From NCBI GenBank assembly GCA_951406725.2, contig OX597818.1, forward strand, positions 14,570,001 through 14,634,000: a DNA stretch of 64,000 bases, written 5' to 3'. The translations under genes were made by a program, and so were the position numbers. The notes under the pieces are model-generated. The model saw nothing but the letters and a program-made list of their open reading frames with translations, did no database searches and had not been told where the DNA came from. How positions within the stretch are numbered: position 1 is the first letter of the stretch; every line of letters begins with the position of its first letter. This document shows positions 1 to 64,000 of this stretch, piece after piece. The DNA is from Octopus vulgaris. Its lineage: Eukaryota.

Positions 1-171
1 GTCTTTCTCATTAGCCGTTCAGTAAATTTAGCATGCCATTTACAGGCAGAAGTAATATTAGTAAATCAAGACTTCATGTTATATCATATGTGGTAAAATT
101 ATATATGTCTACGTTGTACCTACACATGTCACTGGTCATTTTGAGTTAATTTTCTTAACTATACTTTATGC

Positions 172-203
172 AATATATGTGTGTGTTTGTGAGTGTATGT
201 ATG

Positions 204-272
<69 letters not shown>

Positions 273-851
273 GCATAAATACATATATATATACATATAC
301 GCACGAATATGGATATATATACATAAATACATACATATATATATACATATATCTATAGACACATATACAAGTGTTTTGTATATGTGTGTGCGTGTATGCA
401 TATATATACAAACAAATACATAAAATACATATATATAATATAATGTGTGTATATATGTATATACGTATATATATATATACATATATATACATATATATAT
501 ATATATGTATATTCATATATATACATATATATGCTTACATATATATATATATACATATATATGCTTACATATATATATATACACATATATATATATATGT
601 ATATATATACATATATATACATATATACATATATATATACATATATATATACATATAAGATACATATATACATATATATATACATATATATATACATATA
701 GTATATATATACATATATATACATATATACATATATATATACATATAAGTATATATATTACATATATATATATACACATATATATATATATATGTATATA
801 TATACATATATATACATATATACATATATATATACATATATATACATATAA

Positions 852-895
<44 letters not shown>
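172..895. repeat. Compound (TA)n/(TACA)n microsatellite
   Basis: Directly visible dinucleotide and tetranucleotide tandem arrays. Confidence 0.97.
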
Positions 896-1370
896 CATAT
901 ATTTGTAACCAGTCAAATAATCCGAAAGTTACTCTTCGGTCTCATCACTTTATTTGGTATTCCTTTCTAGCTAGCAGTGTTGTTTTTATCTCTCAGCGTT
1001 TGAAGTTATTTAGAAATGATCACATCAAATGATATTTTTATATATTTATAACATTATTATATTTGTAGAATGATATTATTTAATTTATATATTTTTTTAA
1101 GTATAACCAATAAAAATTGATGTTCTTCTATAAACACGCATATCAAGTTACGCATAACCGGCAGTGTAAATCAATAATACATAGGTTCACTTAATAAAAG
1201 ATCGCATAGACGATCTTGTGCTACAGTACTGAACACGTATAACAGATACAGAAATAAGAATTTCACATATTCTATATGACTATGGCATATTCATACATGA
1301 AATATGTGTACATTATATACAAACTTTTATAAATACATATATATATATATATATTTACGCACACACACAC

Positions 1371-1416
<46 letters not shown>

Positions 1417-1435
1417 CCTAAATATATATATTTAC

Positions 1436-1513
<78 letters not shown>

Positions 1514-1765
1514 TATATCATATCGTCTATATATACATACGTAGATATATGAACAAATAAACATATGTTCTTGTATGAATTATATAAGTGCTTGCATGTG
1601 TGCGTGTGTGTGTATACACACGATTTTACATTTAGAATTTCTCACAAAATGTAAAAGAGTCGATTTCTAGCTGAGAAACAAAAGATTTTCATTGGAATTT
1701 AGACAAGAAACATGCGGTCTTTTATTTATGCATATGTATATATATGCGTATGTGTAAATATGTAA

Positions 1766-1842
<77 letters not shown>

Positions 1843-1907
1843 CATACATATATATACATATATGTGTGTATATAGAGTGTTAGGTGTGATGTACAGAAAT
1901 TGAATAT

Positions 1908-4790
1908 TGAGAAAAAAGTCGTCAGAATTTTGGAAAAATATCCTTTTATTTCATTATTTTTAGCTCTTTCGTTCATTTCTCGAACTTGTCAAATAAAATT
2001 TTGTGAATGTACAAATCCATTATGCAAACGAAACCACAGCAACAAAAAATACGAGGAGATATACTCCTAATACCTTTGTGCCCTTTAATACCCAGTTATG
2101 TACGGGATGGCATAGATTTCATCCAACGTATCCCTCCCTCTGCACACAAGGTACTATACTCACAAGTTTTTATGTCAACAATCTCTTTACTAATATACCT
2201 CACACTTTAGGCCTAGAAGTAATCAAACACTGTGTAGAGAAACATAGAGAATGGATAAATGAACGCTTCAAGACTGATATCATCACCAACGCCACACGCC
2301 TAGTATTAGACAGATAAAGGACACGGCTATGGGTACGCGTTTTGCGTCCTCATATGCATTTTGGGGCAAATCGAATGAAGATCTAAGTATATTTAACAAT
2401 ATACTGAACGCACTTCACGTATCAATCAAATTCACGACGGAATCCAGTTGCAATGAGCCACTATTCCTGAATATCCACATAAAAATACAGAGTTCCACAG
2501 TCACAACAGACATATTTTACAAAAAACTGACATACAACAATTTTTATATTTCTACTCTTGCTATCCATCACACAGCAAAAGAAACATCCCATTCAGCATG
2601 GCAAGACGCATCTGTGCTATACTGACGGACTCCAAAATACGTGAAATCCGACTCAACGAACTCAAAGGCTCCCTCACAATGCAGAAACGCATAGGATTAA
2701 TTAATGAAGGAATTAAAAAGGTGATGAAACTGAACATCACCCAACTACAGACACCTAAGGGAAAAGTTAATGAAAACACGATTCCGTTCGTTAACACACA
2801 CAGTCCTGGAATAAACAACATCTTTCACGCCATAAAATCGAACTTTCCTATACTCCTACAATGCCTCAAAATGAAAAATCTGCTTGAAAATAAACACCTT
2901 ACAGAATAGCAGACGCCAACCAAAAGATCTTTAAAAAAATACTTCACAAGGGTAAAATTCAAATCAAAAAATTAATCAGAATTCTTAGCAAAAGAATGTG
3001 GAGATAGATGTGGAACATGCAACAACATCAACAACTTCAAATACTTGGAAAGTGGTTCCCACATAAAATTCAACAGCGGATCCCTTTTCAGAATAAATGC
3101 AGGTATGAACTTCAAAACGCAAAATCTCATATACTGTACTAGCATTAAAGACCCGTCGTTGCCGGGTCATAGAGCTAGTGCATATATATATGTGTATATA
3201 TATGTGTACATATTACATGTACATCTACATATATATATACATCTACACATAAAATACAAAATACAAAGTTATATCTTGATATCGCTAGTGATAACAGACA
3301 ATAGTCTTTTCTTTAATTTATTTTTTTATTATCCATCTGGACTATTCCGTTTCTGCACGCTAATTTTATTTTTAATTTATTCCCATCCATGTGAAACCAC
3401 TTATTCAAGTTCAAATCATTGATGCAATTTTATACCAATTGCTATTTTTATTTATGTTATGTTACGATTATATTATACTTTAGTTTGATTTTAATTATTA
3501 CTTACTACATATAATTCAATTGTTATTATTATTTTTATTGTTAAAGTGAAAGTATCTGACATAAAATAGAGAAACGTTTTTGTTTCACTTTTAACACGTA
3601 ATACTGAAATAGTGGAGAAGATATGATATTGCTATGGGCTCGCTCTAGGCAAGATGTTGAAATGAATTTTTTTTTGCCCATGAAACTACATGGACCCTAA
3701 GTAAGGCATGTATAAAATTTGAATGGAATTGGTTGTGTAGTTCTCAAATTTTAGGGAATCGTAGAAGAGAAGATATGATATTGCTGTGGGCTCGCCTTAG
3801 GCAAAAAGTTCAAAATTCTTTTGCCGATGACACTCCCCGGACCCTAAGTAAGGCATGTGTAAAATTTGAATGAAATTGGTTATGTAGTTCTCAGGTTTTA
3901 GGGAAACACACAGACAGACAGACAGACACACATTCTCAGTTTTATATATATATATAAAGATTACCTGCCCAAACTGCAAAGAAAATCACATTGGCGAAAC
4001 AAATAATTCCCTCTGCCAACGTGCAAGGATCCACAGGCAACAAATCCGACAAGAGCACTTAAGCAAGATTTCATTAAGTAAGCATCTGGAAATATGCAAC
4101 GACGGAAAATTCAAAATTTTTCCCTTTTATAAATATGCACGAGACGATCTGTAATACAGAAAAGCAATAGAACTACATTTCATCAAAAAATTCTCTCCAA
4201 AGTTGAATGTTTGGAATGGGAGACAGTACATTTTGTATTCTAAATATAACTCAACGAGAAGAAAAAATAAAGAAGAGGGGAAAAAGAGGAAAGGAGAAGA
4301 GAGAAAAAAGACTTCCAGTGATGACACCGCACCTTTTTTTTTTTTTTTGAAGAGGTCATTATCCTTAAACCCATTCCAATACAATGGTTAATGACTAAAT
4401 AAATAAATGGTGAATAGGAAGGGGGATACACCTTCTCTCTCTCTCTCTCACTCTCTCTATCTCCCTCTACCTATGTCACTATCTGTCTGACTATCTATCT
4501 ATCCACATATCTATCTATCTAGCTAGCTATCTATTTATCTAACTATCAGCCTATCTACCTACATATATTTCTATATATCTATCTCCATTATCATGGAACC
4601 TCACCCCCACCAAAACAAACAATGCTCTCTTCTTCCAAACAAAACCCAAAAAAACATGTTTTATATAAATGAACAAGTTGTTTGTACATTCACAAAATTT
4701 TATTTGACAAGTTCTAGAAAGGATCGAAAGCGCTAAATAATAATGAAGAAATAGAAAGACTTTTTTCTAAAATTTTGACGACTTTTCTCA
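1908..4790 (+). mobile_element. Penelope-like retroelement (decayed RT + GIY-YIG) with inverted terminal segment
   Basis: RT fragments LTSFYVNNLFTNIPH, GTAMGTRFASSYA and IKFTTES. GIY-YIG NLIYC|ITCPNCKENHIGET...ELHFIKKFSPKLN. 1908-2015 is the reverse complement of 4681-4790. Confidence 0.9.
3139..3960 (-). mobile_element. Non-autonomous Helitron inserted in the Penelope GIY-YIG
   Basis: Minus strand starts TC and ends with hairpin gacccggcaacgacgggtc then CTAG. A|T insertion site. Removal restores tac tgt att acc tgc (YCITC). Internal ~155 bp tandem duplication at 3615-3905. Confidence 0.88.
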
Positions 4791-4833
4791 ACACACACGC
4801 ACACACATATACATACATACATACATACATACA

Positions 4834-4865
<32 letters not shown>

Positions 4866-4890
4866 CATACAGAATCATATATATATATAA

Positions 4891-5175
4891 TCAGGTCATC
4901 CCATAAGTTCTGTCCGATTTTACCTTTTTTAAAATTGAATGAAAGTTAATTGGATTTTCGAATATCTAATGGAATTTAAAATTATTTTTATGCATTTGTG
5001 TACATTTAAACTAATTAGATATTATTTTACAGAATAATAGAATTAAAATTTCTCTCATTAATACCCTTTCTAACATGGAAGAATCCAAAGTGCATTTAAG
5101 GTACATAATGCTTTATGAGTACAAAAAAGGAAACTCTGCAGCCGAAGCGACTCGAAACATACACTCAGAGTATGA
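4891..5175 (+). mobile_element. mariner transposon 5' fragment
   Basis: TIR-like start tcaggtcatcccataagttctgtccg, then MEESKVHLRYIMLYEYKKGNSAAEATRNIHSEY (mariner N-terminal HTH). Confidence 0.8.
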
Positions 5176-5209
5176 GTACAAAAATATAAATATGCATATA
5201 TATATATAA

Positions 5210-5253
<44 letters not shown>

Positions 5254-5255
<2 letters not shown>

Positions 5256-5790
5256 GAAGAAGATAGCCTCTTTGCAGCATATAAGCTACTGGGAAAGACT
5301 CAAGAGATTAAGACTCTATTCCTTAGAGCGTAGGCGAGAAAGATATGCCATAATATACATCTGGAAGATCATAGAAGGACTTGTCCCAAACTTTGGCATC
5401 GAGAGTTACACAAATACTAGAACTGGGCGCCACTGCATAGTGCCAAGGACTCCAAATTTGCCATCAAGATGTAGGACAAGATACTGTGATAGCCTGGGCT
5501 TCAGAGGCCCACAGCTCTTCCATATCCTCCCGAAGAACCTGAGAGACCTGCATGGGGTGGACGCAGATGTCTTTAAAATAAAACTGGATCTCTTCCTGTC
5601 AGGTGTCCCAGATTAACCAACTTCACGGCAGGAGGTGCAGATGAGGGCAGCTGCATCGAACTCTCTCATGCACCAAATGGCAATTGCTAAAAACATTCGT
5701 GAAGTAAAATCATGTAGCAACACCAAATGGCGGTGCCCCAGCATAGCCACAGCTCGTGAGCTGAAACTAGATAAAATAAATAAGATAAAA
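5254..5790 (+). mobile_element. CR1/L2-type LINE 3' fragment
   Basis: SYWERLKRLRLYSLERRRERYAIIYIWKI...GPQLF..LP...FKIKLDLFL, followed by 3' UTR and A-rich tail. Confidence 0.9.
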
Positions 5791-5864
<74 letters not shown>

Positions 5865-5877
5865 GCACACAAAAGTT

Positions 5878-5985
5878 CTATAATTATAAGCATAATTATA
5901 ACTAGGGTTCAGCAAAATTGCTTCACCACGTACCGAAATTTAGAAATAGCAGTTAAATACTATTCCACTACCATAAGATATGATT
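5878..5985 (+). repeat. Fragment of the hairpin-arm family seen at 51946-52080
   Basis: ctagggttcagcaaaattgcttcaccacgtaccgaaatttagaaatagcag matches ~51975-52030. Confidence 0.7.
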
Positions 5986-6152
5986 CGCACGCGCAAGCAC
6001 ATGCAAACTCGCACACACGTACTCGCATATATTCTTTATATGCTGCCATTTCTTTTGTGCGGAAAGCATTGCAATCATCAAGCGTTCCACTTCAAAATGC
6101 TGGTAGCTTACGTTGGTAGCAATGTAAATATATACGTGTGTGTGCTTGTGTT

Positions 6153-6196
<44 letters not shown>

Positions 6197-6301
6197 AGTG
6201 TGTGTGTATTATCTATTATGTATGTATATGGGTGTGTAGATATATATATATATACATACACACACACACACATATATATATACACACACACACACACACG
6301 C

Positions 6302-6333
<32 letters not shown>

Positions 6334-7406
6334 GTATATATATACATATGTACATTGTGTTTTGTGTCAGTTGTTCTTGTATAATTTTATTCTTTTTGTT
6401 TTGGGGTAGAAGCCACACAAATAGTACTTCTTCAATTTTCAGAGCTTGAACAGGCTAGCATTTTATATTTTTTCAGTCTCTTACTGCATCAAATTATCTT
6501 TGCTATATAACTCTTGCCACTCGAATATATTTTATCTCACAATGTCTCCGACGTTTTGTTCAAGTTGTTTCTTTATAGGCTTCCCAGTAATATATTTTCT
6601 TGTGTGTCTCGTTTGAGAATTGGGAATTGTCGCTGCTAAAATGTTATATAAACATTTCTGATAATTAACGAAATGTATTCTTCAAAAGACTTTTCCATTG
6701 TTTTTTAGTCGTAACAGTTTGTCTTTTTGGGGTTTTTGTTTGGTGATTTTTTTTTGTCTTTCTCAGAAAGAAATTTATATAAATCGAAAATTTCATTTAA
6801 ATAAAGTTATACGATGCTTAATCCAACTACTTATTTGATTTGATTTGCGAGGATTTGATTTGATTGAGTTGCTTTTTTTTTATGAAGTCATTTTAATTGT
6901 TATTTGTCATTCAATTAAGGCTACAGCTTTATTGGAGATTTGTGTCGTAAATTCAATTTACAATACGCTATCAATAATTTTAAAAATTCATTAGGCTGCG
7001 TCTCTCATTAGTCCACTCATACATTAACTGATTGCAGAAGATTACCAAGTAATCATTCTATTTATTCTTTAGACGGACAGGACTGAGCTGTACGCATACG
7101 CCTCATTCATTTGTTTAGGAAATCTAACATTAAGATATAAAAACGATTGTGTGTCGTCGTACATTTATGTGGAGTCCAGTTCATCGCAGTGGTGAGGTAT
7201 TTAGTAAGGCAGTAACTTCGTTGGAATTTCTTCTGTCGTTGCAAATGTTGGTAGAGTAATTTAAAACAAATACTATATTTAGGATATAGCGATATATATT
7301 TACGTCACGGATACATGTAAATATGTTTTGCATCTTTTATTTTCTGAATATTGCATGATTAGTAGCTAAAGAACCACTTGCATCTATTAATTGAGAGACT
7401 TTTATA

Positions 7407-9822
7407 CCAGGACTAGCAGTATCGCCCGGCGTTGCTCGGGTTTGTAAGGGAAATAACTATTTAAGCATTTTTAGAGTTACTTCCCTTATAGATGCCAATT
7501 CGGGCTTTCTTAGCCGTTTCTGTTTTGGTGTCTTCAAGCCATGAAGTCGTTGTTCTAAAAGAATGCTGGTCTCCTTGACAACGCATTACGACGTTGATTT
7601 CCTTACACTCCCTTCCCCACAGCTTCACGAGGGAGGGAAGAAGGGGGAGAAGCAAACAGGTGCAGGTGTGACCATGGACGCCAACTCCGCCGCCATCGAC
7701 ACACGAAAAATTATGCATTAAAATGGAATAAAAAATGATGTTAAATTATTTTTAAAATCGTAGACTCATCGTAGACGCCCGCTAATACTCAGACGGGCTC
7801 GATATGAATCACGACTATAAGATACCCGAATTTGGTTAAACTGCACCGCAAAATGTGGGAGTAGTTAGGAATCTAAATCGAAGGGGACAGACACTCACAC
7901 AACTACAGTTTTATATATATAGATATTTCGTATCAGTCCTCAGTTTATTCCTATAACTTAACAGCATAAGTCGCTGTTAAAACAATTATATAAACATTAT
8001 CTTTTATCATATTCTCTCAATACATTCATTAGGTGTTCCTCAAATAGAGTTGTATTTAATTTTCTTTCAACTGTCCTAGCAAAGTTTGGGAACGAAAACG
8101 GTAATATAAGGTACATGAAACACATTATAACACTTTGATATCACGGCGAAAATATTCGTCTGTTTTAATTGCATCAGTAAATTCATAATTGATGCGCTGT
8201 TATGACTGACTGTGACAGATAGAAAACAAGTTTCTTTGTTATATGCGAATTTTATATCACTAGGTTTTCAGTTCACTGATCTTAATAGATATATTTTAAT
8301 CATTACCATACCATCAATTGACTTTTCTTTCATCACGTTTATTTTTGTTTGTCTTCTGATATCCAGCTATAACTTTTTCCAGACTACTCTAATATATTTT
8401 CCCCAACCGCATAAACTTTTTGGCGTTGTTTCCATTCGTTTTGATCCTCTCAAGTTAAGTACAAAAGTGTGTACGTTCCTACCAGGTCTAGTGTTCTGGG
8501 AGCGGTTTTCTATGCGCGTTCATGAATGGTATATGACCCAGCTGCTGCTTCTCGCATAATTGCATAATACGACTGCCGCTATTTATAGTTGTCACGACAG
8601 ATCTACAAATGCATTAAGAAAAGGCTTGTCCTCTTCGAGCAATGTTGATCGCTGCCTGTACCCCTTCTTTTGTTACGGAGCCAAGTCATTGTGCTCTTAA
8701 GTTTATTTATCGCCAATCTTTTTCTCAGCAATTGCATAGGAGCAATGCAATGCGGAAAATCAATTCATCTTGATTCGAATTCCACCGTGCAATTATTCAA
8801 TGTGAAACGCCAGAATTTATGATAGTTTTTCCTTTGCCATTTCATTGCAAAATGTAGCAAGTCCTGAAGTTAGACTATTTCTTTGTCAAAAATAACAGCG
8901 GTTATATAGCAAAACTGGCTGCCATTGCTTCGATTTATTATTATCTGACTAACTAAGTTCTCAGCATCAGACTACACTAAGTAATTTATTTTTATTGCAG
9001 ACACATTTCCGAGTAATATAGATATAGAGTTTCTTTTTCATGTGTATTATATCAAATAATAACGCAGGTACGCTAATTATAATTTTACATTTTAATATAT
9101 TATGATACGTATGGCGTATCTAACTAAATAAAATTAATGCTAATATTCAAAATAAATATATTCATTAAATTAAATTTTGTACTTTTGCGATAAATGTATG
9201 TTATGAATAACAATAGCACTGATTAACTATTAATTAGTTAAAGATGTAACATATTGATTGATTCTATTTAAGATAGCGTGAGATGTTTAATTTGACCAAT
9301 GCCCCAACAACGTGCATTACTAATAACAAATGATGCCTTCAATAAAAATAATTAGAAGTTGTAACTGCAACTTAATTAGTTACGCCTTTCCGTATCGAAA
9401 CGATTCTGAATAATTCTACGTAAAATAAAGATTACACTACGCAGAAAATATAGACTACATAAACGTCAAAATGTTGTAAGAAATTCCGATATCGCATATA
9501 ACAAAGAAAATTGTTTTCTATCTGTCACAGTCAGTCATAACAGCGCATCAATTATGAATTTACTGATGTAATTAAAACAGACGAATATTTTCGCCGTGAT
9601 ATCAAAGTGTTATAATGTGTTTCATGTACCTTATATTACCGTTTTCGTTCCCAAACTTTTGTAGGACAGTTGAAAGAAAATTAAATACAACTCTATTTGA
9701 GGAACACCTAATGAATGTAATGAGAGAATATGATAAAAGATAATGTTTATATAATTGTTTTAACAGCGACTTATGCTGTTAAGTTATAGGAATAAACTGA
9801 GGGCTGATACGAAATATCCTGG
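7407..9822. mobile_element. Non-autonomous TIR DNA transposon with ~330 bp TIRs
   Basis: 7407-7412 plus 7924-8248 is a near-perfect reverse complement of 9492-9822. Flanked by TA. Confidence 0.85.
7413..7923 (-). mobile_element. Non-autonomous Helitron inserted in the left TIR
   Basis: 5' TC, 3' hairpin cccgagcaacgccggg plus CTAG on the minus strand. The A|T site is confirmed by the uninterrupted right TIR (ccagga|tatttcg). Confidence 0.88.
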
Positions 9823-11099
9823 TATAAAATGCCGGAGCAATAATGATTGTTGCATTTATCATCAAATAATTATGTACGCTAAAAAGTATAGTTACGAAGT
9901 TTTCTACATTTATGCAGAGACCCTTTTGACAGTTAATAGATACATAAAAGGAAGGAGCTAACAGAGAAGTTTGTGGGTATATTCTATGATATAATACTAC
10001 ATGTTCAATCCTGTTTAACCTGAAGTCAATGTATCAAGGTTTGCATCAGTCCTTTACGATCCATCCAAATACTTGAAGAGCGAAAAACAACAGATCCAGA
10101 TGTACAAAGTAAATAACATCACATATGAGTGTGTTTATGCGTGTGTGTGTGTGTGTGTGTGTGTGTGCTTACATAAAATGAATGTGTATATATTTCGAGA
10201 TCAAAAGTAAATGATGATTTATTGAAATAAAATATTTTCTTAACTGTATCATACCGTTTCGATTATATCGTTGTTTAGTTTCATGTAAATTCCAATCGAG
10301 AATAAACGTTCGACCCAATATCATATATTACTTCTTTTCCAGGTACAGTGTACTTCACCACACATACATAGAGTTAATGTCGAACTATTTTCTAATAAAA
10401 TCTATGAACTTATTTTTTTCTTTTACACTGAAATAGTTTTAATTGTACATAAATATAAACACAAAGGAACTCTAAAAATTTGTCAAAACTTCAAGGTATT
10501 GTTAAGCTGGAAATTATCATTTTTTTAAAAATTGATTTCTACAATATTATATATAATAAAAAATTATTTTATTTAAATTAAATATAAAACGAACGGATGA
10601 TGGTAAAAGAAATTCATATAATAATTCTAAAAATATATTCATTCTAGTACAAATGATGTGAAGAATTTCAAACTAATAGAGTTTTGAATCGAGATGTTTA
10701 GGCTAGGGGCAAGGCGTATTTTGAGAAAAAAACAAATTTTCTCTTTATTTATGCGAAAAGTAAAACTAAAATGTAACTAAAAAAATATAATTAAAAAATA
10801 TGGTTTGGTATATCTCTTTAACGACAATTCGATACTAACTGATCATTTTTGTAAGTCATCATAAACAATTTTCTCACTATATGTTCATGTATGAATTCAC
10901 AATATTTGTAAGTACAAGTAACTTTAAACTGAGAAATACAGAATAAACTTTAAAAGTTATATTAGTTTTAGATTATTTCAATAAGAACAAAAGAAAAAAG
11001 CTTAAGATCAATTCAGTGAAATTGATTAGTATACTAACTGTATTTCTAAATAGATGAGATTTTTAATTTTAGTTAAGAAAATTTTATGACCTGGAAAGA

Positions 11100-11800
11100 C
11101 ACTTTGATCTGTAAGTTTTGCATTCTGTCAAGTAACATTATTCAGGATATCCTTTGGAGGAACCTCATTTCAGCCGCTTGTATACACGATCGTATTATTT
11201 CAGTCAATACCCAATATTTATAAGTATAGGTGAAGATAGACATGAAAACCAAACGGAAGAGATCGGGTTTCGTTTTTTCTTTTACCAATATCTCTTCTGG
11301 CGGTTGAATGCTGAAGCTGGCGCATTACCACGTCACCTACTGCAATTCTAGAATCCATTTCAGCTTCCCGCTTCCCAACACTCGTAAATACGGACCTGAG
11401 ATACTTAAACTTATTCACTTGTCTCAGTAATGTTCCACTAATATGCAGAGCGTATTGGAAAAACTTTCTTGAGAGGCCAATGCCTCAGTCTTCACAACAC
11501 TAATTCTCCGCATTGAGAGTTCACACCTCCGATACTATAGACGTGATTAGAATGTTGCAGAAAAGAATCGTATAATGGAATCATGAAGCCGAGCAAAGCA
11601 GCAGGAGAACGAGGATTAGACTAAGAACGACACATTTGGATAATATCCATAGACTCAGTTTTCATGCCTGAGAGTGCAACCAGAAAATCTAATGACGGTT
11701 GCTTCTGGTAAAACCCTAAGACGGAGGTTCCTGAGGGCTCTACTTCCAAGTCCCTTCCAGAAATCCTAGGCGGAGAAAGAAGGTGGGAGAATATCTTATG
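11100..11800. mobile_element. RTE-clade LINE fragment with inverted 5' part
   Basis: Minus 11100-11580 encodes KFKYLRSVFTSVGKREAEMDSRIA. Plus 11580-11800 encodes the C-terminal-like RTTHLDNIHRLS...QPENLMTVA. Confidence 0.7.
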
Positions 11801-12483
11801 AATTGTATCGTTATAAACGAAGGATGTAAATTTCAGTGACAACACAACAAAAGACTTACTGATAGATTTTTATTCAGAGGAACTGAGTGGATTGTAAGTT
11901 CTTACCAAACGTAATTTCTAATATTTAGAAAAGAAGAATTATTAAAACAGGAGGTTCGTGCACATAAAGAGTATCAAAAATACTTAGATAAATGTGATAC
12001 AAGTATTTAGTTTTCTTTGGCTTTTAATACGATGCATATATATATAGAAAGAGATTGAAATCACTCAAGCTATAATACTTAATAGCTATTAATTTATGCA
12101 ACAATCAACTTCTGTGTTAGAATAGATTACTATTTGTATGCATGAAAAGACAAGCAATATCATTGGAATGCAGAAATGAGATAATTCTTATTCATTGCGT
12201 ACGCATTTGCGATATGTATATGAGTATCTGTATGTATTCTATGTACGTTTATATGTATGAATATATGTATATAAATTCACACACACGCATATAAGTATGT
12301 ATATATGTGTGTGTGTGTATATATGTATATATACACATATATACATGCCCACATAATCTTATTTGCACTGTATACAGCAAGATTTGGAAAGATTTTTAGC
12401 ACATGTATTCGTAATATGTCTAGGCAAGTTCAGGATCAAAATATTCTGAGCGCTTTAGTGCGTGTCATAGAATAACTGCTTGC

Positions 12484-12561
<78 letters not shown>

Positions 12562-12841
12562 CGTGTGGGGGGGATGTCTAACGAAAGCTATCCACAAAGA
12601 GGATAACTTAAACGAGCTGGTCGTTTATATGTCGGGTGTCTGGAGGTATTCTGTGAAACAATATTGTAAAAACACTTTACATGCAAGAAATATTGTGGTT
12701 AAGAAGCTGACGGCGCAAATACATGGTAGTAAGCACGATTTCATAGAGCATTATATTAAGCAAGTATCTTCCACCAAAGCCTCGAACATGGTGTATATTG
12801 CACAGACACACAAACGCACAGACACACTCACACACACGCAC

Positions 12842-12904
<63 letters not shown>

Positions 12905-13309
12905 AGCAAGCAAACAAACAAGCAAAAATCATAATGACAACTTTTTGAGAATTTTTCAAATTATAATGAGATCTTATATAAGGTATTATTTGAGGTCGTT
13001 ATATATATACTGACAAGATACATTTTATTTACTGCGGTCATAGAATTAGGTAGAATTGACCTAGATTATTATACGATATAATTCGTTCTTTGGAAAGGTA
13101 CTAGCCACACCTTTAGGTAATTTTTTTTTTTTTACTCAAAAGACATTCGCCTCTGGAGCATAGGCATGAGGAAAAGAATCTTTTAAAAGCAATCTTGTTA
13201 AATTAACTTATTTAATAAAGTCTAATTTTGCACAAAATATCATCTCTTCAAACGTGGGTAAATAATTAATTCTGAATACTATAGCCAATGTTAATTATGA
13301 TTATATCGA

Positions 13310-13530
13310 TAATGATTTCAAATTTTGACACAAGACCAATAAGTTCGAGAGAGATGTATGTCGATTACATCGACCTCAGTGCTTATCTAGTACTTATTTT
13401 TTCATTCTCGGAAGGAAGAACCGTAAGGTGGACCTCGGCGGAATTTAAGCTCAGACCGTAAAGAAGGAAGAAATGCCGCTAATAATTTTGCCCGGCATGC
13501 TAACGATTCTGTGTGTTCGCCGCCTTAAGG
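13310..13530 (-). mobile_element. tRNA-derived SINE (family A)
   Basis: Reverse complement of head ggcggcgaac..cagaatcgttagc and body aaattccgccgaggtc. Confidence 0.8.
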
Positions 13531-14195
13531 CAAACAGCAATCCCAATGACAAAATAATATCTCTTTACACGAGATAGTTTTAATTAGCGATGTAGCATAT
13601 CAATGTATGGTTAGAAACCCTGCTACCTGTAAGAAATGTGTTGGTCTAACCGCAAATTGTTTTAAAATCAGTCACCATATGCTAATAACATTTTTTCGTT
13701 TTCAAACCCAAATAGAAAGACAACAGCCGCAATATCGGCAATGCAGAAACATTTTGTATAAGGTGGAATGGAAGATTTTGGTGGCAGCCATCTCATCTAA
13801 CCGAGAAAACGCTCCTGAATTTATGTTGATGAAACGCCATTGATCATTTTGCTAAAGACACGATTATGAAAAAGAATTCGAAATTTTAGAAACGTAATAC
13901 AAATACTATACTGTTATGGCAGATCGCTGTTATTTCCCTCCGTCTCTATGCAAAGTTGAGTGTCTTACTTTTACAAGTGATAGCTATGAACAGTTAGGTC
14001 TGTGATACTGCTGTTATACATCATGGTTTGTCTAAAACTGAATATATTGTCTGTTATAGGGATTAAATAGTGAGTAGCATGCATATGTTTCTTTTATATA
14101 TGTAGGTATATAAAGTATGTATTTGTACAGAAAAGTGTATATATATATATATATATATATATAAGAAAGTTGGTTTGTGAAAGCACGTAGTTGAA

Positions 14196-14605
14196 TATAT
14201 AGAAAATAGTAAAAAGTGAAAAACACAAACTAGACTAAACAAGGAAACATTCTTCATTGAAAAGTACAAGCCCAGACTTAACCATTCCAACATACTTATA
14301 CAGAGAAATTCACCCCAAAGGAAAGAAAAAAAATTTTAAGCGATTATCTCCCTTACACCGGAAGAAATCACTTATTACCTCCCCTTATTTAGAACTCTTT
14401 TCAACATAAACATAACGATAACTCTCCTCAACATAAACATAACGACGTAAGAAATTTGAAAAGCTAAAGGCGAAACCGGTCTTTCTTCTAAACTATGTCA
14501 TTGTAAGAAAAAAATTTATAATATTCTTCAGACATATTGACTTAAATATATATTCTTTAACCTTTTAAAACAAGCCTTCTGTAGTTTTTTCACTTTTTAC
14601 TATTT

Positions 14606-14612
<7 letters not shown>
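14196..14612 (+). mobile_element. Short Penelope 3' fragment with inverted terminus
   Basis: RLNKETFFIEKYKPRLN (end of GIY-YIG). 14196-14227 is inverted relative to 14580-14612. Degenerate hammerhead at 14449-14487. Confidence 0.7.
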
Positions 14613-14690
<78 letters not shown>

Positions 14691-14705
14691 ATAAAGTATA
14701 TAAAA

Positions 14706-14743
<38 letters not shown>

Positions 14744-14878
14744 ACTACACTACCTTGGATATCTTTGTTGCTTAATTTGATTATAATCACCCCATTTGAT
14801 TTATATGGATAATACCATACAGAATTCTAATGCCTTTAAGTTAAGTACCATATTCATCTGAATCTAAATTTTGCTGAA

Positions 14879-14930
<52 letters not shown>

Positions 14931-15606
14931 TTTATGTGCATATATGCGTATCTATGTAGATATATTTGTGAGTGGCGAAGTTTATATGTGTATGTGCAAA
15001 AGCACATCTGGGTGCATCTGAACGTGAATGTGTTTATAAGTTTCAATTATGAAATTAGGTTTCGCTGGAATAGTGTATGGATTTTAGGAATAAGTACTTA
15101 CATCAGATTTTTGCGTTACCCGAAGAAACGTAGAGCAAGTGGATTTTGTATAAAAATGTGTGTGCCATTTTTTCTGCCGTGTCTATGTATGTATCATGTT
15201 TGTATTTTGTGTGCATTTGTGCCTTTGTGTGTGTGTGTGTGCGCTTGCGTGTAGTATGTATTTCCGTGCGTATTTTGCATGTGTGCGGTGCGTGGACGTG
15301 CGCACTTTGCATCAGATTACGCGAGGTAGATTTGACGTATCATTAATATTCAGATTCATAGATTTCTAAGGTAAGGAAAAATTTTTTTTATCTATCCGTT
15401 TATTTATTTTTGTATTTCCTTATGTATTTTTTCCTACATAACACGCTTTATGTATGTATTTATAAGTATATAGGTGCATGTACTAAACACACACACACAC
15501 ACACACACATACACATATATATACATACATACACATACATATATAGATAGATAGATAAATAGAAAGATATATATATATATATATATCCTATATTTATATA
15601 TGAATA

Positions 15607-15651
<45 letters not shown>

Positions 15652-15779
15652 ATAAATATTAGGGAATAAATCCAAATTTACAGGGACAAATCAGAATTAG
15701 GATTGAATCCAATTTTATAGTAAAATATTATATAATATTAATTAGAGACAAAACCACTATTATGCAAATCAAACATATA

Positions 15780-16197
15780 TATAAACAGGGGCAAACAATT
15801 CACGAGAAAAAATATAATTCTCGAAAATTATTTTGCTAAGATATTAATTCTGTTATCATCTGGAATGGGTATTTTAAAAAATAATTAATGATATCTACAG
15901 AAATCAACCCGAAGCTGATTAATAAAATACACTTATCATCAGTGTATTTTTGACCATTCAAATAAGAGCTTTGACTGTTATTTCCAGCAGGCAGACACAC
16001 TTAGTATGTCCTTTGATTAATTTTACTTTTAATTCTTCAGTTATTTAATGTCATCTTGGGCCTGCGATCGCCTATATTAATAATTCTGTTATTATATTTT
16101 TAAAATAGACATTACTGATGATAACATTTAATAATATCCTGGCAAATTAATTTTCGAGAATTATATTTTTTCTCGGGAAGTATTTGCCTCTGTATAT
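15780..16197. repeat. ~110 bp inverted repeat pair (MITE-like or fold-back)
   Basis: acaggggcaaacaattcacgagaaaaaatataattctcgaaaatta versus taattttcgagaattatattttttctcgggaagtatttgcctctgt. Confidence 0.7.
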
Positions 16198-16300
16198 AAA
16201 GTGTATTTTCACTGATGACTGTAATCTGAATTCAGCTCAAAGCGATTCAGTTGCAACGCTGATTTCGATATTAGTAGTTGAGGGGATATCATCGTGGTAA

Positions 16301-16389
16301 CACGTACTGAAGACGTTAAGGTAATTTATTCAAATTAATTTTTAAAAATTGATTTATTTATTTTGCCAGTACAGAAACCGGTCTACGTG
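16301..16389 (+). ncRNA. Type I hammerhead ribozyme motif (intact core)
   Basis: cacgta-CTGAAGA-[60 nt stem II]-GAAAC-CG-GTC-tacgtg. Perfect 6-bp stem I, palindromic minimal stem III. Confidence 0.85.
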
Positions 16390-16588
16390 AGTCCTTATAC
16401 TTAAATGTACGTTGATAGATTTTATTAACCTGATCTGCTTTCTGTTGACTTCTGTATTTATCATCAGTCTAATTTTGGCGATTTAACTAAGAGCTTTGAC
16501 TGTCATTTCCAGCACACAGACATACTTAGTATGTCCTTTGATTAATTTTAATATTATTCCTTCAGATATATCAATATATATATATATA

Positions 16589-18219
16589 CAGTTGCGGCCA
16601 AAATGTTCAGAACGGCATTGTTTTCGTCAGAAAAGTAGATATAAGTTTTTATCAAAGTTGTTTTATATTCTATAATTTTCACAGACAGTAAATACAATAG
16701 TAATTGTTATTGTCTGAGATTTTGGTGTAATTTGAGAGGATAATACAAAAGTTGTGGATGATTTAGTGATTTACTGCAAAGCCCATGGCGGCCAAAATGA
16801 TCAGAATCGTTGAAAAAATAACAAAATAATCAAAAATGACAGAGAATACTGGAATTATTTAATATTTAGTGTGAAGCCCTTTAGCTTCAATCACACTTTG
16901 ACATCTTCGACTGCATGGGGAAATTAAATTTTCAATTTCTTGCTAGGTGATCTTATTCCATTCTTCCTGAAGGGCATTCCATAATTGCTCAGTTGTTTTA
17001 GGATTTTTGGCTTTCGAACGTTCTCCTAGAATATTCCACACATTTTCAATAGGATTGAGATCTGGGCTTTGAGCAGACCAATCCATAATAATAACCTTTT
17101 CAGCCTTGAGGAAGTTCATGACCACCTTAGCCTTGTAACATGGGGCATTGTCCTGCATGAATAATAACCTTTTGGTGGTCGCTTAGTTGAATTTCTCAGC
17201 ACAGGCAAGACATGATCTTTTACAAGTTGTTTATAAACTCCTGCATTTACCTTTCCATGTAATCGCACCAAAGGGCCCACACCATCTCCAGATATCATCC
17301 CCCAAACCATAACACTTCCTCTACCGAATTTAACATTAGTCTTAAGGCATTTAGGCGACAATTTTTCACCTACTTTTCAACGAACGTACCTTTTCCCATC
17401 TGAGCCAAATAACATAAACTTAGATTCATCACTGAAATGCACCGTTTGCCATTTTTCTTGAGACCACAACACATGTTTGGTTGCAAAGGTAAGACGACAC
17501 TTTTTTATTTTTGGAGCTGATCAGTGGCTTCACTGCTGGTGATCTTGCTTGTAGGTTATGTTCAACTAAACGATGAGACAAGTTTTTCGAGATAACGTTT
17601 TCTTTAGTACAATGTTCATTTCCCGAGAAACAGCAGCAGCAGTTTTAAATTTGTCCTTTTTAACCAATTTTACCATAGCATGATCTTCTCTCTTGGTCGT
17701 TTTTCTTGGCCTATCTGTAGCCTTTCTTGCTTCACACGAACCACAATCATCGAAGGCCTTAAGAATACCGTGAACAACACTTTTTGACTTGTTAACAATC
17801 TTTGCAATAGACCCAATACTTAAAATATGCTTCTTTCGGAGCTTAATAATCTGCTGACGAATTGATAACGGAGTAAGTGGCATTATATTATACACTGCAG
17901 ATATTCTTACTAATGTTTAGAAAACGAACCGTCACGTAAACAAATTCAAAACATTAGAGTTCGCCGGTTAAATATATTAAAACATGGAGTAAAAGCAACC
18001 GTTCTGATCATTTTGACCGCCATGCGTTTTACAGTAAATCACTAAATCATCCATAACTTTTGTATTATCCTCTCAAATTACACCAAAATCTCAGACAATA
18101 ACAATTAATATTGTATTTATTGTCTGTTAAAATTATAGAATATAAAACAACCTGGATAAAAGCATATACCTACTTTTCTGGCGAAAACAATGCCGTTCTG
18201 AACATTTTGGCCGCAACTG
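16589..18219 (-). mobile_element. Tc1 transposon (DD34E, IR/DR-type TIRs), full length, frameshifted
   Basis: TA-flanked cagttgcggcc...ggccgcaactg. ~225 bp TIRs with inner and outer direct repeats. FSDESKF, VMVWG, QDNAPC...SPDLNPIE with 34 residues between D and E. Confidence 0.95.
16860..17883 (-). pseudogene. Tc1 transposase pseudogene
   Basis: Split over ORFs 17566-17895, 17116-17361 and 16943-17158 by frameshifts and stops. Confidence 0.92.
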
Positions 18220-18224
18220 TATAT

Positions 18225-18392
18225 AAGCGCAGGAGTAGCTATGTGGTAAGAAGCTTGCTTCCCAAACACATGGTTCCGGATTCAGTCCCACTGCTTGGCA
18301 CCTTGGGCAAGTGTCTTCTACTAATGCCTCGGACCGACCAAAGCAGTGTGAGTTGATTTGGCAGACGGAAACTGAAAGAAACCCGTCGTATA
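18225..18392 (+). mobile_element. tRNA-derived CORE-like SINE (family B), 3' truncated
   Basis: A/B-box-like head plus ggcaccttgggcaagtgtcttc core. Same family as 48003-48408. Confidence 0.8.
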
Positions 18393-19723
18393 GATATGTA
18401 TACATATGTGTGTGTGTGTGTGTGTGTTTGTCTGTATGTATATACGTATTTCTATGTGTATACATATGTAATATGCATGGTTGTTTGAATGTATATATTC
18501 TTGTGTCAATGTGTGCATATATGTGCTTTTGTGCGTGTATTTTCGAGTAGATGTATGTATGTAGTCCTTTACAGATCAGTACTAGACTTCTTAATGCAAT
18601 TAACTTAGTATCAGAGGAATCAGTACGGTTCTGAACCTCAACCGTGGAAAATGCAACAAAAGCAGGCAATATGAATGTTCTTCACTTCACACCACAGTTT
18701 AAACTATGCTTGCTATACTAACAAAAAAGTTGCAAGGTTGGTTTGCCGTGCAAGAATATGAGGATGTTCCAAAAAGTTCCTGGTTTCAAGGGTGTCGGGA
18801 AAGGCCTGGTTGGAGACCCAACCTTCCGAGTTCTTTTGCAGGGCTTTTATTGAAATTTAAGATTTATGTCATGTTTCAGGAACATACTTAAAATTCTATC
18901 AATTTATGTGATATGAGATTTTAAAAAATTAAAATCATAATTTAAGATCAGAATATTTTATCATTAATTTTTCATATTCACAGATTAAGATTATAACGAT
19001 GTGTGCTTATACTATGCATGCTTATACTCACCAGCAGAACCCAAAAGGTTCCATTTAACAGCTGCATAATTTATAAGCTTCTTTTATAATAAATACCGTT
19101 GTGTAAATATATATTACGTGTCAGGCAAAAAGAAACAGCTCCAAGCCTGAGGTTAGTTTTGTACAGAATACCTAATATTACGGAGCATCAGAATGAAAAA
19201 ACTGGCGAAATTTTCGTCAATCTGGTTTTGTGCGAAACATAAATGTACTGTATCATTTCTTAAAGTTTATCACAACCTGTAAATATCTCAATTTAATGAA
19301 GAATATAGCTTTCCATATTTTAATTAAATTTTATTTTCATTTTTAAACATTCAAGATAAGCATATCGGCTATCATTAGTGAGGACAAGGGTGGCATTCTT
19401 GTAAGGTTTACAAAGCGCTGGTGTAGTGCATTGGAGACACTTCAACATTTTCTTCAAACGTTCCCTATCCATTCGGGATTTTGTCTCAGCAATTCAACGA
19501 ACCTGGTGAAATAAATAAATAGTAGTAAATAGTTCATCATCATTTCGCGAGCCTTTACGTGGTCGTTCGATCTTCCGGAAATTGTAGACAAATTTCCGTC
19601 AAATAGTACCCAACAATTTTAGAAAAGGATAGGTTGGATATTAGAGTTCTGAGTTTACTGTATACAGCATGATGACGGTTGGAAAGAATCTGATCATAAG
19701 ACTCTCGTTGATGGATGAGAGAA

Positions 19724-20009
19724 AGGGCTTCACACTAAATATTAAATAATTCCAGTATTCTCTGTCATTTTTGATTATTTTATTTTTTCAAGCGTTCTGA
19801 TCATTTTGGCCGCCATGGGTTTTGCAGTAAATCACTAAATCATCCACTTTTGTATTATCCTCTCACATTACACCAAAATCTCAGGCAATAACAAATAATA
19901 TTGTATTTATTGTCTGTGAAAATTATAGAATATAAAACAACTTTGATAAGAAATTATATCTACTTTTCCGACGAAAACAATGCCGTTCTGAACATTTTGG
20001 CCGCCACTG
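19724..20009 (+). mobile_element. Orphan 3' end/TIR of the same Tc1 family
   Basis: Reverse complement of 16589-16880, ending ggccgccactg|ta. Confidence 0.9.
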
Positions 20010-20187
20010 TATATATATATTGAGAGAGTGAGAGGGGGGAAATAGAAATAGAGAAAAGGAGACAGAATGGTAGAGAGAGAAAGAGAGAGACAGCTATATG
20101 TATGTATATACGCATGATATGAGTGTGTGCCTGTGTGTATATATATATATACACACTCATATATACTCATATATATATATATATATA

Positions 20188-20478
20188 TCACGTAATCACG
20201 TGACCGACCAGTCCATCAGATGTAGTTACACATCGCTGGTCACAATGCGTTCGCATTGTTTTAGCCTTCGGATGACGCCACCCCGCTGGCTAAACGAGCA
20301 GAGCAACAGAAGAAAGAGTGGTGAAAGAATACAGCAGGGATCACCACCCCCTGCCGGAGCCTCGTGGAGCTTTTAGGTGTTTTCGCTCAATAAACACTCA
20401 CAACGCCCGGTCTGGGAATCGAAACCGCGATCCTACGACCGCGAGTCCGCTACCCTAACCACTGGGTCATTGCGCCTC
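20188..20478 (-). mobile_element. tRNA-derived SINE with RTE-type tail (family C)
   Basis: Head gaggcgcaatgacccagtggttagg...ggtttcgattccc. Tail gtgaccagcg..ggactggtcggtca is shared with the RTE at 52482. Confidence 0.85.
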
Positions 20479-20493
20479 TATATATATATATAC

Positions 20494-20592
<99 letters not shown>

Positions 20593-21196
20593 TGTATATT
20601 CAGCAATATACACAAACATACATAGCATTGAAATAGCCTTCAAATATGAAAGGTCATCACCAATTCAGTACTAGATATTCTTGAAAATGTAAGATGGTCA
20701 TAAATCGATTGCTTTCGATCATAGGTCTGTAACAACAGGCTGGACTTGGAGTTAATCCGAAGGCTTTAGGAAATTTATTACATTTCTCACAATTAATTTT
20801 TGATTTTTTTTTTTTTTCATGATTCTTCCCATCAAACAATAGCAATATTTCTCTCAGTGTGATTCCATTTTTAATTATGTACAACAATAGATGTAACTAT
20901 AAGAAAATCCATTACTTCTATGTGAAATATCCCTGATTGACTTCGAAAAAGTCATGTTAATTGGAGCCATACAGCGTCCATGACGTTTTATTATGGATGA
21001 GCATGCCCTATAACTAGCAGACAAACAATAGGAAAACTATTTCCGTAAATATATTTTCTTCTCCACCGACCATAACAAGATAGCAAGTCAAGAAAATGAG
21101 AAAATGTACAATGTTTTATCGGTCAATAACCTTAAAGTTCTATGTTTGTGCGAGGCGGGGGGAGAGAAATGCATGCATTCATACATACATACATAC

Positions 21197-21284
<88 letters not shown>

Positions 21285-21612
21285 TATTTACACAAAATAT
21301 GAATGTGTCTATGTATGTATGTACAGTGATGAATGCACACGTGTATATATCTATATATATACAAGTGTGCATTCCTCACTGTATGAACACATATACACAC
21401 ACACGCACACACAGACAGCTACCTATGCATTATTGTTGTCTTCAGCTTTCATTATTATCTAACGTACCATATCTATCAGGAGAGGTTGCTGTCGTCACTT
21501 TGCAAGGCATTAATTTTGCTCTAATAATCAGCAAAGAGTCTCAATGCAGTTGCACAGCTGTTTTCATTTGAGTGGATTTGAACAATGCGGTGTGAAACGC
21601 CTATTTCCGTTT

Positions 21613-21653
<41 letters not shown>

Positions 21654-21714
21654 TGTGTGTGTGAGTGTGTGTGTGTGTGTGTGTGTTTCTGTGTCTGTGT
21701 GAGTTTTTTGTGTG

Positions 21715-22090
21715 CCTGTGCACAAAATACTCAGTGGTATTTCGTTTGCCTTTACGTCCTGAGTTCAAATTCCGCCGAGGTCGACTTTGCCTTTCATCCG
21801 TTCGGGGTCGATTAAATAAGTACCAGTTACGCACTGGGGTCGATATAATCGACGTAATCCGTGTGTATGTCCTTGTTTGTCCTCTCTGTGTTCAGCCCCT
21901 TGTGGGTAGTAAAGAAATAGAAATAGGTATTTCGTTTGCCGTTACGTTCTGAGTTCTGCCGGGTTGACTTTGCCTTTCATTCTTTCAGGGCGATTAAATA
22001 AGAACCAGTTATGCACTGGGGTCGAGGTAATCGACTTAAACCCTTTGTTTATCCCATCTATGTTGAGCCCCTTGTGATCAATAAAGAAAA
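21715..22090 (+). mobile_element. Two tandem family A SINE copies
   Basis: gagttcaaattccgccgaggtcgactttgcctttcatcc...gccccttgtg..aaagaaa occurs twice. Confidence 0.85.
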
Positions 22091-22348
22091 ATATATTTAA
22101 AAAATTACACGCACACAGACAGACAAACCTACACACACGCAAACATATGTATATATATGTATGTGTATATGTATGTATGTGTATACGTATTTTGGACACC
22201 CTGTATATATATGCACAAGCATACACACACACGCACACACACACGCACACACACACACACACATATATATGTATGTGTGTGTGTCTCTGTGTGCGTGTGT
22301 ATGTTTGTGTTTTTATGTGTGTGTGTATGTATGCATATCTGTTTATAT

Positions 22349-22942
22349 ACTGGGCGTCCAAAACTGCGTATACATATATTGAATAATTATATAATCAGTG
22401 TTTATTAAAATATATTTCATTTTTTAAATTTAATAGAAATTGCTGCCAGGATTAAATGTTTTTGCGAATACCTGTTTTTAAACTCAAGACCATTTTCGTC
22501 AAGTCGCTGATAGTAACGCAAAGCTATGGAATCGCAATCATAAAGAAGCAATTTGTTGGGTAGTTGTAAATTTTCTCTTTTAATAGCTACCTGCAATTCA
22601 TCGATTGCTGCTGGTTTTGTACTGTAAAATGTGTAATCTATGTATTACTATAAAAATAAGGCTAGTGGTATGAGGGTAATCTACTGAGCCTCTTCGTCGA
22701 TACAGCTGTTTGGTAAAGTCTAATCAAGCATATGGTAGTGTGAAGGTGCCTCACCTTATTGGAAATAAAACTCCACATCTTCAACATCATCTCAAATGCT
22801 TGGACTAACATGTTGTCGCATCAGGCTCAAGTAAACGGGAACAGTCGCAGTATCATCAGAATTAGAATGGTTGAATTAATCCTTTTGAAGATAATCCGCA
22901 CAATACTGTAATCCTGGTAAAGCAGCATGATGTTCCACCATA
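22349..22942 (-). mobile_element. Tc1/mariner-type transposase 3' remnant
   Basis: VLCGLSSKGLIQPF...FYFQ*GEAPSHYH and TIR-like ctgggcgtccaaaa. Confidence 0.6.
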
Positions 22943-22987
22943 GTCTAGACAAACATGCACACAGACACACACACATGCGTATATATC

Positions 22988-23038
<51 letters not shown>

Positions 23039-23173
23039 AATAATAATAAGTATTATTACGAAATACATTACCTTTAACATATATATAGGTATATATATAT
23101 TCATATATGTGCGTATATATATATAGAGAGAGAGATAGATACACATATAGAGACTTAGTAATTTTACTATTTC

Positions 23174-23208
<35 letters not shown>

Positions 23209-23309
23209 ATCCAAACAAGAAAACACAAAAAACAAAGAAACACAACAACGCGAGGACGTAGAACAAATAAAGTATTATTGGACGCTCAGGAAAGAAGGGA
23301 AGAAGGAGG

Positions 23310-23344
23310 GTTTAACGTTTCGAGCGGAGCTCTTCGTCGGAAAC
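23310..23344 (-). ncRNA. Minimal hammerhead variant in a Penelope pLTR-like repeat (23203-23403)
   Basis: gttt-CCGACGA-agagc tcc gctc-GAAAC-GTT-aaac. U4C core variant, palindromic AACGTT stem III. Confidence 0.6.
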
Positions 23345-23488
23345 ATAGGAGAAGGAAAGATCCCGAGAAGGGAAGACAGAGGAAAAAAATCGCCAGCGGT
23401 ACTCAAATAAAGAAGCGCTGTGCTAGACACAAAAAGGGATAAATTCATGAAAGGAATGAAAATCAAAAACGTTTACTATCTCAGTTAA

Positions 23489-23579
23489 TCCTATACCGAC
23501 GGTTTCATCTGTATTAGCAAAAAAATCTGATTTAGCAAAGAAACAGAATTTATCTGTAAGGCCAGAATCATCAGTAGGA
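23489..23579 (-). ncRNA. Type I hammerhead ribozyme motif (intact core, GUA site)
   Basis: tccta-CTGATGA-ttctg...cagat-GAAACC-GTC-GGTA-tagga. Confidence 0.82.
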
Positions 23580-23727
23580 AGCCTTTGTAATCCTAGATGT
23601 ACAGACCGTTAGAAGCACATGTAAATCGATCTGTATGCCCTAACTTTTCAGACCAGTGCGCAGGGTATACAGATCGTTAGATTTGCATGTGCTTCTAACG
23701 GTCTGTACATCTAGGATTACAAAGGCT

Positions 23728-23819
23728 TCCTACTGATTATTCTGGCCTAAGCAGATAAATTCTGTTTCTTTGCTAAATCAGATTTTTTTGCTAAAACAGA
23801 TGAAACTGTCAGTATAGGA
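23728..23819 (+). ncRNA. Hammerhead copy with mutated core (CTGATTA)
   Basis: tccta-CTGATTA-...-GAAACTGTCAGTA-tagga. Confidence 0.65.
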
Positions 23820-24021
23820 TTAACTGAGATAGTAAACGTTTTTGATTTTCATTCCTTTCCTGAATTTATCCCTTTTTGTGTGTCTAGCACAGCGCTTCTT
23901 TATTTGGATGCCTTTTAATGTATTTCTATATGAATAATATATAGTCTAATGACTAATTCGTCTTTTATGCTGGGTCACTGGTAATAATAATTTATTTTTT
24001 ATTACCCTATTTACTATGTTC

Positions 24022-24082
<61 letters not shown>

Positions 24083-24219
24083 TATATATATATGTCTATA
24101 TATATACACATGTATATATACACATGTATATATACGTATGTATACGTGTGTGTGTGTGTATGCATGTAATTGTTTAAATAAATGTGGTATTAGTTTAACA
24201 CTTAAAGAAAATGAAAATG

Positions 24220-24255
24220 TCTTTACGCTTCGAATGCTAGTCCTTCATCAGAAGA
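24220..24255 (-). ncRNA. Degenerate minimal hammerhead
   Basis: tctt-CTGATGA-aggactagcattc-GAAGC-GTA-aaga (GAAA changed to GAAG). Confidence 0.55.
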
Positions 24256-25329
24256 AACACTGTGAAGAAAAGTAATGGGAAAAAGTAAACGAGAAGTCAT
24301 TAGGGAAAGAAGAAACGGGAGTTAGGGGTTAGGTTAGAAAGCAGTTCTATGGGGATGTTACGATTGAAATACAGGGAGAGGTGCACATATAGGAATGGAT
24401 CCGTGTATTGAGATGGACGGAGGGAAAGTGTTGTGGTTCTGAATGTGCTGTGTATGTACAGATGCGTGCAGATGTAGGTGTGTAGTGGCGTAGAACGGCG
24501 AAGGTGTGAGCAGTTGGTATGTTGGTGTAATCGTATTAAGTGAGGAAATAGTGAGACAGTGTGAAGATGGCAGATGAAAAGGAAGGTAAGAGGAATGTGG
24601 AGAATGTGGTAGATGTGTGTGAGATTTTTTTTATAGAAAAGAAAGAGACGAAAAGAGAAAAAAATGGAGAAAGAGAAAATGATAATTATTGAAAAAAGAT
24701 ATTTTTGCGTTTTAGTGAGATATAAGAAAAAAAAACATTAGTAGTACAAGGAGGGGATCAGCAAGAAGGTGGAAGAGGTGTGTATATGGGTCGGTTTATG
24801 GAAGTGTAAAGCTTAAAAGCAGAAAAGAAAAACAAAGTGCATGAAAAATGATGATGATGACGACGACTTGGAAAATCGGGAATAAGAGTAGGACAAGATG
24901 GAGAATAAGTAGGACAAAAATGGGGAATAAGTGCAGTGACAAGAGAGTAAACCAACAGAAAAAAGAAATTAAAAGATAAAATAAGAGAAAATCGAAAGAA
25001 CCATCTCTACATATATAAAATTGACTGTTTGTACGGTTGTTTGTTTGTCCGTTTGTCTTCTATGTATTTGAAAACAAGTAGACCAATTATGCTCAAGCTT
25101 GGTATGGCAGTTCCTTAGACAAAGAAATAGTTTTTGCACAAATTTGAACCATGATGTCGGGTGTCTGATTTTAGCTCACATGAACAAAATTCAAAAAATT
25201 ACCGAAAAACCTGAATTCCTTCGTAAATTTAATGATTATATGCAAAAGGGTTTATGGTAAATTTCCTTAAACTTAGAGATATGGGACAAATGTGACCGAA
25301 TGATTTGTTGCTCTCTTTAACTATTACAC

Positions 25330-25439
<110 letters not shown>

Positions 25440-25550
25440 AATCTGAACACTACTATAGAAATATTCTTTTAAAAAACCTTTCTTCTAATTTTTCTAAATT
25501 TAATAATATAATATAGTATAATATAATATAATATACAGTGGTTCACCCTT

Positions 25551-25598
<48 letters not shown>

Positions 25599-26294
25599 CA
25601 TAATATAATATAGTATAATATAATATAATATACAGTGACTTACGAGTGTCCCAACTAAAGAGTTTTCGAGACAGCAAAAATTCGGTTTACGAGTCAGCTT
25701 CAGATGTCCCAACGCTAGTTGGCGTAACGAACGTCACAGTGAACGCCGTAACATCCGCCCATCATTCCGTGTGTCACTCAATAGCTAGACAGATATGTAC
25801 GTTAGTATGTTAGTAAGTGAAGTTAATTTCAACTACAAACATACATAACCCAGCAAATTAGTAGATTCGTTAAAGTGTCAGGTAGAATGAGATGCGTTAT
25901 TTATTCCATTCCCTGCCCTTGATATTCATATCCCACTTCCCTCAAGTTAGTATCATATATTTTCAATACCGATAAATAATGTAGCATTCCGAAGTAGTAG
26001 ACTGGCAGAATAGTTAAAGCATTGGATGAGATGCTTTTTAGAATATGTTCCCACTGCTTGCTGTCTGAGTTCAAGTTCAGTCTTGTATATCTGGGTTGAA
26101 AACAGGTCCTTTCAGACTCCAAAAGCAGTGGTTGGGCGTTAATGTTATTCGCATCAATTTGTGTAGCACCTCAGTTATAAGAATCAATCGATCGAAATGC
26201 ATACAATTCAGTAAAGACTAAGACAGCTATATACATATATGTCTATGTGTGTATGCACGCATGTGCATGTGTGTCTCCGTGTACATACGCATAC

Positions 26295-26326
<32 letters not shown>

Positions 26327-26542
26327 ACATACATACATACATACATACATACATACATACATACATACATACACATACACGCATATGACGTTTACAGTTG
26401 TGTTACACATTGCCCTTTTGCACTGCGATGTGTGGAAATCGTCTCACTGCTGCCTAAAGGCATTCAGCTACGAAAAGCTATATTTTCTTAAATAATGCAT
26501 GGTCTTTGAACACCACTTTACCAGGTTACCTGGATAAGTTCG

Positions 26543-28570
<2,028 letters not shown>

Positions 28571-28719
28571 CATTGTTGTGAATAGTTTAAAATATTTTAT
28601 TATTAAAATAACGACAGTATCCATCCTGTTTGCCTTCACTTGAGTGATAATAGCGTAGAGTTTCTGATCTTAACCAAAAGAACATAGACATAACTTAGAT
28701 AACTTAGATATGTTTCGAC

Positions 28720-30700
28720 CAAAGATTGGTCCAGGACATGTCTAACTTAATAGCACCACCTGATAGGATTATTCGAATCCTGTTTAAGTCAAGTTTTGTT
28801 TAAGTCAAGTTTTGTTTAAGTCAAGTTTTGTTCAAGTAGTGAGTTCTTGTTGGGTGAGTTGTATCCAATTATGGGTGGCTTATCTGGTATTCTTTGAAGG
28901 AATCTATCCAGACTCCGTTTAAAGTTGATGGGATCCTTTTCCTCTTTGATCTCCCTCGGGACAATGTTAAATAGGGCAGGGCCTGTTGTGGAAAAGAAAT
29001 TATGTTGCAGTGTACATGTATGTTGTGATCTTGAATTGGGCAGGAGACGTATGGCCCGTGGTCCCAGTCTTGGATTAACCTTGAAGCTAATGTTATTGTC
29101 CTTTGGGCAAAGTTGGCGGTATATTCTCCACATCGTACAAATGATGTACCGCTCACGGCGACGCTCGAGGGAGTAAAGTTTCAAGGCTTTAAGGCGATCC
29201 CAATAATCGAGAGCAGCCATGCCTTCAATTCGTTTAGTGAGTGCCCTCTGGAGTGACTCAATCCTGGAGATGTTTTGTCTTGTATGGGGAGACCACAGTG
29301 GGAAGCAGTATTCAAGGTGTGGCCGTACAAAGGAGGAGATAAGTGGTATGATGACACCTTGTTCTCTGGACCGGAAAGTTCTTAAGATCCAGGAACTCAT
29401 CCTACGAGCTATATCGACATTCTTTTTGATGTGTGCACTCCAACTGAGATCGTCATAAACAATTACACCCAGGTCTCTGATATTGTTAGAGGCTGTGAGC
29501 GGTTCCCCTGAAGGAAGAGAGTATGGCTGTTTTAGTGAGGAATTTCTTCCAAAATGCATCAGCTCAAATTTTCCCTCATTCAGTTGCATTTTGTTTCTGT
29601 CTGCCCATTGACTCACAGCATATAGATCAGACTGGAGTTGAGTTCGGTCTGCTTCTTCATTGACGATTTGTGGAGCTTAGTGTCATCAGCAAATATTTTC
29701 ACTTTGCAGTAATGTACGACACTGGAAAGGTCGTTTATGTAAATTATGAAGAGTAGCGGACCCAAAACAGTCCCCTGGGGAACACCGCTGGTGACTTTTG
29801 CTGGGCTTGAGTGGACTCCATCAACTACAACATGTTGTGTTCTATTCGCCAGGAAATACTTAATCCAGTGTAGAACTTTTCCACGGATTCCAACATTTGC
29901 CAATTTTGAGAGTAGGATATTATGGTCTACCCTGTCGAACGCTTTACTGAAGTCAAGATATATTACGTCAGAGTTCGAACCTGTTCCCAAGGCTTTGAGT
30001 ACATATTCAATGTGGTGTAAGAGCTGTGTTAGACAGTCCCTGCCACAGCGAAAGCCATGCTGATTTGCATTTAGGAGTTTGTGGGTCTCCAGGAAGTCAG
30101 CTATCCTTGATCTTAACACTCTTTCAAACACTTTAATGATGTGGGAAGTGAGTGAGATTGGGCGATAGTTGACTGCGAGGGATCTGTTTCCCTGTTTGAA
30201 AACCGGGATGACCGACTGGGATAGAAACTGCAAGTTGGTGTCTACATTCCTTCAGGAGACTAGCGGGGAATCTATCAGGGCCTACAGCAGAGTAGTATTT
30301 GACCTCATTTATTGCTGCTACGATGTCAGTGGCAGTGAAGGTTATGTCTGAGATTTTATGTTGGGAGTCAACTTCGTTCGTTTCTCTTACGTCAATATCA
30401 GTGGGAACACTAAAGACAGAGCAGTATTGTTTTTGCAGTATTTCTGCCATTTCTTTAGCATCGTGTTGGGGAATGCCGTTATCATCAATCAATGGCCCAA
30501 TGGGTGAGACAGTGGTTCTATGCTTTTTTGCATAAGAATAGAACACTTTTGGGTTCTGTTTGATGTTTTTGATTACCCACTGTTCCTCCACAGCTCTTTG
30601 ATTTTCAATAGAGGTTTTCATGTTGGTCTGCAGATGAAGTTTTTCCAGCTCTAGTCTTTTCATTGTTGTTGGATGTGGATGTTGTGTGTGGGAATATTTT
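28720..30700 (-). mobile_element. CR1/L2-type LINE, 5'-truncated, RT split by frameshifts
   Basis: NYRPISLTSH, NQHGFR, YLDFSKAFDRVDH, SGVPQGTVLGPLLF, FADDTK, LYSLERRRERY (ORFs 30133-30663, 29613-30233, 28816-29616). Confidence 0.95.
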
Positions 30701-31374
30701 AATTCTGATAGAAAACCATATGGCTGGATCTAGAGCTATGATGACGCTTCACTTTCCATATCTTTAGCATGTGGTGATCCACGATATTTAACATTTTGAA
30801 TTTATTCATAACACCCATTTTTGCAGATATGCTTGGGGGTGCGGCCAGTTCCCGGGACTCCAGATACATATTCATCACTAGCTTCAAAGTTTTTTTTTTC
30901 TTTTGCGAAACAAAGAAAATTTCTATAAAGTAATGTGTATTTGCCAATAGAGTAGAATTTGTTTTTTCACTTATTTATTCTTTAGAAAGGTTTCTCTTCA
31001 GGACTTCAGACAGCTGAAATTTTCTATGGATATTCTGTGTGCGAATATAATCTGAATAGAAGCAAAAACGAAAATAGTTTTTAAAAGATATTGAAGACCA
31101 TAAGAACTGATAGCAGCTATGCAAATTCATTTCGTTTAATCCCACCAAAGACATTACTAAGCCGGGAAGTTTATCCATACCTCTATTATTACTACGTCTG
31201 GGGCAGATAAGCTGACCGTTTTGCTAATCATAAGTTTTTAAAATGAGTTCAAGAATTAAAGATTAAGAATTTCGTTACCATAAAATTACTTTTCTTCAGA
31301 ATTAAGTGTCACTTTTATAAGATCCTGGAGGCAAAGAAGCGCCACAAATGATTCATAATAAAAATAATAATAAT

Positions 31375-31700
<326 letters not shown>

Positions 31701-32849
31701 TATGCCCAGATGCAGTAACAGGCAGTGGCTGTCATGGCCTCTGATCTTAACTGACTGGAAGTGTTATCATGTACATTGTTTTGTCTTGGTATACAGCAAA
31801 TATTCTGCTCAATACCACAGTTTTGCTTGCCAGTTGTTTGACCTTAACCCGTTGATCATGTCCCTTTGTAGATGACGATATGTGCATCTCTGATTATTAG
31901 CAGAAGTAGTGGGGTAGCATCATAGCCATGTGTTGAGAGGTATTCTTTGGGATTTGAAGAAGTCACCTCTGGAAACATGGGTATTTCTTTCAACATCCTT
32001 AAACAACCCTTATTCACAGGCCTCTTGAGCGGGATGGGTTACTCGACTTGGGTCCCACCTGCAAGGTTATGCACTGTTTATATTGATACGAGATCACCAT
32101 GTCGCGCACATATGGTTGTGATGCATGTGCCTGGTGTACCCTTATCAGATGGGTAGTCATGATGGGTATACTGGGCTTCGTATACTTGTACTCCAGTGTC
32201 ACTTTGATGACATGCACTGCTCTCTCACTCAATAGATCTGAAGTCCAAATAATTTTGTTCGAGAAGAGGGTAATTTGGATTGGAGTTAAGATGTACAATT
32301 GTTAGTAACAATCCTTGGTTTTAATTTCTATTTCTGTATTATTCACTTTTTTTTTTCTTACATCCACCTCCTTACTGTCGGCAAATTAATGTAGTATAAG
32401 AACCAATTTTCAACAGAAATAATTAATTCGTTAAGGTTATCTCTACAGATATTCTATAGAAATTATAGCCAGCACTGATTTTTCATACGACGTTTCGTAT
32501 CCAAGACGTCAGATGTAAACAAACAATGAGGTCGAAAATTACAAAGGAAAATGTTAATGGATGTATATGCCATATTTCTGAAGATTTTGCCCACCCGTTC
32601 ATCTGCGCCCACCTAGCCCCTTAATTGTCCATGAACACGTTGCTTAAATAGTCACTAAATACAGCGGTGTAACGTTATTGGATATACCACTAATATTACA
32701 TATTAGATACATTCCTGGAAGCTGGTACATAAATATTAATAACTTGTAGGGGTGCGGTATTTCGTTACGCAGCCATAATATTCTATAAAGTATATTAAAT
32801 GTGTTTTTTTTTATATGTATATAAAACAATACTGCATCCTACTGTGCTA

Positions 32850-33116
32850 GCAAAGTTCACCATCATCAATTCACCGTAAAGAAAGTTCACTGTGAGGAAA
32901 GTTCACTGCAAGGTAAGTTTACCGAGAAAATACATCCATATTATCTCACCATTAATTGTTAAAATCTATTTTATTGAAAATAAAAAACCTAACAAAAAAA
33001 CAATACTAAAAAGACAAAGTAAAAAACCACTGAATTGATGACGGTGAACTTTCCCTGCGGTAAACTGATGAAGGTGACCTTTCTTTGCGGTGAATTGATG
33101 ACGGTGAACCTATCCG
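32850..33116. mobile_element. Foldback-like MITE with inverted arrays of ~15 bp aaagttcacc subrepeats
   Basis: aaagttcacc/aattcacc units at 32850-32925 are mirrored by ggtgaa units at 33030-33115. Confidence 0.6.
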
Positions 33117-33754
33117 ACATGCAAAATTTGAAATCAATATTTCCCTTATATGTCTTTAATCGAAATATCACATTTATATTTTTATAAATTTAATTGTTAC
33201 AGTTAGTATGTTTCTACCTTTTAAATATTCTAAACTGCTTCTGCAATTAACGTTTTTGCTGGGACTATTCTGCAACTTAAATTTCCGTTTCGCTCTTTTC
33301 TATCTTTCACCTCATCTACCATCACCAAACTTCAGCTATTTCTGCTTTTTAGGGACGCGATATTTCGTTATGTAACCATAATGTACTATAAAGAATATTA
33401 AACGTTTTTACAAGTCGGTATCATGTCCTACTGTGCCAGCAGTGCGCTTTACATCACTTGTTAAGGTTATCTTTATTTATTAGTGTATCAAACACTGGTT
33501 ACTTCGAAACCAGTGTTTGATAACAACTCACAATATCTCCCTCGGCGTAGTGAAACATGAAGTCACATTTGATGAGATTTGAATCCAGAATGTAAAGACC
33601 GAAATAAATAGCATCATCCATAGTCTACAACGCTCTTAAGAGTCAGCTAATCCCCGACTCTAGTATGATTTAATAACAACATTGAAAATAACTCGTAAAT
33701 AAATTTAAAAAACTCGAATTGCCAAAACTTACACACATGCAGACACGCACACAA

Positions 33755-33817
<63 letters not shown>

Positions 33818-35043
33818 TTTGTGTATGCATGTCCGTATGTATCTATATACATACATGCGTATATCTATATTAAAGTACTACAAAAAATTACCAATCATTA
33901 GTAGCTTGTAATATTGTACAGCAACTGTATTTATTAAGGCTATATAGATTTTCACATGCTGGTTTCATATATGTTTGGGTTTTGATTGCGATTCTAAGAA
34001 AAAGGAAAGACCAAATAAAAGAATCAGCCATGAATTTGTTTTTCACTTATCAGTATGAGTTTGCCAACGAATTCAGATCCCAATCTTATCTCGGAAATTG
34101 GAAATATCTAGTTTGTAAAGGAAATATTTAAATCTAAATTTATTTTTCTGGAGAGTTGTTCATGTTATTGCCGAAGGCCAAGCTAAAAGAGCGTTTTATT
34201 GTGTTTTTTTTTCATTTAATATCCTAGTTTATAACAAAAATATTCCCTAATGTTCGATTCGTTAAGTATTTCTGACATTATTGCTTTATTCTGTTTATTT
34301 TCTTTTAATTTATATTTTATTACATTTTATGTTGCTTCTTCTGTGTAACTCTTTACACATTATATAATGACTGTTGAATAAATGTAAGCTTTCCTATGTT
34401 TCTTTCATATGTTTATAAATGTGTGTATATAAATATATAAGTGAACATATATCTTGTCTCAAAGTTTCGTCATTTTCTTTCTTTGGGTTATTATATATGT
34501 GAACAATTCTCTAAAGGGCATATTTAGATTTTCCTTGTTAAAGTATACACCGAGAAAAATTTATCTTCATGTAATGAGAAATACCGTGCAATAGAAGATG
34601 TACACATTATTAAGTTTAAAAAATTAGCCTACAGCCCTTTTTTCTCCCCAATTTCAGGTTTCTGCGAAGGAAGTCATATGGCGTCCAAAGTCAGTAAGAA
34701 GTTGAAACTAATACAACGGCCGTATACATACACATATAGTACACACACGCATGTAAACACGTATATGCACATATACTGATACATGCACTCGTAAATATAT
34801 ACATGTATATATATGTCTGCAAATATATACTTGTATAAATGTATACGTCTATATATATGTGTGTATATATGCCTATATATGCATACATAGAGATAACCAT
34901 ACATACTTATATACATAGATACATACATACAGACATATATACATTTATTCATAGATACATACAAACATAGATATCATAGTATATTTTTTTTATTCTGTTG
35001 TTATGATTGATTCATTAGAATTAAGGAAATACATTTTATGAAC

Positions 35044-36910
<1,867 letters not shown>

Positions 36911-36919
36911 CCACTATGA

Positions 36920-38120
36920 AGGAATAAATCTCAAGTGAGTGTCATAGTAGAATAACGCTTGTACTGAAAATTGAACTTAATTCTAAAAATTGTATCGAAT
37001 CTATTAACACCCTGGCACTTCCAGTAGTCTGGTACTGTCTTAATATCATTAAATGGAACCCTACGGAAATACAACACATGGACAGGAAGGTCATCTGACA
37101 GCACTATCTGAGGACTTGCACCAATACAAAGCAGGCATTGACCGTCTGTAAATATATTGAAGCAGTTGGGCAGGAGGAATGATGCCACTAGAACTCTGCA
37201 ATAAAGCTTCCACTAAAGGAATGAACAAATATTTATGTGGTACAAATACTGAATGTTGTGGTTTGTTTTCGAACATAAAAGCAGCAAAGAGTCGCATTCT
37301 ATTGTCAAGAAAGCTTGTAAATTCGCACGGGAACTTGGCGTTAACTCTGAGTGAGGTGAAGAATCTGAAACTACTGCTACCAAGCAAGTAAAACAATCAA
37401 GCAGACTGCAAAGAACTGGCATATGCAAATAAGGAACAGTGGAATCAGAAGTCCGAGCATTGACAATATATACTTCGAAGTCAAAATGCTGATGTAAACC
37501 AATCAACAACTCGTTAGTGGCTGAGGAGTTCAGATTAAAAGTAAAGACTAAAGCTTCATACTGGCGGCACAAGATCAAAGCTTGTTAACTAGAAATTGCT
37601 AGGTTAATGTTCTGCGAAATAGTGACGACCCAAAATGCAGATTCTGCAACACATTTGAGGAAACAATAAAGTGTCTCGTATCGAGCTGTCCTGTACTAAC
37701 ACCAACCGAATACAAAAATCGCCACGATGGGGTAGGGTAGTATTTATATTGGGAAGTATGTAAGCACTACAAAATGGGGACTCCTACTAACTGGTATGAA
37801 CGCCATTTTGAGCCAGAGGTTGGAGGTGAAAATGACCCCAATCTCTGGGTTTTGTTCAGTCGCCTCTAACAGAACAATCTAGGCTAATCGATCAGACGTA
37901 ATTATTAAATACAAGAAGTCACCACTGATAAAAATATATCTGCAAAGGAATTCGACAAGCTTGGTAATATTATTAGCTGGAAATTGAAATACAAAAGATG
38001 TGACATCTTAAAGCAAAAATTGTTTCTGTTGATGTAGTTGCCCGAGGTATGATAAAAAAGAGAATGTCAGAAACATCTAGACAATATCCCAGGAGAACCA
38101 TGTCTCAAAGAAATCCAGAC
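36920..38120 (+). mobile_element. R4/Dong LINE B, 3' part
   Basis: INTLALPVV, FILAAQDQSLLTRN, CRFCNTFEETI..LVSSCPVLTPTEYKNRHD, NRSDVIIK (CCHC plus restriction-like endonuclease). Confidence 0.85.
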
Positions 38121-40760
38121 TGGGTTCGAAAAGTCTGCTGCTGAAACAAACTCTCTAGAAAATTATCTATTAGCTAACCAGAACCAAGATAGCCTTAACC
38201 CTAGGCCTGGCCTGTAGTGATGCCACCAAAAGCATCCCCTAAAACAAAACGCATAAAATGGACTACAGAGGATTATAGAGATGTGTTGAAATCTTTCTAT
38301 ACAGCCCAACTAAATCCAAACAATAACCTCATAGTACAAACTTACATTTCATGGAGAAACTTAGTAGGCAATGAAGTACACAGATATATAGATGCAAATG
38401 AAATAAGTAATGTATGTAGAGGCATCATTAAGAACAAAAAGGTTAACTGACGCTGAAATTAGCAAAATTTGGACACAAATATCTCATGGTAGACCAAATG
38501 AAAACAGCAACAATGCAGCGTGGAATATGTAACAGATGTACAGAAACCAGTGTACGAGCAGTACATCTCAAAGAGGAAGCTGAAGAAAAAATAACAAAGA
38601 ACAGATATGCTTGATTGTTTTACTTGCTTGGTAGCAGTAGTTTCAGATTCTTCACCTCACTCAGAGTTAACGCCAAGTTCCCGTGCGAATTTACAACAGA
38701 TATGCAGAAAAAGAGGAGAATGTAGGCCTACCTCAAGAACACCGGTAAAGGGATGGCACGGAATTTGAGGTGAATACTAAAGGGAAGATCATAGAAGCAA
38801 AAGAAGATATTATCAGGGAACTCAGCAACACTGAGTCTACTGACATTATCAATAGAGAACCACTGGCAAAGTTCGCAAACGGCATGAAAATCAACAACAT
38901 TATCATGATATATAACGTTGCTCTTAAACGGATCTTAAGTAATAATGACCTAAAAACTTTAGATAACCTCATCTATTCCACTGCTAAATTTGTAACTGCT
39001 CAATTAGGTATCAGGACAACAGAGGAAAGGACCATTCATGTCAATAAACCTCCTAAGTCGAAAGTGGCAATGCAAAAAGAGGTCAAATTCTGCGGGCAGA
39101 TGTATCAGTTCTCGATGAACTTGCTAAAGGAGTAAATGTTAGGACGAAACGAGCTAGAAAAATGAAGAAAAATATAAAATCAAAGATCTTATAAACTTCC
39201 CTGCGACTAAGAAACAATTGAAACAACGAAAACAACTGAAAGCCCAACAACTTAGAAGATATGACAAATGAATCAAATTTTATTGAGAAAACGATATTCA
39301 AGACATATGCAAAGAAATGTTATAGGAAAATTGGCAGAAGTATGATTAGAAGTAAAAGAACCACCTAAGACTTAGGAAATAGAATAGTCCTGGAAGAAGA
39401 TACGGAGTAACAAAAATGATTATAATACTAACTGGTTAGAGTGAGACTGGAAGAAGTTAAAGAACAGAAATGGAAGGCAATAGGAATAGAAGAGCTAAGA
39501 TGTATACTTGGGAAGTCTCATAAATGAAAAACTCGAGGACTGGACCGAATTCTTAACCTCTGGCTAAATTGTATCGCAGAAGTACACCAAAATTTAGCTG
39601 CATCCCTAACTGATGCCGTCCAGAACTAAGAGAGATACCTGCCTGGCTAACTGAAGGAACAACATACCTTCTTTCAAAAACTGAAGACATAAAAAATCCA
39701 AAGAACTACCGACTAATACATGTCTCAACACCACCTGCAAGATCCTCACATTCATATTAACTGACAGAATATACGCTTTCCTTGAACAGAAAGCTATCGT
39801 TTCACAAGCTCAAAACGGCTGTAGAAAGAATTCTTATGACCGCAAAGATCAATTACTCATAAGTAAAATGACTCGAGAGAATTGCCGGAGCAAAAAGAAA
39901 AACATGCGTATGGCACGGATAAACTACAGGAAAGTTTTTGGAGTTTCCCACATAATCAAACACTTAAGGATTTGAAATATATAAGTACTCTCTTTTCATC
40001 TCCAAATTCTTACAAGATAGCATGGCCAAGTGGAATACACGTCTCCTTCTAAACCATAGTAATGGGATGAACCAAAATAACAACATCAACATTAACTGAG
40101 GCATCTTTCAAGGTGACTCCCTATCCCCATTGCTCTTTTGTATGGCACTGATCCCACTCTCAAACGAACTAAATAACACCAGGCATGGGTTCAAAGTTAC
40201 AATGACAAGCAGGCTGCAAAAATGAACGGGCAGAAATAAACTGAAGAGTGATGGAGCCAGAAGCCTCTGCATGGACAGTATATACTTCGAATTCGAAATT
40301 CTGACGTAGATCAATCAATAACCCATCAGTGGCTGAGAAGTTCAGGACTGAAAGCAGAGACTGAAGGTTTCCTATTGGCGGCACTAGACCAAAGCTTGCT
40401 CTCAATAAACTACCAGTCTAACGATCTTCAAAACGGTTCTGACCTTAAGTGCAGATTCTGTGACACATTTGACGAAACAATTGACCATCTCGTCTCGGTA
40501 TACCTTGTGCTGACGCCAAACGAATATAAAAATCGCCACGATAGGGCAGGACAGTATTTACATTGGAAAATATGTAAACACTACAAAATCAGCACTCCTG
40601 ATTACACGTATGAACATCCTGAGCCAGTCGTTGAAGGTAAAATTGTCACTATCTTCAGGGATTTTCCAGTTAACGCTGACTGAATGATCCAGGCTAATCG
40701 ACCAGACATAATTATTAAAGACAGGGAAGAAAAGACTTGTACACTAGTAGATGTAAGCTG
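38120..40760 (+). mobile_element. R4/Dong LINE C, internally deleted
   Basis: RIKWTTEDYRDVL, GIFQGDSLSPLLFCMAL, MHGQY, CRFCDTFDETIDHLVS..EYKNRHD, NRPDIIIKD. Confidence 0.88.
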
Positions 40761-41443
40761 GACAGAACTAAGAAGGAATCCAATATGAATGGAGGACTCC
40801 ACCCAAGGGCAGGAGTAGCTAGATTATATTTACCGAGAAAGAAAGGGGTAAGATTGCGTGGAATTAGCTAGAGCGCATATAGACTCCTATGTAGGTAATA
40901 GTGAAGAAAGTTTAAGAGCTGCTAAAGTCACAGCAATACATAAGGAAAAAAAACAAACCAAGTCAAAAACCAGAAAAAAGCACAAAAGCGATCTGACTGG
41001 CAGATTCCCAAAGATAGTTGTAGCAAATAGTAATAGTGAGACATCGTTATGGTTGCAGAAAGGAAAGCTGAAAAGGGAGACAGAAAGTTTGTTAGTAACA
41101 GCACAAGATCAAGCATTAATAACTAATTGAATAAAAGCCAAGATAGACAAACACCAAATAGATTCTCAATGTAGGTTATGCAAATCAAGAGGAACATGTT
41201 ACTCATATAGTAAGTGAATGTAGCATGCTGGCACAGACATAATTCGAGAAATGACATGACAACCAAAGGAGAGTAATCCACTGTGATTTATGTAGAAAGC
41301 TAGGATTTGACCGTACTGATAAATGGTATAAACATGAACCTGGTTAAGTACTAGAAAGTAAGAAATATAAAATGTTGTGTGACTTTAACATTCAGATTGA
41401 CAGAATAATAGAAGGCCTGATTTAGTAGCAGCAGCAGCAACAT

Positions 41444-41506
<63 letters not shown>

Positions 41507-41790
41507 ATAAAGAGAATAGAAGGTGCCAGATAATTTGACTTCATAAGTCCCAACTGAAGTAAACGTCAGTATGGGAGGTATAAACAAAATAGCAAAGCAC
41601 CAGGACCTATCCATTGAATTACAGAAACTACGGAATGTGCGAGTAAAATATATTCCAGTAGTTATAGGTGCATTTGGAACTAAAAATTTGAACAGATTGA
41701 TAGAGGAAATAGGCATAAAACCCAGTTTAGTACAGCTCTAGAAAACAGTGTTATTAGGGACAGCTAGGATACTTAGGAGGGTTCTTGGCA
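40760..41790 (+). mobile_element. R4/Dong LINE D, 3' part, with internal (AGT)n
   Basis: RLYLPRKKG, WLQKGKLKRETESLLVTAQDQAL, CRLC, IPVVIGAFG, KTVLLGTARILRRVLG. Confidence 0.85.
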
Positions 41791-42870
41791 CACGTTGATT
41801 GAATGACATCATCAGTTTTTAAGTTTCATTGAATTACGATGAAAAGAAATAACAAATGAGATAGCTAAGTTTAGCAAAGAAAGTCAAACCTTCAAGCATA
41901 ATTTTAGCAAACACAATGCAATATGTGAAAGAATTATTTTAGTGATTAACTGGCACCGAAATTTCGCTGGTATTTCAAAATTGTTGCACGAAAGTTACCA
42001 GCATGTATGCTCGTTTCAAACAGATATATTCTCAGCCACCTATTGTAGCCTTTAGACGGAATAAAAATATGAGATCTATTGACCTCTGTTTCTGACTCAA
42101 AGAAAAGGATCATTGGCGCATCTGCACGCTGTACCTTGAAAGACAGCCGCAAGAGAGGTAAACCTTGTTCAATATGCAACAAGAGTCAAATGAATTGCAC
42201 CAGGAATCATAACAGAAATGTTATGATTTATACAGAAGGTGGAATATGCAGAGATTCCCATTTGATGTACGCGGCAGAATGCACGAAACACAACTTGATT
42301 TATGTTGGTTTACAACAGAACAATTAAACAAAAGATTTAATGGGCACAGATTGGACGTCAGGCACATTAACAGTAGTTCGACAGCACTTGCTGAACACAT
42401 TATTTCAAATAGCTGCAATTTTGAAAAAGACTTGAAAGTGCTTATTCTCAGAAAATATTCTGAATCTATTTCCCTTTCAATACTCAAAATGCATGAGGAG
42501 AAATATGTTTACGTGTTATTAACATCACGCCCTAGAGGAATGAATAAAATGACAGGAGAATATCAAATTTACGCAAAACTGTTTGACTGAATATTCTTAT
42601 TTTTCTTTTCCTTTTTTCTTTGCTTTTTCCTGATTTTTTCTGTCTTTTTCTTTTCACCTGTTATAAAATTGAAACTTAAAAACTGATGATGCCATTCCAT
42701 CAACGTGTGGACTCTAGTTGCTCCCGTTCGTACTTTAGATCTGAATTTTATGATTTTGAACTTTAATCCCTTTTTACTTTGAACTCGACAAAGACAGGCT
42801 TGCTATCGAAATATCATTCAACGAATAAAATATCTATTGCAATTGCACCGCACTCTTCGTCGTGTCTATA
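41789..42870 (+). mobile_element. Penelope 3' fragment (GIY-YIG) with 40 bp inverted terminus
   Basis: MYAAECTKHNLIYVG/FTTEQLNKRFNGHR...ALAEH...RGMN. 41789-41828 is the reverse complement of 42670-42709. Confidence 0.85.
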
Positions 42871-42902
42871 ATAATAATAATAAAAATAATAATAATAATA
42901 AC

Positions 42903-42908
42903 AACTAC

Positions 42909-42946
<38 letters not shown>

Positions 42947-44090
42947 CTTAATAACACAGTATAGGTAAAATGCACCGGGGTCTTTAGTCATGTGTCAAGT
43001 CACAAGGACCTGACAGATAATACTTTCCTTAAAATGTGCGTTGTGCCAAATAAGGCTGCTTTTTGCAAGACATCAATCATGCATGGGATTTGCAGTTGCC
43101 TTTAAAAGTTTTGAAGTTTAAATGGGATTGAACCCAACGCTCCGATCACCACTGGTATCACATTTATATTATCCTGTTGCATTCCATACAGTCTTGCCAT
43201 TACCACTTTTAATTCGGGGAATTTGGCGATTTTTTTTTCAACCTCTTTAATCACAACATTCATGTCATTTGGTATTGCTACATCAATGATCTGACAGTAT
43301 TTGTCTCTCTTATTCATTATGAAAATATCCGACCGACGGTGTTCGATTACACGATCCATCTGAAAATCATAGTCCCAGAGTATCGATACTTTTCCACCTT
43401 CTTGCAGAACTTTAATTGAACATGCTCATACCAATTCTCTGTTACTGGTATTTACGGCATAAGAGCCAATGAAGATACACACTTTATCGTGGCGGCACTT
43501 GTATTCTTTTTGTGCAAGGCTCTCACATCCACTTACCAAGTGGGTCACTTTTTCCACACTCTTTCCAAAGAATCTGCATTTCTGGGTGTTAGAAATTTTA
43601 TAGATGTTATACTTCATTGAATTGGTAGCGACAGCCTGGTCTGTGCAACAATGATCAGGCTCTCGATGGTACGCTTCAGATCACCTCGATCAAGCCATGC
43701 CTTCGATGCTGTATTATCCTTAACGTCTTGTATATTCTTTTCAAACTGTCCATGCATTATTATTTCAAGAAGGTTTTCTTTTCTCTTCTCTTCAGCTCTT
43801 TGGTTAAACTCTTCCTTGTCCATCATTTCATCTGCATTTACACCCATATCTTTTGCGGCATATTGCAGCAGGTCTACATCACTGTTTATCAAATACTCGA
43901 CAAGCGTTCCACTTTCACTCCTTATACAATGGTCTATACTAATTATTCCTCTGCTACCATTCTTTCTTTTTATATACAGTCTATTAGGCAGCTGTAGCGG
44001 CTGGACGTGTTCTTCACTGCTCTGACCATTCAAAAGCCGAAGACACAGAAACACTAATATGACCCACCAGGACAACTGAAAAATAAATCT
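42903..44090 (-). mobile_element. R4/Dong LINE E, 3' part, with (TAA)n tail
   Basis: RLYIKRKNGSRG, MHGQF, WLDRGDLK, THLVSGCESLAQKEYKCRHD, HRRSDI..IIDVAIP, VIPVVIGALG. Confidence 0.9.
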
Positions 44091-44773
44091 CAAAGACTGG
44101 AATATCTACAATATCAAAATAAGTTCAGATACTTACATATCTACAGTTTTCGAACACACAAACGCTCAGCTTTAAAAACTTTAATAACTACAACTTCTGT
44201 GAATACCTATCCTTTCCTTTTTTCCTTGAGTATTAGAAAATGTTAACATCCTTTTTATTCTAAGAACACTACACTGTGAAACTTTTACTCTCCTCTTCTT
44301 TGATTTTCTTTCTCCCTGAATATTAGAAAATGTATACATTCTTTTTATTGTACAAACACGAGTGTCTTCTCTAATTGGACACACAAACGAGCATCTCTAG
44401 AAAACTTTAATATCTACAATTTTGTGTGGAAGTATTATCTTTCTTTTCTCTTTGACTACCTGAATAAGTAAACATACCTTTTATTGCAACAACACAATTA
44501 AAAGCACGATAAAAAGATTTAATAAATAAATAAAATTATAGCGGTAAGCACCTGGCAATATATACAAATTACACAATTACATAAACTGTAAGCAACAGCA
44601 AAAAATATTTAAAAAAGGAAGAAAATACAAAAATATCAGAAATTTAAAATTTCAACAACAGGAGCATCAGTATATCTATATACACACGCTCGCACATGAT
44701 GTATAAAAAATGTAATATACTAATAAATATCTGTGAGTACCTCATTTCTTCTAATATATATATATATATACAC

Positions 44774-45056
44774 ACAAAATTTAAAGGACTGACCACTAAA
44801 AGTGGACGGTCAACATGCTAGATATAGACGTCAAAATCGCTATTTTCCACGAAGAATGTGTTCTCAAACAAATTTATTTGAGAACACATTCTTCGTGGAA
44901 AATAGCGATTTTGACGTCTATATCTAGCATGTTGACCGTTCACTTTTAGTGGTCAGTTTTTTAAATTTTGTATGTAAAAATATTTTAATCTTCGGATTTT
45001 TTTAATATACAAGGCCACTGGTTTTAATTGATTAATATCAATTTCTACCCTTATTC

Positions 45057-45062
<6 letters not shown>
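44774..45062. repeat. ~200 bp near-perfect palindrome (44774-44971) plus family-type terminus
   Basis: ~95 bp arms around an 8 nt loop. gaccactaa...catgctaga and agggta..accagtggcc motifs are shared with the hammerhead elements. Confidence 0.85.
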
Positions 45063-45106
<44 letters not shown>

Positions 45107-45479
45107 CAAATAAGAAAAAGGGGAAACAATTTAGTTTCTTCATCAACTTTCGGATATTAGAATGTTGAATTATTTATTCCAATATATTAATTCTTTGATG
45201 TATTAATTCTTGGTTGGTATGGGTATATCTTTTAGTGGTGAATCAATCCGTATTATCTCCGTTTTTCCAACAGTATTCATTTTGAGGGATTATTGAACTA
45301 TACTTAAATGTATTCACTTATACTAGCAATACTCCAAATATTGAATAGATAATTCATACATATACAAATATTAGCAATAGATATTCCTCATATAATTAAT
45401 TTTATAACACAAAGTTAGTGGTTATGGGTGTATTTATCCAATATACTGTTGGTAAAGTACCCAAATTCTTAATACATAA

Positions 45480-46300
45480 ATGTTTTTAATTGCAATGCAA
45501 TTAACTTATTTATTGTATTAAACGGGTGAATGTAAAGAAATATTTTACCGTTATTCTCATTATCCTTAAAGATTAAACATCTCCATATATACAAATCATA
45601 GGATTATGTTGTCATGCAAACGCTTTTGATTGTTAGATTTTTTTAGCGCTGCTAAGTTTCGCGAGCACCTCCTACAGAGCTTCTCGGTTTATAATATGAA
45701 CGTCATGTGCTGATCATAGAAAACTATGTATAATTGTTCGTGCTCCCACAACATTTTTCTTTTTTACAAGCGAGCACAGAATCTCATATCAAAAGTATTT
45801 TTGGATAGCCAAAGACCAGACCAGATTGAAATTGTTTAGTGTACGATAATTGCGTGAGTCCTGTGAGCATATTTTTAACCGGGTTTTTTTTTAGTAGTTG
45901 ACAAATGCGAGATACTTTCGTTGTTTTCAGTATCTGATTTCTCTCCCTTTCAGAAAAAGTTAATAATGGTTATATCTCTGAGACAATCAGCTTTATCCTC
46001 TTGCATTTAGATTAGAAGAAATAGTAGATAAATCTTTGTTGTTAGTGTTTCGTTTCCAAACTGATAGACCTAAACCAGATTTTCATCAAACCTAGGTGGT
46101 TCATTTTTTCAAACAATGATTCGTTTATTTTTTCTACCATGTCAAGTGATGTAGTTTCATTGTTCACCATGCGACTTTGCTCATGGTCATCTGAAGAAAT
46201 ATATTATCCACAGTAGCTTAGAGTTTCGGCCTAATGAATGGCTTCAGGTAACTGAATTAAACAATCTATATTCTAACTTCTGGAACAGTTCTTTTTCTTC
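45480..46300 (-). mobile_element. Highly decayed Penelope remnant
   Basis: VDNIFL (RT YVDD-like) near 46210 and YEILCSL..VG (GIY-YIG-like) near 45770. Confidence 0.35.
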
Positions 46301-46377
46301 CATTCTTGATCACTAACATATACGTGTGCATATATGTAAACATTCATATGTATATCTATTTACTCATGCGCATATAT

Positions 46378-46439
<62 letters not shown>

Positions 46440-46485
46440 GTATGTGTATATATATATATATATATATGTATACACACACACACAC

Positions 46486-46535
<50 letters not shown>

Positions 46536-47169
46536 CAAATATATTGATTTATTTGCACTCTATTTGTGTTTTTGTGAGCAGCCCTATTATAAAATTATGT
46601 TCTAGAAAAAAATGCATATACCGAAAGACATACGATATATAAGTTGCACTTTGTATTAATTCTTTCATGTGTATTTATGTATTTATCATTTCAGTGATTC
46701 TAGTATTTTTCGTTCAAGTAGGAATTCTAATGGTAATGCAGAGACAACCTCCTACCACGAGTGTCGTGACTTGCTTTTAGTTCCTACTTGTAATGTTCGT
46801 AGCTAATGGCTTCAGAAAGTATTAATGTCAAAAATTCTCTCTTTTTTTTTTTTTTTTTGTTCCCTACTTCTAAATTTTAAATTCTGTACTTGTGTAAACA
46901 GATGGAAAAAAATCAAAAGAAACTCTGAACAAAAACAAAGAAAGAATCATAGCTGATCGATTCTAAATAACAAAAATAATATTCATTGAACACTGTCGGT
47001 TGTTTAGTTAAATTTCAGCGTTGCGTACCAATTTTCCGGTTGAGAAATGGCAAAACAGTCCAAACAGGATACTCTAGACACTTTCTAAGAAATAAGGATT
47101 TATAGAAACATGTTGGACCTCGTAATATAAGCAAGCATTGCATGGTTAACGAAATCATTTGCAAATATA

Positions 47170-47899
47170 CAGGGTGGCACACGTAAAAGTAGCTCGGGTT
47201 CTATAGCATAGTATAAACACAGAAATAGATTTACACACACGAAAAAGCTTCCACCCTTTCGTTTGAATGTCATTGCATTATTTCGACCATTTGTAACTGC
47301 TATTCAGAATCTATGTGCAGTAATTTTCTCGTTTGCTCTTGCCGTCCACTTTTAATAGCTGTACACATGTGAAATGACATGGTTTCAACATCTGTTGGCA
47401 TGACCTCCTACTTATGCGTGACTGCTACTCCAATTTGCGCACTGATTTCTTTGGACTTCGAGTAATCCTTTGGCGCACGTAGAGTCTCATTGTTTAGGGG
47501 CATTGTGCATTGGCCCGTAGTGCATCATATTTGTATCGTCCTCTTTTGCCGGTAAGCTTTTACTCGGAAACTTGACTTCAAAAATTTGCTTAAAACAGAA
47601 TCCGTTCTCACATAAACTTCCACAATATCCACTCTTTCCGCTATTGAGTAAATCATCTTGTAGAAAAGGCTAGATATTTTCACTCGGTGCAATCTTACAA
47701 TAAATAAGGTGGTGAAGATGCGATGAGGATAACATAGCAAACAGTCGGCTAGTGCGTCATCTTTGTTCAGCAGTTACAAGCGGTCAAGATAACACAATGG
47801 CACAAATGAAAGGGTGGGTGCTTTTTCGTGTGTGTAAATTTATTTCTATATTTAAACTATGCTATGGAACCTGTGCTACTTTTTTTGTGCGTCACCTTG
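47170..47899 (-). mobile_element. Tc1/mariner-type deletion derivative with ~140 bp TIRs
   Basis: ta|cagggtggcacacgtaaaagtagc...gcgtcaccttg|ta. MIYSIAERVDIVEVY resembles a DUF4817-type HTH. Confidence 0.8.
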
Positions 47900-48002
47900 T
47901 ATAATGTTATTTTTGAAAAACATCTTTGTGTTGTTATGTTTTTGATCAGAATTTGGTGATTTGATACAGCGTTAGCTGAAAATAGAATTTCATACCAGAT
48001 AT

Positions 48003-48408
48003 AGGCGCAGGCATGGCTGTGTGGTAAGTAGCTTTCTTCCCGACCTCATGGCTCCGGGTTCAGTCCCAGTGCGTTGCACCATGGGATAGTCTATAGCCTC
48101 GGACCCACGTAAGGCCTTGTGAGTGGATTTGGTAGACGGAAACTGAAAGAAACCCGTCGTATATACTCATGTATATATCTATGCATGTCTGTCTTTGTGG
48201 CTGTGCTTCTCACTCCATCACTGCTTGACAACTAGCGTTGATGTGCTAATGTGTTTACGTGCTGATAATTTATCGGTTCGGCAAAAGAGACGGATAGAAT
48301 AATTAGTAGGCTTACGAAGAAAAGCCCTGGGGTCGACTTGTTCGACTAAAACTCTTCAAGCATGGCTGCAGTCAAATTACTAAAACAAGTAAAAGAATAA
48401 AAGAATAG
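48003..48408 (+). mobile_element. Family B CORE-like SINE, near full length
   Basis: ggcgcaggcatggctgtgtggtaag...gggttcagtccc head and tail agcatggctgcagtc..aaacaagtaaaagaata. Confidence 0.85.
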
Positions 48409-49844
48409 ATGCATATGTGTGTGTGCGTATGATATATACTGAGAATGACATTTACTATACATATGTATATATACACACACATACATACACACATACATAC
48501 ATACAGTGTTTATACATATATATATAGAGAGAGACACACACACACACACCGACAGACAGGCAGGCAGACAGACAAGCAGGCAGGCAGGCAGTTAGACAGA
48601 TAGACAAACACATAGTGTCTATATTTACGACTCATCTACATTTCGTTAGATGTATAAGGACCATGACTTGTATCTGTATCTTATATCTTTGTCTCCTTTA
48701 AATTCATTTTAATTATACTCTGATATTATAGCTGAGAGTTAGTTCTAGGCTATAGTCAATCCAGTAAATATTTATGATACTGTTTATATAATACTCGGAA
48801 GGGACCGTATTATATTTGCATTTTATTTGTAAACTACACTAGTAGCCACTAAACTGAACGCCGGTTGATGCTAAGCAAAGGTTGCATCAGAAGATTGCCT
48901 AGTGTTTACTATAGAATGTAACACAGCCCATTGGATGGAGTCAAACTTGCAACTCACCAACTTGATTATGTATCTCTGTATACCCATAAAAACCATGATT
49001 CTAATTTTTGATTTTGATGATGAGGAACAAGGAAACTCTGGAGTAAGACTTAAACAGTCATGTCGGGAAATTTCTGAAAGATGCTGACATTTATTTAAGA
49101 CAGCTAAATAATAATATATCCTCTCTACTATAGGTACAAAGCCCGAAATTTGTGGAATGTGGGTTAGTTGATTACATCAATACCAGTGTTCGATTTGTGC
49201 TTATTTTTATCGGACCCGAAAGGATGAACGGTGACATTTAAATTCAGAATGTAATATGCCAGAAAACATGCCGGTGTGCTAATGATTTTGCCGCCTTTGA
49301 AAACGAAATAATTATATAGTAACACAAAACAAAGTTTCTGAAACATACCAAAAGAAATGCGATGAATTTGAAGACGTTATATACAAGTTATTTCTCCAAA
49401 GTGTGATACACTCAACTATTTAAACATGAAGAACTATTATCAGTTGTACAGACGACTCACAATCAGAAACACGAGGTAAACTTAAGTAACTGTAAGTATT
49501 GGCTACCACTTGATTTGTACACTGGTTAAGCAAATATAAGCATGTCTTCTCACGGCTGGACAATTTACAGCAAAAGAGTATAATGACGAATCCATTTGAA
49601 GTGTTGTCGAGAATTAGCAAATGGCAGTTATGTAGAGGGGAGAAATCTTGAGATTAATCAATGAGGACAGTTAAAATATATGTGAAATGAATAGACAGCC
49701 ATCACCACTATCATTAGTACAGTTGTCATTAACACACTTATCGCCTGTCATTTACATGCATCAGACAGCCACTCTAACATTACTGTGGTCTTTGCTATTA
49801 TAACTAACACCACGCTAACTAAATCACTATCACAATTATTACCA

Positions 49845-50158
49845 ATAGCCGGGGCACTCCGTCGGTTACGACGGTAAGTATTCCAGTTGATATGACCAAC
49901 AACCCATGAAATTAACATACCTGTGACTGAGCACTCCACAACACTGGTCCTCATCGTTCCCAGGGAAATTCAGTGTGACATACTGGATGTGACAAGGGAT
50001 GGCAACTGAAATACAGGCACAACTCATTTTCTCCAGCTGTGTGAGCTGAAGCAACGTGAAATAAAGTGTCTTGATCAAGGGCAGAGCGCATCACCAGGAA
50101 CCGAACTTACTACTTTACGATCGTAAGCCGAATACACTGACCATTACGCTACGCGCCA
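49845..50158 (-). mobile_element. tRNA-derived SINE (V-domain-like), decayed
   Basis: Head ggcgcgtagcgtaatggtcag, then cccttgatcaagacactttatttcacgttgc. Confidence 0.6.
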
Positions 50159-50197
50159 TCTCATTGCCAATGGCACAATAATACGCGTGCATGCACG

Positions 50198-50240
<43 letters not shown>

Positions 50241-51134
50241 ACACACACGCACATATTTTCTCACTGTCTCACACACATACTGTCTTACACACACAGACAC
50301 ATACACGCACTCACACACAGAGACATACACACGTGTGCGACCCCTCAGCATCATTACCATACCTACTAGAATTTTTTTTCGTGGTCTCTCGACTAGTTAA
50401 AAGCAGTAGTTAAATCTCCCTCACAATCCAAACCATCATCTTGAAACGGAGGTATACATGAGGCAATGCCGTTCTAAATTTACAAGAAAAAATAGGTGGA
50501 AATCCCTCGATGATAAGTTTCTTCGACTAGAGCTGATCTGGAGCTAAACATCATCATCATCATAATCATAATTATCATCATCAACAACAACAACAACAAC
50601 AGTGCCAATAACCACTCCACTTCGTAACCATTGATGGGTCACGTTAAATTTCTTCCAACCACTTGAAGTTTTTCTAATTTTTACCAGATTATTTTCAAAG
50701 ATTGAAGTTCTGACGCATAAAGTTGACGAAAGTCGCATTCATATTATCAACTCTTTGTTGTCATGGAAATCAGCAGACACCGAAGACGAAACCTTTATGT
50801 GGTCTATCAAACTACTAGAAATAGCAGTCAACTCTCCCTTAAACTACACCATAATGTCTAAAACACGGAAAGGATGACACATTATATAATGTAGTTGGGA
50901 GTGTTGCTTTTCTCATTTATAATTATACATTGATGCTCTAATTATAATTAGAGCACCTATAACCGCTCGGTTCAAAGTCTCTCTTGACCAGAAATGACCT
51001 GAACTCTTTGCATGAACACCCCTGTACATAACTCCATGTCCCCCTACATGGCCTTGCTTTTTGCTTTTTGAGCCAAAAAATTAACTTAACTTAACTTAAC
51101 TTAAATGTAATCATAAGCACATTGTACGTATTAA

Positions 51135-51680
51135 TGGTTTCAAATTTTAGCACAAGGCCAGCAAATTCGGGAGGGGAGTAGGTTGAGTACATAGACCGCA
51201 GTGCTCAACAGGTATTTACTTTATCGAACCCGAAAGGATGAAAGACAAGGTGGACCCCGACGGAATTCGAACTCAGAACGTAATGATGGACGGCATGCTG
51301 CTAAGCATTTTGGCCGGTTTGCTAACGATTCTGCCAGTTCGCTGCACAAGGCCTGAAATTTGGTGCAGGGGACTAGTTGATTGCATCGACCCCAGTGTTT
51401 CGCTGGTACTTAATTCATCGACCCCGAAAGGATGAAAGGCAAAGTCGACATCGGCGAAATTTGAAATCAGAACGTAGTGTCAGACGAAATACCTATTTCT
51501 TTACTACCCACAAGGGGCTAAACACAGAGAGGACAAACAAGGACAGACAAACGGATTAAGTCGATTATATCGACCCCAGTTCGTAACTGGTACTTATTTA
51601 ATCGACCCCGAAAGGATGAAAGGCAAAGTCGACCTCGGCGGAATTCGAACGCAGAACGTAGCGGCGGACGAAATACTGTT
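51135..51680 (-). mobile_element. Three stacked family A SINE copies
   Basis: Repeated cgacccc gaaaggatgaaaggcaaagtcgac...gaattcgaac. Confidence 0.85.
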
Positions 51681-51849
51681 ATTTTTTCTATATATGCATA
51701 TGCTGATATATAACCTACGCTGGACTCCTCATTCGCATAATCACCGAACCTGGAGCTTAACTATAGACTGTCCATAGCATTACTTGACACCTTTGGGTCT
51801 TCTTGACACCATTACCTCTCATAACCTATATATATATATAATTTATCAA

Positions 51850-52470
51850 TTATAATAAAGGGTAAAATTAATTAATTAACTCGTAATTAATAATTCCACC
51901 AAGTAAAATTCGGCATGAAAAAGGACCATTTTTCGGTAAACTTAAACAATATTTTATAATTACGAGTATGACTATAATTAGGGTTCAGCAAAGATTTGCT
52001 TTACCACATACCGAAGTTTAGGAATAGCAGGCAAAGAACCTTAGCTATTTCTTCTACTATAAGAAGAGACTCCCGGACAAAGCAAAATATTAGAAATAAC
52101 CCACGCAGACAGAGAGGAAAAATAACGAAATTCCCTCGGTATTTGATTACCTGTGGACGCGTTTCGGAATTAGATCGGTATGAAGAATATAAAAATCATA
52201 CTTCACCCAAACATTTTCCTCTTCAGCACAGGATTCCCCGATATTAAATTTGAGAGCACTGGAAAAATTGAACATACCTATCCAATTCAAAACAGTATCA
52301 GACAGATCATATTCAACGTCCAGTACCGGCGAGTTTTGTCCGGGAGTCTCTTCTTATAGTAGAAGAAATAGCTAAGGTTCTTTGGCTGCTATTTCTAAAC
52401 TTCGATATGTGGTAAAGCAAATCTTTACTGAACCCTAATTATAATTATACTCGTAATTATAAAATATTGT
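51850..52470. mobile_element. ORF-less fold-back element (135 bp arms) with a hammerhead in the loop
   Basis: 51946-52081 is the reverse complement of 52335-52470. Flanked by (TA)n. Confidence 0.85.
52150..52232 (-). ncRNA. Type I hammerhead ribozyme motif (intact core)
   Basis: cctgtg-CTGAAGA-ggaa...ttcc-GAAAC-GC-GTC-cacagg. Confidence 0.9.
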
Positions 52471-52481
52471 ATATATATATA

Positions 52482-52840
52482 TCACCATGATCACCTTGAC
52501 CGACCAGTCCGTCGAGCGTCCATTTGACACCGCTGGTCACAGCACGCTGTTCACTCCTCGCTGGATCGCGCCTTTCTCATCCACGTGATCCCAATCGTCC
52601 TCCTGAAATCGTAGCTCCACCGTCGCGGAGGCCTTCCGGGTTGTCGTTTCTGCTCGCGCGGGTACCACTCGACAACTGCGCGGGTCCACCGATTATTGGT
52701 GAGCCGGGCGACGTGTCCAGCCCATCTAAACTTGCTGCGTGTATATTCTGCGATGACATCCCTCATGCCGGACTTCTCTCTGATGGCCTCGTTACTGATG
52801 TGCTCTCACAACGAGATTCCAAGCATTGACATTTCCATAT
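52482..52840 (-). mobile_element. RTE-clade LINE 3' end
   Basis: SKFRWAGHVARLTNNRWTRAVVEWYPREQKRQPGRPPRRW. Confidence 0.92.
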
Positions 52841-52849
52841 TCACACACA

Positions 52850-52916
<67 letters not shown>

Positions 52917-53277
52917 TAGTAATCGTAGCCACTTCAGCATGGCTGTCCGATTGGGCGGACTCTGCTGCGATTTTTTAACCCCAAGAAGACATCTCCACTA
53001 GCTGGTTAACGATGCAAAGCTGCATCCGATAAAATTGTGAGCAGGCGAACGAACACCTATCATCTCATAGCGACCGATCGGATGCACCTGTGCATTGTTA
53101 ACCAGTTAGAGGAGATTTCTCTTGCTTTTAAAAAAATCGAAGTAGAGTCTGCTCGAACGGACAGCCATGTTAAAGTGGCTACGAATATTACTTATTAGTA
53201 CAACTACTGCTTTAATCTCTTAGAGAGATTTTAGAACTAGCGACTGTGTGTTCGCTTGAAATATATATATTGCGTGC

Positions 53278-53498
53278 CAGCTGGCAGAAACGTTAACACG
53301 CCGGGCGAAATGCGTAGCCGTATTTTGTCTGCCTTTACGTTCTGGGTTCAAATTCCGCCGAGGTCGACTTTGCCTTTCATTCTTTCGGGGCCGATGAATT
53401 AAGTACCAGTTACGCGCTGGGGGGCGATGTAATCGACTTAATCCGTTTGTCTGTCCTTGTTTTTACCCTCTGTGTTTAGCCCCTTGTAGGTAGTAAAG

Positions 53499-53502
<4 letters not shown>
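53278..53502 (+). mobile_element. Family A SINE with target-site duplication atatatattgcgtgc
   Basis: Duplication ends at 53277 and 53541. Confidence 0.88.
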
Positions 53503-53536
<34 letters not shown>

Positions 53537-53576
53537 CGTGCAGAGCGAGCTGCTACCATTTCTAACAGAAAGGTGT

Positions 53577-53627
53577 CCAGTACTGAGGAGTGGCAGAAAT
53601 AGACCGAAACCAGGACTGGTCTGCTGG
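53577..53627 (+). ncRNA. Type I hammerhead ribozyme motif (intact core, weak stem II)
   Basis: ccagta-CTGAGGA-gtggcagaaatagacc-GAAACCAG-GA-CTGGTC-tgctgg. Confidence 0.75.
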
Positions 53628-54082
53628 TTCTGTCCCTAAGAGATGGTAGGGGTTAGCTCCCCTGTTCGCAATTTTATCGGATGCAGCTGTGTATCGTTAA
53701 CCAGCTAGTGGAGATGTCTCTTATGGTTAAAATATCGCAGATGAGTCTGCCCTGTTAAAGTAGCTACGAATATTACTTGCCAGTACAACTACTACGTTAA
53801 TCTCTTAGAAAGATTTTAAAACTTGCATTTTTGCTTGTTATATATATATATATATACAACATAAACTTGCAGTTTTGCTTGTTGTATATATATATATATA
53901 CATATATACATGCGTATAATAGGGATAACCACTAAGCGGACATCCAATATGCTAGAAGAAATAGTTAAATTCCATACCACTATTAGGGATAAAACTTCGA
54001 AGGGAAAGAAAAATAAAAACATTTACCATCTTATTACCCTTGATATTATTAACATATATATATATATACACACACATACACG

Positions 54083-54194
<112 letters not shown>

Positions 54195-55157
54195 TCCTAA
54201 TAATGTAATTAGCTCCAATAAGTATGTCAGACCAAGATTTATGTTGAATGGAACAGTAATTATAATATCACCTTTAGAAAGTTCATGGTACCTAATAGTC
54301 AATAGCACGTAACGTCAATGTCTGCGCTTATTATTATATGATTTCAATTGTATTTATTTATTTAGAGTTCCCGAGATTTGCTTTCGTAAAATTTCCATTG
54401 TTTCTGATATTGAAATATTTCTGTATGTGCGTGAGTACGTTCTATTAATATCTATATAGAAGATAGAGACGTGATTAACCCGACCAGTCATAAATGTATT
54501 TCAACTATGACAATTCTACATTATTAAATGTGTTCTCAAAGATTTGATTTGAGGAAGATTTCAGCTCCATAGCGTTTACTAGTCTATTGTAGTTGTTGTT
54601 CTTGTAACAATAGTGGTTGTTATCGATATTTTTACTATTTCCCACATTGTTACACTCCTGCATATTTATTTTCCTTCTTTCGTTTATATCAGCCATGCGG
54701 CGGCGGTCATACTGGAGCACCATTCCTTTCTTTTGCTGGGCTCAAATCTCGTTTGCAGATCCATGAAAAACGAGTCTCCACCAAATACTCTACTATATAA
54801 TTGTGCACACCTTTCCTTGTCGTGTATGCCATAAGGCATGCAAATCTGATGGAGGCCTCAAATGACATTTTGAGGTCCACAACGATCAGAAATTAACTAC
54901 AGCTCTTGGTAGTCCAAATTTGATATGCAAACTATGTGGGTGATTTCCAATACATTGTCTGGTTTAAAAGGTCACATCAGACGCCATGATGGATCTAAGG
55001 CGTAGGTACGAGAGGTGGTCAGACTCTGCATAAGGAGTAGACAACCACCATGCTTGCATGCATCTATGCATGTATGTATGTGTATATGTATGTATATATG
55101 TATGTATATATGTATGTATGTATATACGTATGTATGTATGTATGTTTGCATACATAC

Positions 55158-55285
55158 AATTTGGGGGGAGGAGGCCAGTTGATTAGATCGACCTCGGTAT
55201 GCAACTGGTACATAATTTATCGACCCCGAAACGATGAAAGGCAAAGTCGACTTCGGCGGAATTTGAACTCAGAACGTAAAGACAC
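55158..55285 (-). mobile_element. Family A SINE fragment
   Basis: atcgaccccgaaacgatgaaaggcaaagtcgacttcggcggaatttgaactcag. Confidence 0.8.
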
Positions 55286-56189
55286 GTATGTATGTGTGTG
55301 CATATGTATTTTCTTTATCCGATCAGAAAAAGAAATACTAATAACTCATTGTTGTACATATGTGTCAGAGTAGTAATAAGAAATTGTATGAATGACAAAG
55401 GAATAAGGAATTGCGGATTTCATGACATAATTTCTAATTCCCTTGGTAAGACGTTTGCTTCTCTACCACATAGATAATATCCATGCTCGGTAATGTACCC
55501 CTGAAACGGCCGTAGATGGGAAGTCCTCCAACTTTGGATCCTTCTTATTTCTGTATTTTTAACCTCGAAATTTAGCCCTTACTGGTTTTAGACTTTTGAC
55601 CTCGGACATCTTTCATCTCGTAACTTCTATCTAATATAATTTATATGAATAGGTGATTTTTAGACGATTTGGGCGGTTTACTATTTTAAAATTAATGTTT
55701 ATTTATCAACCTCTCATTCGTTTTGCACCTCCTATATTTATCACGCATAACACTTTACATGTAAATTTTTATTTATATGCAATTTTATATGTATTTTTAT
55801 ATATCTTTATATATCTTCTATATCTTTCTGTATGTTTGGCTTTGTATTATTTATACCCTTCGGGAATATTTATGCTTGTATATGCATGATTTATGTTGAT
55901 GTTGAATGATTTCATTTATGTGTTCGGGAATCTGTTTTAATTGCTTGAACTCCATATTCTTTTCGCTTTGGCTGGCTATGAGCACGCTGTAAACAACCCA
56001 TACATTTAAAAATATATTTAAAACATATTTTATATGTGTTTGCGTGTGTGTATGTTTAATTCGTAAATTCATACATAGATTTGCTGAATGTAAATGTGTT
56101 TATGTTTGCATTCAAGTATGTACGTATTCTTTTACTTGTTTCAGTTATTTGACTGCGCCTATGCAGGAGCACCACTTTGAAAAGTTTTA

Positions 56190-57940
56190 GTCAAGCAAAT
56201 TGTATTGATAATACAATTTCGAACTGAAAATCAGTCAATGTTGAAGAACCCCGTTGTAAATAATATTCATTGTTTCAATTTTTATTGGTGTTGAAATGAA
56301 TAAATTTTTGCTGCTTCCATCTGGCGAGCAAGCAGTGGGAGTAGCATGTAGTAGAGAGGTCAAGTGCAACTACCTTGAGTGAGTAACCCTGAATTTTTTT
56401 AATTGAAATACCAAAACTTAGTTTGACTGGAAACTGCAGCGTCATAATTTCTAATGGAACATATGTAGGTACAAGAGGAATTTTTGAAATAAAGACATTT
56501 TCTCCTTTGTTATGATTGTTGCTTGTTGGACATGGGACTTCATGGAAGTAACAATTAAGTGAATTCCATTACACAGGTGAGGTGGTCAAGATTCCCAAAC
56601 AACATAATGGGAGCACCCAGTTTTAGTGTCATGTTATGCAGTGCCATCCTAATAGGTTCAAGTGTGTTCAGAAATTCAACAGTGTACTGAACAACCTGAT
56701 TTTGATCGACTGTTGTCATTTGATCGAAAAGTCATTTCTAATGTATCTATTAACTTTTGAAGAAGTTCATGATTGAGTTCATCAACCATTTCATTAGTTG
56801 GAGCTAGTATAGCTCTTTCACATAGTCAGTTTACATCAGTGTAATTGACATATAAATTATGAAGTACTTTATCCATAATATCCCTTAAAGAAAGTATCAT
56901 TTAATCGCATGTAATTTCATGTAGTTGAAGTCTTGATTTGAATGATAATATCCTATTATCAATCTTAAGAATCTCGTATGATCACCTTGTAGAAGTACTC
57001 TGATGTTGCCTGTAAAATGAAGTTCTTTTACATTTCTTCGAAGGTGCGATTTTTTGAAGCAGGCATTAACCTCATGAGCTTTTGATCCTTTGGGGATAAC
57101 TAACAATGTTTGACGAAAATCTCCTCCAACAAGAACTGATTTTTATCTTCTTGGAGGGTACGGTCAAGTAACTTTGGAGCTCCACAATGTGACAGTGAGC
57201 TCTTCCCAAGCAATGAGGCAAGTTTGTTAGAGAACTGTTGCCCTGGCACAGTTTTTGGAAATGTTGCACATTTTCGATTCTTTCCTTGCAAGGTTTAGAG
57301 GGAGCTTGAACATGGAAGGAACAATTCTCCCCCCATTGAGGAGAGTAACTACAATACCAGAGGAGGCAACACTGGAAGAAGGTTAAATTTTCTTTATTTC
57401 CATTTGGGATTGCAGGTAAAAGTGACAAAAAGAGCTGTTTTTTTTGTATGTCCTGACATATGTCATAGCATCTTGTGTTCGTGCAAATATCGAGGACAAC
57501 TTGTGAATAATAATGGGAGGATTATAAGTTGCCCCATGATTTTATATCACTATCTGTCCTCAGAGCATCTTGGAGAGGGACTTTGGTTTTATTGTTACGA
57601 ATGTAGAGGAGATACTGACTCTCAACTATAGCATACATATCAACCAGGTATAGCTGAAATAGATCAGGACACATGTGTAATTGATTTGATTGTTCTGGTC
57701 TTAACATCAGTTGATAAGAATAGAAGTCATTTGACGACACCTTTTTGTTTATAATTGGCTCTCCTGTTGCAGGTTCAATCTGTGGAATATTGAAATGATA
57801 CCCATCTTGTCCATTCCACAAAATAAAAGGATACTGGAGAGCATCATAAGAGGGATGAGTCTCTGAAACATGTTTAAGGTTGTTATCTCGAGCAAGAATG
57901 AGAATATCACGATTTTCATGGGGATCACCTACTATAAGGA
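56190..57940 (-). pseudogene. Helitron Rep/PIF1 helicase remnant
   Basis: DALQYPFILWNGQDGYH...FYSYQLMLR...FQLYLVDMYA, DFRQTLLVIPKG..EVNAC.K.S.L, RAILAPT, LKLGAPIMLL. Confidence 0.88.
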
Positions 57941-59908
57941 TGGTTAATCCATTAGATGTAAGCTCGTTAAAATGGCGTAAAATGCCCTTTATTATAGTTT
58001 ACTATAGACGTAGCGAACGGGAAACACACGCTCACAAACATAGAGACACTGATAGAATTGAAAACAGCAAAACGTGTACACACGGAGTTCAAGCGAAGCG
58101 TACTGTTGTCAGTATAGACGCAAAACACACTTTCTGTAACGTAGTTATGCTATAAAACTTTTTTTTGTGAATATTTCCAAAAGAAATATTCCAGCGTCGG
58201 AAAGTCACCAATTTAGTAAAAATTACTATGCGTCACCAATGTAACAAAGTACAGAAAGTCAGCATTTATGTGGAACATGTACTAAATGTTATTAAATGTT
58301 ATTAAATTCAGGATTAAACGTAACGGTGAAGTCAAGCCCGAAGAAAATTCAATTTTTCTTATAAAAATAATTTATTATTTTACAATTTTTAAACGAGCGC
58401 TGTACAAAGTGTATACGAAGGAATATGTTGTTGTTGAAAACATTAAGTAATTTAAAAGATTTGCTGAAGGATATATGTAGCAAAACATAAATTAATTTGA
58501 CATTACTATATATTCTAACTGTGTAAGGTTATAGGCTGTAGAATAAATACTGACTAATACTGACCAACGCAAAAATGTTGCGCGGCATTGAATACTAACA
58601 GTGTTAAAGCAGCGTAGTAGGAATACGACAAGGACTCTAGGACTGTTAAAACAGCATTATCTTCAAACTGGTTATAAGGACTGGAATAACATTTCTGTAA
58701 TTATATTGAAAGAGCCGCTAAGGCTTTCTACTTCGCCAAGTTTCCGAATTTGTTATAATAACCAGAATAACATTTTTTTTCAGATATATTTGCGAGTGTT
58801 TTGAGTGCTGTTAAATGAGCCAAATCTTCACGCTGGTTATAAAAACCAGACAAATATTCCAGCACATAAGTAGTGATAATCGTTAATCCTGTTTAAAACG
58901 CAACTCTCCATGAGGAAAAGGAAAACCCAAACAGTGATACTTCAAAGTGAATGCTGATGTTCGTTCAACATCCAGGCCGTAACTAAATTAAACTCTTTCA
59001 AAATCGATGCGTTTCACTGTTGGCGGTACGATTACATACATATAGTAAGACAGACACTCACAGACATACATTCAAGCAGACCTCAAGCCTATCGCTTTCT
59101 CTTTGTGTGTCTGTTTCTGTATTTAGATATGTGTGTGAGTGAGTGAGTGAGTGAGTGAGTGAGTGAGTGAGTGCGTGTATGTGTGTGTGAGTGTGTGTCA
59201 GTCGTCACACCTTCACATACACTCACACATATACTTCTTGATCATCGGCCTACCAAAGGTAACGATCGCACAAACACACACAAATTGACAGACACATACA
59301 CAGTCGGACAGAACATGTGACGTCGTCATCATCGTGGTATAAAATGTTATTTACGGTAGTTAACTTATAGAAAGATCATAATGTCAAACTTTTACAATGC
59401 AAATATTTAAACGAAAATAAAGTTTATTTGGTAGCCGAAAGATTACTGAATCTTTTGATACCCCATACGTCAAAATCGACAACTAAGTTTTCGAATGTAT
59501 AAGGAACATATGCACACACATATACACAAACTCTGCTTTATTTATATAGAAATACTAGTAATGCATCCCGGCGTTACCCGGAGGTTATGATCTACAAGCA
59601 CATTGTATTGTTTGCTCTTTTCTTATGGGAAGAATTGGCACAGCTGATATATAGTTAATGGAATAATGGAAGCTATTGTTTGTTTAATAGTGAAAGGCGA
59701 GGGTGAAATTTGCATGAAAGTGCATTCTGTTCTTAAGAAGGATCAGAGACTATGTAATGTTTCATCGTATACGAGGAGATTAATGCGATTTTGTCCAGAA
59801 ATTACGTTTTCGATATTTTAATTTTCCCCTTATCCCCACCGCAAATTTGTAACTTTTTTCGAATTTTTTGTCATCTACATAGAAAAGTACAGAGATTACG
59901 AATCTGGG

Positions 59909-59978
<70 letters not shown>

Positions 59979-60176
59979 ATGATAAAATAGGGTAATAATA
60001 AATTATTATTACCAGTGGCCTAGCACAAAAAACGAATTAGTGATTAGACTATATATAATTCATATAGAAATACAATAAGAGGCTTCCAAATAGGAAAGCG
60101 TTGTGCTAGAACACAAAAAAAAAGGATAAATTCCCGAAAGGAATGAAAATTAAAAACGTTTACCATCTCAACTATT

Positions 60177-60246
60177 TCCCAGACCGACGGTTTCTAACTA
60201 TTTCCAGCAAAAAAGTATTTGCTGAAGGCCAGTTTCTTCAGTGGGA
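60177..60246 (-). ncRNA. Type I hammerhead ribozyme motif (intact core, GUC site)
   Basis: tccca-CTGAAGA-aactg...tagtta-GAAACC-GTC-GGTC-tggga. Confidence 0.85.
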
Positions 60247-60379
60247 CAGCCTTTAGAATCCAGACATACATCCTCTCTGTGGCCGGGTAAAATCTGCGTC
60301 TGCGCAGTGGTTTGAAAAGTTAGGATTTACAAACCGTTAGGCCTACATGTGGATCTAGCGGTCTGGATTCTAAAGGCTG

Positions 60380-60449
60380 TCCCACTGAAGAAACTGGCCT
60401 CCAGCAAATACGTTTTTGTTGGAAATAGTTAGAAACCGTCAATCTGGGA
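60380..60449 (+). ncRNA. Hammerhead copy with broken stem III
   Basis: tccca-CTGAAGA-...-GAAACCGTCAATC-tggga. Confidence 0.6.
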
Positions 60450-60558
60450 AATAGTTGAGATGGTAAAAGTTTTTAATTTTCATTTCTTTCGTGAATTTAT
60501 CCTTTTTTGTGTGTTCTGGCGCAACGCTTTCCTATTTGGAAGCCTCTTATTGTATTTA

Positions 60559-60627
<69 letters not shown>

Positions 60628-61713
60628 ATTTTTCTTAAAGAAATACTCAATGCCCCTTCCTCCACCTCACCCACCCATCACCTACCAGCTTTCAAAAAGC
60701 TAAAATCTCCCAATCTTTCATTTTTAGCTGATGTTATCCTCATGTGTAGAATTCTACTGAAATAGTAGACTTAAAAAATACCTGACCACCACCAGAAAAC
60801 CAGACATGCTAGAAACAACAAGCAAATAATATTATTTCTGAAGAAACTTCCCCGTTTACCAAAAAGTTAAAATTGAAACATTGGAAATGTGTAGCTTTTT
60901 GAAAGTGATGAAGCGATGGGTAAAATTCTTAACGATTCGTACTCTCTATTTTTTCTCCATGTATTACCAAGTGGAAAAATTTTTTAAATGTAAAAAATGA
61001 ATTTGGTGTGGAGAGGGAGAAAATTAAATATTGAGAACGTATTTTGTGGGTGAAATCATAATCTCCTGTGTCGCAAACATAGGAATCGGAAGAAATTTAG
61101 GAAAAATATAAGGTGGGGACGGAAATGCCACCTCAGACATGCTCGAAAAAAGAAATAAAGGACAGGATTTCTGGGAAAACTTCATCTTAAGTTTATATCG
61201 AAGATCAGATTTAAAATATGCTCATCACAAACACAAATTAAACAATAGAAAAAGATCCTTTCACTTGGATTTGAGCTGTAAATTTATGCCTACACACTAC
61301 AAGAAATAATGTAATTCAGATGTTTTACCTGGAGTGTGAGTATTTGTGTCAAAGGAAGTTATTTTATGGCATTCTTTCGTTTGAAGAAGCATAGTTGTCA
61401 ACTCAACATATAAGGGATCATATGATTGTTCGTTAATTTCCGTAAAATTCTATTAATTTCTGTATGCTTTGAAGACAGCAGAAATTGAAAGAGAGGATAC
61501 AGTGAAAAGGCGACATTTGCTTTGAAGTGAAAGGAGAAAGTAAAAGAGAGAAAACGTGTAAGATATACGTGTATATGAAATGGACGCGTATGTGTATGTT
61601 AGAGAGAGAGAAAGAAAGGAAGAAAAGAAGAGAGAAACAAACAAAGAGAGAGTGAGTGAAGGTGTGTGTTGTGATGCATGAATATTTTGACATTTATGTA
61701 TAAGTGACACTCG

Positions 61714-61763
<50 letters not shown>

Positions 61764-61799
61764 TTATCTTTCATACACACGTATATAGCGTAGGTAAAG

Positions 61800-62490
61800 A
61801 ATACGCACACCACTCGTTTTCGGCGTAACCCTAACACTAACCTTAACACTACAAATTCATATACATACATACACTCCCACACATACACTGACAGACATAC
61901 ACACTAACATACAAGATGTGACGTTGTCATCGTCATCGTGGTATAAACTGTCCTATACTATATTTGACTATAGAAAGATTATCTCTATAAAATGTTATAT
62001 TGTTTTAATGGAAATGAAAAAATTAATTTAACGGTAAATGTTACAATAATTATTAGAGATAAATTTCTTTATATATATATTAAGCACATGTATTAAATGT
62101 TAATTTAAGGGTTAATATGTAACTGTAAATACCTCGCTACTTTGCAACTGCTGCGATAATTATTAACTGGTAATTTAACGGTAAATGATATTTTTATATA
62201 CCTTGGACTTAGTGTTATCACATTAGAATTAAAAGTGAAAGAACAAAAGTGAAAGAATATAATAGTCATTCACAACATTCTCTTTTGACACGTAATATCA
62301 AATCAGTCTAAAAGATTGCTCCAGGCCCGCATTAGGCAAGAAGTTGAGAAGATTTTTTGTCCCTTTACACTCTATGGACCCTAAGTAATGCATGTGTAAA
62401 ATTTGAATGAAATCGGTTTGGTAGTTCTCGAATTTTAGAGATTCACGCATAAGGCAAACAAACATACATTCTCAACTTTATATATATAGA
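61800..62490 (-). mobile_element. Non-autonomous Helitron-like fragment
   Basis: 62375-62490 resembles 3838-3960 (5' TC end). 61910-61980 resembles 59310-59378. Confidence 0.55.
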
Positions 62491-62504
62491 TATGCATGTA
62501 TATA

Positions 62505-63380
62505 CAAGGGGCGGTGAATACATTGTCACCTAAATTACGCAAAATGAAAATAACACTGTCATCTTATTTTAGCAGATATATTAACCAAAATTGCTTTAAA
62601 AATATCTTGAAATACTAAAGGATAAATTTATTCAATAAAATAGTCATTGACTTCAATTACGTCCTCCAGACGACTTCGGAATCTTCTGCAACTCTTCTGG
62701 ACGGTCACCTTGTTTAAGTTGGTGAATGCTGCCATAATCCTTGCCTTCAGTTAGCGTTTAGTGTTACAAGGAGTTTTATTGGTTTCTAGCTCAATTGCGC
62801 CACACACATAATTATAAATGAGGGTTGTAGTCTGGGGAGTTAGATGGCCAGATGTTAGGGGTGAGTGGGTGCAGAAATTGTCTGATAGCCATGAATGGTT
62901 TCTCCTGCTTGTGTGGCATAGTGCAGAGTCCTGTCGCCAGACAGAGTCTTCCAGCAGCCACCCGCTTGACCCAGGGCAGCACTGCCTCCTCCAGGTACTT
63001 GATGTAGTCCTTTGTGTTGAGTCTGAGGTCGTGTGGGAAGATGAATGGAGGTATAACATCGCCATCACTAGTGATCGCTCCAAACACGATGATGATGACT
63101 GAATGTTCGATTTTTATCACTCACTGTACCTGTTCTCAGATAGCACTGTCCTCAAATTGACACCCAAACATTGAAATGTTCATAATTGAGCTTCCAGCGC
63201 GAATACCCAACAGTACAGCATGTCATTTCCAAATTTATGGCCGAGTGAATTGCGTCATGATACTGTTTTTCTCAAAGACGATGCCCAACTGCCCATACTA
63301 TACTGTGTAGTCGACAAAATCAAAAACAAACCATGCGCATGCATGAAATTAAACATATAAAATGGTGACAACTAACCCTG
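62505..63380 (-). mobile_element. mariner-like (DD37D/maT-type) transposon, decayed
   Basis: VFGAITSDGDVIPPFIFPHDLRLNTKDYIKYLEEAVLPW, QDSALCHTS, WPSNSPDYNP. TA-flanked caaggg...ccctg ends. Confidence 0.85.
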
Positions 63381-63435
63381 TATATATGTGTTTGTGTGTG
63401 TGTGTGTGTATCTGTATAATTATATATACATATAT

Positions 63436-63960
63436 AAAAAATTAGTGTGCATTTTAACGCAAGTGAGGCGACCCTTGACAGGCAACCTTACATGCTAGTC
63501 AAAACGACCAAAACCACATTTAAGTGCAATTTCGAAGGGAATGAAAAATAAAAACTTTTACCTTGTTTTTTTTTCTTTTACAGCCATACCTAAATTTCGA
63601 ACTCTCATTAGCAAATAAAATAATTTGCTAAGCGAAGTTCTCATTAGTGGCTACGCCAAAACATTAACATATAATTTAGAGACAGAATAACACTATCTCA
63701 ACATTATATATTATAATTTATCAAATTCACCACGCAAGCGCGGTTTCAATCGGCAGCACAAGTAAAAGAAGGCCGAAATTAATTTCTGAAATTGCTAAAA
63801 TCATATTTATACAATATAGGATAGCGAAATTTTAGAAATTTCGCTACCAGTGCCCTAGCATGTATAAAAAGTCAATAGACAATATATTTTCCATATAAAA
63901 TTAGTGTACATTTAAACACAAGTGAGGCGACCCTTAACAGGCAACCTTACATACTAGAAG
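63436..63960 (-). mobile_element. ~459 nt monomer plus ~60 bp direct repeat with a degenerate hammerhead (63581-63653)
   Basis: attagtgt...gaggcgacccttracaggcaaccttacat at 63441 and 63900. tagcca-CTAATGA-gaactt...gagttc-GAAATTTAGGTA-tggctg. Confidence 0.75.
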
Positions 63961-64000
63961 TGTGTGTTTGTGTGTACATATGTATGTATATATATATATA

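What the first reader, a model, noticed from the sequence alone, without database searches (positions are those of the whole stretch)
16301..63653. Dispersed family of ORF-less, (TA)n-embedded hammerhead-ribozyme elements (candidate cephalopod retrozymes)
Seen: type I hammerhead folds with intact cores at 16301(+), 23489(-), 52150(-), 53577(+) and 60177(-), and mutated or variant ones at 14449, 23310, 23728, 24220, 60380 and 63581. Stem I sequences differ between copies but always pair (cacgta/tacgtg, tccta/tagga, cctgtg/cacagg, ccagta/tgctgg, tccca/tggga). The host elements are 300-600 bp, non-coding, flanked by (TA)n, and share motifs (agggtaa..accagtg.cctagca; gaa.ggaatgaaaa..aaaaac.tttac). 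Known: Penelope pLTRs and non-LTR retrozymes carry type I hammerheads with tiny palindromic stem III that cleave as dimers. Inference: this is a diverse family of self-cleaving, probably circular-RNA-forming non-autonomous retroelements mobilised by Penelope RT. The long 55-60 nt stem II is unusual compared with minimal Penelope hammerheads.
Basis: partly seen in the sequence, partly recalled or inferred. Interest (0 to 1): 0.9.

Follow-up and report, generated by a model that had tools for sequence, protein, structure and literature searches.

The report
Octopus ribozyme mini-retroelements riding Penelope enzymes
These are several families of short non-coding repeats that each carry a predicted self-cutting RNA fold and are most likely copied around the genome by a Penelope-type retrotransposon enzyme, a kind of element already known from other animals.

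Summary
The hammerheads are real as folds: 4 descriptor hits in the window against 0 in 100 shuffles, with compensatory changes in stem I. They are not one family. The five 'intact' sites and three variant ones belong to five non-coding families (A-E) with closed head-to-tail monomers of about 360-600 nt. 23310 is a separate ~215-nt SINE-like repeat, 14449 ends a coding Penelope-like element (PLE), and 24220 is unresolved. Family A insertions show PLE hallmarks: (TA)n targets, 5' truncation, inverted arms and two fixed 3' ends. The likely helper is a Hydra-clade PLE: the genome holds an 806-aa RT/GIY-YIG frame with Hydra motifs, and three loci fuse such units directly to PLE coding sequence. 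Long stem II (40-60 nt) also occurs in those coding elements. New evidence: in family A, 18 of 63 copies reaching the predicted cut site end within 15 nt 3' of it (p about 1e-5), which suggests cleaved RNA was reverse-transcribed. Family C did not reproduce this, and RT stalling at stem I is a rival. Cleavage, expression and circles are untested. Verdict: new variant of non-LTR retrozymes / non-autonomous PLEs.

The parts
59979..60270 (-). Family A main arm (monomer 431 nt), reaching the distal 3' end; hammerhead core 60241-60235, 40-nt stem II, predicted cut after 60182
60269..60560 (+). Family A inverted arm, ending at the proximal 3' end; hammerhead at 60380 with stem III broken by two substitutions
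23404..23663 (-). Family A relative (about 74-77% to A), inverted arm; core 23574, U.U at base of stem II, 17-nt duplication in stem II, predicted cut after 23494
23662..24011 (+). Main arm of the same insertion with the tail; core at 23733 mutated (G8 lost)
51841..52335 (-). Family C (monomer about 595-600 nt); fully canonical core at 52226, 54-nt stem II, palindromic stem III, predicted cut after 52156
52333..52473 (+). Family C short inverted arm ending at the proximal 3' end
15785..16569 (+). Family B partial tandem (inverted piece 15785-15885, end of previous monomer 15933-16195, monomer 16171-16569; period about 465-525); hammerhead 16301-16389, cut after 16383
53515..53831 (+). Family D (monomer about 361-370 nt); canonical-size type I hammerhead 53577-53627, 16-nt stem II, 4-bp stem III, cut after 53621
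52914..53270 (.). Family D inverted pair of 3' fragments without hammerhead
63435..63959 (-). Family E partial tandem (monomer about 458-464 nt), homologous to A around the hammerhead and 3' motifs; core at 63647 mutated here (G5 lost), intact in most relatives
23200..23405 (-). Family G: ~215-nt young SINE-like repeat with minimal hammerhead (CCGACGA core at 23340), abutting the 23404 insertion
14165..14606 (+). 3' end of a coding PLE (endonuclease-like C-terminus RLNKETFFIEKYKPRLN; reading it as GIY-YIG is recalled, not from a call) followed by a decayed minimal hammerhead at 14449
24205..24270 (-). Minimal hammerhead, core 24251, GAAG instead of GAAA; host element unresolved, no relative among held loci
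53976..54035 (-). 3' fragment carrying the motif shared by A and E
14765..14863 (+).

Best explanation
Families A-E are non-autonomous Penelope-like elements (non-LTR retrozymes): closed, non-coding units of 360-600 nt with one type I hammerhead each. (1, inferred) A tandem or partial-tandem copy is transcribed. (2, inferred, with genomic support in family A) The hammerhead cuts at its NUH site, giving linear RNA that may be ligated into a circle as shown for other animal retrozymes. (3, supported by anatomy) The RT/GIY-YIG protein of a coding PLE, most likely of the Hydra clade, nicks (TA)n DNA and primes at two internal sites about 80-110 nt apart downstream of the hammerhead, which gives inverted arms of which only one has the tail. 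(4, seen in the copies) cDNA synthesis usually stops early; about 30% of family A copies that reach the cut site stop just 3' of it (linear cleaved template), and the rest read through and often cross the head-to-tail junction (circular or uncut multimeric template).
For: Closed monomers: period 431 nt in A; periods in B, C, D, E; 29 of 79 A loci cross the junction; longest ATG ORF 39-72 aa. Two 3' ends: 99 of 119 A segments (51 and 48); (TA)4 next to 81 of those 99 against 6% of random window positions; 36 of 79 loci have both orientations, 26 of these 36 with one arm at each end. Same anatomy is the PLE hallmark in PMC8557442 (passages) and is explained by two internal RT starts in PMC11167929 (parts 1-2 of 4). 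Helper: 806-aa frame at L244 with DKT, CxCx5C, CxxC..E and N..CxH and no CX2-5CxxC, the Hydra definition (section 11); 15751 first-look candidates for its endonuclease family; its 3' UTR has a type I hammerhead with 50-nt stem II and two 3' ends 86 nt apart. Direct fusions without (TA)n: family X at its normal 3' end to a 5'-truncated Hydra frame (L244), family A to Hydra endonuclease sequence at 5 nt of microhomology (L024), family B to Hydra-like endonuclease sequence (L095). Published Hydra hammerheads have the same U.U at stem II base and 4-bp palindromic stem III with one central base as the 23489/60177 type (supplement S2). Stem I: 3 of 5 pairs change on both sides in 12 hand-picked copies. 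5' ends: 18 in +1..+15 (0.022 per nt at risk) against 0.007 elsewhere and 0.0016 inside the ribozyme; p = 1e-5, edge test p = 1e-3.
Against: No coding element with the same 3' UTR as A-E was found among 80 PLE loci, so the partner is inferred, not matched family to family. Family C gave no ends at +1..+15; 4 of 8 copies at risk end at +16..+21, near the base of the extended stem I. Some family A copies are two arms of one insertion, so not independent. PMC11167929 found hammerhead cutting dispensable for insertion in vitro and no RNA reads ending at the cut site. In the Xenopus preprint only 1 of 9 dimers cleaved. Long tandem arrays, typical of described retrozymes, were not seen (longest A segment about 1.7 monomers).
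Confidence: 0.78

Rival explanations
1. Same non-autonomous PLEs, but the hammerheads are largely silent: templates are uncut multimeric transcripts, there are no circles, and the excess of 5' ends reflects RT stalling at the 3' strand of stem I.
For: The family A excess covers +1..+13, the span of the extended stem I 3' strand; family C ends cluster at +16..+21; cutting was dispensable in vitro for an Anolis PLE.
Against: The excess stops sharply at +1, and the longer stem II hairpin has the lowest stop rate of all (4 ends in 2472 nt at risk). Core and stems are kept with compensatory changes across families.
Confidence: 0.33
2. All sites are 5'-truncated 3' UTRs (pLTRs) of coding Penelope-like elements.
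For: True for 14449 and possibly 24220; coding Hydra elements here carry similar long-stem hammerheads.
Against: Copies long enough continue into their own 3' end, not into a frame. tblastn with the Hydra protein hit 4 distinct places among 143 overlapping A loci; only L024 is contiguous, and there the other copies of that Hydra family continue differently.
Confidence: 0.08
3. MITE or foldback DNA transposons inserting at TA, with chance hammerhead-like folds.
For: Large inverted repeats flanked by (TA)n at 23404, 51841 and 59979.
Against: The centre of inversion varies from copy to copy, 43 of 79 loci have one orientation only, 5' ends are ragged, and units run in direct tandem. Descriptor hits are 0 in 100 shuffles.
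Confidence: 0.02

Closest known systems
Metazoan non-LTR retrozymes (Cervera and de la Pena 2020, PMC7229834; Li, Clavereau and Pollet, bioRxiv 10.64898/2026.07.22.740005)
   Same: Non-coding, low-GC (0.32-0.42) units of a few hundred nt with one type I hammerhead, head-to-tail junctions, PLE link proposed
   Different: Here mostly dispersed, 5'-truncated, inverted or partial-tandem copies in (TA)n rather than arrays; stem II 40-60 nt in four of five families; circles not shown
Hydra-clade PLEs, including Hydra-1_Obim of Octopus bimaculoides (Craig et al. 2021, PMC8557442)
   Same: (TA)n targets, 3' hammerhead with U.U at stem II base and palindromic 4-bp stem III, inverted 5' copies
   Different: Units encode no protein; the Hydra hammerheads listed in supplement S2 have short stem II, those here are extended
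Poseidon_Ac PLE mechanism (Frangieh et al. 2024, PMC11167929)
   Same: Two internal RT start sites giving a tail on one end, AT-rich targets
   Different: Tail here about 80-110 nt, against the 30-40 bp cited there; here 5' ends accumulate at the cut site in one family, whereas that study saw no RNA ends there
Minimal PLE hammerheads (Cervera and de la Pena 2014, PMC4209133)
   Same: Sites 23310, 24220 and 14449 fit this minimal type
   Different: Families A-E have fuller stems; 23310 has U4C

Membership tests
Type I hammerhead ribozyme | CUGANGA / GAAA / NUH core with stems I-III | tested here: met
   stem II base non-canonical at three of five sites
Type I hammerhead ribozyme | Covariation in stems | tested here: met
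   stem I, 3 of 5 pairs, 12 hand-picked copies; further swaps in C and B; related copies are not independent
Type I hammerhead ribozyme | Match to an Rfam hammerhead model | tested here: not met
   (150 of 333 rows shown)
Type I hammerhead ribozyme | Self-cleavage | not testable with these tools
   indirect only: 5'-end excess in A, not in C
Non-LTR retrozyme | Non-coding unit of 150-1000 nt with head-to-tail repetition | tested here: met
Non-LTR retrozyme | Tandems with two or more complete hammerheads | tested here: inconclusive
   two hammerheads in a few loci (L023, L267, L281, L284, L287); no long arrays in the samples
Non-LTR retrozyme | Accumulates as circular RNA | not testable with these tools
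   no RNA holder listed, contigs only
PLE-mobilised element | 5' truncation, inverted 5' copy, tail on one end, microsatellite target | tested here: met
   family A; family C
PLE-mobilised element | 3' end shared with a coding partner | tested here: inconclusive
   no match among 80 PLE loci out of 15751 candidates; three direct fusions instead
Hydra clade (helper L244) | DKT, CxCx5C linker, CxxC and CxH around E and N, no CX2-5CxxC, 3' hammerhead, (TA)n | tested here: met
   RWK absent because the frame is 5'-truncated; no tree built
Coding PLE end | Unit continues 5' into RT/EN frame | tested here: not met
   A-E; met only at 14449

The most novel reading that the evidence does not exclude
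Octopus carries a radiation of Hydra-PLE-dependent retrozymes with an extended stem II hammerhead (in A and E possibly closed by a loop II to 5'-flank pseudoknot), and their insertions record both template forms of the cycle: ribozyme-cleaved linear RNA (5' ends at the cut site) and circular RNA (read-through across cut site and junction). This would be in vivo evidence that PLE reverse transcriptase copies hammerhead-processed RNA.
Probability: 0.4. Interest if true: 0.75.

Novelty: new variant of a known kind. Interest (0 to 1): 0.52.

Why it matters
Two points are open in the papers read: whether PLE enzymes really mobilise animal retrozymes (proposed in PMC7229834 and the 2026 preprint) and what the hammerhead does in the PLE cycle (called unclear in PMC8557442, dispensable in vitro in PMC11167929). 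These families give a countable genomic read-out (5' ends relative to the cut site), direct fusions with a helper, and a long uninterrupted helper frame, so both points become testable. They also appear to be a sizeable part of cephalopod repeat DNA that Rfam does not flag. The class itself is known.

Tried and rejected
Rfam scans: only microsatellite-driven miRNA hits. The repeat finder was swamped by (TA)n. First reading of L024 as an ancestral UTR join was rejected: other copies of that coding family continue differently. First label 'Neptune' for the helper was rejected after motif check: Hydra. The 5'-end peak was anchored on a pattern next to the cut site and could be a selection effect, so it was redone with a distant anchor; L158, an internal deletion, was dropped before counting. 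Replication in family C (25 of 28 exact matches) was inconclusive. RNA: no RNA holder listed; four runs laid were contigs of guessed kind, and a joint going back about 590 nt is what genomic tandems also give, so no inference on expression or circles. Pfam gave no family for the helper protein and a sub-threshold GIY-YIG for its relative; the Atlas gave GIY-YIG/RT-bearing animal clusters. One search used mis-set columns and is superseded, where the pseudoknot columns are out of register and give no test. Sites 14449 and 24220 had no relatives among held loci and were not searched genome-wide. Literature: searches listed no paper describing these families; Repbase and Dfam could not be searched; PMC5785218 and PMC5850863 are not held; the supplement of PMC7229834 could not be read and the preprint's supplements were not seen, so prior listing cannot be excluded. 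Two look-ups in earlier findings returned nothing.
Full report
Setting. The window is G000:C5:14570001-14634000 in a 2.8-Gb assembly of 227 contigs. Size, about 30 large contigs and the likeness of its PLE protein to Hydra-1_Obim (by eye) point to an octopus; that is inference.

Observation. The five named sites have the full core and a paired stem I. A relaxed type I descriptor finds 4 sites in the window and none in 100 shuffles; a strict one finds 1. Folding with the core held open costs 0.4-3.5 kcal/mol at 52226, 16307, 60241 and an E relative, 6.5 at 23574 and about 9-10 at family D. Rfam shows no hammerhead. On 12 hand-picked copies of families A and E, stem I is 96.7% paired with 3 of 5 pairs changed on both sides. 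Stem II measures 60, 61, 54, 16 and 40 nt. 23728 and 60380 are decayed inverted arms.

Families. Genome searches split the sites into A (60177, with 23489 as a relative), B (16301), C (52150), D (53577), E (63581) and G (23310), with 1698, 1525, 3306, 1011, 2295 and 1333 first-look candidates, which are not copy numbers. An exact 35-mer of A occurs 223 times, its reversed control 0 times. A and E share the hammerhead region and 3' motifs; B, C, D and G do not match them. Periods are 431 (A), about 465-525 (B), 595-600 (C), 361-370 (D) and 458-464 nt (E). G is a ~215-nt, 95-99% identical repeat with fixed ends and no tandem in 16 loci. 14449 lies behind an endonuclease-like C-terminus (the GIY-YIG reading is recalled). 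24220 is unresolved.

Not coding ends. Family A copies that pass the start of the unit run into its own 3' end; 29 of 79 loci cross this junction (83 loci from the first 100 of 223 places, 4 duplicates dropped). Seven of 20 C loci show the same junction. The longest ATG frames are 39-72 aa. PLE protein hits in the family loci are rare and mostly separated by (TA)n or distance.

PLE anatomy. 99 of 119 A segments end at one of two sites about 80-95 nt apart; 81 of the 99 abut (TA)4, against 6% background; 36 of 79 loci have both orientations and 26 of those have one arm at each site. C has two ends 105 nt apart. Craig et al. describe inverted truncated copies, one-sided tails and (TA)n bias as PLE features (PMC8557442, passages). 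Frangieh et al. trace the tail to two internal RT starts (PMC11167929, parts 1-2 of 4).

Helper. A GIY-YIG fragment beside one A copy led to a large coding family (15751 candidates). L244 holds an 806-aa frame with DKT, CxCx5C, CxxC..E and N..CxH, the Hydra definition (section 11); Hydra elements target (TA)n and one is described from Octopus bimaculoides (supplement S1). Its 3' UTR has a hammerhead with a 50-nt stem II and two 3' ends 86 nt apart, so the long stem is a local trait of coding elements too. The Hydra hammerheads in supplement S2 have short stem II but share the U.U base and palindromic stem III of family A. Three loci join a non-coding unit to coding sequence without (TA)n: X at its usual 3' end to the truncated L244 frame, A at five shared letters in L024, B inverted in L095. 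These are best read as template switches by one enzyme (inference). No coding element sharing a 3' end with A-E was found in 80 PLE loci.

Footprint of cleavage. 101 of 126 exact matches to a 31-mer about 80 nt downstream of the cut site were aligned, one internal deletion dropped. 5' ends fall at 0.0072 per nt at risk in +16..+76, 0.0221 in +1..+15 (18 of 63 copies), 0.0016 in -59..0 and 0.0072 further up; p = 1.0e-5 against the rest and 1.2e-3 against -14..0. The flanks there are (TA)n or inverted arms, not diverged ribozyme. Against: some rows are arms of one insertion; the zone equals the 3' strand of extended stem I; in family C (25 of 28 matches) 4 of 8 copies at risk end at +16..+21 and none at +1..+15; and the Anolis study found cutting dispensable. 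Read-through copies need a circular or uncut multimeric RNA; DNA cannot tell which.

Comparison. Non-LTR retrozymes are 170-400-nt circular RNAs from tandem repeats with PLEs as candidate helpers (PMC7229834, passages and part 4 of 6); the 2026 preprint derives them from PLE pLTRs in vertebrates (parts 1-3 of 5). PMC4209133 (parts 1-2 of 4) covers minimal PLE hammerheads; PMC8967140 and PMC7761336 were seen as passages. Eight searches listed no account of these octopus families, but repeat libraries, two key papers and some supplements were out of reach.

Verdict. Works like a non-LTR retrozyme and very likely is a non-autonomous PLE (0.78); Hydra as helper about 0.7; cleavage in vivo about 0.6; circles about 0.5. 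New variant of a known kind; interest 0.52.

Noticed in passing
L244:1492-1999, L249:203-467, L191; window 14765-14863: Further hammerhead family X (57-59-nt stem II), with two 3' ends about 108 nt apart, fused at L244 to a Hydra frame.
   Followed up: partly
Families A and E, e.g. window 60165-60258 (-), L283, L288, L169: A 4-5 nt complement between the 5' flank of stem I and the loop after the base of stem II (AAGGC/GCCUU in A; GGCG/CGCC, GGUG/CACC in E) could form a pseudoknot replacing the usual loop I-loop II contact.
   Followed up: partly
Held loci (about 1 Mb): 138 distinct descriptor hits in many more hammerhead families, stem II 10-71 nt, some with CCGA cores; the sample is enriched for repeats.
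   Followed up: no
window 23200-23405 (-): Family G: young ~215-nt SINE-like repeat with a U4C minimal hammerhead and fixed 5' start; 12 similar copies turned up in loci fetched for other queries.
   Followed up: partly
window 2457-3200 and 42213-42587 (+): Decayed frames resembling other PLE RT/GIY-YIG regions (recalled resemblance; Pfam gave no support).
   Followed up: partly
window 28816-30729 (-), 5176-5616 (+), 40252-40683 (+), 43614-44105 (-): Fragments resembling LINE reverse transcriptases (read, not tested).
   Followed up: no
window 57072-57998 (-): Frames resembling a Helitron Rep/helicase (read, not tested).
   Followed up: no
window 44776-44969; 7911-9829; 16583-18225: A 194-nt near-perfect palindrome and two elements with long inverted termini (338 and 230 nt), probably DNA transposons.
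   Followed up: no
L158, L314: Family A copies with internal deletions between short direct repeats that remove or shorten the hammerhead.
   Followed up: no

Follow-up and report, generated by a model that had tools for sequence, protein, structure and literature searches.

Animal non-LTR retrozymes and the Penelope-like elements (PLEs) are the closest described systems to the locus analysed here. Published accounts give animal retrozymes a typical monomer of ~300 nt, within a range of 150 to more than 1000 nt and with a GC content under 45% (PMC7229834). PLEs have been proposed as their mobilisers, and their route back into genomes is likewise set out as a proposal (PMC7229834; 10.64898/2026.07.22.740005). 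PLE copies are described as 5'-truncated and arranged in partial tandems, with a 5'-truncated copy lying inverted beside the 5' end, a one-sided tail and (TA)n targets (PMC8557442). A PLE protein is reported to nick both strands of AT-rich DNA and to start at two internal RNA sites matching the tail; for the anole PLE, insertion is retained when the ribozyme is mutated, and RNA that has not been cut serves as the main substrate (PMC11167929). Hammerheads with a palindromic helix III are described as needing dimers, their monomers cutting poorly (PMC4209133, PMC7229834). None of the titles and abstracts retrieved on retrozymes describes the octopus families treated below or a twin-end footprint for retrozymes; the supplements of one preprint (10.64898/2026.07.22.740005) may list such families. 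The main text of a recent octopus repeat annotation (PMC13282606) contains neither the word 'ribozyme' nor 'retrozyme'.

The locus lies near 52 kb in a 64-kb stretch of the Octopus vulgaris genome (the window hereafter), a host genome of 2.8 Gb that is rich in microsatellites. It is best explained as two back-to-back 5'-truncated copies of a hammerhead repeat in (TA)n, probably laid down in one event by a PLE RT/endonuclease. Positions in the ~600-nt repeat unit are counted from the first base 3' of the predicted cut. From the left, a (TA)n run (51827-51840), judged from its sequence to be the likely target site, precedes the main copy (51843-52335, minus strand), which is 5'-truncated, runs through unit 422-601 and then 1-313, and ends at site B. 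This copy (L001 1262-1754) is 94% identical to the unit of locus L007. The right arm (52335-52473, plus strand) is an inverted, more truncated second copy, covering unit 73-213 and ending at site A, and a further (TA)n run, again recognised by sequence, follows at 52470-52482. The left arm (51943-52081, minus strand) is simply unit 73-213 within the main copy; it is not terminal, as the main copy extends 100 nt beyond it.

The inverted arms are thus 139 nt long, 95% complementary and separated by a 253-nt loop, in good agreement with the 135 bp and ~250 nt of the original prediction. Seven differences distinguish the two arms of the 51843-52473 insertion, none of them shared, which amounts to ~3% decay per arm. 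The arm fragment previously placed at ~5880-5985 was found at 5876-5959 (minus strand): an older short 5'-truncated family copy, 77-82% identical to the arms and 84% to unit 119-204, that ends at site A by a TA/CA run. The designation "hairpin element" did not hold. In the 30 genomic sequences that match the loop best, similarity continues through the left arm, often 100 nt further, and this particular pair of arms is present at the 52-kb locus alone; the hairpin thus belongs to the 52-kb insertion and not to the dispersed repeat. To note, the left flank (51681-51826) is itself repetitive, with matches in L008 and L088, and ends ...CATAACC before (TA)n, resembling site B of a ~960-aa PLE family (...TTTTATAACC). 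The insertion may occupy the TA tail of a different element.

Within the loop, a type I hammerhead occupies 52150-52232 on the minus strand, and every element announced for it (intact core, palindromic ACGCGT stem III) was located by pattern scan. Helix I pairs CCUGUG (52232-52227) with CACAGG (52155-52150). The CUGAAGA core starts with C3 at 52226, and C17 is at 52156, with the predicted cut between 52156 and 52155. Helix II pairs GGAA (52219-52216) with UUCC (52169-52166) around a 45-nt insert, with GAAA following; the insert forms a long extension of ~14 pairs (52170-52215) that displays compensatory changes. The ACGCGU palindrome of helix III and loop 3 (52157-52162) is predicted to pair between ribozymes. 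The type I core is complete (C3 U4 G5 A6 N7 G8 A9, G12 A13 A14, A15.1-U16.1 and H17), and the predicted fold beyond helix I consists of a 2-bp extension and an internal loop. Scanning both strands of the window for type I motifs returned this one and a single AT-rich, chance-like match. The adjective "textbook" is not deserved, as no hammerhead family of Rfam matches 52060-52340 at E<=10, for which the long helix II is a likely reason; the best 150 of the 220 Rfam matches over the whole window are all microsatellite-driven. A possible intron after helix I (AG/GTAATC ... TTCTTATAG) was discarded, its by-eye translation giving no frame.

The loop belongs to an abundant family. Its relatives at 83-96% identity amount to 44 matches from the 40 scored of 987 candidates. 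An exact 20-mer of the arm region has at least 182 genome matches against none for the reversed control, and one of the ribozyme 3' half at least 188 against two; the hammerhead pattern itself occurs 35 times against none. Copies starting further upstream are preceded by the unit's own 3' end, which identifies the unit as a head-to-tail repeat of 575-603 nt, with a GC content of 32-33%. Copies exceeding one unit (e.g. 789, 818, 1003 and 1157 nt) are partial tandems of up to about two units. Two-ribozyme tandems, with the ribozymes 574-603 nt apart, were found at L083/L133, L134 and L135; these loci are older, with changes at 10.1. A hard 5' boundary of the long copies at the cut site had been considered and was rejected, since L083, L134 and L135 cross this site twice. 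A local micro-duplication at L057 (C21:38885365-38885453) repeats the ribozyme 3' half three times in tandem, at 33 bp per copy. In contigs of four runs guessed to be RNA, the arm sequence is covered and the ribozyme part hardly so; among the contigs listed from other runs, none spans the exact junction of the 52-kb insertion.

The repeat family is devoid of protein-coding capacity. An RT + GIY-YIG ORF was sought in the unit and in the family copies and was not found, and the longest open frame among 150 family matches is 159 aa, none of them running into a coding frame. A ~96-codon open frame exists in the ribozyme sense; its Pfam search gave no match and its protein search matched only the repeat family itself. 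A coding role was rejected on account of its neutral evolution (synonymous fraction 0.25).

These features liken the octopus family to animal non-LTR retrozymes as published (PMC7229834; 10.64898/2026.07.22.740005), with which it shares a non-coding low-GC unit, a type I hammerhead and a head-to-tail arrangement, and its weak palindromic helix III is like that of axolotl HHR_Amex1 (PMC7229834). Head-to-tail units each bearing a hammerhead are seen at the family level only, the 52-kb locus having one ribozyme. It differs from the retrozymes compared in several respects: the unit is 575-603 nt long, above the typical size though inside the published range, as against ~220-390 nt in coral, mussel and axolotl retrozymes, it mostly occurs as 1-1.4 units per site rather than in arrays, and its helix II has a 45-nt extension. 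Endonuclease-plus PLEs resemble the family in bearing a hammerhead upstream of their 3' ends, but they carry an RT/GIY-YIG frame that the octopus family does not. With the PLE hammerheads described in PMC4209133, it shares the palindromic 15.2-16.2/loop 3 segment, the G10.1-C11.1 pair and an occurrence as dispersed single motifs or as opposite-strand pairs 100-700 bp apart; helix I is a canonical 6 bp, while helix II is far longer than the 6-8 bp reported there. By analogy, the octopus family would function as animal non-LTR retrozymes do, with a PLE as its mobiliser, its circles and cleavage being putative.

Conservation of the ribozyme was analysed in an alignment of 54 rows (A1), from which L016, L024, L090 and partial ribozymes were left out. 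The whole core (11 invariant bases) is kept in 46 of the 54 rows, and the mean minor-allele frequency is 0.019 in the core versus 0.121 elsewhere; N7 varies freely, and H17 is never G. Helix I is 95% paired, with two-sided changes in three of its six pairs: U-A/C-G in 16 rows, G-C/A-U in 22 and C-G/A-U in 4. Helix II is 93% paired with two-sided changes in one of four pairs, and 92% of the cells of its extension are paired, 4 of 14 pairs having changed on both sides. Cells with a two-sided change number 82, above all 500 shuffles and the slid controls, a count inflated because cells represent related sequences and not events; about eight rows were found by a core-containing pattern. Pairs with a two-sided change number 10, which is not above the shuffles (155/500). 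We read this as past selection having acted, to judge from the alignment, on the RNAs that founded the subfamilies and not on the 52-kb copy.

The footprint of insertion was established on 60 distinct loci, after dropping 33 loci duplicating a place and L024, a segmental duplicate of L023; these last two represent one insertion with common flanks on C25 and C22. Outward 3' ends fall at site A (unit 180-222) in 43 cases, at site B (305-332) in 29 and elsewhere in 12, and TA/AT-rich sequence follows 58 of the 72 site-A/site-B ends. Conversely, the 5' ends of the copies are widely variable. Twenty-four loci are two-armed, a fraction that does not estimate the genome since loci were picked by similarity to the loop or an upstream piece, by patterns and by paired matches. 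They comprise 17 with one end at each site (AB), one AA and six with an unclassified end. AB thus accounts for 17 of the 18 classifiable two-armed loci, against 48% expected (binomial p=4e-5 versus independent choice). The tail between A and B measures ~105-130 nt, as compared to the 30-40 bp described for PLEs (PMC8557442, PMC11167929). Taken together, the 5' truncation, the partial tandems, the inverted 5'-truncated copy, the two 3' ends and the AT-rich target correspond to the insertion anatomy of PLEs.

The arms lying near both ends, with TA on both sides, might also suggest a DNA element of the MITE or fold-back type, with TIRs of 139 bp, a TA target and the ribozyme as cargo. Since the arms are not terminal, most copies are armless, and the two-armed loci each have arms of another length and position, this explanation is hardly credible. 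The head-to-head junction at 52333-52335 displays an overlap of 2-3 nt, such as could be left by a template switch, if a local inverted duplication had added the right arm to an already inserted copy. The right arm nevertheless ends at site A in a (TA)n of its own, in keeping with the AB rule of 17 of the 18 classifiable two-armed loci, which makes such an origin highly improbable. Rare variants common to both arms amount to 14 in L082, 5 in L042 and 4 in L093, and the arms are each other's nearest relatives in 7 of 17 loci. The arms of the 52-kb locus have no rare variant in common, and 5 of 44 other copies are equally close. With mutual nearness in 7 of 17 loci and nothing shared at the 52-kb locus, a single RNA molecule as the source of both arms is not established.

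As to the enzyme, the octopus genome harbours young, intact PLE-type families. The first, present in many near-identical copies, has a 775-aa frame matching RVT_1 and GIY-YIG and, upstream of it, a 557-aa frame. The second is defined by a ~960-aa frame related to the 775-aa one (E=3e-7); its Atlas look-alikes bear HTH_animal and GIY-YIG on 25-99% of members. In this ~960-aa family, a hammerhead whose helix II is long and whose helix III is palindromic stands before the frame and again at the 3' end; there it is followed by two fixed 3' ends, separated by 177 nt and each leading into (TA)n in terminal copies. The order hammerhead, two 3' ends, (TA)n is therefore the same as in the ~600-nt unit. 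At L138 and L148 (C8:21.32 Mb and C15:43.25 Mb) lie intact-looking ~960-aa PLEs with a 2.4-2.6-kb 3' region, a hammerhead with an 87-nt helix II and the two fixed ends. The window holds decayed PLE coding fragments at 2457-3422 and 42213-42590 (both plus strand), the first of which leads to the 775-aa family. The DNA of the unit matched none of 29 PLE-bearing loci (16 of the 775-aa and 13 of the ~960-aa family), the best match being 18 nt long (E=0.04); the autonomous partner was thus sought in these two families and not found. A candidate full-length PLE between same-strand matches 3.5 kb apart (C8:79.467-79.471 Mb) was rejected, as it proved to be a duplicated fragment interrupted by another retroelement.

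A pathway can be proposed from these observations. Its starting point is the non-coding unit itself, found in partial tandems of up to about two units and with a hammerhead core and helices conserved between subfamilies. Tandem loci would be transcribed, and two ribozymes would pair via ACGCGU and excise a monomer, to be ligated into a circle like the monomers of other animal retrozymes. A borrowed enzyme would then nick both strands of (TA)n and prime cDNA at two fixed internal points of the RNA, site A at ~184-218 nt and site B at ~307-322 nt after the cut, one per strand. At the 52-kb locus, the cDNAs would have stopped at ~493 and 140 nt and been joined head to head, generating the 139-bp arms; the ribozyme would owe its place in the loop solely to the short copy having ended before it. 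The result would be a dead-end copy predicted to cut weakly, in trans and in a short co-transcriptional window, owing to its one ribozyme and to the missing unit 318-421.

The nature of the template bears on a competing explanation, in which the unit would have arisen from a PLE pseudo-LTR by simple deletion and would be copied from linear tandem transcripts that stay uncut, with the ribozyme a passenger and no circle formed. This is possible, if doubtful. Most insertions hold one ribozyme in less than 1.4 units, an open frame of ~96 codons survives in the unit, and the anole PLE provides a reported precedent of ribozyme mutants that insert and of uncut RNA as the main substrate (PMC11167929). 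Such a derivation is harder to reconcile with a core and helices kept through subfamily divergence, with the failure of any of the 150 matches to run into a coding frame (159 aa at most), with the unit's own 3' end lying upstream of the unit, and with the want of pLTR homology to an autonomous PLE in the two protein families sampled. A circle and an uncut tandem transcript both fit all the evidence gathered here. A version of the retrozyme-like pathway with a PLE enzyme dimer nicking both (TA)n strands and copying a ribozyme-made circle from two fixed points, always one per strand, and with a folding switch via unit 318-421 that silences truncated copies, is rather unlikely in this complete form.

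The folding of the 52-kb copy depends on the length of the transcript. As a monomer, GAAACGCGUC (helix III) did not fold, pairing only between two copies; the model allows at most 1-2 bp closed by a CGCG loop. In a two-copy cofold, a double hammerhead forms via ACGCGU at -47.1 kcal/mol versus 2 x -20.1 kcal/mol, 7 better than the monomers, and the dimer mechanism put forward in the original prediction is therefore favoured by modelling. The ribozyme was also said to be free to fold, lying outside the arms unlike those of the 23-kb and 60-kb elements. This is correct relative to the arms, and the cores of these two elements do lie inside theirs (C3 at 23574, and at 60241 and 60385, respectively). 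It fails for the molecule as a whole: helices I and II have a probability of ~1 in the 101-nt construct proposed originally, which drops to ~0 in the complete insertion and already in the 253-nt loop; their collapse is predicted after the transcription of another 20-40 nt. They stay at or above 0.94 while the transcript ends at 52148-52140; helix I is at 0.99 with a 3' end at 52140, falls to 0.02-0.28 by 52130 and is at most 0.05 by 52100. In the predicted folds, this collapse comes from pairing between the core and the bases immediately 3' of the cut, the blocker in the truncated copy being a pyrimidine-rich stretch at ~52135-52095 (minus strand). This competitor is missing from the 101-nt construct, on which activity would come out too high.

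For 31 longer copies, the consensus fold has the blocker stretch paired with unit 325-410 and the hammerhead helices in place. The main copy, starting at unit 422, does not have unit 318-421. Adding this segment rescues folding in three of five single copies, and the long-range helix displays little covariation; its role as a folding switch is a prediction of the modelling. The circular unit is far more stable than shuffles (z ~ -6). For the two-ribozyme tandems, the double-hammerhead probability reaches 0.92 in L134 with short flanks, decreasing to 0.00 with longer ones, and is 0.00 in L083.

Based on these folds, the 52-kb ribozyme is predicted to cut poorly, as an aged dead-end copy. Its choice as the best single candidate for activity is doubtful, given one ribozyme, a helix III of 1-2 bp, ~3% arm decay and the existence of two-ribozyme tandems elsewhere. 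That it might be an active ribozyme used by the host, or a hairpin RNA serving as processing signal, siRNA or editing substrate, appears very unlikely. A read-through transcript would form the 139-bp duplex, and the core is fully intact with helices at 0.94 or more for ends at 52148-52140; but intact cores are common in the family (46/54) and need no selection, the seven unshared arm differences fit neutral decay, and a single ribozyme bears a helix III of the dimer type. The 52-kb locus itself is an ordinary decayed copy. The A/B end rule and the (TA)n targets provide a genomic footprint that points to PLE enzymes and offers a substrate for an in vitro test.

Other repeats populate the window. 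The fold-back insertions at 23405-23910 and 60060-60560, with hammerhead-like cores inside their arms, display no DNA similarity to the 600-nt unit; a helix III of 3 bp is possible for the 23-kb core. A short repeat, very abundant and internally duplicated, occurs at 51344-51676, next to the insertion, and at 21737-22098 and 53320-53503, and its contig depth in the putative-RNA runs is far above that of the ribozyme family. On the minus strand, a broken LINE-type reverse transcriptase (RVT_1) spans 28816-30729, and a Helitron helicase-like fragment lies at 57522-57998.

Follow-up and report, generated by a model that had tools for sequence, protein, structure and literature searches.

What kind of element is the hammerhead-bearing repeat at positions 52914 to 53839 of the stretch of Octopus vulgaris DNA analysed here (64,000 nt of contig OX597818.1, hereafter the window), and was it copied from a circular RNA? 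A sequence-only reading had described it as a greater-than-unit-length insertion of a non-LTR retrozyme, as expected from reverse transcription around a circle. The locus is probably an old and inactive copy of an abundant, protein-free repeat of ~335 nt, retrozyme-like and living as a non-autonomous parasite of Penelope-like elements (PLEs). By class it is a dead retrozyme-like copy: it is neither an active retrozyme, since it has one hammerhead, nor an autonomous PLE, since it has no open reading frame (ORF). The family itself is new; elements of its kind are already known from animals. Retrozyme and Penelope need not be treated as alternatives, because animal retrozymes have been proposed to be non-autonomous derivatives of PLEs.

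The surrounding window has an animal-like background that is rich in microsatellites and retroelement remnants, with about 20-41% GC in 2-kb bins. The anatomy of the locus is as follows:

52853..52913, no strand assigned: (TA)n microsatellite sequence, the left flank and probable target
52914..53077, minus strand: unit copy in inverted orientation and truncated at its 5' end, matching about 53627/53629-53778
53077..53260, plus strand: direct, 5'-truncated upstream copy, equivalent to 53676-53839
53261..53277, plus strand: left 17-nt target duplicate of the SINE, made of the internal (AT)5 junction tract and 7 nt from the start of the following unit
53278..53524, plus strand: SINE with a (TA)n tail, a later insertion with a few 5' bases absent
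53525..53541, plus strand: right 17-nt target duplicate of the SINE
53534..53839, plus strand: full unit, with the type I hammerhead inside
53530..53576, plus strand: 5' arm of a long imperfect hairpin, pairing with 53628-53675 and carrying the hammerhead at its tip
53577..53627, plus strand: type I hammerhead
53628..53675, plus strand: 3' arm of the long hairpin
53676..53839, plus strand: remainder of the unit, which contains several short hairpins and lacks 13 nt that the other two copies have
53840..53902, no strand assigned: right flank, (TA)n at 53840-53856 and then a 44-nt-period duplicate of the last 21 nt of the unit plus TA

The insertion thus laid out holds about 1.55 direct units and forms no array. 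The inverted piece, which the sequence-only reading had placed at 52915-53075, was recovered at 52914-53077 and matches the unit at 84.8% (blastn, E 5e-34). Relative to the unit, it begins 6-8 nt beyond the predicted hammerhead cut site, on the 3' side, and ends 61 nt before the 3' end. The direct partial copy sets in at the long hairpin's base and abuts the inverted piece head-to-head, with a spacer of 0. The recurrence of the repeat at 53077 and 53676, also claimed from the letters, is borne out by a blastn match between 53077-53270 and 53676-53849 (74.7% with gaps, E 2e-33) and by the start-to-start spacing of the direct copies, which is 599 nt. When the SINE and one 17-nt duplicate (264 nt together) are excised in silico, a period of 335 nt remains, in agreement with the ~335 nt expected once the SINE and its target duplication are removed. 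The 17-mer holds seven non-AT bases and is therefore a real target duplication.

The three segments of the insertion have diverged from one another considerably. Over their full length the two direct copies are identical at 135 of 164 aligned columns; in the region shared by all three, the segment pairs agree at 87/103, 97/116 and 90/103 aligned columns (82-87% overall range). The nested SINE, which may resemble the common octopus SINE, agrees with the two copies closest to it in the window at 165/183 and 164/185 positions (89-90%), so that the locus is old enough for the 13-18% divergence among the segments. The same SINE family also forms short tandem arrays at 51175-51690 and 21737-22099, with a period of about 185-195 nt. 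At position 53709 the inverted and full copies carry T, and the direct partial copy carries A, the letter found in about 97% of family depth (see below). This shared letter favours a single template for the inverted and full copies, which would leave the third segment aside. Counting against a single template are the 13-18% by which the segments differ and the lack of T at 53709 in the direct partial copy.

A single hammerhead at 53577-53627 with a longer stem III had been proposed, and its core letters, stems I and III, and GUC triplet are all present. Stem I has 6 bp (53577-82/53622-27), the CUGAGGA core occupies 53583-89 and GAAA occupies 53606-09; stem III, ACCA(G)/(C)UGGU, has 4 bp, and cleavage is predicted after C53621. 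In the window copy, stem II contains a bulged U and a G.A mismatch (53593/53603). The motif may nevertheless be classed as a type I hammerhead, because this mismatch appears, from family sequences, to be local to the window copy. A strict descriptor yielded 2 cores in the 64-kb window versus 2 across 30 shuffled windows combined (mean 0.07). A further hammerhead candidate at 40333 failed a stricter scan. In Rfam searches the motif, submitted alone, stayed below threshold (HH9, E 8.7, 12.8 bits where the gathering score is 52), and the whole window gave microsatellite-driven matches only, among the 150 matches listed out of 220. No second 5' arm or hammerhead rose above the level of shuffled sequence in 52000-53076 or 53840-55000.

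Folding of the unit gave a mixed picture. The linear unit folds with a z of -2.4, and 3 of 100 shuffles fold as well; folded as a circle, it has a z of -1.7 and 2 of 60 shuffles are as good, the sequence being that of a decayed copy. The catalytic fold of the window copy (-44.1 versus -57.1 for the best alternative) is 13 kcal/mol dearer, which counts against the reading as a retrozyme-like element. In size and composition, the 335-nt unit, with 42% GC over a 315-nt monomer, falls within the 150-450 bp and <50% GC of retrozymes. Its coding capacity amounts to 26 stop-to-stop frames of at least 30 aa, none of which resembles, by eye, a reverse transcriptase (RT) or a GIY-YIG or other endonuclease, and no ORF lies between the direct copies.

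Outside the octopus, pattern scans for the hammerhead in two metagenome sets gave 0 matches. Two viral contigs with the hammerhead core pattern (L001, 1501-1542, and L002, 1501-1535, minus strand) were rejected as relatives, the rest of the unit being unmatched (best E 0.17); L001 itself reads like a possible hammerhead core.

That the locus belongs to a large family became evident when four public runs, each in the form of assembled contigs, were compared with 53530-53842 at 80% likeness or more. The two DNA runs contain 755 (X1) and 806 (X6) family contigs, of which 15 and 9, respectively, are at least 99% alike; 318 of the 755 in X1 are less than 90% alike. At the hammerhead the summed depth reaches about 27,000 (27,300), and mid-unit it reaches 42,482, versus 50 for the contig of the locus itself; summed depth is not equal to copy number, and X1 may be the source of the window. 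Family depth nevertheless indicates many loci. It dips at 53530-53562 and 53728-53749 and is lower after 53790; these features, which divergence of the window copy can cause, were disregarded. Two further runs, which are taken by guess to be RNA, contain 43 and 10 family-like contigs, with 0 go-back joints among the 15 of 28 rows listed, a result that is neutral as to expression or circles.

The family also clarifies the state of the ribozyme. C53603, which restores the pair with G53593, is present in 22,644 of 23,912 depth (~95%). A53593 or T53603 is found in a minority of family depth, and among the difference rows listed, beyond which there are 64 more, a single contig (X17 record 17) combines the two, a compensatory change. 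Since stem II is paired in the family and mismatched in the window copy, the hammerhead of the window copy has decayed.

Head-to-tail joins are found elsewhere in the family. They run from 53837-39 to 53571-74 and make up 4 of the 15 joint rows listed (28 total); among the rows listed, 3 contigs in X1 and 4 in X6 contain such a join, and because X1 and X6 share the letters of one junction, the independent join events number fewer than seven. A short AT tract lies in the one go-back join for which the letters between are given. As the joins recur at other places, head-to-tail closure is a feature of the family. Among the short contigs listed, none holds a whole unit or two hammerheads. No loose end was recognised as coding among those listed, and in 330 further rows some loci may have an ORF attached. 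Six of the joint rows listed are opposite-strand. Those linking 53570-71 with 53619, 53632 and 53669 probably stem from the hairpin of the unit itself and were left out of account; the three others, all from X6 (53571 and 53578 with 53753; 53605 with 53682), may be real inversions.

Non-LTR retrozymes are tandem repeats of 150-450 bp that carry type I hammerheads, and PLEs are their likely helpers (Cervera and de la Pena 2020, PMC7229834). Their circles are expressed in coral (220-245 nt), mussel (350-390 nt) and axolotl (330/350 nt) (PMC7229834). The octopus repeat resembles the metazoan retrozymes described there in unit size, GC content below 50%, one type I hammerhead per unit and lack of a recognised ORF, as well as in its large family and its head-to-tail joins, and perhaps in the self-pairing predicted for its RNA. 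Unlike those dimers and multimers, the locus has 1.55 units with one hammerhead, whose self-cleavage and circular RNA are putative. It also has an inverted 5' piece, while the word 'inverted' has 0 occurrences in the main text of PMC7229834. Stem III, at 4 bp, is longer than the usual 1-2 bp (PMC4209133).

A PLE origin of retrozymes has been proposed (PMC5680766), and Li, Clavereau and Pollet (2026, bioRxiv 10.64898/2026.07.22.740005) argue that retrozymes are non-autonomous PLE derivatives. In their definition an active copy requires two consecutive hammerhead units, and 1 of 9 tested dimers cleaved; the octopus locus, with one hammerhead, falls outside it. The same PLE dependence is proposed here, and solo 'monomer' copies, perhaps dead offspring, are also described in that work. 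The basis differs, however: theirs is co-occurrence and the phylogeny of pseudo-LTRs (pLTRs), mainly in vertebrates, and the basis here is insertion geometry. A 2026 repeat annotation of Octopus vulgaris (PMC13282606) lists 190 Penelope-like families and, in the sections available, does not mention ribozymes. Literature searches found no report of a cephalopod retrozyme, and the supplement of PMC7229834 may list one.

The geometry in question is that of PLE insertions. According to Craig et al. (2021, PMC8557442), PLEs form partial tandems, have an adjacent inverted 5'-truncated copy and a 30-40 bp tail, and use (TA)n targets; non-autonomous head-to-tail Chlamys elements are described in the same study, in which the mechanism that sets where PLE reverse transcription starts and stops is called unresolved. 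At the octopus locus, the 5'-truncated copy at 53077-53260 precedes the full unit at 53534-53839, and the 5'-truncated inverted copy at 52914-53077 is directly adjacent at the 5' end. There is (TA)n on both sides, a weak mark in one locus of a TA-rich window. The right end overruns the inverted copy by 61 nt, versus the 30-40 bp of the PLE tail, and this stretch also lies within the tandem. The locus therefore shares with EN+ PLEs and with putatively non-autonomous Chlamys elements such as MRC1 (PMC8557442, PMC4209133) the 5'-truncated partial tandem and adjacent inverted copy, as well as the microsatellite target, perhaps the extension of one end and, as in canonical PLEs, a hammerhead in the repeat. 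It differs from EN+ PLEs in the length of the extension and in having no RT/GIY-YIG ORF. Between the repeats, where an autonomous PLE has its RT and GIY-YIG ORF, none was found, nor was an autonomous partner that shares the unit sequence found in the window.

These likenesses suggest how the insertion may have arisen. Tandem source copies would be transcribed and cut by their hammerheads into monomers, and these may then be closed into circles by ligation, as in the retrozymes of coral, mussel and axolotl. The GIY-YIG endonuclease of a PLE would nick a (TA)n tract, and the nick would prime the PLE RT at the short (AT)n stretch of the unit. The RT would copy one whole unit, cross the hammerhead site, go 184 nt further and stop at the base of the long hairpin. 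Priming on the other strand would yield the inverted piece, whose end would fall a few bases away from where the ribozyme cuts. A SINE would later have entered the AT junction, and point changes would have built up.

How much of this requires a circle? Since the cDNA crosses the cut site, the template would be a circle, an uncut multimer or the product of a template jump, and between circle and uncut multimer the chances appear evenly balanced. The proposal of a greater-than-unit insertion by way of a circular RNA therefore stands in part: the insertion does exceed one unit, the ~335-nt unit has no recognised ORF and bears one hammerhead, and head-to-tail joins occur elsewhere; the circle, by contrast, is not singled out, because PLE insertions ordinarily take the form of a partial tandem next to an inverted, 5'-truncated copy. 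Indeed, a circle-templated insertion of more than one unit has already been proposed for PLEs themselves (Cervera and de la Pena 2014, PMC4209133). Moreover, the 3' end here falls on a short (AT)n tract that belongs to the unit, so that 3' ends would be fixed even for a circular template, and the absence of circular permutation among copies may mislead as a check. Both 5' ends coincide with structural landmarks, which at one locus is a lead only.

A bolder version of the preferred reading holds that the element is a true circular retrozyme and that a 335-nt circle, acted on by PLE enzymes, left its traces in the insertions, with AT-fixed priming at genomic microsatellites, reverse transcription past the hammerhead site, a stall at the hairpin base and an inverted end at the cut 5' end; at present this is a tentative and somewhat doubtful idea. 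If it were true, and if hundreds of copies showed these three end points, the mobilisation of retrozyme circles by PLE enzymes would have direct structural evidence behind it, and the family would also offer a way to test the origin of the tandem and inverted ends of PLEs. Short hammerhead repeats are common in animals, and one more family is in itself ordinary. The marks of PLE insertion on a protein-free unit, however, lend geometric support to a link that has so far been argued from co-occurrence and phylogeny. The hundreds of 335-nt copies are, in addition, a convenient set in which to map where PLE reverse transcription starts and stops.

The unit might instead be the pLTR of an autonomous PLE, and the locus a terminal fragment of such an element or an ORF-less pLTR tandem made from full-length-element RNA, so that the repeat would have no independent life as a small RNA. 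PLE hammerheads are indeed mostly single motifs of truncated PLEs (PMC4209133), Xenopus retrozymes match PLE pLTRs (bioRxiv 10.64898/2026.07.22.740005), the combination of inverted copy and partial tandem is the PLE layout (PMC8557442), and PLE-like coding remnants occur elsewhere in the window, as judged by eye and from a weak Atlas lead. In this locus and in seven other contigs, however, the 3' end of the unit is followed directly by the hammerhead arm again; upstream of the hammerhead lies no coding sequence but the other, complementary arm of the hairpin; and among the rows listed no loose end was recognised as coding. The proportions of the hammerhead are also canonical (6-bp stem I, short stem II), in contrast to the minimal motifs of rotifer PLEs, in which helix I is short and helix II long (PMC4209133). 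A pLTR origin of the locus thus appears unlikely.

It is also conceivable that two or three separate family insertions piled up in one (TA)n hot spot, or that a local duplication and inversion produced the arrangement. The 82-87% identity of the segments lies within the spread of the family (318/755 contigs below 90%), the direct copies are joined by an AT tract, which is what the insertions are presumed to target, and the direct partial copy lacks the rare T at 53709 of the other two. Against this, the inverted and direct pieces meet head-to-head without a spacer, as in PLE insertions, a head-to-tail join containing AT recurs at other loci, and the inverted and full copies share a letter present in about 3% of family depth; the age implied by a nested SINE 89-90% like its neighbours suffices to explain the divergence. 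Such a pile-up is accordingly improbable. Spread at the DNA level, as a satellite or by a Helitron-like rolling circle with the hammerhead-like motif as a passenger or chance match, is very improbable: the motif does fall below the Rfam threshold, but the strict descriptor yields just 0.07 cores per shuffled window, the family retains stem pairing with a compensatory change, and the 5'-truncated and inverted pieces point to reverse transcription. The reading as an old copy of a retrozyme-like PLE parasite remains the preferred one.

The window contains several other elements of related kinds. A second, unrelated hammerhead element lies 440 nt upstream at 51943-52473 (minus strand), with a type I core at 52226 (minus strand) whose stem II region measures 54 nt and whose stem III (ACGCGU) is minimal and palindromic. 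This hammerhead is enclosed by 139-nt inverted arms that are 95% complementary. The element has a PLE-type layout, namely a unit with an inverted 3' copy at its 5' end, and it appears to be the younger of the two; an open frame of 68 codons at 52147-52353 (minus strand) runs through it. A diverged arm fragment of the same element, with about 75% identity, adjoins (TA)n at 5860-6035. Between the two hammerhead elements, the GC-rich segment 52490-52830 (minus strand) looks by eye like the 3' end of an RTE-type LINE.

Possible coding remnants of PLEs were noticed at two places. Within 42000-42830 (plus strand), frame 42213-42590 looks by eye like the zinc-finger linker and GIY-YIG end of a PLE, and a possible decayed minimal hammerhead comes after it, at about 42780-42820; the remnant has no Pfam or Atlas support. 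The broken frames at 2050-3150 (plus strand) look by eye like the C-terminal part of a PLE RT with a CxxC linker, and here the Atlas lead amounts to 0.83-0.84 only, with PF26215 HTH_animal on 46-53% of members. Pfam gave no significant match for three PLE-like remnants. A near-perfect hairpin of ~106 nt at 44820-44925, possibly a miniature inverted-repeat element, has a sub-threshold Rfam microRNA match. Finally, broken frames at 28816-30729 (minus strand), 38749-40683 (plus strand), 43614-44105 (minus strand) and 57522-57998 (minus strand) resemble, by eye, remnants of a CR1/L2-type LINE, R4/Dong-type LINEs (two) and a Helitron.

Follow-up and report, generated by a model that had tools for sequence, protein, structure and literature searches.

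A short protein-less repeat of the octopus genome carries a type I hammerhead ribozyme with signs of selection on its fold and is probably copied by a Penelope-like enzyme

We analyzed a window of 64,000 nucleotides from the Octopus vulgaris genome, which is 2.8 Gb in size and rich in microsatellites. At 59975-60557, the window contains two 5′-truncated copies of a non-coding unit of about 430 nt, lying back to back in a (TA)n tract. The long arm (59975-60270, minus strand) covers approximately unit positions 143 to 430, as judged from the sequence and from blastn against a natural unit. It ends at 3′ end site 1, after which (TA)n follows. The inverted arm (60269-60557, plus strand) is truncated to about unit position 48, ends at 3′ end site 2 and is also followed by (TA)n. 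The two arms overlap by 2 nt (CA, 60269-60270) and are mismatched at 13 of 202 aligned positions. The target reads as (TA)n on the left (59904-59974) and as (TA)n(GA)n on the right (60558-60625). A preliminary description had set the left end at 59985, which we correct to approximately 59975. The output of the repeat finder was dominated by microsatellites and was used for arm coordinates only. Directly upstream of site 1, a self-match revealed an AT-rich hairpin (59991-60013, minus strand) that is kept across the subfamily majorities described below; it is a candidate protein-binding site or start signal for reverse transcription.

The long arm contains an intact type I hammerhead (60177-60246, minus strand) with stem I TCCCA/TGGGA, a long interrupted stem II and a palindromic helix III, ACCGTCGGT. 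The full core is present (C3 U4 G5 A6 N7 G8 A9, G12 A13 A14, A15.1-U16.1, and H17), with CTGAAGA at 60241-60235 and GAAA at 60194-60191, and the cut is predicted 3′ of C60182. An extra A (60195), which did not figure in the preliminary description, lies between 11.1 and G12. The second copy of the hammerhead, in the inverted arm (60380-60449, plus strand), has its helix III broken by two private changes (ACCGTCAAT). As the two hammerheads are on opposite strands, one transcript of the locus carries one sense copy only; the insertion is probably a dead end. A second CTGAAGAAACT at 60838 was dismissed as a chance occurrence, as it lacks a matching 3′ half. An Rfam scan returned no hammerhead family in the best 150 of 220 matches.

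Pfam analysis of 52 open reading frames (ORFs) of the window yielded transposon domains only and no host gene. Helitron fragments (Helitron_like_N and PIF1) lie at 56900-57998 (minus strand), and a LINE reverse transcriptase remnant lies at 28819-30729 (minus strand). Long inverted repeats are present at 7911-9829 and 16578-18225, with arms of 338 and 230 nt, respectively; the latter flank fragments of the DDE and helix-turn-helix domains of a Tc1/mariner-like transposase. The window also holds other hammerheads. The one at 52150-52232 (minus strand) has CTGAAGA, a long interrupted stem II and a palindromic ACGCGT helix III; it belongs to a fold-back of a different family (51830-52480), which shares the same design and has a similar 3′ end before (TA)n. 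Another type I hammerhead, at 16301-16389 (plus strand), has a long stem II and a palindromic ACCGGT helix III and is unrelated in sequence to the 60-kb family. A compact hammerhead-like motif at 53577-53627 (plus strand) reads CTGAGGA, with a short stem II and a helix III of 4 to 5 bp; its lowest-energy fold is not a hammerhead (z +0.3).

Four genome searches yielded 120 loci of the 60-kb family, with 201 unique segments. The units are joined head to tail at a spacing of 419 to 440 nt and have a GC content of 34 to 36%. In all four copies longer than the unit, the longest ATG-initiated ORF encodes 34 to 58 amino acids (aa), and no reverse transcriptase (RT) or GIY-YIG ORF adjoined the copies among the matches listed for the first 60 loci. 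Segments end at two fixed places adjoining (TA)n: site 1 is the unit end, just after the AT-rich hairpin, and site 2 lies about 90 nt upstream of it. Among 98 loci examined, both a site-1 and a site-2 arm were found next to (TA)n in 32, in opposite orientation in every case, while 50 had site 1 only, 4 had site 2 only, and 12 had neither. The inversion point differs from copy to copy. The unit junction is crossed in 28 of 138 (TA)-flanked arms, and two complete consecutive hammerheads occur in 2 of the 138 (L018 and L226), a property of the family and not of the 60-kb locus. Most copies span 0.3 to 1.5 units, and long arrays are rare.

By exact 5′-half pattern, the family has at least 275 hammerhead copies. 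The pattern is degenerate and 19 nt long, and its 275 exact matches in the genome compare with 0 for the reversed control, in support of the earlier statement that this is not a chance motif. The exact pattern of subfamily A, to which the 60-kb copy belongs, had 51 matches, and the extra-A 3′ half of subfamilies A and B had 117. A first-look estimate of 1,600 to 2,400 copies was discarded, having been inflated by related families. Related subfamilies reach unit lengths of 447 to 475 nt; such longer relatives, with helix III ACCATGGT, are found at L189 to L193, L195 and L197, and their insert matches loose contig ends in sequencing runs guessed to be RNA. Within the window, three short segments (53978-54032, 63533-63651, and 63823-63903) show diverged similarity to the 3′ part of the unit and are likely fragments of related families. 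Elsewhere in the genome, a tandem unit of about 640 nt with a long-stem-II hammerhead (L153, G000:C28:25287000-25293800) shares TGCTAG-CCACTGG, the hairpin and a poly-T 3′ motif with the 60-kb family.

A second insertion of the family, of subfamily C1, lies at 23404-24015 (plus strand), with its long arm at 23662-24015 (plus strand) and its inverted arm at 23404-23663 (minus strand). The homology that had been proposed for the two elements was borne out by an alignment of 59911-60538 to 24085-23404 (72% with gaps; E value, 7e-101); the best local block between the long arms is identical at 196 of 225 positions. Their opposite orientation applies to the long arms, while both of the intact hammerheads that had been compared (60177-60246 and 23489-23579) are on the minus strand. 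The intact 23-kb hammerhead has CTGATGA and a GUA cut site; its stem II starts with U.U at the base, and the extra A is missing. A motif scan reproduced the reported stem I difference, TCCCA/TGGGA at 60 kb versus TCCTA/TAGGA at 23 kb, and N7 (A versus T) and H17 (C versus A) differ as described. The stem II comparison was one base out of register: instead of tctg/caga, the bases homologous to AACT/AGTT at 60 kb are TTCT/AGAT at 23 kb. In register, there is true compensation at 10.2:11.2 (A-U versus U-A), and 10.1:11.1 is A-U at 60 kb versus a U.U mismatch at 23 kb. The invariant positions are kept in the two arms that were compared but not in their partners: the other-arm hammerhead of the 23-kb insertion (23728-23819, plus strand) has G8 changed to T (CTGATTA, 23733), and helix III is broken in the copy at 60.4 kb.

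We then considered the conservation of the core in an alignment of one hammerhead-covering arm per locus from 94 loci. The tree was split into five subfamilies (A, 26 copies; B, 30; C1, 4; C2, 6; D, 28), with identities of 76 to 92% between and 92 to 95% within subfamilies. Over the 94 copies, no change at the 11 core bases fell on an internal branch and 9 fell on terminal branches, while the 244 flank columns showed 150 internal and 501 terminal changes. When 11 flank columns were resampled, 0 internal changes occurred at a P value of 0.004; here the copies had been picked by similarity, and the null models only partly remove relatedness. The 9 core deviations are spread over 1,028 cells, and none is common to several copies. 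A subfamily-majority test of the core alone (0 of 11 versus 48 of 244 columns; P = 0.096) and a Fisher test of internal versus terminal changes in core versus flank (P = 0.22) were not significant. The reason is conservation within the 3′ flank, where 20 of 181 columns differ, compared to 28 of 63 in the 5′ flank. Singleton changes amount to 0.9% in the core versus 1.7% in the flanks (P = 0.045). Their presence in the core indicates that inserted copies do decay there.

The stems were parsed in 91 of the 94 copies, with L026, L102 and L113 left out for deletions. Helices I, II and III surround the core and the molecule ends in helix I, which is the type I layout. Most stem pairs are kept in 87 to 90 of the 91 copies; 2.5:1.5 is kept in 80 and 10.1:11.1 in 63. 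As 10.5:11.5 is paired in only 32 copies, the proximal part of stem II comprises 4 bp. Pair 2.1:1.1 switches from A-U to G-C, 2.2:1.2 is C-G versus U-A, 10.2:11.2 occurs as A-U, C-G and U-A, and 15.3:16.3 goes from C-G to U-A. Double Watson-Crick changes fall on single internal branches at all four of these pairs, twice at 10.2:11.2. In the flank control, such a change on one branch was seen in 37 of 10,476 complementary column pairs. Where both flank columns are variable, 21 of 293 pairs stay Watson-Crick throughout, so that the probability of four out of four is 2.6e-5. Shared states that break a pair also occur, namely, C.A at 2.5:1.5 in C2, U.U at 10.1:11.1, and those of a few two-copy clades. 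The pair that closes stem II varies within subfamily D between U.U (14 copies), G.U (8) and G-C (5), with L045, L050, L055, L065 and L089 as examples; this series would fit a stepwise route to the canonical G10.1-C11.1.

An out-of-sample set was assembled from the first 100 listed of the 275 matches by picking 20 loci for new or rare 5′ halves. Nineteen belonged to the family and contributed 20 hammerheads; L188, with no family match, was dropped. At each of 2.1:1.1, 2.2:1.2 and 10.2:11.2, the 3′ half, which had played no part in the choice of loci, pairs in 19 of the 20 (shuffle P ≤ 3.5e-4, with relatedness ignored). The set also includes a new stem combination, CCCG/CGGG. Stem I of L183 reads as fully paired by eye, and the automatic parse is one base off. 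Together, the conserved core and the compensatory stem changes support selection on the hammerhead fold in the source elements, as the preliminary description had proposed, and in the family alignment core and stems do not mutate as freely as the flanks. The comparative signal concerns these source elements, not the 60-kb copy, and the fold-back shape is an insertion product, not a selected structure.

Helix III with its loop occurs in six shared forms, ACCGTCGGT, ACCGTTCGGT, ACTGCAGT, ACCGCGGT, ACTGATCAGT and ACCATGGT, all of which are palindromes. Taking three independent states, the probability that the palindrome is retained by chance is about 0.016. The innermost complementary pair (G-C or A-U) encloses 0 to 2 bases, too few for a hairpin, and the calculated energies are -0.9 to +2.9 kcal/mol for the hairpin versus -11.1 to -14.1 kcal/mol for the self-duplex. 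In the predicted fold of a single copy of the 60-kb hammerhead, stems I and II form (z -2.2), the former with a bulged extension and the latter with an internal loop, while the core CUGA would be paired with the 3′ half of helix III, giving an inactive shape. Dimeric action via a palindromic helix III is a published model, set out in the available text of PMC4209133 and PMC7229834. A helix III that stays palindromic through six variants, with pairs too tight for a hairpin, points to dimeric cleavage, and the hammerheads of this family likely cut as pairs.

All 53 parsed copies of subfamilies A and B carry the extra A between 11.1 and G12 (one has G instead), as do 19 of the 20 out-of-sample copies and the 117 exact genome matches in A/B context. 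The extra base is absent from subfamilies C and D, where 10.1:11.1 is U.U, G.U or G-C. Since the extra base separates the 10.1-11.1 pair from G12, the 60-kb hammerhead is a core variant. Among the subfamilies with the extra A, 10.2:11.2 switched between A-U and C-G, which argues that the constraint on stem II continued in its presence. Neither the extra A nor the U.U closure conforms to the consensus, and either could make cutting less efficient. In the portions of the literature available to us, the known unpaired base of Penelope hammerheads sits between A9 and 10.1 (PMC4209133), and Perreault et al. reported in 2011 the core insertions A6a, U13a and 2a/2b as well as U10.1-U11.1 (PMC3088659). 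No insertion before G12 was found in the literature searched, which took in the available text of PMC4209133, PMC7229834, PMC3088659 and the preprint 10.64898/2026.07.22.740005. We tentatively propose, at a little under even odds, that this is a working natural core variant with a bulged A before G12. The variant would have persisted while subfamilies repeatedly replaced one another, disappearing only with a change of the closing pair to U.U, G.U or G-C, and its obligate-dimer cutting would be recorded as covariation at helix III pairs that are impossible within one hairpin.

Taken as a whole, the data favor the reading that the fold-back is an insertion of a protein-less repeat of about 430 nt, bearing a type I hammerhead with a conserved core and covarying stems, and that this repeat is a non-LTR retrozyme for which a Penelope-like RT/endonuclease provides the copying in trans; we put the probability of this reading at roughly 80%. 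According to our model, a source locus with at least two hammerheads would be transcribed, two hammerheads would pair via the palindrome and then cut, and the resulting RNA of unit length may then be circularized. A Penelope-like enzyme would cut a (TA)n tract, and reverse transcription would proceed from both DNA ends, starting at two internal sites about 90 nt apart. Copying would pass a restored or uncut hammerhead and would sometimes extend beyond one full unit, and the two cDNAs would be joined 5′ to 5′, giving the fold-back. Daughter subfamilies would have come only from sources with a working ribozyme, so that shared changes would be compensatory, while inserted copies would gain private, often disruptive changes.

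The ends of the copies bear on the template. The 5′ ends show no accumulation at the predicted cut: 4 of 140 lie within 3 nt of it, compared to 2.4 expected, and none of 30 fresh copies starts exactly there. Copying therefore runs through the site, so that the template would be a circle or an uncut tandem. Of the site-1 arms that cross the unit junction, 21 of 22 stop before the upstream cut (post hoc P of about 0.006), and 2 of 6 such site-2 arms pass it; the arms that stop there weakly suggest a template limited by cut RNA. Six sequencing runs guessed to be RNA gave contigs that contain the unit wholly or in large part and extend across its junction. We did not count them as evidence of expression, since tandem DNA would give the same joint and the RNA origin is guessed, and part of the contig depth comes from related families that share the 3′ part. 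An intron reading of the sequence past the cut (donor-like GGTAAA about 17 nt downstream, CTAAT, and TGCTAG) was rejected, as the acceptor AG is changed or deleted in C1 and C2 and no matching joint was listed in eight sequencing runs.

The genome holds a possible source of the enzyme, with an intact ORF family encoding RT plus GIY-YIG (775 aa). One young Penelope-like family with many near-identical copies, represented by L141 (G000:C1:37062300-37069000, 475-4382), ends in (TA)n and has two overlapping ORFs, one of 557 aa with no Pfam match and then, in another frame, the 775-aa RT plus GIY-YIG ORF. No canonical CTGANGA hammerhead was found in its 3′ repeat. The window itself contains two decayed fragments of Penelope-like ORFs: 2278-3419 (plus strand) has intact genomic relatives with RT and GIY-YIG, and 42213-42587 (plus strand) has many decayed relatives. 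Against 60 loci of two Penelope-like families, the unit gave no nhmmer match and one 26-nt blast match, which fell in a flank.

Other readings of the locus deserve consideration. Linear, uncut tandem transcripts might be copied with no circle, the hammerhead fold being kept for binding by the Penelope protein or for a slow, protein-assisted cutting that insertion does not need. Passage of copying through the cut site with no pile-up of ends fits this, as does the inactive predicted fold of the single copy, and for a Penelope-like element of anole the available text of PMC11167929 reports that hammerhead mutants had no effect on insertion in vitro and that cutting needed protein. However, all 11 catalytic positions are retained, with variation at N7 and H17, as is characteristic of catalysis, and the stopping of site-1 arms before the upstream cut weighs, as a weak post hoc hint, in the same direction. 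We therefore regard the uncut-transcript account as unlikely.

Another possibility is that an autonomous Penelope-like element gave rise to the copies as truncated end repeats (pLTRs) and that they do not form an independent non-coding family. ORF-bearing relatives were searched for in two protein families only, and as far as the text of PMC4209133 available to us goes, most Penelope-like hammerheads are single truncated motifs, some of them on opposite strands 100 to 700 bp apart. Against this, the next unit starts directly past the 3′ end site, with no ORF, in 28 arms of subfamilies A, B and D, and direct unit-to-unit continuation is seen in further subfamilies too; an origin as pLTRs is accordingly highly improbable. 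The preliminary description had called the element a fold-back, and both copies of the family in the window do resemble long inverted repeats, as a foldback or MITE-like DNA transposon would, with the hammerhead as a passenger or a chance motif. Yet arm lengths are unequal, the arms stop at two different positions in the unit, no fixed inversion point is shared by the copies, only a site-1 arm was seen at 50 of 98 loci, and the stems covary. We consider a DNA transposon of this kind refuted by the arm ends, the variable inversion points and the stem covariation, and next to no weight is left for it.

The retrozyme reading can be set against known systems, as these are described in the available portions of the cited papers. 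At the family level, the element shows in its genomic sequence the features of non-LTR retrozymes that were tested. Like the metazoan examples (Cervera and de la Pena 2020, PMC7229834; Li, Clavereau and Pollet 2026, 10.64898/2026.07.22.740005), it has a non-coding unit in the range of 150 to 450 bp with low GC, a type I hammerhead with a weak helix III, and head-to-tail repeats, and it co-exists with Penelope-like elements. A U.U at the base of helix II is likewise known from the axolotl HHR_Amex2 (PMC7229834 / 10.64898/2026.07.22.740005). Unlike typical retrozymes, the octopus family mostly comprises 0.3 to 1.5 units instead of long arrays, its inverted arms are frequent, and it has a long interrupted stem II and, in most subfamilies, the extra A before G12. 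A target-site duplication, when present in retrozymes, exceeds 4 bp; the octopus insertions end in (TA)n, which would mask any duplication.

Penelope-like elements are known for partial tandems, inverted 5′-truncated copies, a tail and a bias for (TA)n (PMC8557442), with the tail lying between two internal start sites of reverse transcription (PMC11167929). The octopus family resembles them in its partial tandems, its inverted 5′-truncated copy, its two putative internal start sites and its AT-rich or (TA)n targets (PMC8557442; PMC11167929), and it resembles the hammerheads of their pLTRs in the dimer-suited palindromic helix III and in having subfamilies with compensatory changes (PMC4209133). 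It differs in that the unit has no RT/GIY-YIG ORF and that its 3′ ends are about 90 nt apart, compared to 30 to 40 nt. In stem II of the octopus hammerhead, it is the 3′ side that has the unpaired base (11.1/G12), in contrast to the position between A9 and 10.1, and the G10.1-C11.1 pair is found in only 5 of 28 subfamily D copies. By analogy, the element works like a non-autonomous Penelope passenger. The satellite hammerhead pDo500 of Dolichopoda cave crickets (PMC2837043) likewise combines a conserved core with compensatory changes at 2.2:1.2 and in stem II, in a repeat of about 500 bp. For pDo500, satellite arrays were compared between species, whereas the octopus copies are dispersed insertions with subfamilies within one genome, and their covariation extends inside the helix III palindrome. 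The natural core variants of Perreault et al. (PMC3088659) also include core insertions and U10.1-U11.1, but the available text of that paper names no insertion between 11.1 and G12.

In the literature on the host's animal group and ribozymes, we found no description of such an element. The kind of element and the style of argument have already been published, and the general point is unsurprising. The octopus family adds a clean within-genome case of an animal repeat hammerhead under selection in the elements that make copies. The way in which its copies are inserted links a hammerhead repeat that encodes no protein to Penelope-type copying, a connection that has been argued in print from co-occurrence and phylogeny. 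Specific to this family are the extra A beside G12 and the six natural palindromes, which provide a ready panel for dimer-dependent cleavage. If the proposal of a working core variant with a bulged A is true, the subfamily series would represent a natural mutational walk of an obligate-dimer ribozyme.
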